From: Eledone cirrhosa
Taxonomy: Eukaryota
Direction: 5' to 3'
Assembly (NCBI GenBank): GCA_964016885.1
Contig: OZ024744.1
Location: 40,176,001-40,240,000 of the forward strand
DNA length: 64,000 nucleotides
Both the position numbers and the translations under genes were made by a program. The notes beneath the pieces were generated by a model that saw only the letters and a list, made by a program, of their open reading frames with translations, did not search any database and had not been told where the DNA came from. Below, piece after piece: positions 1-64,000 of the stretch; within the stretch, counting starts at the first letter, position 1, and each line of letters opens with the position of its first letter.

Positions 1-344
1 ACTTACACTCACAAACACACGCACACACATAGACACACACACTCACACACACAAACTCATATACACACAAAAAAACAAAACAAGCAAACCAAAATAATCT
101 GTCAAGATTAAGTTTCAATGTATTTCTATTTACACTTATTTTCTTATAAAACAGGCAGCCTGAAAATAAATTGAAAATATGTTTCACTTAAAAAATAATT
201 TGTTCTTATCACTTTAAATTACAATAAGTTATTGGTGAAAAAAAAAAGTCAACATTAAATTTCAATATATTTCTATGTTTTTATATGGATTTGTAAGTCT
301 ATGAATAATTTATGATTAAGTCTAATAATTCATGACTATTATGA

Positions 345-670
345 TTTGCGGTCTGAGTTCAAATTCTGCTGAGGTTAACTTTGCCTTTCAACATTACAGG
401 GTTGATAAAATAAAGTACCAGTAATACACTGGTGTTATTGCTGGCCTTGTGCCAAAATGTAGAAGCAATTATGTCTTTTTTGGTATATAATATGCTTTGC
501 AGCATTGAGTTACGTTCCTTTACATTCTGAGTTCAAATCCCGCTGAAGTTAGCTTTGCCTTTCATCCTTGCAGGATCAATAAAGTAAAGCACCAGTAACA
601 TACTGGGGTCGATTTAATCAACTTTCCTTCCCCTAAAATAGTTGGCCTTGTGCCTAAATCAGAAACCATT
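345..670 (+). mobile_element. two tandem degenerate tRNA-derived SINEs with Deu/Nin-type core
   Basis: B-box-like gagttcaaat followed by tttgcctttca(tc)c...gataaaataaagtaccag, twice; the same family recurs throughout the window. Confidence 0.75.
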
Positions 671-786
671 ATGCCTTTTGGTATATTTCATGCCAATTAA
701 TATGTCTTTGACCAATTTGTTTTTCAGCCAATATGGCTTCAGCCAGTGTGTTTTGATAAGTGTGCTGTATACCCATATATGGTGAC

Positions 787-887
787 GATCATCATCATCG
801 TTGTCACCATTGTCATCGTCGTCATTGTCACCATTGTCATCACCATCATTGTCATCATCATAATCAACATCATCATTATCATCATCG

Positions 888-935
<48 letters not shown>

Positions 936-1143
936 CCACCATCATCATCATCTTCATCATCTTCATAATCATTTTCGTCATCATCATCATCATCGTCATT
1001 GTCACCATTACCATGACCACCACCACCATCATCACCATCATCATCATCATTATCATCACCACCATCACCACCACCGTCATCATCACCACCTCCACCACCA
1101 CCACCATCATCACCATTATCATCATCATCATCATCACCATCAC
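787..1143. repeat. imperfect (CAT)n/(CAC)n trinucleotide tract
   Basis: About 120 triplets of cat/cac/cgt; this explains the poly-His, poly-Ile and poly-Met ORFs. Confidence 0.97.
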
Positions 1144-1415
1144 TGTTTTATGTTTGTTTTCCATGGTGGCACAGGTTGGATTAAAAGATGCTTACACCCG
1201 CTAGGTTTCCCAAGTGCTCACCCATCTAACTCTTTACAATCCTTTTTTAAGACAACACATACACACACACTCTCTCTCTTTTTTCTTTTCTCTTCTCTCT
1301 ATTTCTTTTTCCTTTCATTCTGTTTTTGTCTTTTCTTTTCTTTTTATCAGTATCTTTTGTCTCCTTTTCTCTATCTTTATTTCCTGTCCCACTTCTTCTC
1401 TCTCCTTCTCAGAAA

Positions 1416-3863
1416 TCCTATATATCTCTCTCTATATATGAAATTCTTTGTCTGTCTGTCTGTCTGTCTGTCTATGCATTCTCAAATGGCTGGACCAAAT
1501 CAAATCAAATTTTACAAGGTAATACCCCGGGAGTGTCAACATGTAATTTTTATTTTCATTTGGATTAAAAAAATATAATATTGTATCTAAAATAACATTT
1601 CTATAGTGAACTATAGTAAACCACAACAATGATGATGATGAATCACATTTTATATATGAGTGTGTATGTGTAAGTGAGTGTGTGTGTGTTTGTGAGTTTG
1701 TTACTATGTAAGTTGCATGCACATTATCTTCACACACAGACAATTAAACACACACACACATGTACTCATATAGATACATATGTGATGACAGACAGGTGTG
1801 TGTGAATCTATGTCTGTGTATGTCTGTCTTAGTATATGTATGTGAGTGTGTGTGAGAGTGTGTGTGAGAGTATGTGAGAGTATATTTGTGTGTGAGTGTA
1901 TGTGTGATGATTTTCATTTTAATTTGCATTAAAACAATAGAAAACAACGCACTAATGTCACATTTTCTATATTAATATGTATGTGTCTGTGAGTGTTGTG
2001 TGCATGTTCATTAGGTACGTAGATGAATGGCTTGTGAAAGCTGTACAAGCCATGTATAGGGGAGAAGTCAGCAAAGTTAGGATTAGCAATGAGTATAGCG
2101 AGGAATTTAGCGTACAGGTTGGGGTCCACCAGGGCTCTGTTCTTATCCCCCTCCTGTTCATCATAGTCCTGCAGGCAATAACGGAGGAGTTTAAGACCGG
2201 ATGCCTATGGGAACTCCTGTATGCTGATGACCTCGCACTTATAGCTGAATCTATGGTAGAACTAGAGAAGAAATTCCAAACTTGGAAGCAGGGACTAGAA
2301 AGAAAGGGTCTCAAAGTCAACATAACAAAGACTAAGGTCCTTGTAAGTAGACGAGAAAACAGAACCCAGATCCCCTCAGGGAAATGGCCTTGCTCAGTAT
2401 GTAGGAAAGGTGTAGGTAGGAACTCCATTCTCTGCCCCAAATGCAAACAATGGGTACACAAGAGATGTAGCAGGATCTCAGGAAGCTTAATTAAGAATGT
2501 AGGCTTCACATGCAGCAGCTGTGCTGGGACAGCAAGCAGCAAACAGCCACATGAAACAAGTACCACCAATCTCTGGGAGTGCTCTGTAGAAACAGTAGAC
2601 AGCTTCTGCTACCTAGGTGACCGAATTAGCAGCGGAGGTGGGTGTTCAGAAAGTACAATAACTAGGGTAAGAACGGGATGGAAGAAGTTTAGGGAACTAC
2701 TACCACTGCTAGCTGCAAAAGGCTTCTCCCTCAAAATGAAAGGCAGACTGTATGATGCGTGTATCCGAACAGCGATGTTGCATGGTAGTGAGACCTGGGC
2801 GTTGAAGGTGGAAGACTTACGTAGATTAGAGAGAAACGAAGCCTGCATGCTCCGATGGATGTGTAACAGTAATATACGTGAACGACAAAGCATAAATGAA
2901 TTGAGAGAGAGACTGAGCATAAGCGGAATCAAATGCTGTGTGCAGGAGAGGCGGTTGCGCTGATATGGACATGTGATGCGTATGAAGGATGACAGCTGCA
3001 TAAAAAGGTGCAGAGCACTAGAAGTCGATGGAAACCGCGGAGTAGGGAGACCCAAGATGACCTGGGATGAGGTGATAAAAGCCGACCTTACCCAATTACA
3101 CCTCTCAAAGGCGATGACACACGACCGTGACCTCTAGCGTTACGCAGTAATACAGAGTACCCGACCTCCCATGGGTACAAGCTGAAGCATATAGACAATA
3201 TGCCCCCACACCCTCCCACTGCAAAGTGGTCGTGAGGTACCACGACAAAAAAAGCACCCAGCCCACACTGTAAAGTGGACGTGTAGGCACCACGAAAAAG
3301 CACCCAGCACTCACCGTAAATGAGGTTGGTGTTAGGAAGGGCATCCAGCTGTAGAAATCAAGCCAAATCAGTTCCTGTATGAGCAAGGCATGGTCAGCCG
3401 ACGAGACACTGCCCACAACAGGACAACCCGTCTAACCCATGCTAGCGTGGAAGAACGGACGTAAAACGGTGATGATGATGATGATGATGATGATTAAATA
3501 CACACACACACCTTGTCAACTGACCAAAAATGAGGTGAAAAGCTATGTGTGTGTCTGTGTGAATGTATGTCTGTGTGTGTTTGTCTTAGTATATATATGT
3601 GAGAGTGTATGTGTGCGAGTGTGTAGCAACAATTTATTCATTTGGACACCAATAAAAAATTACACATATTGTTTACTCTAAGGTGCTTCAAGATTGACAG
3701 ATTTTCATTTCTAAATTCTAATATCATTACAATTTTGATATTTTAAAAATAAAATATAGATATTTTGAAATAATTATGAGAAAAAAACATATCTTCATAT
3801 TTATTGATAACTAATCTGAATAAGAACAACAGTAACCTGGGCAACGCCGGGTAATTCAGCTAG
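1416..3863 (+). mobile_element. non-autonomous Helitron, interrupted by an RTE insertion
   Basis: 5' A|TC...tctatatat followed by a (GTCT)n tract; 3' hairpin acctgg-gcaacg-ccgggt (3835-3852) then CTAG|T at 3860-3864. The 5' boundary is approximate. Confidence 0.7.
2012..3494 (+). mobile_element. 5'-truncated RTE-clade LINE (RT C-half, PHD finger, 3' UTR, (GAT)n tail)
   Basis: ORF 1977-2963 has GVHQGSVLxP, LLYADD, FCYLG and LHGSETW motifs; premature TGA at 2961; tail ...aggaagggcatccagctgtag...(gat)n. Confidence 0.95.
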
Positions 3864-3876
3864 TTTCGTCGCAACA

Positions 3877-4347
3877 CTGACTTTCTTTTTTCTGTGATAT
3901 ATATATATATATACTTTATAAATAACAATCAAAGAGTGTTTAATAATATTTAATTACTAACGATCATTTCACCCAAGCACAAGGCCGGAATCATCGGAGT
4001 ATAAATAAAAAGTTAGAACACAGATAACTTTGTCAAAGAACATTCAGGGGCTACCACACATGGAAAGAAAGCGAAAATAATAGATATTAACATAGATTTG
4101 TGAGAAGAAAGCAAACACTCTTAAATCTATGTTAATATCTATTATTTTCGCTTTCTTTCCATGTGTGGTATCCCCTGAATGTTCTTTGACAAAGTTATCT
4201 GTGTTCTAACTTTTGATTTATACTCCGATGATTCCGGCCTTGTGCTTATGTGAAATGATCGTTAGTAATTAAATGTTATTAAACACTCTTTGATTGTTAT
4301 TTATAAAGTATATATATATATATATATCACAGAAAAAAGAGAGTCAG
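3877..4347. repeat. near-perfect ~223-bp-arm inverted repeat; PLE-type terminus with hammerhead motif
   Basis: 3877-4099 is the reverse complement of 4123-4347 with a few mismatches and a 23-nt loop; (TA)n lies inside both outer ends. Confidence 0.95.
4221..4267 (+). ncRNA. variant minimal hammerhead motif (U4C); mirror copy at 3955-4001 (-)
   Basis: tact-CCGATGA-(weak stem II)-GAAA-tgatcg-TT-agta; stem I is tact/agta; stem III is a near-palindrome ATGATCGT. Confidence 0.5.
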
Positions 4348-4527
4348 TTTTAGTTTTAAGTTTTTACCGGTTGCACATTTCTAATGCTTTTCAAAAATAA
4401 TTTTAAGATAGAACCATCGTGATGTTAGCTCTAATCAGATTAGAGCTAACACCACGAGCGCTCTATCTCAAAATTATTTTTGAAAAGCATTAGAAATGTG
4501 CAACCGGTAAAAACTTAAAACTAAAAA
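4348..4527. repeat. second palindrome (~90-bp arms, 1-nt loop) abutting the first
   Basis: Centre gttagctctaatc-a-gattagagctaac; arms end in tttagttttaagtttttaccggttgcac / gtgcaaccggtaaaaacttaaaactaaa. Confidence 0.95.
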
Positions 4528-4649
4528 TTCCTAATTAAACTATTTTTCACTGGGAAAAATTTGTCAGCATTTTCTTTTCCTTTTTACTAATATATATATA
4601 TATATATATAGATATATAAATATACACGGGTGTGTATGAGTGTGTATAG

Positions 4650-6025
4650 AAGATTATATTAATAAAAGGAATTCCAACTTTGTCTGATTTACTCGTTTTA
4701 TTTACAATCCTTTAAATTTATAATGGTATTAGAATGAAATAGTATGGTGGAATATTAAATGTTAAGTGTTAATTGAACAAGTACTTTCACACTTTCGCAA
4801 TCTTCAGGTTCATAATGTGTGGTGACAGTCAAGTTTGCAATTTTCAACTGTAATGAGATGGGTAAATTTTGTGCCTTATATACAGTGAAAAGTGGCTCCA
4901 GAATGCTAAATCTTGCAAACTGTATTTCGACAAATCAGTGTGTAGTTTCACTGGATTGCTAAAGCTGATTGGTTTAGGCGTCACGGTTGGTTGAGCATGT
5001 CTAACAACTACTTAATTGACCCTATCCAAAGCATCAATTGTTTTGCTATTTTTAGAAATGATGAATATAGCATTTTCTAGTAATCATCACTATCAACATC
5101 ACTTTTATTATTATTATTATTGTTGTTGTTGTTGTTGCTGTTGTTGTTGTTAGTGGTCGTAGTCATAGTCATAGTAGGAAACCCCATTATTAATGTTCAT
5201 TTAGCTTGGGTTTGAATTTATCAATAAAATTCTTTTCATTGATTTTTCTCTTGATTTCACTTGGGCTGTGTAATTTGTAGAATGGGAATATTATAAATAT
5301 TCCCTGACCACATGTTGCTAGATGGTTACTTAGGGGTATCTGACGGACATTTGGGTCTCTGATTTGCTGCCGGTGTACCCGTGCATGTTCCGATAGTGCA
5401 TTTCCAGTTTGACCGAATTATAGTTCTTCACAATTCGGGCATTTAATGCAGTAAATTAGATTTCTGCTTTTGCAGTTCATATTTGCATTTGGGAATATTT
5501 TTCCAGTTTTTGTTTTCATATATTGACCGGCGTGTATGGATTGACATGTGCCACATCGACTATCATTGCATTTAGATGCAGTGAATGATTGGTCTTTGTT
5601 GTTAAGGTCAAACTTTGCTTTTGTTAGTAATTGCTTCAAATTTTTCGGCTGTCTTTTACTAAGAGTCAAAGATCGATCTGTGATTAAGCCTTTTAATTCA
5701 TTACTTTGAGCAATGATCGGTAGGTTTGCTTTGGCAGTGTTGAAGATATTCTGGTGACATGGGTTGTGTGTCATTATAAATGGTATGACCAGTTCTTGGT
5801 TTCTTCTTCCTTGGGTTGTCCTAAGTTGTTGTATAGGTATTTTTATAGCCCGCTGTATGCCATTTTCTATAAGTAGAGATGGGTATTTTTGTTTGAGCAA
5901 AAGTTCTCTTAGTTCTGTTAGGCGTTTGTACCTGGTATTCGTATCTTCTACAATGGTACAAATTCCTCTGGCTAGGCAGTATGGGATGTTGAGTTTTGTA
6001 TGAGGTGGATGGCATGACTTAAAAT
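4650..6025 (-). mobile_element. 5'-truncated Penelope-like element (Neptune-like), RT thumb + GIY-YIG endonuclease, pseudogenised
   Basis: ORF 5418-5900 and its continuation: KCNDSRCGTC linker, then NLIYCIKCPNCEEL*IGQT...RVHRQQI...NHL...EKNFIDKFKPKLN. Upstream LNFKSCHPPHTKLNIPY is a typical PLE thumb. Confidence 0.92.
4774..4812 (-). ncRNA. minimal type-I hammerhead ribozyme in the PLE 3' pseudo-LTR
   Basis: Minus strand: tgaac-CTGAAGA-ttgcgaaagtgt-GAAA-gtac-TT-gttca; 5-bp stem I; palindrome AAGTACTT spanning stem III. Confidence 0.85.
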
Positions 6026-6069
6026 TCAGATATTGATGGGTGTCTGTGTGTTTATAATATATATCCGTG

Positions 6070-6351
6070 GTAATTCAATTCTCAGACCAGGTGATGTGTT
6101 GTTTCCTTGAGCAAGACACTTTATTTCACATTTCTCCAGTTTACTCAGCTGTAGAAATGAGATGATAGGGACTGGGATCCATATCATCCCACTGCAAAGT
6201 GGTCGTGGAGGTGCCACGGCAAAAAAGTACCCAGCACTCACTGTAAATGAGGTTGGTGTTAGGAAGGGCATCCAGCTGTAGAAATAAAGCCAGAATCAGT
6301 TCCCGTCCCACCCTTGCAAGCAGGGAAAACAGACGTAAAACGATGATGATG
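6070..6351 (+). mobile_element. tRNA-derived SINE with RTE-derived 3' tail
   Basis: ttcaattctcagacc...tccttgagcaagacactt core followed by the RTE tail ggttggtgttaggaagggcatccagctgtagaaa...(gat)n. Other copies at 31535-31908, 42366-42765 and 50835-51160. Confidence 0.85.
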
Positions 6352-7171
6352 ATATATATATATATATATATATACATATATCGTTTCTGAATTTGGCAAC
6401 ATGACCCTCCCAAAGTATAACAATATATACATATATATATATATGGCATTGTTATTAGATGTTGAAAAGAGCAGTGGCCTAAGACCTGGAAATAAAAACT
6501 GGAGACAAATTTCTTTCTGTACCAAAAACAAGGCACACACAGACACACACACAAGTTTGTTTGTGTGTGTGTGTGTGTGTGTGTGTGGGGGGGGGGGGTT
6601 ACTGTACATGTGCGCGTGTATGTCTGTGTGTGCATCTATCTTGGTATATATATAAGGGATATTGTTTGTTCACTGTCACCAAGCATCTCAATTCATTCGT
6701 TGCAACTAAATTTGTGATCGAGGCACTTTATTTTGCAAGGTACTATTTTTCCCTTGAGTTTGTGATTCAAGAGAAAGGTATGAATTTATTCATATTTTGC
6801 ATCTTTTGTATTTTGACTTTACAGTTTGAATTGTCGAATTGTGTATCCACACAAAATATTACAACAGCTAACAGTGAAATATAGAATTTTAAAAAAAAAA
6901 GCTTATCCGACTGAGATCAAATCTTTGAGAATATTCACATCTTTTTTTTTTTTAATATATAATTTGAAATAGCTTGCTTTTGTTTTGGACTGAAACTTTT
7001 TTGTATTTAATTCGTATGAATATTTTTTAAAGATCTTTTAAAGATTCTAACATAACTTGATTTGGCCCAGTAATCTACTGATATTAAAATCAGTAGTATA
7101 TTGAAAAATGGAAAAGTAGGGTAGAGGACGTTTCGTGATTTTGAGGGGCAAAGATAGGTTGAGAACCTTTG

Positions 7172-7365
7172 GCTTAGCTCATTTGATCTTGAGGCTGATC
7201 TTCTCCAGAGCAGAAACTACTAAATGCAGATCATAGCTTAGATCAGTTGATCTTGATGCTGATTTTAACCAGAGCAGAAACTACTAAATGCAGATCATGG
7301 TTTAGATCATTTGATCTTCAGGCTGATCTTCACCAGAGCAGAAACTACTGAATGCAGACCATGGC
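7172..7365. repeat. 64-bp tandem repeat, 3 copies
   Basis: agagcagaaactact recurs at 7207, 7271 and 7335. Confidence 0.9.
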
Positions 7366-8652
7366 AGATATTCTCCACTAGCCTTGTTGCATTATTGAGA
7401 TACTACATGTTAAATGGAGCTGTGATTCTATGAGCAGCATTGTTTACTCTAGTGCAAAAGGGAGAGACCCTAAGAAGTCACCCTGTTGGATGCTGGTGTA
7501 AGGGTGAAATGACATTATCTGTGGTGAGAAGCATGCTGAGAAAAAAATATAAGGAAGCCAATGGGTTGATGGACATCACATGACTGAGGCAAGCTGTGAG
7601 CAAGGGGTCACAGCACAGACAGTATTTCTCATATCAAGCTTGACAATGAGATACCTAGAATCTGTTAGCAGTGGCCTGATGAACTGCATAACAGTGCACT
7701 GTGCTTAGTTTTTCACCCAGTTCAGCAATGACAAACCTATAAATGACCTTGGGAGCCAACCTTCTGAAAATATTGCCCACAGTAATAGGGTGCATACTAC
7801 TGTCTTTCTTATGTATCACCCATTAAAAACCATCAGTCTAGAACTGTCTAATGACTCTGTAAACATAGAAAAGTAATAGGCCACTGACTTGAATTAAGTA
7901 AAGCTATTAATCTATCGCTACAATGGTATAGAGTACTCATTCTGAAACCCTGAAATACTAGTAATTTGCATTCTCACATGGCTACTGAGGTAGATGTAAC
8001 ATCATAAAATACCACAGAGAGACTTTTGCCTTTCATCCTTACAGGGTCGATAAAATAAAGTACCAGTAATGTACTGGGTAATTGCTGGCCTTGTGCCAAA
8101 AGTAGAAACAATTACATATAAACATATTATTTATGTCTGCACATATGCCTTTGTTATGAATCACACTGTGTTAGTGCTACTATATGCAGATGAGCATCAC
8201 TACAATTTGCAAAAAATCTATATAAGCTGTCAACTTATTCTTGCTCCAATACCAAGTGAGTAAACATCACTGAAGATAGATGAAAATCCTGAAATACTTT
8301 ATTATGATTCACAGTGTATTAGTGCTGCATAGGTGAGACAGCCCACACATCTATGTATTGAAGTTGTATGTTGATATAAAGTACAATTATTGTATTTATT
8401 CTCTTGTACAATTAAAGCGTGCTGTCCATCAAGGAAGTAATTAAATGTAGTTATCATTTCCTTTTTTTACATCTAAGATAAAAAGGAAATGATTATAAAA
8501 ATATTTTTATACATTATGAAGTAGCTTTTGAGAGCTGAATCACAATAAAATTCCTTTTTGAGATATCTATTTTTAACACACAATCACAAATATATATATA
8601 TATTTGTGATTCTGTATATATATATACATACATCTACATATACATATATATA

Positions 8653-8727
<75 letters not shown>

Positions 8728-9393
8728 TATATATATATATATATATATATTTACATACATATGCATATACATATATGCATGCACACACACACGCACACGC
8801 GCACACACACACACTCATATATAATGTGTAGTTATGAATATATATTTGCGTGACATCTGTAATGTCTATTATCTATTAGTTTTAGTTATATATTTTTTGT
8901 TACTTTATAACAATATAACAATATCAAAACTTTACTTAGAATACTATCTGAAAAAAAAAAAAAGAAAAACAACAAAGAACAAAACAATGAGATGATGAAC
9001 AAGTATATTCTGATATTTTGAAATCAAGATGTGATGTTTTCAATATACAACCAGAATCTATAAAAGAGGTGGTGGAAATCATCCACCATATTGATCTGAA
9101 GCTTAGAGAGTGAAGAAGGTAACTGAATATCTGATGATCCCATCCCCTAAGAAAAAAAACTTTCTCAACACCCTTGAATTTTAAGAAAAGGCCTTTCCTC
9201 TCATGGTTCTGAAAGCCACCATGTTCTGCCTTGTAAAATTCCTCTTGGGAGAAGGAGAGAGAGAATAGAGAGAGGAGATGAAAAAGAGAAAGAATGAATA
9301 GAGAGAAGGGATGAGAAAGAGATGGTGTGAAATAAAATATAAGAGATAAAAACTGAGAGAATGGGGAATAGTGAAAGATAGAGACAAAGAGAC

Positions 9394-9462
<69 letters not shown>

Positions 9463-9599
9463 GAGAAAGTAAAGGTACAAGAAAGGAGTTTATTTAAAAT
9501 TTAAACTAGATGGGTTATTCTTAGGACTAGTGATCCATTATTCAATAAACACCCACTGGTATCTGGGTATATAGTTAAAACAAACTTAAGAATTTTCTT

Positions 9600-10580
9600 G
9601 ATGGAGATAGTTTATTGCAAAACCCTTATTCAGTTAACTTATACTGTAATTCACAGTGCTTCCAATATCAGGAGAAAATACGCCTCCTGCCATCTGGCAC
9701 CACACAAAGCCACCTTCAGCTGTAGCATTTAACAGCTGAAGCAGAAACTGCTGATTTAAATCATTTCCACATCCTCAGTTTTTTCAAAGAGTTCTCTGAA
9801 TTTGGATGCAGTAGTATCCACATACCTGTTCCAGACTTTCTTATCCACCATTGCTTCCCACTTTAAACTGTATGTCGACCTGGACTTGCTAATTCTCTGA
9901 GTTTTCTTGGCTTTAGGTAGTCACAACTTGTAGATAACTAGATGATGATCAGTTGACAGTTCATCCCCTCTCTTAACATGAATATCCAACACAGAGTAGA
10001 AGAGATCAGAGACAATAACAAAATCAATTATTGATCTCTGTCCCTGATTCCCCTTATACCATGTGTATTTATGGATGACCTTGTGCTGGAAGAAGGTGTT
10101 TATAATAGACAACCCATTACTAGAAAACAAGTCTAATAAGGCCTCTCCTTTCATATATAGATTGAGTTGCTGTGCTTTCCAATCACTCCTTTTTATGTCA
10201 GGTATTGGGGTTGATATAATCAACAAAATTCCTTTGAAGCAGTACCCCAATATGGTTGCAGTTTAATGACTGAAACCAGTAAAAGAATAAAAGAACACTT
10301 TAGCAAGGAAGAATGGTAATACATGTTACCCATTTCAGAGTCTACAAGACTGAAGGGAGAGAACAGAAGATATCCTCTAAAGGAAGGTATCCTTAAACCA
10401 GAGACCTGTCCAAAATGCTTCTAACAGTGTGAACTCTACTAAAGTTATCCAAGGGTTAGGTGGTAGTGTGAAACTATGTGTCAGATTAGATATAATACCT
10501 GTGCACTATGGTGGCATTCAAAGAGCCAGATGATATACCACAAAGCATGTGCAAATGATTCCACCAATCAACTGCCCTAA
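9600..10580 (-). mobile_element. degraded RTE-clade (Rex3/Expander-like) APE endonuclease fragment
   Basis: ORF 9921-10250: NTFFQHKxxHKYTW, SIIDFVIVS and STDHHLV AP-endonuclease motifs; a SINE tail is inserted near 10190-10295. Confidence 0.8.
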
Positions 10581-10710
10581 TCTGGATACTCTTTTTTTTT
10601 AATCTGTTTCAGAAGCTACATTCTGAGTTCAAATTCCACTTAGTTTGACTTTCACCTGAATGAAGTGAGCAAGGGTGGGTTGATGGTGATGGTAGTGTGG
10701 TGTCAATAGA

Positions 10711-10914
10711 ATGATTTCTGATTTTGGGAGAGGGGACTGTCGATTAAATTGACCTCAGTGTGTTACTGGTACTTTATTTTATCAACCCCCGAAAGGATGA
10801 AAGGCAAAGTTAACCTCGACGGGATTTGAACTCAGAACGTAAAGAACCATAACTCTATGCTACAAAGCATGGTGTCCGGCGCTCTACCGATACTGCCAAT
10901 CCACCACCCTCTGG
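10711..10914 (-). mobile_element. Deu/Nin-core SINE with 12-bp TSD
   Basis: TSD ggtgtcaataga at 10699-10710 and 10915-10926; A- and B-box-like head on the minus strand. Confidence 0.88.
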
Positions 10915-11187
10915 GGTGTCAATAGATTAAAGCTCTAGTCTTTCAATGTTTGTGGTCTTGTGTCACTGGTGTACAAACTAATTGTTATACTGTTATAGTT
11001 GATGCTGATGAATTAGTGGAATTGTTAAAGCAGATTGCTCACTTTGAAATCAGAAATGGGTGGAGGAGAATTGTGGGTGTCTATTACTGCAGTGTAACAA
11101 CAACGATGATGATGATGATGATGGTGGCGGCGGCGGCGGTGATGGTGCAGGTTTAATTACCAGAACTCATTATGATAGCTGCAATGG

Positions 11188-11374
11188 GGTGGTGGATTGG
11201 AAGTATCGATAGAGGGTCGGACGCCATGCTTTGATGCATAGAGTTACGGCCCTTGCCATTCTGCGTTCAAATCCCGCCGATGTTAACTTTGCCTTTCATC
11301 CTTACGGGGTCGATAAAATAAAGTACCAGTAATGTACTGGGTAATTGCTGGTCTTGTGCCAAAAGTAGAAACAG
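11188..11374 (+). mobile_element. Deu/Nin-core SINE with 18-bp TSD
   Basis: TSD ttatgatagctgcaatgg at 11170-11187 and 11375-11392; gttcaaatccc B box; gcctttcatccttacggggtcgataaaataaagtaccag core. Confidence 0.92.
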
Positions 11375-11468
11375 TTATGATAGCTGCAATGGATGGAGGA
11401 GGGTTGTGGCTGTCTTTTGCAACAGTTGAACAATCATGACTTAAAAATTATATTATTTTTCTTTGCAG

Positions 11469-11639
11469 CCTGAAATTGTAAGCAGCTTGATAGCTGTCGA
11501 CATTGCTCCTTGTGAAAGTCCATCAGCAGATGCATTTCCAGCTTACGCTGTCGCAATGAAAAATGTCTCCATTGATCCAGCTATGAATATTGTAGGAGCA
11601 CGTAAAAGTGTTGATCAGCAGTTAAAACCTACCCTAAAA
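11469..11639 (+). CDS. ABHD11: ABHD11-like alpha/beta hydrolase, internal coding exon (171 nt, phase 0/0)
   Basis: Acceptor ttttctttgcag| and donor |gtaagt. Translates PEIVSSLIAVDIAPCESPSADAFPAYAVAMKNVSIDPAMNIVGARKSVDQQLKPTLK, resembling the ABHD11/YbfF segment (L-I-A-V-D-I-x-P) that follows the GHSMGG nucleophile exon. Confidence 0.93.
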
Positions 11640-11705
11640 GTAAGTGTAGTAAATTTGTAATAATATGATATATACATACAAACATATATATATATATATA
11701 TTTAT

Positions 11706-12498
11706 GGAACTGAATTGGTTGCACACATGGTCAATCAAGCTATATATGGTGTAGTCATACCCAAAGATTGGTGCAGCAGTATTCTTATAAATTGCTACAA
11801 AGGTAAAGGGGATGCTCTGGAGAGGAGCAATTATAGGGGCATAAAACTGATGGATCAGGTTATGAAAGTGACAGAAAGAATGGTAGCACAACTAATTAGA
11901 GAAACGGTCAAATTAAATGAGATGCAGTTTGGTTTTGTGCCTGGGAAAAGTACAACAGATGCCCTCTTCTTAGTGAGACAACTACAACAGAGGTTCTTAG
12001 AGAAGAATAAGCCACTATACTTAGCCTTTGTTGACCTAGAGAAAGCCTTTGATAGGGTACCCCGATCTGTCATCTGGTGGTCCCTAAGGAAACTAGGTAT
12101 AGAGGAATGGCTTGTGAGGACAGTGCAAGCTATGTACAGAGGAGCTGTCAGTAAAGTGAGAGTAGGAATGGAGTTTAGTGAGGAATTCCAGATACAAGTA
12201 GCAGTACATCAGGATTCAGTCCTCAGCCCGCTCTTGTTCATTATAGTCATCCAAGCCATAACAGAGGAGTTTAAGACTGGCTTCCCATAGGAACTTCTCT
12301 ATGCTGACGATCTGGTACTTATAGCAGAATCAGTAGAGAAGCTAGAGAATAAAGGCTGGCTATGGAAACAGCAGTTGGAAGCAAGAGGACTGAGAGTGAA
12401 CCTAGCTAAGACAAAAGTGTTGATGAGTAGAAAAGAGGACAAAACTCTGATTTCGTCAGGGAAATGGCCATGTTCGATATGTAGAAAAGGAGTTGGCA
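11706..12498 (+). mobile_element. internal RTE reverse-transcriptase fragment
   Basis: ORF 11715-12290: YKGKGD, NYRGIKL, QFGFVPGKSTTDA, FVDLEKAFDRVPR; nonsense codon at 12288, then YADD. Confidence 0.93.
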
Positions 12499-12671
12499 TA
12501 GATTTTTAGCAATAATGTATAGTCACCATTTTAGCAATAAGATATAATAGATATATCACCAAGACTTTAGCATGTTTTTACATAATTTATTAACAAAGGT
12601 TAAGCTGGCATGCCAAAAGAAATGAAATAAACCAATTAAGATTGCAAGAGAAAGTACAGTCAACTGTTTTT

Positions 12672-12922
12672 GTGTGTAGGACAGAACAAAGGAGAGGCAC
12701 AAAAGCAAAGAAAAGAATCCCCAGTCACTGAAGAGGTCACAGAATGTGTGACGAAAGAACTTTGACAATATATGAACAACCGTCTGGTTATGGAACCAAC
12801 CAACCAACCGTAAATTTATAAATTCTTAAATTTATAAATTTAATTTATAATAAATTGGAGTGAAAGCAACTGGTGCGTGTGTTTCTTATTGGCAACATGA
12901 CCCTCCCAAAGCATAACAATAT
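12672..12922 (+). mobile_element. short PLE-type terminus ending in (TA)n
   Basis: Homologous to 32064-32270 (-); shares the terminal ggcaacatgaccctcccaaag(c/t)ataacaata|tata with 6393-6425 and, more loosely, 39370-39395. Confidence 0.75.
12724..12766 (+). ncRNA. minimal type-I hammerhead ribozyme
   Basis: gtca-CTGAAGA-g-gtcaca(gaatg)tgtgac-GAAA-gaac-TT-tgac; stem I 4 bp, stem II 6 bp. Confidence 0.82.
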
Positions 12923-14058
12923 ATATATACATACATTTGTCTATGGACCATTAACTCCCGATGGAGGGAAAGGACCACTGGGTTTGGTCCTACTGCCTTC
13001 TATGGGAAAGTATCATTGGAATGCTTTAAATTTGGCCCAAGCTATTTGAATGCAATTGGGGAGATAGTGACTATTTGGAATCTTGTTGGATGGATGGTAC
13101 CTGATTTGAGTTTTGAATTACGTTAAGTATACATCATAAGGAGCATGATCATGATCATCAGCATCATTATCATCATCATTATTTAATGTCCATTTTCCAC
13201 ACTTGCATGGGTTAGACAGATTGTCACAAAATGAGACAAGTCAGGTCCGGAAACCACATCATGCTCATATGGATCTTTATTTTTGTTTAGTTTTAACAGC
13301 TGGATGCCCTTCCTAACACCAATCATGTTACAGTGTGGACTGGGTGCTTTATATCGTGGCACTGAATTTACCACTTTACTGAGTGAATTGGGTGTTTTTT
13401 GTCGTGTGTCATATCAACAACACGACCACCTTACAGGGTAGATTGGGCGCTTTTTATCATGTCACCAGCACAACCAGGGTAGACAGGGTGCTTTTTCTCA
13501 TGTCACCAACACATCATGTGTATGTGTATATGTGTAATGCTCAGACACTTACACATTAATTTCCTATGTAGGTGGTATCATTGATTTATCAAATAGAACA
13601 CTCGTCACTAAAACCGAAGGTCCATTCCATGTGTTTTATTTTACTTCAAATATAATCTGAAAACTGTTTTTCAGAATTAATAGACGTCAAAGGGAAAAAT
13701 TTGTAAATCAGCTTAGAGATTTTTATTTTTTTATTTTTAATCTGCTTAAATGTGATTGGCTCATTCTAAACATTAAATTATTGATTACTTCCACTAAGCT
13801 GTGCAACTCAGCATGGTAGTTCCAATAATTTACATTCATGGAACATTACATGCAAAGTGTGGGATGTTTAATTATTGCAATCCTGTCTTCAAGCATGTTT
13901 TAGATTTTGCTTTTAAAAAAAAAAAAAAAGGATAGCAAAAAAAAAAATTATATTTTTTATAAAGCAAAATCATATACTGGAGTATGTCTGACTCCCATTT
14001 TCTCTCTCTTTCTTTCTTGCTCTCTCTCTCTTCCTCTCTCTCTCTCTCTCTCTCCCGC

Positions 14059-14099
<41 letters not shown>

Positions 14100-14542
14100 C
14101 ATACATGTAAGTACATAAATATACGTACACAACCACACACATATATATATATATATACATTCCATACACACATACACAATCTTACACTCACACACATACA
14201 TATATATATATGTATATATATACACACGTGTTTATGATTGTTTATGTTGGCCATAAGGAGTTTCATATTTATATGTTTATTTAAACAAATAAATAAAATG
14301 AATTGAAATAACAATTTATATGTTTGCTAGAAGAACAGCAACATTCACAAGAGTTTATAATGAGGCAGTGTACACTATAAATAGACTTGTGGATATACAA
14401 TTGCTTTACTGCGGGCTTGCAACTTGGCAGTTGGATACAGCTATGACATAAGCCAATATGGGAAACTTTGTAGGAGGGGTCACTCAACCAGTTTAGAAAT
14501 AGTGGACTGATTTTTATTTCTGGAGCTACTTCTTGTGGAGTT

Positions 14543-14545
<3 letters not shown>

Positions 14546-14594
<49 letters not shown>

Positions 14595-14737
14595 TCCTTC
14601 TTCTTCTTCTTCTTCTTCTTCTTCTTCTTCTTCTTCTTCTTCTTCTTCTTCTTCTCCTCCCCTCTCCTCCTCCTCCCCCCCTCCTCCTTCTCCCCCCCCC
14701 TCCTCCTCATCCTCCTCTGTTGCTGCTGCTGCTGCTG
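14546..14737. repeat. compound microsatellite (CAT)n(CTT)n(CCT)n(GCT)n
   Basis: Consecutive triplet blocks seen directly. Confidence 0.95.
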
Positions 14738-15766
14738 CAGGGTGGTTGTGAAGGCAGAGTCCTCCTGCACATCACCCTGATGCTCCTGTCAGAAGCAACT
14801 GTCTCCAAATTATTTAGCTGGATCCCCAAGTGAGATCAACCAAACTCATGGATGCTATCCACCATCTTGATTATGGTCTACTCCAGGGTCTGTCATAAGG
14901 TGACTTTGTAAAATCTCTCCAGGTGAATGTAAAAAAGGTTGAGTTCATAGTAGATAATATAGCTCTAGATATATTTTAATCAAAAAAAAAAAAAAAAATG
15001 ACAGTTTTGTTGCAGCCTGAATGCTTTTGATCATAGGTCTGTTTGATGAAGCCTGACTTGGGGTTTAACAAGACTACTAAGTATTCTTGTTTAACATCAT
15101 ATTTATACTATATACTTGGCCATATCCGACCAAATTTCTCTCACCTCTTTCTGTTCAAACCAACTATAACTGGTTGCTCATACTAACATTGAGGTATTGT
15201 TCTCAAAATAAATAATATCAAAATCTCATAGATTCGATATTATGTGAGATAATTATCTTTATCACAAAAATACAATAGTAAATATATGGTAATGCAACCT
15301 TGTTAACCTTGTGGATCCAATGACAATCTTCTCCATTTTACACTATTCTCTACACCCCTCCTTACATTTCCACGTACATCATCTTTATCCATGTCTTTCT
15401 TGATCTTCTTCCTCTACTTCCTTTCAATTTCATCTCCATCACTACTCTCACCTATTTACTTTTATCCTTCCTCAACATATGAGCCAACCATCTCATTATG
15501 TTTCTCTTCACCACATTCATCCCCAGCTCTATTCCTATCACCATCTTCCACTCTCTCAGTGAGACTCTGCTCATCTACCAAACCATTCTTATTTCTTCTC
15601 TATTGTTCTATGTTCATCCATGATTTGATCCCATAAAGGATGGTACTTGAGAAAAACTGCAGCTAGATACATTCATACCTACACCTAAGTTGTAATCAGG
15701 GCTAGATTTATCTGGGTGTAGTGGGCTCCACTCATCAAACAGAGCTTCCCTCTCTCCCTCTTCTTG

Positions 15767-15892
<126 letters not shown>

Positions 15893-16147
15893 TGTGTATG
15901 TGTTATTATATGAGGGACCTACCAAACCTGAACTGCCTTGATCCCCTCCCTGCAAAGTTTAAATCTGGTCCTGCCTGTAATATTCAAATTTAAAATTGAG
16001 CCTAAATTTGTCTAAATTTCCTATAGTTTCTTCACATAAAATATATTTCAATCTGTCCTCAAACATATTGCCTTCTTTCCTAGCTCTTTTGATATCAAAC
16101 TACTTACAACTCTTCCTGGCTCTCCTATAACACATGACATATTCCAA

Positions 16148-16297
16148 CACACATACACACACACACAGACACACACACAGACAGACAGACAGACAGACAC
16201 ACACACACACAGACAGACACACACACACAGACAGACACATACACACAGACAGACACACAGACACACAGACAGACACACATACACAGACAGACAGACA

Positions 16298-16337
<40 letters not shown>

Positions 16338-16395
16338 GACACACACACAGACACACACACACAGACAGGCAGACACACACACACAGACACACACA
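16148..16395. repeat. (CA)n/(CAGA)n microsatellite; others at 8590-8820, 9397-9458, 15771-15890, 40078-40290 and 43761-44004
   Basis: Simple repeats seen directly. Confidence 0.97.
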
Positions 16396-16529
16396 TGTCT
16401 ATTGCATTAAGTACTTTTTATCATGATTGTATTTGTTGTAAATAATTCTTCTCAGCCAAAGATTTTTGTTTTTGTTTATCGAAGAATATTGTTATAACAG
16501 AGGTAGTAGTTCTATTATTATTATTATAA

Positions 16530-17391
16530 ATAGGGGATTAGTGGAGAGTAAGAGTGACGACGTACTTGGAGAAACTCTAGGCGTCGACGAAAATCAACTA
16601 GCCAATCTCTTCGGAAGGACTTTCGGGCCGGGGCCTATGGACAACTTCCAGAAATCCCTGGCCTGGCAGTGCTACCGGGGAGCTTTGCCAGTTCGGGATA
16701 AACTCTACAGGCATGGAGGTATCGTCAGCCGGGCATGTCCGAGATGCGCACAGGGCGACGGAACCGTCCTGCATGCACTCGTCCAGTGTCCGAGCATTGC
16801 TGACTTGTGGGTTTATGTCAAACACCTGCTGTCACGTGTAGGACGGATCCAGCTATCAGCTGAGTCCATCGTGAGGATTGCCCCGCCCTCTTCCTTTAGC
16901 CGGGAAGGGCAGGCAGTTTTTATCTGTCTGGTGGCCATGGCGAAAGAGATAGTATGGTGGACACGTTTGAAAGGGCTGAAGACGAGCACTTACCTCTTCG
17001 GTGATGCCCTGATTAACTTTTTCAAATTTCATTTGAAAAGAAAAATCAGAGTAGAGAGGGAAGTGCTCTCTTCCCAGCATTTTGTTGAAAGATGGCTGAG
17101 AGAAGCAAGTATGGCCCGAATGAATGGGCCTTCTCTGAGTATGTGTCTGTAAATTAAAGGTGGAAAATTGGGAGAGGGCACTTGCCCTGGTGGTCAGGGT
17201 CACTGTGGTCTTTTAATGGGCTTTCTCCACAAATGTCCCTCGGAAGTCTCCCCCCTATTGGGGAATTTTTCTTTGTTATTTTATTACATCCTCTGTTTTT
17301 TACACGCAGAAATGCCCATTTGTACCGTCCTGTATTGTCCTGTACTGTCCTTAATGACTACTTTATGTAAACCCTTGTGGTTAGTAAAGAA
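16530..17391 (+). mobile_element. 3' fragment of a Tx1/L1-clade non-LTR retrotransposon in a (TTA)n tract
   Basis: ORF 16466-17152 carries a zf-RVT/CCHC motif WQCYRGALPV...CPRC-x8-HALVQCP; (tta)n on both sides (16513-16527 and 17392-17437). Confidence 0.85.
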
Positions 17392-17437
<46 letters not shown>

Positions 17438-18003
17438 GTAGTAGTAGTAGTAGTAGTAGTAGTAATGTAAGTTACCTGATAATCTTTGTTTTATTTTTTT
17501 GGTGTTGCAAGAACAAAAAAACCACAACAAAGATTATCAAGTAACTTCCATTTTTGTTACCTCATTTTACAGTCCATTGCGCAGTGTTTTGCCTTCTATC
17601 TCTTTCCACAATTTATGCAGTGAGTTTCTCTGCCCTAGGTGTTGGGAAGACACTTGGCAAAAAAATGGAAACAAAATTGAAGGAAGAAGAAAAACACAAA
17701 TAATAATGATAATAATAGCAACAATAATTGTAATAATAATAACAACAACAGCAACAATAATATTTCGTCAATTTATTGCCCATTGAAAAATAAAATTGTT
17801 TACAATGATTCTAGTGCTTCCAAAACAAAACTGGATTGCTATTTTATAGAATGTTAATTACAAATGGCCAATAATACACAGGTACTTGATACATGGATAT
17901 TCAATTCACAGATAAAATATTTAATGAATAAAATCCAATTAAATATTTTCCAATGAAAAATATCTTGATGTCATTGTTAAAATATAAATAATGTATGTAT
18001 GTA

Positions 18004-19726
18004 TCATCATCATCATCACCGTTAAACGTCCATTTTTCCATGCTGGCATAGGTTAGACGAGTTATCCTGTTGTGAGCAATGCCAGGTCAGGTGACCATGT
18101 CTTGCTCATACAGAACTGATTTGGGCTTGGTTTCTACAGCTGGATGCCCTTCCTAACACCAACCTCATTTACAGTGAATACTGGGTGCCTTTTGTTGTGA
18201 CACCTACATGACCACTTTATAGTGTGGACTGGGTGTTTTTTGCTGTGACACCTACACGACCACTTTACAGTGTGGGCAGGGCACTTTTTGTCGTGTCACC
18301 ATAATGACCACTTTACAGTGTGGGCTGGAGGTTTCACTGGATGTGTACTTCAGCTTGTCCTCATGGGAGATGTATGGAAGTGGGTGAGGTGGGATAGGGT
18401 GGTGCATACTATATATTTGCTTCAGCTTTGGCCTATGCCCGTGGGAAGTTGGGTCTTATGTATTACTGCATAACGACAGAGATCTCGGTCCTGTATCATC
18501 TCTGTTGAGAGGTGCAATTGGGTAAGGTCAGCTTTTATCACCTCGTCCAAAGTCTTTCTGGGTCTCCCCACTCCACAGCTCCCATCGACTTTAGGCATTC
18601 TGCCCCTTTTTATACAGCATCACATGTCCATACCAATGCAATCTCCTCTCCTGCACACTGCATCTGATTCATTTTATGCCAGTTTCTCTCTTAGTACGTT
18701 TTATGCTTTGCCATTCATGTATATTACTATTCATTCCTTTCCAATCTACTCAAGTCTTCTGCACACAATGCCCAGGTCTTACCACAATGCAATATTGCTG
18801 TTCATATGCACGCATCATTCAATCTGCCTTTCATTTTGAGGGAAAAGCCTTTTACAGCTAGAGGTAGTAGTAGCTCCCTGAACTTCTTCCATTCTGTTCT
18901 TACTCTAGTTACTGTATTTTCAGAACACCCACCTCCACCGCTAATTCAGTCACCTAGGTAGCAAAAGCTGTCTACTGTTTCTACTGAACCCTCCCAGAGT
19001 TTGGTAGTGGTTGTTTTCTGTGGTTGTTTGTTGTTTACTGTTCCAGTGCAACCGTTACATGTAAAGTCTTCATTTCTAGCTAAACTTCCTGAGATCCCAC
19101 TATATCTCTTGTGTACTCATAGTTTGCATTTGGGGCAGAGGATGGAGCTCCTACCTACACCTTTCCTACATACTGAGCAAGGCCATTTTCCTGTGGGGAT
19201 CAGGTTTCTGTTTTCTTTTCTACTTAATAGGTCCTTAGTTTTTGTCAGGTTGACTTTAAAACACCTTTTTTCTAGACCCTGCTTCCATGTTTGAAATTTT
19301 TTCTCTAGTTCTAACATAGATTCAGCTATAAGTGTGAGATCATCTACATACAGAAGTTACCATGGGCAGCAGGTCTTAAACATCTCTGTTATCACCTGTA
19401 GTACGATAATAAAAGGAGAGGGCTAAGAACAGAGCCTTGGTGGATGCTAAATTCCCCGCTATAGTCATTGTTAATCCTAACTTTGCTAGCTTCTCCCCTA
19501 TACATGGCTTGTACAGCCTTCATAAGACACTCATCTACTCCTAGTTTTCTAAGAGCCCCACAGATTATGGCACAGGGCACTCTGTTGAAAGTTTTTCCCA
19601 GATCAACAACTGCCAGATAGAGCAGCTTACTTTTAGCTAGGTACTTTTCCTGTAACTGCTTCATCAGGAAGAAAGCATCTGTAGTGCTTTTGCCTGGTAC
19701 AAATCCAAACTGCATCTCATCTAGAT
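18004..19726 (-). mobile_element. degenerate 5'-truncated RTE LINE
   Basis: ORF fragments 19392-19736 (QFGFVPGKSTTDA) and 19117-19317 (WPCSVCRK); (cat)n tail at 18004. Confidence 0.92.
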
Positions 19727-19748
19727 GTATGTACATATGTATGTATGT

Positions 19749-22700
19749 TTTTCTGGTTTTATAATTTCACAAATTTTTACCAATAGAGAGAGAGTGTCAG
19801 TTTCTCACATAGACACAAGACTCTCTCATTGGAATTTACACATCAACTAGGCAGATTACGTATGCATGCCTGCATGTGTAGATATGGATGTTATTGTATG
19901 TGTGGATGTGGATGTTTTGAGTTGTATGTGTGCATGTGTATATGCTTTGTATATGTACATGTGTATATGCAGTTATAAGATGCACAATTTTTGGAATGTT
20001 TTACATATTTTTACTGTTCCATTAATGGATTCATCATCATCATCATCATCGTTTAACGTCCCTGTTCCACGCTTGCATGGGTTTGGACGGGGGTTTTCCC
20101 ACTTGAAGCAAGAGTGGTTGTCTTGCTCGCATAGGACTGTCTGGCGGGTTTTCTACAGCTGGATGCCCTTCCTAACACCAACCACATTTACAGTGTGGGG
20201 CTGGGAGGTTTTTACCGTGTTGCCTACACGGCCACATTACAGCGTGGACTGTCTGGCGTGTTTTCTACAGCTAGATGCCCTTCCTAACACCAACCACATT
20301 TACAGTGTGGGACTGGGAGGTTTTTACCGTGTTGCCTACACGGCCACATTACAGCGTGGACTGTGTGTTTTTTTGTCGTGACACCTACACGATCTCGTTT
20401 GTTTCGGCCTGGATGTTGTGACACCAACATAACTTTGCATTGAAGGGGGCGGTGTGGATGGGGTGGGACGGGGGTGTATTTTGTTAGAGATGCCTACTGA
20501 CTAGTAGGTTTTACTTTGTATTTAGGTAAGGCGGGTCTTCTCTGTTACTGAGTACCGCCAAAGGTCTCGGTCCAGTGACATTGTCTTGGAGAGGTGTAAG
20601 TGTGTGAGGTCGGAATTTATCAGCTCGTCCCAGGTTTTCCTGGGTCTGCCTACTCCGTGGCTACCATCTATCTTTATTGCCCTGCACTTTGTTATACAGC
20701 TGTCGTCTTTCATGCGCATCACGTGACCATACCAACGTAGCCTTCTCTCGAGTAAACAACATCTGATCCCTCTTATTTCTAATTTTTTCCTTAGTTCGTT
20801 TATGCTTTGCCGTTCACGTATATTACTATTACACATCCAGCAGAGCATGCAAGCTTCGTTCCTCTCTAGTCTGCGTATATCCTCTGCACACAATGCCCAG
20901 GTCTCACTGCCATGCAACATTGCTGTTCGTATGCAGGCATCATACAACCTGCCTTTCATTTTTAGGGAGAACCCTTTAGCGGCTAATAGTGGTATAAGCT
21001 CTCTGAACTTTTTCCATCCAGTTCTGACTCTAGCTACTGTACTTTCAGAGCACCCTCCCCCACTGCTGATTTTGTCACCCAGGTAACGGAAACTGTCCAC
21101 TATTTCTATAGAACCCTCTGTGCAATTGAAAGAGTTAGTATTTTGTGGGCACTTGCTGCTACTTATTGCACTAGAGCACCGGCCACATGTAAAATCTGTG
21201 TTCTTAGTTAGCTTACCTGTGATCCCACTACATCTTTTATGCACCCATACTTTGCATTTGGGACATAAAATGGAGTTTCTACCTACGCCTTTCCTACACA
21301 CTGAGCATGGCCATTTCCCGGAAGGGACCGCCGCCTTATTTTCTTTCCTACAAACTAGAACTTTAGTCTTAGCCAGGTTAATTTTAAGGCCTTTTGATTC
21401 TAGGCTGTGCTTCCATGTTTGGAATTTGGATTGTACTTGTAATTTCCTAACTAGTTGTGTTCTTTCTGTTCCTGTGAAGCCTAGCTTCTCAAGATTTGTA
21501 TTGAGGCAGTTACTAACATACCCCAGTGCCCCAATAATCACAGGCATAAATCTGAAGGTGTAATCATGGTGGAGTATCTGCAGATTTCTCACCAGTTCTG
21601 CATAAATATTCTCTTTTTCGGTAATCTTTGATATTATATTTGCATCTGCTGGGCAGCTAACTTCCACTTGTGTGCATGCTTTCTTCTCCCTGTCCCATAT
21701 CATAATATCTGGTCTGTTATGCCTGCATTTTATTGGGGTTTTTACTGGAACATTCCACCAGTATTCTTTCATATTATGTATATTGATGTCTTCCACATTG
21801 CTGTAGCTTTTAATGATTTTTTGCTGATAAGCATGCAGTTTTTCATCCATGGATTCACTGCGATACTGCTGAGTGACTTCCCTGGGTGTGAGTTTTTGAT
21901 TATCACACAGGGAATATCTCTTGAGGAGTTCCTTCTCAACTCTCATGATCTTATCTGTTTCATACAGATAGACTTGCTGAGAGGCAGGTTTCTACGCTTC
22001 GAGGTTCGCAGATGTTGTCGGAGGGATATGTTGCGACATTCAAATGCTGTCTGGACTGATGTTAGGCCTCTGCCTCCCTGCTTACGTTTCAAGTAAAGAT
22101 GGTCTATGTCACTGTTAATGTGGAAGTTTCCGGTGTTGTTTAGTATTTTCCGAGTTCTAACATCAACTGGTCGGATTTCGTCTATTGTCCAATTGAGTAT
22201 TCCAGATGTTGGTGTTAGGACAGGCACAGCAAACACATTGTGAGCCACTGTTTTGTTTAGCGCAGAGAGTTCCGATGACCAAATCTTTCTTAATCAGGTG
22301 TAGTATTCCCTGGTTACGCGTTCCTTATTACAGATACCATTATAGGATATGTTCTTATCTATCCCCAGGCATCTGTAGCAGTCCTCATCAGATATCGGTG
22401 AATCAGTTAGGCCATTGATGACAATGTTGTTAGATTGGGTTGTTGTTTTTCCCTGCTTTACAGGCATATATGAGCATTTACCAAACTCCGTTCCTATATC
22501 CTTTGAGAATGTTGTAACCAGGTCGAGATTTTTCTTCATCCGATCCATGTTCTTGGCATAGAGTTTCAGATCATCCACAAAGAAATTATAGGTTCGGTTC
22601 ATATTTCTGTCCTCCTGTGAGCCAATGATGTATCCTTCACATTTCTTAGCAGAAAGTACAAGGGGTTTAATGACAGAATGAATAATATCACAGGGAGACT

Positions 22701-24595
22701 GTCTCCTTGAAATATACCCCTGCGATATTTTATTTTATCAGTGAAAATAGAGTCCTCCTTCTCTGTCTTTAACCTTAGGTTAGTAGCCCAAGAAGAAGAC
22801 AGCTTCTTTATGGCTCTGATAATAATGTCTGGGACTTTAGCAAGTTGGAGGGCCTTTATCATCCAAGAGTGGGGAACAGAATCGAAAGCTTTCCTGTAGT
22901 CCAGCCAGACTGTCTCCATATTCCTCCAAAGTTGTGGCACCTCTGACATTGCAGTTTTGTTGATTAGGAGTTGTTCAGCACATCCCCAAACCCCTTTCTT
23001 TCCAGCTGCTTGTTCATCAGTGATGATGTTATTATTTTCACAGTGATGTTGGAGGAATAGATTCAGGCAGGCTGTATACCTCTTATACATCAGGTTCTGG
23101 CATGCAATGGGTCGGTAGTTTTTTGCCAAGTGGGAGTGGGTGTCTTTGTTCTTGGGGACCAGTATAAGTGTATCTCCCTTAAGAACTTGTTGGTAGAGGT
23201 AAATAAGATACCTCCATAGAATATCAGTTTTTTGTACCTGTAGCCGACAATCATGTCTCTTCCTGGTGTTTTCTTATCTTGGAGTTTTCCTATCACAGTC
23301 TCAAGGGTACCATCACTTATTTTGTATGTTTTTGTTGCAGTGTAGGAACAATAGTTCTTTCGGATTTCTTTTAGCCATACTGCACCTTGGTTGAAATTCT
23401 TCTTTTCACCCCATATTTTTCTCCAAAAGGAATCTATGTTTTTTCTGGGATGGGGCCTCAGTGACACTTATTATTTTGCCCTTCATATCTCTATAAACTG
23501 ATGTTTGGTTTCGTCTGAATCTTTTATTAAGCACTTTTCTTTCATCTACCTTCTTCAGGTATCAACGTTCTTCGCTAACAGGTCTCAATTCTTGTTTTTT
23601 TATCCGTTGTAAATATTCATTCCCTATTTCGTCAATAGCACGTAATATTTCATTTCTTTTTTTTTTTTAAATTAAATATTGTTGTTTTAACACATTCAGC
23701 AAGAGAGATATTTATACATGAATTAATTTCTCTCTGGAAGATTTTGTTGAGGGAAATTTTCAATTGTTTATACTTTTGATTATTATCATTATCGATAGTA
23801 TTTTCCACAATAGTCGAGGTAGACTTGGATGGTGCATATGGTGTCAAATTTCTTCGATTATTATTATTATTTCTTCGATTATTATTATTATCGATAGTGT
23901 TTTCCCCAGCATTCCAGGTAGACTCAGATGGTACAGGTGGTGTCAAGTTTCTTACAGGCATAGTTGTTTCAAGGCGCTGTTCGACCTGGCTGCTAGGAAG
24001 TCTAGTAGCATGGCGATCAGTAGCATGTGTTGTTGATTCCATGTTTGTTGTGGGGGACTTACAATTAATAATATTTATCTTGTTTTTACGTTCAACAAAC
24101 GTCGCTTGTTGGCGTAATTGTTTGGCTGTGAAGTGATTTAGCTCTGGATGTATTTCGTCCCAGTGTAGCTTCATTCTGTTCATATAGCCAATGGAGGGAT
24201 TGTTTTTTGCCATTTTATAACAATTAAATAAATCATTAAGTTTGCAACTCCAAGAGAAATGTGATTTATAATTTCGGTTTCTTCTGTAGCTACAACTGAA
24301 TAAATTTTCTTTACCTTTCTCTTTGTTTTTCTTCGGTACTTTCTTAATGTTGTTGTAGTTGATGTTGTGTTCAGCCATGCTGCTTGTAGCAAATCCTTGT
24401 AAAATGAATTATGTATTTAGTTGGATATCTCTATGAATTCGAATAAAAGGTGTCTTCAGTAGATATAGTTAGAAGAATATCCAGTTATTCAACATGACTG
24501 TAGTTGTGGCATTACTGTCAGAGATAGTATTCATCTTAAATTTAATAAATAGTCTCCCACGCCAAAATATGCGACTGATCGCGTTGACTAAATAT
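19749..24595 (-). mobile_element. R4/Dong-like RLE non-LTR retrotransposon, frameshifted and interrupted by an RTE
   Basis: N-terminal ORF 23650-24378; RT motifs NYRPIAC, WLDYRKAFDSVPHSW, RGIFQGDSL, FVDDLKLY; GGRGL thumb; RLE motifs HNRPDIMIWD...EVSCP...PVIIGALG. The C-terminus QSINGTVKICKTFQKLCIL* resumes at 20031-19973. Flanked by (TACA)n. Confidence 0.9.
20032..21426 (-). mobile_element. young 5'-truncated RTE LINE nested in the R4/Dong element
   Basis: TSD tggatt at 20026-20031 and 21427-21432; open reading frame to the stop at 20522; near-identical to the copies at 37644 and 40264. Confidence 0.95.
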
Positions 24596-25204
24596 GTATT
24601 ATGTATGTATGTAGGGCGGAAGAGCTCATAAGAGTCAACGGCCATCCAAAAGTGTGTAAATATGTATATACTCATGTATGTATATGTATATGTGTATATA
24701 CATATGTGCATGTGTATGTATATGCGCAAGGACATAAAAATAGTCTAGCTAGATACCCAATCACGTGGTTAAACCAGTGGGAGTGAAGGACCCCTAGCCT
24801 TTGTCAGGGCATTCTTCTAGGAGAAGGCAACTCAGGAAACTAGGATAACTCCGATATAAAACCTGCGGCTCAGTAGTTACCGGTGATGTTGATCTTTTCT
24901 TCTTTTCGGGTTATAGCTACTGTCGCTCAGAGAGTGGGATTGGCTCAGTGCACAGTCTTTCCTCACTTTAAAAAAAATCTTCACGCACAGGCATTGCACG
25001 ATAGAATTAATTAATAATTATTAATAATGGTATATCGTGCAAAGGCCATACTCGATAACGAGGGGGCAGCCATCATATATGTATGTGCGTACGTACATAC
25101 GTATGTATGTATATATGTACGTATGTATGTATATATGTACGTATGTATGTATGTGTGTCTTTCTGTTTGTGTCTATGTGTGTGTGTATGTATATATCATC
25201 ATAA

Positions 25205-25760
25205 TCATCATTTTTTAAACGTTTGCTTTCTGTACGGGCATGGGTGAACCACATCCTGTTTGAATCTTCCATATTTAGCTTGGTTTCTGTGGCTGAATGC
25301 CCTTCCTATTATCAACTCTTTTACAGTGTATCACTGCATTTGCACTAACACTTTACAGAGTGTACTGGGTACATCACAAGCGAAGTTATCAAGTTCAAAC
25401 ACTAGCATTATATAATCTACCCTTCACTCAGGGAGAGAAACCTTTTGTTACCAGCAGAGGTAGCAGCTCCCTGAACTTCTACCCTGTTCTCACTCTGGCT
25501 ACAACACTTTCACTACATCCACTGCCACTGTTAATAAGGTCTTTCAGATAACAAAGGCTATTTACTACACTAGCAAGCATTTATAGCATTTGAGGTAATA
25601 TATTTCACAAGTTAAATACACTACTGACTCTTTGCGCATAAGTTACATATAAAGTCAATATGTCAGCCTATCTGTGATCCCACTATATCTCCTGTATGTC
25701 CATTGTACATGAAGAGTACTCAGCATGGAGTTTCATTAAGGCGATGAAGGTTCATATCAG
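25205..25760 (-). mobile_element. highly degraded RTE remnant
   Basis: Residual RVRTG-KFRELLPLLVTKGFS segment and RTE tail motifs. Confidence 0.65.
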
Positions 25761-26304
25761 TATGCTTGAAAGATGAGACATGGGAATAACATTTCTGTTT
25801 AAAATTATCTTCAATTAAACCAATATAATGTTTTCTCTCCATTGTTTGAATAAATGTGTCTGCAGTAACTTGGTCTCAAACACAACTGACTTTATATTAC
25901 ATGCCTGGTCTTATCATAATATAATAAAGGGGGGAGGAGTGTGGGACTGTGTCCTGAATATATTTTTTTATCCCATTAGTAAAATAAGTCAGATTACTTT
26001 GAATAAATAATGAATGAATATTACATAATTTATGTACTAAATTTCGTAACTGTTGATTAAACATAAATATTCTTATATATAATGATTGCTTATTTTAAGA
26101 TTCACTCCTTTTAAAATTTTCAGATGTCAATACTTCCGGTTATGATATAATGGATGCTATATTATATTGCTTGTATAAACGTTCATATATTAGCATATAT
26201 CATAACGTTTATATTGCGTATAATATCAATATGCACACTTCACATGCTAGCAGAAAACCACCCAAAGGGTGGTTTTTCTGCGAGTGTTAATAATAATTGT
26301 TTTT

Positions 26305-26660
26305 ACTTTTGGCACAAGGCCAGCAATTACCCTGTGCGTTACTGGTACTTTATTTTATCAACCCCATAAGGATGAAAGGCAAAGTTGACCTCGGCGGGAT
26401 TTGAACTCAGAATGGCAATGGCTGTAACTCTATCCGTCAAAGAATGGTGTCCGACCCTCTACCGATACTGCAACATAGACACAAGGCTAGAAATTTGATG
26501 GATGGGTTAGACAATTAAATTGACTCCTCCCTCCCTCAACATTTGACTGGTACTTTACTTTATCCATCCCAAAAGGATTAAAGGCAAAACTGACCTCAGT
26601 GAAATTTTAACTCAGAACATAAAGAACTAGAACTAATACTACAAGATATTTTAGTCAACT
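26305..26660 (-). mobile_element. two tandem Deu/Nin-core SINEs; another at 28220-28410
   Basis: ctggtactttattttatc...ggatgaaaggcaaagttgacctc...tttgaactcagaa, twice. Confidence 0.8.
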
Positions 26661-27123
26661 GTCTATCTGACTTATCTGGCCTATATACACATGTAGGGTA
26701 GACAACCCTTGCCTTTCTTGCACTGTCACTGCTAACAACCAGCTATTGCACAGTAATAATACTATTGTGCTTCAACCTTGTCATGTAGAACAGTGGCAGT
26801 GGATAAATACAAAGGCACATCTGCTGATACTAAGCTATTATCTTCCAAAGATAGTAGACCAACAGGCATTATTGTGGAAGCTGAAGATCAAGTCATTCCC
26901 ACTCTCGTAAACTTACAACCTTTATTAACATAAAATTTCTTGCCTTGGCTTCTCTCTGGATCATGTCAATAAGGTGGAAGGTATGTGGTCTATTAGTTAA
27001 CGTGTTGAATGCATGATCTGAAAATCATGGGTTCAATTCTTGGATTAAGTGACACATAGTGTTGTTGAGCAAGATATTTCATATTGTTGCTTTTCATGAC
27101 AGGACCAGAGCCATTACCATTAA

Positions 27124-27326
27124 CCCTTTAATGTTCAAACCGGCCAAAACCAGCCAGAATTCTCTACCTCTTTCTGTTGAAACTCGCTGTAACTGGTCAG
27201 TCAAACTGATGTGAAGGTATTGTTCCCAAAATAAATACTTTTAAAATCTCATAGATTCGTTATTATGTGAGATAATTATGTGAGGTGAAGCATTTACCAT
27301 GAAAATATAATAGTATATATAAAGGG
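27124..27326. mobile_element. piggyBac-type MITE
   Basis: TTAA|CCCTTTA...TAAAGGG|TTAA (TTAA at 27120-27123 and 27327-27330); a diverged relative lies at ~15090-15306. Confidence 0.75.
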
Positions 27327-29907
27327 TTAAAGTCACTAACCTACATGTAGGTAGCCTGTAATAAATATAACGTTGTTTCCTTACTGTCTAAGATAGCAAT
27401 GGGATTAAATTGTTGCAAGGATGTCTGTGTTGGAATGTGTGTACACTTTGGATAAAAAGATTGAAAGATATACTGTAATTTTTGCACAATACCTGAACTG
27501 ATATATGAGTAAAGTAAATATAGCTGCTCTCTCAGAGATTTAACTGGAAGATGATTGTCAGCTGGAAGAGGTTGGAGGTGGTTACATATTTTGTTTGGAA
27601 AGGTATGTCAAAAGGACAATGCAAGAAAGTTGGTGTTGGTTTTGTAGACTATTCAGGGTATATTTCCTATTTCACCAAGTCATAGAAATCATGGTAATAA
27701 GAATTGAGAGAATTCTTCAATTACATGAAAAACATCACAATCTCTCCAGTGTTGGAGCCACAATAAAATATATCTAGTACAGTGTAAAGTGGTTGGTGTT
27801 AGGAAGGGTGTCCAACGATAGAAACTGCTAAAAGATGGAATTTATTGAACAAGAGCTGATCCCTTTGATCTGTCTGGGAGGAGAAAATCTCTGAATAAGT
27901 TCTGTCAAACCCATGCCAACATGAAAAATTGGATATAAAACGATAAAAATGATGATGAAGACAACAAAAAAAGAGGATGATGATAAGAATGTTAATGACA
28001 GGTCTTTTTTCAGTTTCCATTTATCAAATCCCACTTATAACCTATTGCTCAACTTGAAGTTATGGAAGAAGAGACTTTCCTAAAGTGCCATATATATAGA
28101 TCATCTGACCGATTAATCAATAATTACTTAAATAATTAGTAACAATCTCACTGCTGGAATTTATATTTATCTCTTTGTAAATTCCTCCATTACAGAATAA
28201 TTTAATCGTTTTTAATTTGTACACAAGGCCAGATATTTGAAGGGTGGGGATAAGTGCTTTACATCAGCCCCAGTACTTGACTGGTATTTACTTTATTTTA
28301 TTGACCACAGAAGGATGAAAGGCAAAGTTGATACCAGCATGATTTGAAATCAGAACATAAAGAGCCATAATTGAATACCATAAAGCATATTGTTTGGTGC
28401 TGTAGTGTTTCTAATCCAATTTAATGAAAGACCATTAATAGACTCTGGACACTAAGTTTTCTTTATACATGCATTTATAACTGTTAAAGACCTTACATTT
28501 AAGATTTATCATTCAGTATTTACAGAACAGCAATGTTTACTTAGAATTGTTTTCCTGTACATATATATATTCAATTAATTATTCATTGGTCATCAATACT
28601 TTCTTTTTATCATTAAATCTTAATGTCAATCTCATTAAATTAACACAGCCTATAGGCAAGACTCATACTTCCTGGAACATAATTTCTGCTCATATAATTA
28701 CTTTAATTATTACCCTTCAGTCCTTCATTCGTAGCATTATTATCAATAACTTCATATCTTCATATGCTCTGAATAAAAAAAGAAAATTTAACTTTGTGCC
28801 TAACCAAGTAAAAATGCACAAGTGACATTTGCAAATTAGTGAGGAAACTTTTACACATTCATGTGAACTATTTTCTTCTATAATTGGAAGTCACTCCCAA
28901 CAAGGCCCCAAGAAACCAACGAAACAGCAGGCCTCAAACAACCAGTTAATTTGTTGGGAGCTACAAAAGAAAATAAAAAAGAATAAAATATATAGAAAAT
29001 CTAATGAGATGCTGCTTTTGAAATCAGAAAATGATCAGCAGATGAGTGAAAAGAATGAAACCATGGAAACAAGATCAAGGAAGAGAGTTCCATAAGACAA
29101 ATGTTTGAAGAAAGAAACTGCTGGAGTAAAAACTGTTCTTACAAGAAAGGGACAACCACAGTGTAAGTAGAGCCACTCAATTAGCAACTTAAAAGAAGAA
29201 ACAAAGTGAATAAAGTTTGGCAAAATAATAACCATCGAAGTTATTTTCTTGTGATGACAGAGGGGTTGATGTTTAGCTGTCAGAACTAGATCAACCATGT
29301 TAGAAACTCAATATAGAAAACCAAATTTCATAGTGGCTGATATATTAAAATCCTCTTAACTATTTAATTTGTCAACTAAACCTCAGTCTTTCTCTCAAAA
29401 ACTCTCTATCACCATTAAAAATAAGATCACACGTTGTAAATCTTATATTTTGGTCTTGGCAAGAATTTCCCATCTAGATGCTGGATAGGCATAAACTGCA
29501 TCTTATGCTTTCATATTTGTAATGTAAGATTTTTGCAGGATTGAACCATTTGACAATCTATCATACAATATAGTGTTGGCAATTTATTTATTTATTTATA
29601 TTGCAATTATTGAGCACTATTGGTTATGGGTTCCCAATGAACCAATTGCTGCATTTTTGACAGCAAAGAGTTGATAAGGAAGTGTCTGTAACTTATTTGC
29701 AAATCACCAATTTTTAAGTTTTCTTGTCAATGTTTAAATCCTTCATCAAAATGTTAGACTAGAATGAAAGTTCTCTCTGGATTAAGCATGTATTTTACAT
29801 ATTGAAATAGAAGTATTTATGAATGTATTTTAAAACAAAATTTGTTTTCGTTCTAGCATGGTGGATACTTAAATGTATTTGTGAATAAATAATAATATTA
29901 TAATAAT

Positions 29908-30310
29908 ATTTATTTAAATTTCATATTTCTAAAGAAATACAGTATGTTTATAAATAAACATTTAGAAAGCCATAGCTATGAATGACACTTACAGCTAGCG
30001 CCACCAAGTGGTGCTCGGCAGAAGCAAGGGGGACAATCGTCGATGCATTTCAAACTCAATTGGTTTTCATCAGGATGATCTCTCCAGCTCTTACAATTGC
30101 TGGACTTTCTTCCCAGCAGTTGCAAGACTGGGAGAGATCGTCCTGATGAGAACCAGTTGAGTATAAAATGCATCGACAATTGTCCTCCTTGCTTCTGCTG
30201 AGCACCGCTTGGTGGCGTTAGCTGCCAGTGTCGTTCATAGCTACGGCTTTCTAAATTTTTATTTATAAACATACCATATTTCTTTAGAAATAAGAAATTC
30301 AAATACATAT
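29908..30310. repeat. imperfect ~195-bp-arm palindrome carrying a hammerhead motif in each arm
   Basis: 29908-30103 versus 30112-30310 reverse complement, with scattered mostly transition-type mismatches. Confidence 0.93.
30036..30079 (-). ncRNA. minimal type-I hammerhead ribozyme; degenerate mirror copy at 30137-30180 (+)
   Basis: Minus strand: atcatc-CTGATGA-aaac(caattga)gttt-GAAA-tgca-TC-gacgat; stem III palindrome ATGCAT. The consensus of the two arms gives a perfect stem I atcgtc/gacgat. Confidence 0.8.
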
Positions 30311-30762
30311 TTGCATACAGCTATGTTTAAAGCTAAATTCTAATTCTATTTTATAATGATATTATTAATATTCAGTTTGTTTGCAAGCAAACAGCCTCAT
30401 AACACGATGCGTGTTTTCTGGATGACATGGTCATCCTTTTGTTCTAGCGGTTGCTGAGAGAAAACAGTCAACAATTATTTTGAAGTTATTGCCCCTTATC
30501 GAGACTGTGTATCCTTGTCGCTGCTGCCTCCTGGAACTGCTGAGAAAATGCCTGCCTGTGTATTAGCACAACCTCTGGAGTATTTTCCATTTAAGTATGA
30601 AGGGGGTGGAATTCTTCTTGAGGTCCTATATGTAGCCAGCAAATGTTGTTTGGTTTGATTTGTCTAGCTGCTGAAAGAGTGGGTGTGGGCATAACACAAT
30701 GTCTTAAAGTTATTGGATGTCATACCAATGTATTTTTTTGTGCTTATTGTATGTATGCGTGT

Positions 30763-31000
30763 ATCATCATCATCATCAGCGTTTTACGTCCGTTCTTCCA
30801 CGGTAGCATGGGTTAGACGGGTTGTCCTGTTGTGGGCAGTCTGGTCGGCTGGCCATGCCTTGCTCATACAGGAACTGATTTTGGCTTGGTTTCTACAGCT
30901 GGATGCCCTTCCTAACACCAACCTCATTTACAGTGAGTGCTGGGTGCTTTTTCCGTGGCACCTACATGTCCACTTTACAGTGTGGGCTGGGTGCTTTTTT
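30763..31000 (-). mobile_element. RTE 3'-tail-only insertion; similar tails at 13165-13515, 35755-36060, 43235-43460, 44005-44650, 57655-57895 and 59160-59420
   Basis: (cat)n followed by ttctacagctggatgcccttcctaacaccaacc. Confidence 0.85.
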
Positions 31001-31468
31001 GCATGTATGTATATATATATGTGTGTGTAGTTGTGACTATTGCAGATTTCACCATCTTCACCACTAATTGATTTGACAGGTGATACTAAACATTCTTTGG
31101 CTAGAGCCTGATATTACAGCCACTTATAGAAATCTTTTTGTATTTAAGTGTGAATGTGAACCTTGCCTTTTATCTGTCATTGTATTAATGTGTATATTTA
31201 TAAATATAGTTTTTTCAAAGAATCCCTGTTCTTTAAAATCCCTTAACCAATGACCTCTACCCATCCTCAAAATCACCACCTTCCCCAACCTCCAGAAAAT
31301 ATACAAATACTACCGTATTACAAAACTAGTTGGCTTTCTTGATGATTTTCTTTGAATGAAACACTTCTAGTCCTGTAGAAGCCATTTCTGTAATAAAATT
31401 GTTGTTTACACTCTACTAATGTATTGAGTACCTTACTTACTGTGATTACCCCTGATTGAATCCGGGAC

Positions 31469-31502
<34 letters not shown>

Positions 31503-31534
31503 TTTTTTTAATTTATTTATTTTTATTTTATCAT

Positions 31535-31905
31535 TATTTTACGTCTGCTTTTCCCTGCTTGCAAGGGTGGGACGGGAACTGATTCTGGCTTGATTTCTAC
31601 AGCTGGATGCCCTTCCTAACACCAACCTCATTTACAGTGAGTGCTGGGTGCTTTTATTCTGTGGCACCTACACGTCCACTTTACAGTGAGTCCTGGGTGC
31701 TTTTTTGCCATGGCACCTCCATGACCACCATGCAGTGGAATGATAGGGACCCCAGTCCTATCATCTCATTTCTACAGCTGAGTAAACTGGAGCAATGTGA
31801 AATAAAGTGTCTTGCTCAAGAAAACAACACATCACCCGGTCTAAGAATTGAACTCACAACCTTTCGATTGCAAGGCCAATGCTCTAACCACTAAGCCATG
31901 TGCCT

Positions 31906-31908
<3 letters not shown>
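31535..31908 (-). mobile_element. full-length tRNA-derived SINE with RTE tail
   Basis: Minus-strand head ggaggcacatggcttagtggttagagc...gagttcaattc (A and B boxes); RTE-type tail. Confidence 0.9.
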
Positions 31909-31943
<35 letters not shown>

Positions 31944-32016
31944 GTTATTCCGGGTTGAATCGGAGGTTTCTAATGAATGAAACAGTTCTAGTCCTGTAGA
32001 ATCTCATCTATATTAA

Positions 32017-32063
<47 letters not shown>

Positions 32064-32070
<7 letters not shown>

Positions 32071-32415
32071 ACACTTTGGGAGGGTTATGCTGCCAACAAA
32101 AACACACACACCTGTTGGTTTTCACTTCAATTTATTATAAATTTCCTGTTAGCTGGCTCAATAACCAGATGCTTGTTTATATATTGTCAAAGCTCTTTCG
32201 TCACACATTCTGTGACCCCCTCAGTTACTGATTTCATATTTTGTGTCTCTCCTTTGTTCTGTCCTACACCATCTTGTTTTTGTGTGTTTGTGTGTTGATA
32301 TGCAAAATACGAAAACAGTCACTGAGGAGGTCACAGAATGTGTGATGAAATATATAAACAAGCATCTGGTTATTGAAGCAACCAATCAGAAATTTATAAT
32401 AAATTGAAGTGAAAC
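32064..32415 (-). mobile_element. PLE-type terminus with inverted partial copy and two degenerate hammerhead motifs
   Basis: Arms ~32119-32230 and 32316-32415; cores CTGAGGG (32186-32228, -) and CTGAGGA (32322-32350, +) share stem II gtcaca/tgtga(c/t); ends in (TA)n. Confidence 0.8.
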
Positions 32416-32419
32416 TTGG

Positions 32420-33910
32420 GGAAATTGCGGATGCAGGTAATAGGGGAGGGGTGGTTACTGCAAAGGGCGGTGTATGAGAAGGGAGAAGGTTGAGAAAGGT
32501 GTTGCCTACTAGGTATAAGCCTCAGCCCAAAGATAATAGAGGGAGGGCGGGTTTTCTGTAATACTGCATAGCGCCAGAGATCGCGATCCTGTGTCATTGT
32601 GTTGGTGAGGTGAAATTTTGCAAGGTCAGCTTTTATTACCTCATCCCAAGTCTTCCTAAGCCTGCCCACTCCACGGCTACCATCGACTTTGAGCACACTG
32701 CACCTTTTTTTTATAGCTGTTACCATTCATATGCATCACATGTCCATACCAACGCAATCTCCTCTTCTGTATGCAACAACTGATCCCTCTTATGCGTAAT
32801 TTCTCAGGCAGGACATTTATACTTTGCCGATCATATATATTGCTATTGCTCATCCAACGAAGCATGGGGGCTTCATTTCTTTCCAGTCTTTACAGATCCT
32901 CAGCACCAAGTGCCCAGGTCTCGCTGCTGTGCAACGTTGCTGTTCGTATACATGCATCATACAGTCTGCCTTTCATTTTGAGGGGAAAACCTTTTGTAGT
33001 TAGCAATGGTAGTAGCTCCCTGAACTTTCTCTAACCCAATCTCACTCTGGTTACAGTGCTTTCAGAACACCCTCTCTCACTACTGATTTGGTTACCCAGG
33101 TAATACAAACTATGTACCACTTCTACCAAGCCCTCTGAGCATTTGAAAGTGATTGTATCCTGAGGGTTCTTGCTACTTACTGCCCCTGTGCACCAGCCAC
33201 AAATAAAACCTACATTCTTTGTTAGCCCACCTGAGACCCCACTACATCTCTTGTGTACCCACCTGATCTATATGTGATTAGGTGGCTGTCTCATTTTCTG
33301 AAGTTTGTGTTACAGATAAATAGGTCATTGGCATCACAGAATTCCAGTAGTCTGAAGCCTTCCTCATTTCTAGGATCATACCCGTAACCCCAATGGATCC
33401 TATCAAAGCCATCGGAGAGTTGTCCCACCTGTCCGTTGAAGTCACTTGCAATGAGTAGGGAGTCGTTGTTGTTAATTTAGGAGGTAGTGTACATTAGGGA
33501 CTCATAGATCCTGTCTTTTTGTATGTCTGGAAGTCCATATTGAGGAGTGTAGGTAGATATAATTGTCATGATTGTTCTGTTCAGTACAAGTCTAACTTTA
33601 ATTTTGTTTACCCACTTTTCTGCTACCAAAATCCCTACTCCACCCAGCCTGTCATCATTTCCCACCCATAAAAATTTGTAGTGTCGTTTTTTGCCTATGA
33701 GGAATCTAGCTGACATACCTCTCTCCATCTTGTCTCTTCTCCACAGCACACATCAACTTTCATTTGTTCAAGCATCTCTAGAATCTCTCCGGATCTACAT
33801 TTCATGGTGTCAAAGTTGATGTGCCAAGTCTGCAGTTATGGAGTTTGGGGGAAGAGCGAGAGATAGAAGATGGGAACTTGGTGGGGGGAGCCAGTGTTGG
33901 TTTTCCATGT
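32420..33910 (-). mobile_element. RTE LINE with internal deletion (APE joined to the C-terminal region)
   Basis: APE motifs (GGVGILVAEKWV, DFNGQVG, LLEFCDANDLFICNTNF, HLITYRSG) run directly into WVHKRCSG at ~33262; the RT core is absent. Confidence 0.85.
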
Positions 33911-35039
33911 CTGAAATAAAGAAGAAAAGCGATTGCGTGATTGTCCAGAGGTGGTTGGGGGGTTCATATTTGTTGATTAGTAATGCTCCAACAACTTAGT
34001 AATCCATATGCCATATAGAAACAAACATGAGATCGAAAACAACTGTCCTTGGAGGAGATTGAGTTAGCTGGTTGTTAGTTTGTGCTGCAGAGGTATGATT
34101 GGTTGGTGTGGCAATGGTGGTGACAGGGGAATGGTGATATGGCAAAAGAGCATGGTGAAACAGAAAACTAAATTTTACTAGATCATAAGAACATGGTGAA
34201 AGAGAACACAAAATGTTTTAGAGAAGAAGGAAAAAATGGAAAAAATTTGGAAGAGAGAGATAGCGGTCTGTGTAAGGAATGCATGGATTAGGCATGGGTG
34301 GATTGGAGAAGGAAACAAAAAATTTACATTACTTGACAGAAAACATAATAATAATAATAATGAACCATATCTGAGATGAGTTGGGAGTGAAATGAAAGGG
34401 GTTTTAATGTGAGAGCATGGCAAAAACAACATGGGGGAAAGATAAAAACGAAAACAGTATGGTGGAAGGGAAAAGGAAATTTTTCTAGATCATAAGAACA
34501 TGGTGAAAGGAAAAAGGAATTTTTTTTAGAGAGGAAGGAAAAAATAGGAAAAATATGGTTCATTTTCATTGGCACAGTGGATGATGGACTACATCTATCT
34601 GAAATGGAAAAAAAAAACGTTTTGTATATAGAGCTATACGTATGCACGTGTGTATGTGTGTGTGCGCGTGTGTGCATCTTATTATAGATATGTACGAAGC
34701 TAAGAGGAGATGTGTGTATATATGTGAGTAAAAGAGTGTGTGTGTGTGTGCTTGTAAGTAAGTAGCTGTGAACAAAAGTGTGTTAATATAACTGCGTGTG
34801 TGTGTATATACAGAGCAGTGACGGGAAAAGTAGAGGTGTGTGTGCGTATTTTGTTGGTCTGTATCAGCTGTAAGAGTATATGTTTCTAACCATAAGAGAG
34901 CCATAGGAATATAGTGGTAAATGTACAAGAGCGTGTATGATAATAGACGGGGTAAATGTGACGGCGGCAAAGCGTAGAGAGGTAAGCACGAACGTATATG
35001 TGTAATATTAAAGATGACAGGGAGGGGAGTTGAGTCCAT

Positions 35040-35755
35040 GGAGGAAACAGGACATAACGCGGTAAATCAGACTCTGTTCAGTCCTGGTGCATGATGTAAA
35101 AAGACACCAAGGACTGAGACATGTAGAAGAGTAACCTGGATGATGGGAGTATCCATACTGAGTTGTATGTCCTTCAAATGTTCAGCAAAATAGTTTGCCA
35201 AATGGCATCCCCTTTGTCCAATGTATAAGGATCCGCAAATGGAACACCGGAGAGCATATACAACGTGGGTGAAGGTGCAGGTGAAGGAGTTGCAGATATG
35301 GAATGAAACATTGGTGCCTGTGAGAGTGGTGAGGTTGGAAATGAAAGGAGAGGTGTTATATGGGAGACGAGAACAAGGATGAGAGCCAGATGAAGTCGTT
35401 TAAGAGGACGAGAAGGAACTGTGCCAGGAGGTCGCAGAGATTACAGGCTCGCTTAAATGTGGTAATAGGTGGGTTAAGAAATATGTGAGAAGTGACGGGG
35501 TCAGAAGAGAGGGTGCGGAAAGAATTGAGAGTATGTCTCTGGAGAGGTAGGGTAAAGAGTTGGTAGGTGAGAGGGAAAGGAAGGCAGGTGTTGGGAGAAC
35601 TTTGGTGAGGTGAGAAGGCTGCGGTACAGTCGTTTTTATGGAGGCGGGTGAGAGCAGCTTGGATCAAGGTGGGGGGATATCCACGCTGGATGAAGTGGGA
35701 AGCGATGTGAAGGAAATGGGTTTTGAAATTGTGATCCTGGCTACAGAGCCGATCA
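35040..35755 (-). mobile_element. degraded Penelope-like element, thumb/linker + GIY-YIG
   Basis: Minus strand reads SFTCTFTHVVYALRCSICGSLYIGQ...FAEHLKDI; ORF 35356-35667 has PFPLTY...PPITTFKRACNLCDLL. Confidence 0.82.
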
Positions 35756-36571
35756 TCATCATATCATCACTATCATCATTTCACATCCAATTTCCCATGG
35801 TAGCATAGCTTAGACGATTTGTCTCATTGTGAGATCAGATAGCTGTGTCTTGTTCAGACAGAACTATTTCTGGCTTAGTTTCTACGGCTAGATACACTTC
35901 CTAACACCAACCACATTTACAGCATGGACTGGGTGATTTTTGTTGGGACACCAACACAACCATTTCACAGGGTGGACTGGGTAGTTTTTATCATGTCACC
36001 AGCATGACCACTTTACAGTGTGATCTGGGTACTTTTTATTGTGTTACCAACATGACCATTTTATGTATGCAACAGGCTTCTGCAGTTTCTGCCCATCAAA
36101 TTTCATTCACAAGGCATTAGTCTGGTCAGCCCCAGGCTATATATATAGTAGAAGACACTTGCCCAAAGTGCCACACTGAAGGACTGTACCCACAAACATG
36201 TGGTTGTAAAGGAAATTCCTTAATCACATAGTCAACTATGCCTGAATTGTATTTGGAAAGAATGAAAGGAATGTTTGAGGACTCTGTGCCCATAACCCTC
36301 TCAGGTATAAGTGGGCGAAGAAGAAAAGCTCTACCAACTTCACTAAATCACTGCTCTCAGAAACTTGGCTATTAAAACCGACAATGCCAAGATTCTGTTT
36401 ACATCAATTTTATATATTTCCAAAACTGATATATATATAATAATAACATTAATAAAGATGGTGATGTTACATAAATCGTTTATTCATTATTATCTCCAGC
36501 TTGCTCCTGTTTTTACTAAAACAATCTCTTCGGAACACACACACACAAGCACACACACATACATACATACA

Positions 36572-36635
<64 letters not shown>

Positions 36636-36642
<7 letters not shown>

Positions 36643-37627
36643 GTTTGAATATGTATAATAAAACCAAAACAATGCAGGTATGGACATAGAAAAAAGAATG
36701 CAATTGCAATTGCAAAAGATATTGTTGACAATTCGTCTTTTACCTTAGATTTATTTTAAACGTCCTTAATTTTCGAGATAATATCTCTTCTTCAGAGGGA
36801 AATAAAGGTCTCAAACCAGCGTTCTAAATATCTTGCCAAGCCATGCTGACAGGAAATAGTATAGAGTATCTGTTCTATCTCTAATGTCAAAGAGTTAAAA
36901 TTAGGTGGATAAAGAGTAGTCTCCCTTTAAAAGGGGTTTGTTTAGTTGTTTTTTTTATATACATGCCTGTTTAAGTGTGTGGGAGAATGCATGAAGGTGT
37001 AAGTATGTGAGTGTGTGTGTGTGTGAGTGTGAGAAGATAAGTCTATTCGTAAATGTGGGGGATAGGTGTTATCTGGTGTTAGAACTGGTTTTGTGTGTGT
37101 GTGTGAGAGAGAATAAGTGGAGGTGTAAGCGTGTGTGTGTGTGCGTGCGTGTGTGTGTATGGGGTGTGTAAATATGGGGCTAGAAGCCCTATCAGGTTAT
37201 AAATTGGGTGTTGAGTTCTAGTCTATTATTGATAGGTGGTTGTGTTTTATCAGGCATGTATATAAAAAAAAAACCCCTAAACAAACCCCTTTTAAAGGGA
37301 GACTACCCTTTATCCACCTAATTTTAACTCTTTGACATTAGAGATAGAACAGATACTCTATACTATTTCCTGTCAGCATGGCTTGGCAAGATATTTAGAA
37401 CGCTGGTTTGAGACCTTTATTTCCCTCTGAAGAAGAGATATTATCTCGAAAATTAAGGACGTTTAAAATAAATCTAAGGTAAAAGACGAATTGTCAACAA
37501 TATCTTTTGCAATTGCAATTGCATTCTTTTTTCTATGTCCATACCTGCATTGTTTTGGCTTTATTATACATATTCAAACGTTTATACCTCATTACACAAT
37601 GCTTCAAGTGAACTATAACATCCTCCA
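36636..37627 (+). mobile_element. PLE-type inverted pseudo-LTR pair (~335-bp arms) between (TA)n tracts
   Basis: 36636-36969 is the near-identical reverse complement of 37251-37586; only the right arm has a ~40-nt extension (37587-37627) before (TA)n. Confidence 0.9.
37424..37458 (+). ncRNA. minimal type-I hammerhead ribozyme; identical mirror copy at 36764-36798 (-)
   Basis: cct-CTGAAGA-a-gagat(att)atctc-GAAA-at-TA-agg; stem III palindrome AATT. Confidence 0.75.
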
Positions 37628-37643
37628 TATATATATATATATA

Positions 37644-39320
37644 TCATCATCATCATCATCAACGTTTAACGTCCGTGTTCCCCGCTTGCATGGGTTTGGA
37701 CGGGGGTATTCCCACTTGAGGCAAGAGTGATTGTCTTGCTCGCATAGGACTGTCTGGCAGGTTTTCTACAGTTGGATGCCCTTCCTAACACCAACCACAT
37801 TTACAGTGTGGGTCTGGGAGGTTTTTACCGTGTTGCCTACACGGCCACATTACAGCGTGGACTGTGTGTTTTTTTTGTCGTGACACCTACACAATCTCAT
37901 TTGTTTCGGCCTGGATGTTGTGGCACCAACATAACTTTACATAGGAGGGGGTGGTGTGGATGGGGGTGTGGGTGGTGGGACGGGGGTGTATTTTGTTAGA
38001 GATGCCTACTGGCTGTAGTAGGTTTTACTATGTATTTAGGTAAGGCGGGTCTTCTCTATTACTGAGTACCGCCAAAGGTCTCGGTCCAGTGACATTGTCT
38101 TGGAGAGGTGTAAGTGTGTGAGGTCGGAGTTTATCAGCTCGTCCCAGGATTTTCTAGGTCTGCCTATTCCGTGGCTACCGTCTATCTTTATTGCCCTGCA
38201 CTTTGTTATACAGCTATCGACTTTCATGCGCATCACGTGTCCGTACCAACGTAGCCTTCTCTCGAGTAAACAACATCTGATCCCTCTTATTTCTAATTTT
38301 TTCCTTAGTTCGTTTATGCTTTGCCGTTCACGTATATTACTATTACACATCCAGCGGAGCATGCAAGCTTCGTTCCTCTCTAGTCTGCGTATATCCTCTG
38401 CGCACAATGGCCAGGTCTCACTGCCATGCAACATTGCTGTTCGTATGCAGGCATCATACAACCTGCCTTTCATTTTTAGGGAGAACCCTTTAGCGGCTAA
38501 TAGTGGTATAAGCTCTCTGAACTTTTTCCATCCAGTTCTGACTCTAGCTACTGTACTTTCAGAGCACCCTCCCCCACTGCTGATTTTGTCACCCAGGTAA
38601 CGGAAGCTGTCCACTATTTCTATAGAGCCCTCTGCGCAATTGAAAGAGTTAGTATTTTGTGGGCACTCGCTGCTACTTATTGCACCAGAGCACCGCCCAT
38701 ATGTAAAATCTAAGTTCTTAGTTAGCTTACCTGTGATCCCATTACATCTTTTATGCACCCATACTTTGCATTTGGGACATAAAATGGAGTTTCTACCTAC
38801 GCCTTTCCTACACACTGAGCATGGCCATTTCCCGGAAGGGACCACCGCCTTATTTTCTTTCCTACAAACTAGAACTTTAGTCTTAGCCAGGTTAATTTTA
38901 AGGCCTTTTGATTCTAGGCCGTGCTTCCATGTTTGGAATTTCTTCTCTAGCTCGGCCATTGATTCAGCTATGAGTGTCAGGTCGTCTGCGTATAGGAGTT
39001 CCCATGGGCAGCCGGTCTTGAACTCCTCTGTTATAGCCTGAAGGGCAATAATAAATAGTAGGGGGCTGAGAACAGAGCCCTGATGGACGCCAACTTTTAC
39101 GCTAAACTCTTCACTATATTCGTTGTTAATTCTAACCTTGCTGACTGTTTCTTTATACATGGCTTGTATAGCTCTCACAAGCCATTCGTCGACACCTAGT
39201 TTTCTAAGGGCCCACCAGATAATGGAACGGGGGACTTTGTCAAAGGCTTTCTCCAAGTCGACAAAAGCTAAGTAGAGGGGTTTACCTTTAGCTAGGTACT
39301 TCTCCTGTAGTTGACGTACA
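37644..39320 (-). mobile_element. young 5'-truncated RTE LINE
   Basis: Uninterrupted 406-aa ORF 38036-39256 (KAFD, HQGSVLSP, YADD, PHD finger); (cat)n tail. Confidence 0.96.
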
Positions 39321-39323
39321 ATG

Positions 39324-39377
<54 letters not shown>

Positions 39378-39577
39378 ATATTTGGGGAGGGTCATATTTG
39401 CGTAATATTGCCAGAATTAATAACAGAACACACTCACTGTTTGGTTGGTTTTCGCTTCTCGCTGTCTTTTATATATATATATCTGCGATCTAACTTACTC
39501 GGTCCTCAATGTTGCCATTGACTGACCGGCGGTCAAAAATAATACAGATACAATATAGACAAACTAATTCATCGCCG

Positions 39578-42020
<2,443 letters not shown>

Positions 42021-42042
42021 TCTCTCAATTCTCTCTCTCTCT

Positions 42043-42074
<32 letters not shown>

Positions 42075-42077
<3 letters not shown>

Positions 42078-42332
42078 AAGTTTTATTTAAATTGTTGGGT
42101 TAGAACGAGTAAATATTTATAACTGATATAAAAGCACTCAACAAGTATTTGGAGTATATTTACGATCTTAAAAATGGAAAGTATATTTATAAAACCATAT
42201 TTATTTCATTATATATATTTCAGGGATATCATATTAAAAATATGTTATGCCTTCTTCAGACAAAATACAGTATAAACAGTCTTATAAATAGATAGATTTG
42301 ACATACCTTTCAACTTCATCTTCCATTTAAAA

Positions 42333-42337
<5 letters not shown>
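42075..42337 (-). mobile_element. ~260-bp solo hammerhead-bearing element between two (TA)n tracts
   Basis: Unique AT-rich insert bounded by (TA)n at 42045-42074 and 42337-42366, with an intact hammerhead core; no ORF. Confidence 0.75.
42202..42267 (-). ncRNA. minimal type-I hammerhead ribozyme
   Basis: Minus strand: tattttgt-CTGAAGA-aggcataacatatt(ttt)aatatgatatccct-GAAA-tatata-TA-atgaaata; 8-bp stem I (two G-U), long stem II, stem III palindrome ATATATAT. Confidence 0.85.
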
Positions 42338-42365
<28 letters not shown>

Positions 42366-42367
<2 letters not shown>

Positions 42368-42765
42368 CTTAGTGGTTAGAGCATTGGCCTTGCAATCGAA
42401 AGGTTGTGAGTTCAATTCTCAGACCGGGTGATGTGTTGTTTCCTTGAGCAAGACACTTTATTTCACATTGCTCCAGTTTACTCAGCTGTAGACTGGGGTC
42501 CCTATCATTCCACCATTGATTTTTACAGCTGGTGCCCTTCCTCATTTACAGTGAGTGATGGGTGCCTTTTTGCCGTGGCACCTGCACGACCACTTTGCAG
42601 TGGAATGATAGGGACCCCAGTCCCTATCATCTCATTTCTACAGCTGAGTAAACTGGAGCAATGTGAAATAAAGTGTCTTGCTCAAGAAAACAACACATCA
42701 CCCGGTCTGAGAATTGAACTCACAACCTTTCGATTGCAAGGCCAATGCTCTGACCACTAAGCTCC
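42366..42765. mobile_element. inverted (fold-back) pair of the same tRNA-derived SINE
   Basis: 42366-~42512 (+) mirrors ~42600-42762 (-); (TA)n on both sides. Confidence 0.9.
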
Positions 42766-43464
42766 ATATATATATATGTGTATATATATATAGTACTTTA
42801 GTTTTTATATTGTTTACATTAATATTTGTATAATTCAAGAATACACTTACCCTGTGTCCATATTTCATATTTAACATGTGTGAAATGTATGTGAATGTGT
42901 GTGTATGTGTGTGTATACATGTGTGTAGCATACACACACCCACACACACATACATATATATATAGATATATATGTACATCTATGTATGCATTTATATATA
43001 TGTGTGTATGTGTATATATATATATATGAATTATTGACAATATTTTATTAAAATATCTTAGAGAAAAATTATTCAAATCATCACAACTCAGTTGTGTTTA
43101 CCAATTAGATGAATAAACTTTACTTTGAATTCAATCTAGAGTAAATGCGTGTGTTTGTGTGTGTGTGAGAATGAATATATAGACACATTGGCGATAATGG
43201 AAGATACTTTTAAGAACATAATTTTGAAATATGATACATCATCATCACAGTTTGACATCTATTTTCCATGCTTGCATGGTTTACATGGGTTGTCATATTT
43301 TGAGGCTTGGACTAGCCAAGTGCCAACCACTTAACAGTGTGTACTAGGAGCATAGTTTCTCCAGCTGGATGCCTTTCCTAACATCAACCACTTCATGTAC
43401 TGGGAACATTTTATCATAACCCAGACACTATCACGTTACAGGGTAGTCTGGGTGCTGCCAGCTC

Positions 43465-43756
43465 TAGGATAAGGGTAAAGACCCCCTTTGGTCACGAATA
43501 ACCATGGGGTTTGCACCTAGAAATTTCCCCTCCGAGGCACAAGTGTGGGCAATTTGTGGAAGACCAGCTGTCACCCATACACACCAGTCTCCCCTCTCCA
43601 CGCCACCAATGTTGTCCAAGGGAAAGGCAATGGCCGATACAGCTTGGCATATGTGATGTTGTTTCTCATTTCTACAGCTGAGTGAACTGGAGCAACATGA
43701 AATAAAGTCTTGCTCAAGAAAACAATGCAAAGCCTGGTCTGAGAATTGAACTCACA

Positions 43757-43762
<6 letters not shown>
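43465..43762 (-). mobile_element. SINE with the same head but a different body and tail
   Basis: Minus strand gtgagttcaattctcagacc...ttcttgagcaagac core; tail gtgaccaaaggggtctttaccctt. Confidence 0.75.
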
Positions 43763-43848
<86 letters not shown>

Positions 43849-43853
43849 ACACA

Positions 43854-44007
<154 letters not shown>

Positions 44008-45528
44008 CATCATCATCGTTTAACATCTGTTTTCACTGTTAGTAAGGGTTGGAAATGTCATCACAGACTACCCAGTACACAAACCTCTATGTAGGCCAGG
44101 GCCCTGACATACAATCCCACGTCCTACCATATGCAATTTTATTGCTAGGGAAGTTGTCATGTTTTTTTTTTGCATAGCTGAAGAGCCTTCCCAACTCTTT
44201 GTTTGACAAGTTTTCTATCGCTGGATGCCCTTCCATTCACCAGCCACTTTACATGAGTGTACTGGGTGATCATTTATCATGTAGATCACCAACACTAGGG
44301 AGCTTGTCTCATCTATGGCACAGCTGAGGGGGTCCTCTGAACCTTTTTAGCAAGTTTTCTATGGCTGGATGCCCTTTTTATCACCAACCACTTTACAGAG
44401 TGTACTGGATGTATTTGTCATGCCACTGGCACTAGAGAGGTGGTTGTCATTAATTCAGCCAAAGAGCCCTCTCTACCTTACAATGTGGGGGTTGGCTGTA
44501 TGCCATGGGTGGTGTCAAGTATCGAGGTCTTTGACTGGGTGAGGGATGGTGGATGGGAGGGAGAGAATTTTGATTGTGTGGAAGGTACTGTGGTGACAAT
44601 AGCTACTTGGGGTGGGTGTGTGGTTGATCTAGCAACTCATATTAGACAATTTTAGGTTTTCAGTGGTATGCGCAAGAAAAACTTCATCTGGAACTCCGCC
44701 ACAGTGATACACCCAAAGCTAGTTGCTGTATGGAAATTGTGAAATGAAATATGGAACAAGCAAACAAAAAACACCCAACAATGAAAGAAAAACAGTTAAT
44801 GTTTAAATAACTGTGGGTACAACGTAGGCAGTACAGAAAAAAACAGACAGGAAAAACTTTTTTTAAATGTTTAATATAACTAAGAGTTACCTGGAGTGAG
44901 CATTGTTAGAGGTGACAGCTAATAAATTGTAACTATACCTGTAAGGTGGTTATGCTGGAGCCACAATAACATTCTCCCAGTACATTCTATAAGGTGGTAC
45001 AATTGGTGTTATGATAAAATGCTTCCAGTATCAACAATAGAAAGATCAATAGAAATATTGTTTCGTTGGTTCGATCCAATGTTTGGTTCCTCTCTTTTCC
45101 TTTCCCTTTTGTTTTTCTAATACAGTTGATTTGAAATTGATGATATTATAAAACAGGCAATTCACCTAGAACACAGGTTCTCAACCCATTTAGGCCAAAC
45201 GCCTCTTTTTGTCCCCCGAAATCATGAAACACCCCCTACCCTATTTTTCCATTTTTCAATATACTACTGATTTTGATATCAGTAGATTACTAAAAAATTG
45301 ATTAACAATATTCCAAAGATACCATTGCAGGCAGCTGAGAGTATAAATACATTCCTTGAAAGGAAATATATAAATTTCCAAAAAGGGACATAAATGTGCT
45401 TTTTTATGAATAAGGACCAGTTGAATTTGTTATATTCCCACCAGACGATACCAGCTATTTTGAACATTTATACAAGAGCAACTCTGTCTATCCCAAGAGT
45501 GTTCTTATCTGGAAGAAAGTGGCAATTA

Positions 45529-46428
45529 CGAGGTGGGTCAGAAAAGTTCCAGGCCTGATGTCACAAAAGATTCATTTCAAACCCAAACTTCACACTAAGA
45601 GTTTTCTCCTTCAATGTAATTCCCCTGGAGTCTAATGCACTTTTCTATCCTTTTCTGCCATGCTTTCATGCACTCCTGGAAGGATTCTTCCGGGATCCTC
45701 TGCAGTTCCATCATCACGGCCTTTTCGATGTCGTCCACGTCTTCAAAACGGGTCCCCTCCGGGTCGTACTCGAAGATCCATGACGATTACTGGTGATGAC
45801 TGCCCCCTAGCAAGCAAGGCTGGTTCAGTTTCAAGACGCTCGAGGATGTCCTGGCACACTTGCATGCGTCGACCCTTCTGGTCATCGTTCAGCAGTTTTG
45901 GCACCATCTTCGCGCAGACTTTCTGCATGTCCAAATCTTCAGTGAGAATCTTCCAGACGCTGTCCCAATTCATGCCCAGCTCATTTGCCATCAGTCGAAC
46001 AGTCAGCCGATGATCATTACGCACTATCTGCCTGACGCGCTCAACATTGACCTCAGTCCTGGTTGTTGAGGGCCTTCCACTCCTGGGGTCATCTTCCACG
46101 TCCTCGCATCCTTCTTTAAACCTCTTGCACCACTCAAAAACACATGAGCGTGACATCGTCTCATCTCCATGCACTTGCTGCAGCAATCCCAGTGCTTCTG
46201 ACGGAGTTTTCAAGTTTGTTCGTTGCTCTGTGCTCATTGCTTGACGACCTGAAACAGAAGACATGTATATGAAATTATGAAGAAAAAAGTTTGATCGCTG
46301 CAGAGAGCTAAGATTATAGTTACATACTCCAGGGGGATTACTTTGAAGGAGAAAACTCTTAATGTGAAGTTTGGGTTTGAAATAAATCTTTTGTGACATC
46401 AGTCCTGGAACTTTTCTGACACACCTCG
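45529..46428 (-). mobile_element. internally deleted mariner transposon nested in the hAT element
   Basis: TA TSD (45527-45528 and 46429-46430); ~103-bp inverted ends; HTH region DDPRSGRP and KVCAKMVPKLL; YDPE is joined to GTRFEDVD...YIEGENS*, so most of the DD34D domain is lost. Confidence 0.95.
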
Positions 46429-47764
46429 TATATCATTTCAAAACTTTCCAATTTTCCCTTTAATGAAACAGACAAAATAAATGTTGATATCTAACTTGTT
46501 GTCTCCTCTGTCTTGAGGTCATCTCTGTTTTGTGAGCTTAGAGGGTTTTTATGACCATGCGGGAGGGTATATTTATTAGTAAATTGTAAAATATATACAA
46601 CAAATGAGTAAGTGAATTGTAGTAGATGGTTTCCAGTACAGTCAGACTGCAACTACAAATAAAAATAATTGTTAGTTTGCTTTGTAACAATAACATATCC
46701 AAGTTTTCGGATAAATCACCTTACTTTAATTTTGACCTCATTTCAATGGGACCCTTGAACTTTATGGAGTCTAGCTAACTCTTTGACGTGAGGCTGAATT
46801 TTCGTAAGATGTAGACGGAGATCTCCACATGTAATTACATTGTAGCGGTTGCGAGCCTTACTGTGCAGTCTGGAAACAGCACCAAACCTCCTCTTGACTA
46901 AGTATGAGTTTGGAAAAGGCAGAGCAAATCTCTTAGCCTCTGCATGTAGGTGTGGATATCGACGCTGAATTTCCTTTGCATCCAAAAAAGGGGTTCACCT
47001 ATTTTGGGAAATTTAATTTTGATCATGTCACCTGCTTGAAGCTCAATGAATTCTTCCTGAAATATAACGTCCAAATCATCGACGTTAGCTATGAAGGGAT
47101 CTGCTACCCACATTGGGATGTCCATCGGCAAAAGGTCGACAAACCGTTCTCTCATGTTGTTTTGTAGCGCACTGAGGTGAGTGGTATAAATTTGGAGTTG
47201 GTCATCGCTTACAATGTTTTGAACATTGGCGACACTAGGAAAATTATAGAATTCCCGTCAACAAAGATTCCTTTCGATGACATTCAATTTGGTCAGGAAT
47301 GTTTTCATAGCATTCCTTGCTTTAAGCAAGGTGATTTTCCCCTGCAAAGCCAAAATGACGCTATTGCATTTGTATCAAGGGTTTTTTTTACAGTTCTGTG
47401 TTGTGTCCTTACAGAAACTCAATGATAGAGTCGAAGAGTTCAAAGAAGTGAGTAAGGCACTTGCTCTTTGAAAGCCACCTCAGTTCATTATGAAGGAGCA
47501 ACTTGACAAATTCTTCGTCATTATCTTGGCACAGTTGCTGGAAAATTCGCTCATTGAGGGAATGTCATTTGATAAAATTGATGACATCAATGGCCACCTG
47601 CAAGGACTTGCTCAGCGGCTTGTTGAGTTTCTTCGCAGCCAAGTGTTGTCGATGAATGACACAATGAACAGCAAATACAGATAGATTTTCTCTCTTCAGA
47701 AGAGTGACGAAACCCTTATGTTGGCCGACCTTTGCTTTTGCATCGTCCATAGCACATGATACAA

Positions 47765-48528
47765 TGTGTGTTGTATTTGGTCCTAGATGTGTGTATTACC
47801 TGCCTGTGTGTTGTATGTAGTCCTAGATGTATGTATTACCGGCTTATGTATTGCATGTGGTCCCAGCTGTATGTATTACCTGCTTGTGTGTTGTATGTGG
47901 TCCTAGATGTATGTATTACCTGATTATGTGTTGTATGTGGTCCTACATGTGTATTACCTGCTTATGTGTTGTATGTGGTCCTAGATGTATGTATTACCTG
48001 ATTATGTGTTGTATGTGGTCCTAGATGTGTGTATTACCTCCTTATGTGTTGTATGTGGTCCTAGATGTGTGTGCTACCCCCTTATGTGTTGTATGTGGTC
48101 CTAGATGTATATATTACCTGCTTATGTGTTGCATGTGGTCCTAGATGTGTGTGCTACTCCCTTATGTGTTGTATATGGTCCTAGATGTATGTATTACCTG
48201 CTTATGTGTTGTATGTAGTCCTAGATGTGTGTATTACCTGCGTATGTGTTGTATGTGGTCCTAGATGTGTGTATTATCTGATTATGTGTTGTATGTGGTC
48301 CTAGATGTGTGTATTACCTGCTTATGTGTTGTATGTGGTCCTAGATGTGTGTATTACCTGCGTATGTGTTGTATGTGGTCCTAGATGTGTGTATTATCTG
48401 ATTATGTGTTGTATGTGGTCCTAGATGTGTGTATTACCTGCTTATGTGTTGTATGTGGTCCTAGATGTGTGTATTACCTGCTTATGTGTTGTATGTGGTC
48501 CTAGATGTGTGTGCTACCCGGTTCTGTG
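47765..48528. repeat. 40-bp minisatellite, ~19 copies
   Basis: Unit tgtgttgtatgtggtcctagatgt(g/a)tgtattacctgctta. Confidence 0.97.
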
Positions 48529-49419
48529 TTTTTTCTTTTCTTTTTTTATAATTGTAATATTATTTATACAATAGGGAATAAAATAGATCTAGATAGTGTT
48601 AACTTGTTACGGTTGAGTCAATAATTTCAGACATGAAATACATTGTTATTGGTGAAGGAAAGATAAGATTTAACTGGCTGCACTCAAAGTGTCCTTGACC
48701 CAGTTGACTGGGTTTTTCCATTGTTAAGATCTCAATTGCCGGTTAATGTCTAGACACGCCTGCTCACAGCTGCAGTCAGACCATAGTTATGCTGTCTGCA
48801 CGCTCATTCAAATGCATTCACATTGGCTGTCTCAAAGACACAAATATGGCTTATAAAACTTACCAAAGTAAAGAGCCTTCCAGTGCCCCCTAGTGTCCTC
48901 CAAAGCTCCAAACGCCCCCTAAACGCCCCCTTGTTATCAAACGCCCCCTGGACTTCAAAAACGCCCCCGGAGTCTATATGACCCCCCCCCCCCATTCAGA
49001 ACCTTCGACCTAGAACATTCTCATGTAACACACGAATAAGAGCCTTGTTGACATTACTTTTGTTAAATGTATTAAGGATTGGATGCAACTGGTGAATTAC
49101 ATAGGGGAGTAAGGAGACCAATAAATCTACATCTATGGTTACTGCAGAAAGAAGGGGACATAAGTTGTTGGAGAAGGGAATTGATAATGACTGTTTCCAT
49201 AACATTTGAAAGTGCATGGCTTAGTGGTTAGGTACTTTGGCTCATGATTGTAAGGTCATGAGTTCAATTCCTAGTGATGTGTTGCATCATTGAACTAAAT
49301 ACTTTATTTTATGTTGCCCCAGTTCACTCCACTAGCAAAAATGAGTTGTACCTGTAATTCAAAGAGCACATACTTTGTCACAGTCAATCTCCCTGAGAAC
49401 TATGTTAAGCGTGCATTTG

Positions 49420-49860
49420 ACAGAATTATCAAGCTCAGAATAGACATAGGCAATAGAATGACATGGTGACGTCAATGGATATGTTTGGCCACAACAGGCT
49501 GGTTACTTTAGATGTCACTGTGGCTATGGATACAGTATAGGAAACAGTGAGGCATCAAAGTTCCTTGAATTTAGTGATGCAAATGACCTATTTGCAATTT
49601 AGGAAGCTGGCAAACCACTTAATCACCTACCAATTGATTGAAACCAATTGATTGAAACCAGATTGATTTCGGGCTCAGTAGAAAATTGGATAGACAGATG
49701 GTTATGAAACCAAGTTTTTACCTGGAGAAGAATGCACCATTCAACATAAACTATGACATTTAGGAAAAGGAAGATATGGAAACTAAAGGAGCTCTCTGTT
49801 AAATATAATTAAAAAAATCTCTAGAGGGATGAGGATATAGATACTTATCATATAGAAAAC
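49420..49860 (+). mobile_element. degraded RTE APE remnant between SINE heads (49217-49410 and 49880-50000)
   Basis: Residual GYGY...FLEFSDANDL and ECTIQHKL-like segments. Confidence 0.55.
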
Positions 49861-50121
49861 AATTGGAAGCTTTTAAGTGAAGGCACATGGCTTAGTGGTT
49901 AGAGAATTGGATTCACAATCATGAGGTTGCGAGGTCGATTTCCAGACCGGGCAATGCATTATGTCCTTGACTAAGAGACTTTAATTCACATTGCTCTTTC
50001 TGTCAGGCATTGCAATTGGTATATGGTATCAGCAATGGAAAGACCAATGGAAACATTGTTTCCTTAGTCCAATTTGATAAGATCCACCCCACTCTGTAAG
50101 TATATGAGGTCTGGAACCTTG

Positions 50122-50525
50122 TCATCATCATCATCCTCATCATCATTTTACGTCCGCTTTTCGCTGCTTGCAAGGGTGGGACGGGTCCTATTCAACACAG
50201 CATGTCTCCACTTGTCATGGTCCTTCGACATCTCTGTGAGCTTCAGCAATCTGAGGTCTGCTCGCACCAACTCCGCCCATGTTTTTTGTGGTTTTCCTCT
50301 ACCGCATCTTCCTTCTACTGGGATTTCTTGGCACTTCGTTACCCAGCGGTCATCCTGCATGTGCATCAGATGTCCATACCATCGCAGTCTTCTCTCCCGC
50401 ACACCACAACTTATCCCTCTTATACACAGTTTCTCTCTCAGCTCATCTAGGCTTGGTCATTCACGCACATTGACATTGTACATCCAACGGAGCATGCTTG
50501 CTTCATTTCTCTCCAGCCGTCGCAT
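50122..50525 (-). mobile_element. RTE 3' fragment
   Basis: ORF 50148-50402 RERRLRWYGH...GRGKPQKTW; (cat)n tail. Confidence 0.88.
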
Positions 50526-50834
50526 AATTGATAAAAAATGTGACAACTTGGTGCAGGCTACAGACAATTTATGTCAACCAGAACAAAGGTGAGCTGATGG
50601 TGGAATAATACGGTAAACAGAGTCAATAAAGATAAGAGTCAGGTATGGAAAGATAGAAAAATGGGAGCAACAATGATGGAAAAAGTTTAAGAAGCTATTC
50701 CTACTTGGAAAAATATATATATGTGATGACATATATATATCCTTATCAAGACAAGTTGTCCTGTTTACATATATATATATGTGTGTGTGTGTATATAAAT
50801 ATATATAAATATCATCATCATCATTTCATCATTT

Positions 50835-51160
50835 CATTTTTACGTCCACTTTTCCCTGCTTGCAAGGGTGGGATGGGAACTGATTCTGGCTTGATTTCTA
50901 CAGCTGGATGCCCTTCCTAACACCAACCTCATTTACAGTGAGTGCTGGGTGCTTTTTTGCCGTGGCACCTCCACGACCACTTTGCAGTGAAATGATAGGG
51001 ACCCCAGTCCCTATCATCTCGTTTCTACAGCTGAGTAAACTGCAGCAATGTGAAATAAAGTGTCTTGCTCAAGGAAAAAACACATCACCCGGTCTGAGAA
51101 TTGAACTCACAGCCTTTCGATTGCAAGGCCAATGCTCTGACCACTAAGCCATGTGCCTCC
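50835..51160 (-). mobile_element. full-length tRNA-derived SINE with RTE tail
   Basis: Near-identical to 31535-31908. Confidence 0.9.
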
Positions 51161-51206
51161 ATATATATATAATATAAAATCAAAAGATGGTTAAAAGAGT
51201 TCCATG

Positions 51207-51277
51207 TATTTTATTATGCGCATTTCAAAAACAAATATCATCATGGGATGACATTTGCGTTCTCATCAGATAAAATA
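51207..51277 (-). ncRNA. minimal type-I hammerhead ribozyme (best example in the window)
   Basis: Minus strand: tattttat-CTGATGA-gaac-gcaaatgtcatc(ccat)gatgatatttgt-tttt-GAAA-tgcgca-TA-ataaaata; perfect 8-bp stem I, 12-bp stem II, stem III palindrome ATGCGCAT. Confidence 0.92.
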
Positions 51278-51503
51278 GGGAGACATGATATGAAGCTTAA
51301 AAAACACTTGCGAGCAGTGAAGTGTTAAATCAACATATGAAAAATAAAATAAGATGGATATATGAGATTGGAAAAAAGGAAAGGAAGGGGGAAAGAAAAG
51401 GTAAGGAAGAGGGAGAAAGAATATAGATAGAAGAAAAAAAATATAATAATAAGGATGATGGAGGAGGAGTATAAGAAGGAAGGATGAGAGAGGAGGAGAA
51501 AAT

Positions 51504-51540
<37 letters not shown>

Positions 51541-51789
51541 TTTAATACTGAGAAACACTGTCTCACAGAGAAAAATAATAAAAAAAACCGTTGTAAGATA
51601 ATACATAATTTAAAAAAATTCAAGAAATTAAATGTTAATGAGGTTTATGAATGATGATGCTTATGATTAAAGAAAAAGGAATTAAGAATACTATTTATTT
51701 AAGGTTTATATATTGAAGGGTTTAATAAGATGTGCGAAAAGGAATTTATTAAAATGTATTATTAAAATAAAATTTATTTAAGCACCATA

Positions 51790-53190
51790 ACCTAAAAAAT
51801 GAATTTGAAAACAATGTCAAACTAGCTAACTTCCTGGATATATCCCTTAATCTTGACACCGGCCTATATTACCCTTACCATAAAGACAATGAGAATCTAA
51901 ATTATGTTAATTTTAAATCTAACCACCCTATTAACGTTAAAAATGCTATAGTCAGTAAAGTTGAAAAAAAAATCTCAAATCTATCTTCTAATAAACTTAT
52001 CTTTGACGCTAAAGCCAATTATTACAACAATGCGCTTTCCAGAGCCGGTTATCCTGATAAAATTAAATACAGTAACGAAACCAATCATGGTGGAACTTAT
52101 AGTAATATAGTTAGTTATAAGCATTCCAATAGCATAATGAAAAGACTTAGATATAAAAATATGATTTGGTTCAACGCTCCTTTTTCTCTATCTATTATTA
52201 GTAATATTCCTAAACTATTTTTTAGGCCCTTAGATAAATGCTTCACATATTTATAGTAAGATCTTTAATAAGCATACAATTAAATTCTCTTATTCCACCA
52301 CTTCCAACATCTCTAACATTATCTCAAAACATAATACTAAAATATTAAGTAATAAATCATATCCATCCAACACTGAGCGTCATAATAATAACAATAGTAA
52401 GCCCGACGTCAATGTTAACTCTAGGCTAGATTCCGTAAATTTAAATACGACGTCAAACGTAACTTTGTCGCATGTTCATAATACCAATCTAAATCAAGAA
52501 ACTTTAGCACCTATCGTAAGTAGCTTCTCCAAATCAATTCCTCTATAAATAATACTGGGTCACTTGCTAATAACTCTGGTAATTTCTCTAATCGTAATTG
52601 CAATTGCCCTATTAGAACTAAATGTCCTCTTAATAACCAATGTCTTGATAAAAATTTAGTGTATGAATGTAAGGTTATAACTGGTACTAATTCTTTTACC
52701 TATTTTGGTTCCACTTCCACTTCCTTTAAAGCAAGATTTTATAATCACAATTCTTCTTTTAAATACCAACTTAAAAGAACTAACACAGCACTTTCAGAAC
52801 TCATATGGTCCTTAAAAGACAAAAATATTAACTACATTTCTTGGAGAAAGGTTTGCAACGCCTCTCCTTACCTTAATTCTTCCCTATCCAAAACATGTAA
52901 TCTCTGCCTAGCGGAGAAATTTACCATTATCTCTAATTTTAATTCTATAATAAATAGACGTACGGATTTATTTTCGCTCTGCTTGCATAAATCCCATAGA
53001 ACTTTCCATAAAGTATACAGCTAATATCTTACTACCTAATTAGTTTTAAATCTTTTTTCTCTAACGCTTTTATATTTTTTACAAATATACCCATCTTTCT
53101 ACCTTATTTCAGTATGTTATACAATATTACTCATACTATGTCGTTAAAGGTCCCCTAATTTTCTTCTTGTTTTAATTTCTAATCTTTAAG
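51790..53190 (+). mobile_element. Penelope-like element, Hydra-clade-like (RT C-terminus + GIY-YIG), frameshifted
   Basis: NFLDISLNL...YVNFKSNHP...IWFNAPFS...KFSYS; CNCPIRTKCPLNNQC (CxCx5Cx5C); LVYEC...YFGST...FKARFYNH...LSELIW...CNLCLAEK...CLH. Confidence 0.9.
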
Positions 53191-53279
53191 GAAAACTTGT
53201 TCAACCCATGCTAGTGTGGAAAATGGACGTAAAATGGTGATGATGATATATGATGATGATATATATATATATATCGTGT

Positions 53280-54070
53280 TCAACTGCAGGATATTTCAAG
53301 CAGTGACAACTTTAAAACCATTAATAATGAGTTATATCAATAGAACGCTGAGCACAAAGGTTGCACTTATTGACTTCTGGAAGGCTTTTGGTGTAGTTGG
53401 TCATCCAAAGCATCTCTTAGCACTTGAAGAATGTATATGGATTATTTCTAACCAGAAGGCATATATGAGGAGGTTTGAGAGTCTGCCAATTATTGTATCT
53501 AAAGGGTTTAGGCAAGGATGTGTATTCTCACTGACATTATACAATACTTATGCTGATATAGCCTTTGACACATTAGAAAGTGATCACAGTGTCCAAGTAA
53601 GAAATATGAATTATGAATGCAGACAATACTGCATTGGCTGTCGGTAGTGAAATGAGGAGATAATACAGATTACCTGTGAATTTAACATAACAACATGGTG
53701 GTATTATGGTGCAGCTGATGACTGAAGGAGAGGCAATCGAATGAGTGCAGAAATATAAATATCTAGACATGATGACGGTCGTAATTTTAAGGAAATTTGG
53801 TGCTGATTGAGAATAGCGAAGCAAGCATTCATGCAGAATGCTCACCATATGTGAAATAATCTAAAATATTTTATGAAGATTAGGATACTCAGAGCTTATG
53901 TGTGGTCAGTATTCTGATATGATTGTGGAGTATGGCCCATGATTAAGGATATTATGAGAAAGATAGAAGCTTATGAAATGTTGGATAATGAAAATTCCTT
54001 GGACTGAGAAAGTAACTCTGAAGTACTGGAAAGATGTGACTGGATGGTCCAATACCACAAGACATTAGTA
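53280..54070 (+). mobile_element. old RTE/BovB-like RT remnant
   Basis: IDFWKAF and KGFRQGCVFSLTLYNTY in ORF 53216-53647; decayed YKYL and YVWSVF segments downstream. Confidence 0.65.
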
Positions 54071-54974
54071 GATGACAATTGCAATATTTTGAACATATAT
54101 ATTACGTAATTCTGTTGGAATGGATTTGAATTGACTTGTCACTATTGCAACAACTGATTGGATTGGTTGCGTGAGAATGGTCAACAACAAATTTATTGAG
54201 CTGGAAGATATGGTTAAGGATAGAGAAGAATGATAAGGCATAATGCTGATGATACTGATAATACTGATTATAGTTCCCACAATGTAGTTGATAACTATAG
54301 ATAATAGTTGAATAATTGAGAGATGCATGTTTCAATTTCCAGCAGATGTTTCTGTCAACTTTTTTCCATCTCCAGAGATATTTTACTCAATTTATTCAGC
54401 TATTATCTATAGTTATAAACTATTATTATAGTTATTTGCATTGTGGCAATTATAGTTTCAAATTTAGTAATGCTTCATAAGTTAACTGGATGTTTACATA
54501 TATATATCAAATAGAACTGGTAGAGCTGTTGAGTTACCTACATAAATTAATTGTTTATAGCAGTGAAGGCTTGTGTTGGACCAGCTACACTTTCAGAAAT
54601 ATTGATAACAAACGAGATTAGTGCAAAAGCTTGCCACAAACCCAGTGAACAAGATACTTCAGGTATTGGATGGCCAACGACTCTCAAGAGTTCCTCTGCC
54701 CTTTGATGGATTTTAGTTTTTATCTAGCAGAGTGTGCAAGAATCACCCTCCTCACCAAACAAGCTTGGTGAGGTTGCTGGTTTAGTTGCCAATGCCCCAA
54801 CCATGTAACAGGTAGTACTGGGCTGCATATAACCAGTATCACTCATTAGTGACCTAACATATCTTAAATCTGTAAACATACCTGTTACTGCTTTTGAAGC
54901 CTTAGTTCCTGACTGTGAAAAATGGTGAGCTGTCTGCCATGAAGGTATAAAGCTTGATGTGTAAATCAGCAGCT

Positions 54975-55047
54975 GGACTAAAGTACCATTTAAGGTATAA
55001 CCATAATAAATGACTAAAGTACCATTTAAGGTATAACCATAATAAAT
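54975..55047. repeat. 36-bp perfect tandem duplication
   Basis: gactaaagtaccatttaaggtataaccataataaat occurs twice. Confidence 0.9.
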
Positions 55048-56062
55048 TGAACTGAGAAGACAGTTGAACCCTCATACATCGATATGCAATGGGAGAGTTC
55101 ATCATATATATACACAGAGGCCGTCTGTCACAGTGATTGCACTCACCAACAGACTGACTGCCTCTGTATCAATGCTATTCTTTCTTTATATTTTGCCATA
55201 ATCCAGTAATTGATTACTTAATCTTTTAAATCTTTTATATGAATTACTTGCATCATGATCTGATAACATAAACCTGCCTGCCATAGAAATATGTATTGTC
55301 AATTTTGCAACATTAAGGGAATATTTGAAATCTGGCCTTTTTTTCCATTCAAGTATATATATATATATATGTGTGTGTGTGCACAGACACACACACATAT
55401 AGGTTTCTATGTTTGATGTGTGACTTTTGAAGGATTGTATATGTGTATGTGTTTGTAGGTGTGTTTACCTATATGTTTTTACATGCTTGAATGTGTGTGT
55501 GTGTGTGTGTGTGTATGCTTCTTGCTCTTACTGATATATGGAAATGGAACTTGTTTCTATAATACTCACATTATTTTTCAAACAACATTTCTGGATAAAA
55601 TTTATGTGCTTTGAAAAATCAGAATGAAATAAACAAACAAACAAATAGATAAATATATAAATAGCTAAAATAAATGAATAAATTAAAAAGAAAAAAAAAA
55701 TTTAATGGCATAGTCTTGTAAAAATAAAGGTAGGATACATTTCTCAAAAAAGAGAAAACGAAAAGGAAAATTTAAAACAAAAATCACAGCAATGGACATT
55801 TTGATTAGAAATATGTAACATTTAATATTTCATCAGAAAAAATAATAATTCTATTTTTTATTTATTTATTTATTTATTTACTTAAATATATACTTATTTA
55901 TTTTTGTTTCTTTAACGCATGGTATTTTATGAAAAAATAAATTTTATTATGTAGATTTAAAATATATATATATTTTTTGTTTTTGTAACATGAGTTTCAA
56001 CATCTTGTATGATTTATATATTCATACATACTACATCATGTATACCTATATATATATATATA

Positions 56063-56732
56063 CTAGCAGTGGTACCTGGCATTGCACGGGATAAGGTATT
56101 TTGGAACGCGAGCCGCCAACAGACCTAATCGTGGAAAAACTGCATGCCTGGACAATATGTCAAGAAAATAAACCGAATACTCTGATGGCTGGATAATCTT
56201 TAAGATCTTCGTCGATGAAGTAGGAAAAATGCAGGTTTTCACCTAATGTGGGCCCTAGGGGATCAAGAAAATGAATTATTTTTATATGCATAATATGCCT
56301 TGAAATTTCGGGAAAATCGGCTAGACGTAACGCCTCAAAAAAAGCCCTAAAAAGCTGATAAAATGAAGTTTTTCACCTAATGCGGGCCCTAGGCCATAAA
56401 AAAGTTGGATCTTCTTTGATCACTGTATGAAGAAGAGACTGACTAATACATAGTTACAATTTCAAGGAAATCGGTCTGACGTAACGCCTCAAAAAACCCC
56501 TAAAAAGCTGAAAAAACGCAGTTTTCACCTAATGCGAGCCCTAGGAGATCAAAAAGTTGAATTTTTTTAATGTTCATAACACTCCCTATATATAAGTAAT
56601 ACACATGTAAAGTTTGAAAAAAAGCGGTTGGGTACTTCTCGGATTTCAACACACATACACACACACACATATACACACATAATACATACATACATACATC
56701 CTTCCTCAGTTTTATATATATACATATATAGA
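56063..56732 (-). mobile_element. non-autonomous Helitron with internal ~145-bp subrepeats
   Basis: Minus strand A|TCtatatat... 5' end; 3' end cccgtgcaatgccaggtaccactgCTAG|T inserted at (TA)n; gttttcacctaatg.gggccctagg recurs three times. Confidence 0.8.
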
Positions 56733-57207
56733 TTAAAATAACAGATTAAAGTTTAAGCAAAGAATCCTTGCTTTCACCCTTAATAGGACCTTCTGAAACT
56801 AAAAACATCAAACTGTGAACGCAGAAGTAAATATTTCGAAAAATGTTGCAACCGAAGGAAAACAGGAAGACGATACTTTGGTTCGTGAAGACATTGCCTG
56901 GCAATGAACGGATAATAGCGAACATAATACGTCATCAATGTTCGTCAGAATGGCGTAATGCAGACAGCCAAGCATACAGACAGATATTATAAGAGCGCTA
57001 CGGAGATGGATAACCGGCGCCTAACACCCCTTTAACAACAGAAAATTGAAAAATAAAAGCTGCAGTTAATATCTTTAGACCGCAAGGAATATATAAATGC
57101 AGGTTTGAAGTCAATCGGAGTAGAAATGTGGATTTGTATAGACTTTGCAAAAATGAGGACACACACAAACACACAAACACAGACAACTACAGTTTTATAT
57201 ATATAGA
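56733..57207 (-). mobile_element. second Helitron 5' segment abutting the previous element
   Basis: Minus strand A|TCtatatatataaaactgtagttgtctgtgtttgtg..., the same 5' signature as at 56732; no separate CTAG end seen. Confidence 0.6.
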
Positions 57208-57272
57208 TATATGTGTGTGTGTATTATATATATATATATTGTTATTTTATGTTTTATTATGTTTTATTGAAG

Positions 57273-57454
57273 GAATTAACATTACGTCAGTTCATTCTCA
57301 CAAATCTGGTTGAGAAAGAAAGCAAGATACAATGGCGCCTAAACCTCGATGCCATTATTACAGACTTCAATGAGATCATGGCTTTTCCAAAGTATAACAC
57401 CAGTTATCAAGGACCAACTCTCTTTCTAGGTGGACAGAATTCTAATTACATTGG
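57273..57454 (+). CDS. ABHD11: ABHD11-like, penultimate coding exon (182 nt, phase 0/2)
   Basis: ttttattgaag|GAA...ATTGG|gtatgt. Translates ELTLRQFILTNLVEKESKIQWRLNLDAIITDFNEIMAFPKYNTSYQGPTLFLGGQNSNYI-G with the family motifs RQFxLTNL, WRxNLD and GPTLFxxG. In frame with the previous exon. Confidence 0.95.
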
Positions 57455-59832
57455 GTATGTTATTGATATTTGAACATGGTTATTTGAATATTGATTTGTG
57501 GCTAACAAGTTTGTATCAACATTTATTATAGAAATTATTATTGTTGTTATTATTGTTGTTGTTATTATCATCATCATCATTAATACTTTTTTTGTATTGG
57601 TAAAGAATGGTAGATTGCCAGAATTGAAAAACAATGCTTTATGGTATGTGTTCATCATCATCACTGTTTTACATCAATTTTTCCATGCTAGCATGGGTTA
57701 GACGGGTTGTTCTGTTGTGGGCAATGCTAGGTCAGGTGACCATGTCTTGCGCATACAGAACTGATTTTGGCTTGGTTTCTACAGCAGGATGTCCTTCGTA
57801 ACACCAACCTCATTTACAGCATGGACTGGGTGCTTTTTGTCATGTCACCTACACAACCACTTCACAGTGTGGGCTGAGGGCTTCACTGGATGTGTTCTGG
57901 TTCTATATTATGAATTCAAATCCCACTGAGTTCAACTTTTCCATTCAACATTTCAGGGGCTGGCCGATAAAATAAAGTACCACTCCAATTTGGTGGATTG
58001 TTAGAATTTTATGAAAACACAATTTTAAACAATGATAACAAAATCAGTTTATAACTACAGTGAAATATAGAAGTTGTGTAGTAGTGTGACAGGTGGGATT
58101 CCTAACTGTTATCTAACTATTCCCCCAAAATTATAGATATACAGGCATTCTTCTAGGTGGTACATTAAATCCGCCACCCAATTTAACACCGCCAACTGAC
58201 CCCTGTGTGCCTTTAGTGGAGTCCATTTTGTTACAAGCATTCAGAGCTGGTCTCTAGTTTGAGTATACCTTCCTTTTTTCCTTCCTACCATACTTGGAAG
58301 TCCTGAAAAAAGTCACAGGCACTGCCATTTCCTCTCTGACTAAACTGAAAAAAAGTGGAAACCAGTAGACTATCTTTCAGATTGCTATGTCTATGTAGTA
58401 TATAAAAGCAACTTATCTGAGAATATGTAATTCCTAAAAAGGAGTACCACAAGGATTCAACCTATCAACTATTCTTGTTTTAAACTTGGCCATATATGAC
58501 CTTCTCACACCTAAAAACAAACTCACAGCCTCATATGTTGATTAAATTATTGTTACAGCTCTTGCCTCACCTACAATTTTTTAGACACAGCTTATACAGC
58601 CACTCCAGGAAATGAAAAGAAAGGAGCTGATGGTCATATCGAACCAAAGAAATAATGTTTCAATTGGTCTTTTTACTGTTGATACTATCTGCTGATCACA
58701 AATTTTGGGAGAATGATGTGGGATTTGAACTAAAATCAGACACGGCCAAATACTGTAAAAAATCCCCCCCCCCTACCTCACCCCGTCTCTGGATAGGTAC
58801 TATATTTATCAACCCTGAAAGGAAGGAAGGCAAAGTTAACTTTAAAGGGATTTGAACTTATAGCACACTAAGCCAGAACCAGTACCAATGGTTTTAGTTT
58901 GACTCGTTAATGACTTTTCCAATTCACTACTTAGCATCAATAGAAGATCATCCAGTCATAAAACCCTTTCAAAAGATGCCATGTGATCCATCTAACTAAT
59001 AGCAGCATGGAAACAATGGATGTAAACTGATGAACTATTCTATACACAGAGACAACGAAAGTATTAGGAGTGATATAGAACATCTCTAGGGCATTCACAA
59101 CACATATAGAAGGCCGTACAGGAAGCACATTTTTACAGTGTCAACCTACACTATCATAATCATCATTTAACATCTGCTTCCCACACTGGTATCAGTTAAG
59201 CCAGAATGACCTGTTTTGCTCATACCTTCCATATTTGGCATAGTTTATATAGCTGGATATGCTTCCTAATACCAATCACCTTGTATGGTATACTGGGTAA
59301 ATTTGTTTTGCGGTTCCATCACTACTACTTTACAGAGTCTACAGGGGTTTTTTTTTCAAGGCACCAACACTAAAACTTTACTGAATATACTGGGTGCAGC
59401 CTTTTATTGTGGTACCAGTGCTAAAAATCATATTATTATTTTACTGGTTACTATCATCATTAGAAAGTGTTAAAGAAATCATATAGATCTTGATAGAAAA
59501 TTTACTGCACAAATGAACTCATGACAAAAGATTGCCCTGAACCATTAACTTTACTCTAAATTTATCTTAATGTTGAAGGTTTGTAAAACACTTCTAAAAA
59601 TGGAATGTTTATTTAAAACACACACGTGCACACACAGACACACACACACACACACACATATATGGTGATATTGAACAGGGATTTTGAGACTAGAAACAGG
59701 TAGTGACGTAACCACTACATGCTAGTCAATATATTGATCTAACATGATCAATCAACACTCTGAAATAATCATAAAACAATGAACTAATTATCTTCAACTT
59801 TTGTTTTATTTTCTTTGTTCAATACACATGCT

Positions 59833-59864
<32 letters not shown>

Positions 59865-59957
59865 AGAAATGTCATCATGAACGGACCTGTTATTTTTATC
59901 TAAAGACATTTTTTTCAATTCCAGCCCACCCGTCCCTTCAATCTATCTTATCTCTCA

Positions 59958-61396
59958 TTAGGAGTAGATGAAAGGCTTGTGAAAGCTGTACAAGCCATGT
60001 ATAGGGGAGCAGTCAGCAAAGTTAGGGTTAACAATGACTATAGCGAGGAATTTAGCATACAGGTCGGTGTCCAGCAGGGCTCTGTTCTTAGCCCTCTCCT
60101 GTTCATTATAGTATTGCAGGCAATAACAGAGAAGTTTAAGACCGGATGCCCATGGGAACTCCTGTATGCAGATTATATCACACTTATAGCTGAATCTATG
60201 GTAGAACTAGAGAAGAAATTCCAAACTTGGAAGCAGGGACTAGAAAGAAAGGTTCTGAAAGTCAACCTGACAAAGACTAGGTCCTCGTAAGTAGACGAGA
60301 AAACAAAGCCCAGATCCCTTCAGGGAAATGGCCTTGCTCAGTATGTAGGAAAGGTGTATGTAGAAACTCTATCCTCTGCCCCAAAGGCAAACAATGGATA
60401 CACAAGAGATGTAGTGGGATCTTAGGAAGCTTAACTAAGAATGTAGGCTTTACATGTAGCAACTGTGCTGGGACAGCAAGCAGCAAACGGCCACAGGAAA
60501 CAAGTACCACCAAACTCTGGGAGGGCTCTGTAGAAACAGTAGACAGCATTTGTTACCTAGGTGACCGAAATAGCAGCGGAGGTGGGTGTTCGTAAAGTAC
60601 TGTAACCAGGGTAAGAATGGGCTGGAAGAAGTTCAGGGAGCTACTGCCAATGCTAGCTGTAAAAGGCTTTTCTATCAAAATGAAAGGCAGACTGTATGAT
60701 GGGTGTATACGAACAGCAATGATACATGGTAGTGAGACCTGGGTGTTGTGTGTAGAAGACTTGCGTAGATTAGAAAGAAACGAAGCCTGCATGCTCCGAT
60801 GGATGTCTAATAGTAATATACGCGAAAGGCAAAGTATAAACAAATTGAGAGAGAGACTGAGCATAAGAGGAATCAAATGCTGTGTGCAGGAGAGGAGGTT
60901 GCGTTGGTATGGACATGTGATGCATATGAAGGATGACAGCTGCATAAAAAGGTGCAGAGCACTAGAAGTCGACTAGACGACCTGGGATGAGGTGATAAAA
61001 GCCGACTCAAAGGCGATGACACAGGACTGTGACCTCTGGCATCATGCAGTAATACAGAAGACCCGACTTCCCACTGGTACAAGCTGAAGCTGAGGCATAT
61101 AGACTATATGCTCCCACCCCCTCCCACTGCAAAGTGGTCATGGAAGTACCACGGCAAAAAAGCACCCAGCCCACACTGTAAAGTGGTCGTGTAGGCGCCA
61201 TGGTAAATAGCACCCAGCACTCACTGTGAATGAGGTTGGTGTTAGGAAGGGCATCCAGCTGTAGAAATCAGTCCAAAATCAGTTCCTGTATGAGCAAGAG
61301 AAGGTCAGCCAACTGGGCACTGCCCCCAACAGGACAACCCATCTAACCCATGGTAGCATGGAAGAATGGATATAAAACAGTGATGATGATGATGAT
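59958..61396 (+). mobile_element. degenerate 5'-truncated RTE LINE
   Basis: ORFs 59979-60290 and 60617-60976; same subfamily and tail as 2012-3494. Confidence 0.94.
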
Positions 61397-61834
61397 TATT
61401 GCTGTTTTACACATTTCAATTGAAAGTGTATAATAGCAATAGTATAATTAATAACATCATGTCAGATTCCCACATACTGCCTTATTATTCATTATGATAC
61501 AAAACTCTGTAGTATGAGGGTTGGCTTAAAAGTTTATAGGCTGACCAAGATACTCTCATGGAATGAACAAATGTGTTGTTAATCCTCAAAGGAACTGGAA
61601 ACATATGATTCCAGTTCCTTTGAGGACTAACAACACACCCAGGAGCTGGACATATCAATGAATTAACACAGTAGAACCCATTACAACAACATGTTTTCCT
61701 GTTTTTTCTGCCTAAATTCTTAATGTCTGATGAGGTCACAGCCAATAATGGCTGTCACTGAAATATATATAACAGCGAATTGGAATAAGCGAAGCCAACT
61801 TTAACTTGTTTGACTTACACTTATTATTTTATAT

Positions 61835-62010
61835 GGTGGATTGGCAGTATCGGTGGAGGGTCGGAACCATGCTTTCCAGCATAGTTACGTCCCTTTACGA
61901 TCTGAGTTCAAATCCCGCCTTGACTTTGCCTTTCATCCTTACAGGGTCGATAAAATAAAGTACCAGTAATGCACTGGGTAATTGCTGGCCTTGTGCCTAA
62001 AGTAGAAACA
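61835..62010 (+). mobile_element. Deu/Nin-core SINE with 12-bp TSD
   Basis: attattttatat at 61823-61834 and 62011-62022. Confidence 0.85.
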
Positions 62011-62299
62011 ATTATTTTATATATATATATTTAATTAGCAGCAGTCTTACCCCTACCATATAACTGCTAACAAGTCGACTGCTAATGAGTCAACAAAAAG
62101 GCTATGTCGTTATTTACCCTGCTTGAAATCACTCCTAATTGCATTTAACCCTTTTGATAGTAAACCACCTAAACTGCCTCTAGTTCTATAATACCTTAAG
62201 ATATAATTATTTTAAAGTATTTATAATTATCTAAAAGAATTCCCTCATAAATTTATCAAATTAATTAAATAACTTGTACTATTTTATCTGCTTTTGTAG

Positions 62300-62444
62300 G
62301 GAAGCTGAAGTGCCCGAGATACAAAGGTTATTTCCAAACTCCAAGATACAACATGTTCCAAATGCCGGACATTGGTTACATTCTGAAAAACCCAAAGAAT
62401 TTTTAGTTGCAGTAAATTCCTTTTTAGAAACTATTCATGAATAG
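62300..62444 (+). CDS. ABHD11: ABHD11-like, last coding exon with catalytic His motif and stop codon
   Basis: cttttgtag|G completes the split Gly codon. Translates EAEVPEIQRLFPNSKIQHVPNAGHWLHSEKPKEFLVAVNSFLETIHE* (AGHWxH motif); TAG at 62442-62444. Confidence 0.95.
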
Positions 62445-62563
62445 ATAAATTACCAGAAAAATATTTTAAAATAAGCCAATATGGTGGTAATATGTCTTAT
62501 AATGTAATTGAAAAAAATAAGAATTTCTAATAATCATGATTGCCAAGAATATTAGGGATGACC

Positions 62564-62585
62564 AATAAATAGTTGGAATAATAAA
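62564..62585 (+). promoter_or_regulatory. candidate polyadenylation signals of the ABHD11-like gene
   Basis: AATAAA at 62564-62569 and 62580-62585, 120-140 nt after the stop. The context is AT-rich, so chance occurrence is possible. Confidence 0.45.
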
Positions 62586-63475
62586 TTTAGATAAAAACAT
62601 TCCTAAAAAAATTTCTTAAAAAAACCTTTATATATTGGAAATGAAAAGAAATGTTTCCTTCATTTTCTATATGTATTTTTTTTATATGTGTTTTAATTTT
62701 GTAAAGTGGCGAATTGGCTGAGTCATTAGAACATTGAGTTAAATGCCTTCATATTTGTTCCCACTTTCTTTGTTCAAATTCCACTAAGGCCAACTTTGCC
62801 TTTCATCTTTTTGAAGTTGATAAATAAAGTACCAGTCCAGTGGTGGTGGATTGGTAGATTTATTAAAGGTTCAGACAGGATGTTTTGCCATGTGTGTGTT
62901 TGGCTCTGTGTATTCTGAATTCAAATAATGTCTCCTATCATTGGAAAAATGGTGATGCTTCTGTCAAGAGTTGTGATCGACAGATAGTATCAGCAATGGA
63001 AAGACCACTGGAAATATAATTTCCTTGGTCTGATCTGACAATTGGCTCCTTTCCTTGTTGTTTTAATTTTAAAGATAGACGCTCAATAAAAGAAATATTC
63101 TAATATTTTGGGATCTTAATGTCAATTTCATTAATATAAATGTTGTTGTTGTTGCTGTTTAACCCAAGATAAGTTTTTATTGAGCAGGCCTATACAACTA
63201 AAGAAAGGTATTACAGCTGTGCCCATCCCATCATTTGAATGACATTAAAGTGTAATTTGAAGGACATTGCACTGCTATTTTTAGCAAGTTGAATGACTAC
63301 ATAGAATTAGTGGTTCTCAATCTTCTAAAATTTGTGGTTTACTAGAAATAACATAAAAAATTATTGGTTTATTTCACATGAAATGTTTAAAAAAATAAAT
63401 GTCTTAAAATTAAAAATCAAGAAAAAATATATAGAAGAATATTGCTAGCTTTATCTTATTAATTATCATCATTAT

Positions 63476-63900
63476 TGGTGGTGAATTGGCAGTATCGGTA
63501 GAGCATCCAACAACATGCATTACAGCCTAGATTTACAGTCCTTTACATTCTGAGTTCAAATCCTGCAGGAGTGATAAAATAAAGTACTGGTAAAGCACTG
63601 GGCGTCGATTTAATTGACTTGCCCCTAACCCAATGTTGTTGACTCTGTGCCTAAATCAGAAACCATTATGGCCGGCAGTGGATTGGCAGTATTGGTAGAG
63701 CATCGGACACCCTGCTTGTGGCACAGAGTTACAGCCCTTTACGTTCTGAGTTCAAATCCCACTGAGGTTAGCTTTGCCTTTCATCCTTACGTGGTCGATA
63801 AAATAAAGTACCATTCACTCACTGGAGTCAATTTAATCAACTTTCCTTCCCCCACCCCCACCCCAAATTGCTGGCCTTGTGCCTAAATCAGAAACCATTA
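63476..63900 (+). mobile_element. tandem pair of Deu/Nin-core SINEs; further remnants at 62707-62930
   Basis: ggattggcagtat...gagttcaaatcc...gataaaataaagtac...gtgcctaaatcagaaaccatta, twice. Confidence 0.85.
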
Positions 63901-64000
63901 CTATTATCAATCATATGATGGGTCCTCAACTAGTTTCAATGATGAGCTTGATCAATTGGGTGTCTGACTCATTAAATTAACATGAAAGTGGCTGAGGATT

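Follow-up and report, generated by a model that had tools for sequence, protein, structure and literature searches.

Eight of the nine families of hammerhead-bearing elements first noted in the window, the whole 64,000-nucleotide stretch of Eledone cirrhosa DNA analysed here, are most probably represented in it by 5′-truncated or head-to-head pseudo-LTR (pLTR) ends of protein-coding Penelope-like elements (PLEs). These are families A to D and F to I; the ninth, family E, would be a retrozyme-like unit of 340 nt that encodes no protein and likely makes use of the same enzymes. The probability of this reading is put at about 85%. An earlier note, made from the letters alone, had described a diverse, mostly ORF-less ribozyme-retroelement system mobilised by PLE reverse transcriptase (RT) and GIY-YIG proteins. 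Its view of mobilisation was correct, and all nine elements proved to be multi-copy families with a fixed 3′ end. The description as mostly ORF-less had to be given up, with eight of the nine families joined in sense to Penelope-like RT/GIY-YIG ORFs and only family E being ORF-less.

Hammerhead motifs and their cores

The hammerhead topology is present at every position where the earlier note had placed it, and the motifs were rightly read as minimal type-I hammerheads of the PLE type. A strict descriptor, which required one stem-III pair only, matched the window four times, each time with a fully palindromic stem III, against 0.04-0.29 matches in 200 block-wise dinucleotide shuffles, none of which reached four. 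In the comparison with shuffled controls that the note had called for, allowing an extra nucleotide after A9 gave seven intact-core matches vs 0.03 per shuffle (maximum 1 in 40 shuffles); with one core change allowed there were 11 matches vs 1.1 per shuffle (maximum 4). Without the demand for a palindrome, 1.21 Mb of fetched loci, chosen for carrying these families so that the figure is no genome density, gave 269 matches, 175 of them perfectly palindromic, against 3 with no palindrome in five shuffles. No descriptor caught the motif at 39773, which has a U3/A8 core and just 2 bp of stem I beside it, or the one at 30036, with a disabling change in each arm; the motif at 32186 is degenerate, and stem III at 12724 carries an insert, GAAC, and is not a perfect palindrome. 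A tenth motif, at 61727 (+), was absent from the original list. No hammerhead family was among the 108 matches of an Rfam scan (E up to 5); minimal motifs score below the models.

Departures from the commonest letter are half as frequent in core columns as in neighbouring ones (27/2404 vs 333/14117), in a test that counts related rows many times and shows no effect in E and C. The commonest core letters (C3-A9, G12-A14, A15.1-U16.1, H17) are canonical in families C, D, E, F, H and I, and family G has the U3/A8 variant. The canonical type-I core is missing from families A and B: a fixed CCGAUGA core (U4C) is the family norm in A (4221), as is GCAA, fixed instead of GAAA (A13C), in B (4477), neither being decay. 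Both motifs are hammerhead-derived, and their activity is doubtful. Stem covariation was seen across families, because copies within a family are near-identical or decaying. The elements had been called sequence-unrelated, which is mostly true at the DNA level, but H and I have stem I in common, and G and B the core and stem III.

Minimal hammerheads of metazoan PLE pLTRs are described as type I with a short stem I, palindromic positions 15.2-16.2, an extra nucleotide after A9, a U3-A8 variant and many dissimilar families per genome, mostly as single motifs tied to truncated PLEs, with opposite-strand pairs 100-700 bp apart (Cervera and De la Pena 2014, PMC4209133). All of these features are common to the window families. 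Families with a fixed U4C or a fixed A13C are not described in the accessible parts of that paper; U4C has a precedent in a viroid (Perreault 2011, PMC3088659).

Table 1. Hammerhead-bearing elements of the window and their parts (window positions).
Feature	Position (strand)	Remarks
Family A: head-to-head 3′ ends of Hydra-type PLE	3911..4311	arms 3911-4114 (-), 4118-4311 (+)
Family A hammerheads	3959-3997 (-), 4221-4267 (+)	core with fixed U4C; tail-less, flanked by (TA)n on both sides
Family B: fold-back pLTR of Neptune-like PLE	4349..4618	centre ~4437, left arm cut short
Family B hammerhead-like motifs	4365-4394 (-), 4477-4512 (+)	U3/A8 core, fixed GCAA
Family C: 5′-truncated Neptune-type PLE	4622..6074 (-)	3′ UTR; hammerhead 4774-4812
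Family C ORF remnant	5418-6074 (-)	RT thumb, CX4CxxC linker, start of GIY-YIG
Family D: solo pLTR of Neptune-like PLE	12676..12922 (+)	intact-core hammerhead 12724-12766
Family E: head-to-head pair, ORF-less 340-nt retrozyme-like unit	29905..30350	left arm to short end, right arm to long (tailed) end
Family E damaged hammerheads	~30036-30085 (-), ~30137-30185 (+)	one per arm
Older family D relative (73% identity), head-to-head	32063..32414	degenerate hammerheads; adjoins (TA)n 32020-32065
Family F: head-to-head PLE ends	36640..37627	flanked by (TA)n on both sides; longer arm 36640-37250 (-), no tail
Family F shorter arm	37251-37627 (+)	40-nt tail 37587-37627
Family F intact hammerheads	36767-36795 (-), 37427-37455 (+)	
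Family G: pLTR of 5.0-kb Neptune-type PLE	39621..40084	39621-39966 (-), hammerhead ~39773-39820, U3/A8 core
Family G shorter inverted arm	39969-40084	lacks a hammerhead
Family H: solo pLTR of 3.8-kb Hydra-type PLE	42074..42336 (-)	a (TA)n tract on either side; hammerhead 42202-42267 intact
Family I: head-to-head Hydra-type PLE	51164..53172	arm 51164-51772 (-), intact hammerhead 51207-51277
Family I second arm	51749-53172 (+)	broken ORF 51771-53024: RT thumb, CxCX5C linker, endonuclease
Family J (not in the earlier note): PLE pLTR	61572..61820 (+)	intact hammerhead 61724-61774; short 5′ fold-back 61572-61637

Linkage to Penelope-like ORFs and the (TA)n target

In families A, B, C, D, F, G, H and I, some genomic copies are preceded by a Penelope-like ORF in the sense orientation. 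A single ORF with RT and endonuclease (EN) is flanked by two hammerheads in H (3.8 kb apart; L295, L296), G (5.0 kb; L297, L298) and F (3.1 kb; L300). Whole pLTR-ORF-pLTR units were not seen for A to D and I among the fetched loci; the in-sense upstream ORF is found in C (L308, L309), D (L301, L302), I (L299) and B (L303-L305), and the linkage of A consists of a broken endonuclease piece (L307) only. Pfam matched RVT_1 in 4 of 13 ORF pieces (two above cut-off) and GIY-YIG in five (one above), with no match in five pieces (four Hydra-type and the B RT piece); on the six window ORF remnants it returned neither RT nor GIY-YIG. The identity of these remnants comes from the longer genomic copies.

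Family H carries the Hydra marks RW (RWK-like), DKT and a CxCX5C linker, as compared with passages of Craig 2021; the linker recurs in I and A, RT motifs being read in H only. A CX4CxxC linker is present in G, C and D, the B copy was read without the first Cys, and the linker of F is different. These motifs point to the Hydra clade for H, I and A and, more tentatively, to the Neptune clade for G, C, D and B, a placement by motif in which a CX2-5CxxC linker alone does not separate Neptune from Nematis; F is unplaced.

The 3′ ends adjoin (TA)n in 192 of 259 sampled copies, compared to a background of 10%. The docking in (TA)n tracts proposed earlier is thereby upheld for the sampled copies, but the window copy at 30036 lies outside any such tract. 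Families A to D and F to I also have the other marks of EN+ PLEs, namely a fixed 3′ end, 5′ truncation, an inverted 5′ copy and an optional tail, with no tail defined for C. Insertions of EN+ PLEs are known to have an inverted 5′-truncated copy, a 30-40-bp tail and a (TA)n target (Arkhipova 2013, PMC3846280; Craig 2021, PMC8557442). Further likenesses in the accessible passages of both papers are partial tandems, an adjacent inverted pLTR, a tail often at one end, TATA/Inr-like pLTR sequence and the (TA)n preference of Hydra and Neptune. Truncated and head-to-head pLTR ends are thus a described architecture (Arkhipova 2013; Cervera 2014; Craig 2021).

Truncation, palindromes and their rival explanations

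The samples consisted of the 24-30 best matches per query rather than random copies, and the rows include segmental duplicates as well as cases where both arms of one insertion were counted (in B, 14 of 27 are distinct). Short copies are not separable from long ones by sequence in H (p = 0.94), I (p = 0.68) and G (p = 0.72) and are therefore read as truncated products of autonomous elements. The short copies of B form in part a separate subfamily, with variants in three columns carried by 6-7 short copies vs 1 long (p = 0.001), and the separation in D is weak (p = 0.017). The analysis of 5′ ends covered B, C, D, F, G, H and I. A pile-up is found in B, which was queried from -16 and is less affected by the query start (16/29 rows at -41 to -49), and in D (16/29 at -52 to -75), I (10/29), G (10/29) and H (9/29), where queries starting close to the 5′ end of the window copy itself may have inflated it. 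One G copy of full length (L126 = L297) begins at the G pile-up point. No pile-up is seen in F and C, whose queries, however, started at about -165 to -170. Away from the pile-ups, 5′ ends are scattered, as in LINE-type truncation.

Head-to-head folding, which the earlier note had reported as frequent, is seen in A, B, E, F, G, I and the copy at 32063-32414, but not in C, H or at 12724. Of 63 inverted insertions, 55 have a tail at one end and not at the other (binomial p = 5e-10). A recount that redefined G and set E and H aside gave 53 of 60, and B has 18 of 21; in H, nine inverted partners end about 80 nt short of the main arm. From the accounts of EN+ PLEs, as far as the passages at hand go, the present analysis differs in counting the one-sided rule and in tails that reach about 55-80 nt in some families. 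The 43 simple discordant pairs comprise 29 with equal arms, 6 with a longer tailed arm and 8 with a longer tail-less arm. As the tail-less arm is the longer one in 8 of the 14 unequal pairs, neither arm contains the other or can be copied from it, which makes it likely that both DNA ends were primed on RNA. In B the tail lies on the right in 9 palindromes and on the left in 13, and arms of the same copy are 2.5% apart vs 4.2% to other copies, so that the palindromes look built at each insertion. With 5′ ends piled at one site in five families, the products are MITE-like palindromes, and the earlier suggestion that they mimic MITEs was borne out.

These observations can be arranged in a tentative mechanism. 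A PLE RT/GIY-YIG protein would cut the (TA)n target, as suggested by in vitro work on an anole PLE, and reverse transcription would begin internally on the RNA, at either of two sites separated by about 35-80 nt; alternative 3′ ends of two kinds are observed, and their link to RT start sites is drawn from Frangieh 2024. Where both sides of the break are primed, one would likely use the distal and the other the proximal start, and the cDNAs would meet 5′ to 5′ and leave a palindrome of head-to-head arms, only one of which is tailed, consistent with the one-sided tails and non-nested arms. Many cDNAs would end 40-180 nt upstream of the hammerhead core, at a point particular to the family where the 5′ ends pile up, yielding MITE-like copies of fixed length; this stop is likely the RNA 5′ end at a pLTR promoter. 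By analogy with the literature, the hammerheads likely cleave as dimers via the palindromic stem III. Cleavage is probably needless for insertion, since A and B spread with fixed core changes. The anole Poseidon element PAc initiates reverse transcription internally at two tail-bounding sites in vitro, with both strands of an AT-rich target cut and extended and hammerhead cleavage dispensable for insertion (Frangieh 2024, PMC11167929, in the parts available); PAc belongs to a clade other than those here.

For the palindromes, the non-nested arms argue for dual priming, whereas Arkhipova 2013 (PMC3846280) proposed self-priming on an antisense template. A snap-back close to that model, in which the cDNA primes itself on its own 3′ end, or a later homogenisation of the arms by hairpin repair, would fit the 29 equal pairs, copy-specific changes common to both arms and the B centre on a native near-palindrome (ATC-A-GAT). 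Where flank is mirrored, over 22-35 bp in two of five tail-less/tail-less pairs (window A and L213), snap-back copying or later conversion fits better than dual priming. Copying is nevertheless impossible either way in the unequal pairs with the shorter tailed arm, the plain form gives no reason for a stop exactly at the second RT start site, and the own arm is the nearest in just 7 of 21 B copies. Snap-back is rather unlikely as the general route and may apply to a minority of copies.

A different proposal is that most elements are independent non-autonomous ribozyme retroelements, either retrozymes or self-propagating solo pLTRs, which borrow only the PLE proteins. Family E fits this fully, promoter, hammerhead and RT start site would all be included in a solo pLTR whose 5′ end is fixed, and the variants shared by short copies in B and, less clearly, in D point in the same direction. 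The proposal is improbable for the set as a whole, as eight of nine families run into PLE ORFs, short and long copies in H, I and G have their variants in common, 5′ ends outside the pile-ups scatter and the palindromes were apparently built at each insertion. It is hardly credible, and already largely refuted by the ORF linkage, that the palindromic elements, and B in particular, are genuine MITEs of DNA transposons that match a hammerhead by chance. A palindromic query of B did return 24 of 24 loci with a common centre and length, B has GCAA instead of GAAA, and its flanks are TA. But a query with one arm, which ruled out the fixed centre, finds mostly single arms, 10 of 29 rows extend far upstream, three reach a GIY-YIG ORF, the unequal ends are unlike terminal inverted repeats, and a related motif in other loci has the canonical GAAA. 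Truncated and head-to-head PLE ends thus remain the preferred reading.

Family E and the mobilisation of retrozymes

The 340-nt unit of family E equals the spacing of two hammerheads in one locus (L015), and two hammerheads are also present in another (L321). About 19 of 30 rows exceed one unit, the longest same-strand run being 641 nt; long arrays were not seen, the copies being dispersed and shorter than two units. Family E thus has the ORF-less unit of 150-450 nt, the head-to-tail repeats and the type-I hammerhead per unit of non-LTR retrozymes. The kinship with non-autonomous retrozymes that the earlier note had brought in for a mostly ORF-less system holds for E and not for A to D and F to I, which are linked to PLE ORFs and are no ORF-less tandem units. 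Animal retrozymes share with E the ORF-less repeated unit and a type-I hammerhead with a 6-7 bp stem I plus closing helix and a 4 bp stem II, and their mobilisation by PLEs was proposed in both sources (Cervera and De la Pena 2020, PMC7229834; Li, Clavereau and Pollet 2026, bioRxiv 10.64898/2026.07.22.740005). No ORF was linked to E in 60 rows, and BLAST against the non-E fetched loci gave no autonomous partner or homologous autonomous pLTR. PLE protein matches near eight distinct E loci were rejected as partners, being of different families and in mixed orientation or downstream.

Family E has two 3′ ends about 40 nt apart, a one-sided tail in 9 of 11 inverted pairs and a TA target. This signature is not mentioned in the main text of Li 2026 (no occurrence of "tail") and would, if true, tie the mobilisation of animal retrozymes to PLE proteins by direct evidence from the insertions themselves. 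A joint account would take E as a retrozyme with the two-start-site signature of PLEs, would have one RT dimer prime both break ends at different start sites up to a promoter-defined RNA 5′ end, mass-producing palindromic MITE mimics, and would let families with dead cores (U4C, A13C) still spread; we give it about an even chance.

The window holds no new class of element, and truncated PLE ends are a known kind of debris. In annotation, these families, with 56-2589 first-look matches each (counts of lower quality that do not stand for copy numbers), would end up among MITEs or unknown repeats although they are PLE ends. No paper on these families, or one linking PLE inversions to twin priming, was found in the literature as far as it was accessible, and the formation of inverted insertions and the role of the hammerhead in PLEs are open questions according to Craig 2021 (PMC8557442). 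Families H and G are young, about 1% diverged with near-intact ORFs. Among the sequencing runs listed for a family G query (four, from one study) none was of RNA, which has no bearing on expression. Sharp predictions follow for this genome, namely dual priming, transcripts that start where the 5′ ends pile up, and hammerhead cleavage that can be dispensed with, and family E would be a natural substrate for studying how retrozymes are mobilised by a PLE protein.

Hammerhead motifs and their cores

The hammerhead observation is real and well above chance. The type-I order of stem I, core, stem II, GAAA, short stem III, UH and stem I' is present at all ten positions that the earlier note had cited, and a strict descriptor gave 4 matches in the window; the figure for 200 block-wise dinucleotide shuffles was 0.04-0.29. 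Permitting an extra nucleotide after A9, which Cervera 2014 (PMC4209133) describes as a hammerhead feature, gave 7 intact-core matches against 0.03 (40 shuffles), and permitting one core change gave 11 against 1.1 (40 shuffles), with the one at 17980 looking chance-like. The motifs at 30036 (damaged in each arm), 32186 and 39773 (stem I of 2 bp) were missed by both descriptors, while a tenth motif was found that defines family J. No hammerhead family is among the 108 Rfam matches to the window (E up to 5). The palindromic stem III was borne out in 4/4 strict matches, though the descriptor made no such demand, and it is perfect in 175/269 matches from 1.21 Mb of fetched family loci versus 0/3 from five shuffles.

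In the fetched family loci, core columns leave the commonest letter at 1.1% versus 2.4% elsewhere, a difference whose p value is overstated because the rows are related and which is absent in C and E. G carries the known U3/A8 covariation; U4C is the family norm in A and A13C in B. Both A and B have spread despite these core changes (797 and 1473 first-look candidates), which would fit the in vitro result that cleavage is dispensable for insertion (Frangieh 2024, PMC11167929). In a viroid, a hammerhead with U4C is reported to remain partly functional in vivo (Perreault 2011, PMC3088659). A run search with the family G query gave no RNA run among the matches listed, which has no bearing on expression.

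Features of the window. For each family, the hammerhead position is followed by the cluster of 5' ends relative to the core; query design may inflate these clusters, except in B.
Feature	Window position	Strand	Remark
Family A	4221
Family A palindrome	3876-3913, 4309-4347		same 22 bp, inverted, beyond (TA)n on both sides; no tails
Family B	4477		-41 to -49 (16/29 rows; 14/27 distinct insertions)
Family C	4774		none in kept rows
(TA)n tracts common to A, B and C	4311-4622		families crowd 0.3 kb
Family D	12724		-52 to -75 (16/29 rows)
Family D, older relative	32186
Family D remnant	6375-6443		tiny; between two (TA)n tracts; reversed tail end fused to the body's last 40 bases
Family E	30036
Family F	37424		none in kept rows
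Family G	39773		-133 to -179 (10/29 rows)
Family H	42202		-80 to -92 (9/29 rows)
Family I	51207		-67 to -87 (10/29 rows)
Family J	61727
Broken PLE ORF piece	35067-35763	-	RT thumb to GIY-YIG region; no hammerhead match nearby
5'-truncated LINE copy	1956-3488
5'-truncated LINE copy	17982-19766
5'-truncated LINE copy	20031-21427
5'-truncated LINE copy	37627-39391
5'-truncated LINE copy	40249-42024
5'-truncated LINE copy	59904-61399
tRNA-headed SINE-like repeat	50788-51176		3' end common to the LINE copies
tRNA-headed SINE-like repeat	31471-31934		3' end common to the LINE copies
Tandem satellite	47765-48530		40-bp unit, ~19 units

Linkage to Penelope-like elements

Every element was searched against its own genome (3.0 Gb, 1796 contigs), each search yielding 56-2589 first-look candidates, of which 40 were scored and the best 30 loci at most were kept. 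Every family is multi-copy, and in each the 3' end is fixed, some 70-210 nt 3' of the hammerhead. The (TA)n junctions that had been proposed are found in 142/259 rows directly and in 50/259 after a short extension, the background being 10%; other microsatellites adjoin 23 rows (20 of family C), 8 read on, 20 fall short of the motif and 16 are other. The optional 3' extension of ~35-80 nt is the "tail" of Penelope-like elements (PLEs) described in Arkhipova 2013 (PMC3846280) and Craig 2021 (PMC8557442); Frangieh 2024 traced this tail to two sites within the RNA at which reverse transcription begins. The tracts around which A, B and C crowd are repeated landing sites for tRNA-headed SINEs too.

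In longer stretches of the loci, one ORF with reverse transcriptase (RT) and endonuclease lies between two hammerheads in H (3.8 kb), G (5.0 kb) and F (3.1 kb), and copies of B, C, D and I are preceded by a same-strand ORF; family A has a broken endonuclease attached, and J an endonuclease piece at 2/20 loci. A Pfam search of 13 ORF pieces matched RVT_1 in 4 and GIY-YIG in 5, mostly just below cut-off, with no match in the 4 Hydra-type pieces or in the B RT piece. Judged by motifs rather than by a tree, and compared with the descriptions in Craig 2021, H, I and A would belong to the Hydra clade and G, C and D to the Neptune clade; B is probably Neptune by its motifs too, and F is left unplaced by them. 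Because of this ORF linkage, eight of the nine elements in the earlier note are ends of autonomous PLEs, and the idea of a mostly ORF-less system has to be given up. Such motifs are already described as widespread, mostly single and tied to truncated PLEs, sometimes paired on opposite strands (Cervera 2014). The ORFs of H (locus L295:2481-4550, between RT and endonuclease) and I carry an asparagine-rich stretch, which recalls the N-rich inserts of rotifer PLEs in Arkhipova 2013.

The flanks of fetched loci contain at least eight further hammerhead sequence classes (e.g. L042, L049, L297, L300, L306, L307), one of them a canonical-GAAA relative of family B. H-like hammerheads of 75-88% identity cluster 100-500 bp apart (L299:233-871, L305, L312, L298), possibly as another short non-autonomous or fold-back family. 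The 5'-truncated LINE copies of the window, which we take to be RTE-like, are many and several are near-identical.

Palindromes and 5' ends

The palindromes are head-to-head, with 5' ends meeting and 3' ends outward. The tail is present on exactly one end in 55/63 inverted insertions (p = 5e-10 against independence), in 33/38 without family B and in 53/60 on a recount; in H, 9 inverted partners end ~80 nt short. The arms are equal in 29 of 43 simple discordant pairs, the tail-less arm is longer in 8, and the tailed arm is longer in 6, all of family G, where the query favoured it. In the 8 pairs with a longer tail-less arm, each arm holds sequence absent from the other, so that neither is a snap-back copy of its partner, and for the same reason both DNA ends were likely primed on RNA. 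Such dual priming agrees with the anole PLE protein, which is reported to cut and extend both strands (Frangieh 2024). In two pairs that lack tails, however, 22-35 bp of flank is mirrored, pointing to snap-back or later conversion for a minority of the palindromes. At L213 (family B), ~35 bp of flank is mirrored and the tail is absent from both ends.

The 5' pile-ups lie at about -44 in B, -60 in D, -69 in I, -88 in H and -150 to -160 in G, counted from the core. Putative initiator-like and YY1-like words are found there, and a full-length G copy begins at the G pile-up. As PLE promoters sit in the pseudo-LTR (pLTR; Schostak 2008), the pile-ups probably represent RNA 5' ends. No difference between short and long copies is seen in H, I and G; D shows a weak one and B a clear one. 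Family B was rejected as a MITE: it appeared MITE-like with a palindromic query, while a one-arm query returned mostly single arms, with 10/29 rows extending far upstream.

A retrozyme-like family

Upstream of the family E hammerhead lies E's own 3' part. Two E cores are spaced 340 nt in locus L015, and ~19/30 rows exceed one unit, the longest same-strand run being 641 nt. No consistent ORF adjoins E (60 rows, ~57 loci), nor was a homologous pLTR found in other fetched loci. There are two 3' ends ~40 nt apart, the longer being one-sided in 9/11 inverted pairs, a few of which are ambiguous owing to tandem copies. The hammerhead matches the sizes given in Cervera 2014 for canonical metazoan hammerheads: stem I has 7 bp, stem II has 4 bp, and there is a closing helix. 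Judged against published retrozymes (Cervera 2020, PMC7229834; Li 2026, bioRxiv 10.64898/2026.07.22.740005), E fits a non-LTR retrozyme inserted in the PLE way. The motifs are mainly known debris of endonuclease-bearing (EN+) PLEs, together with one new family, E, that is retrozyme-like.
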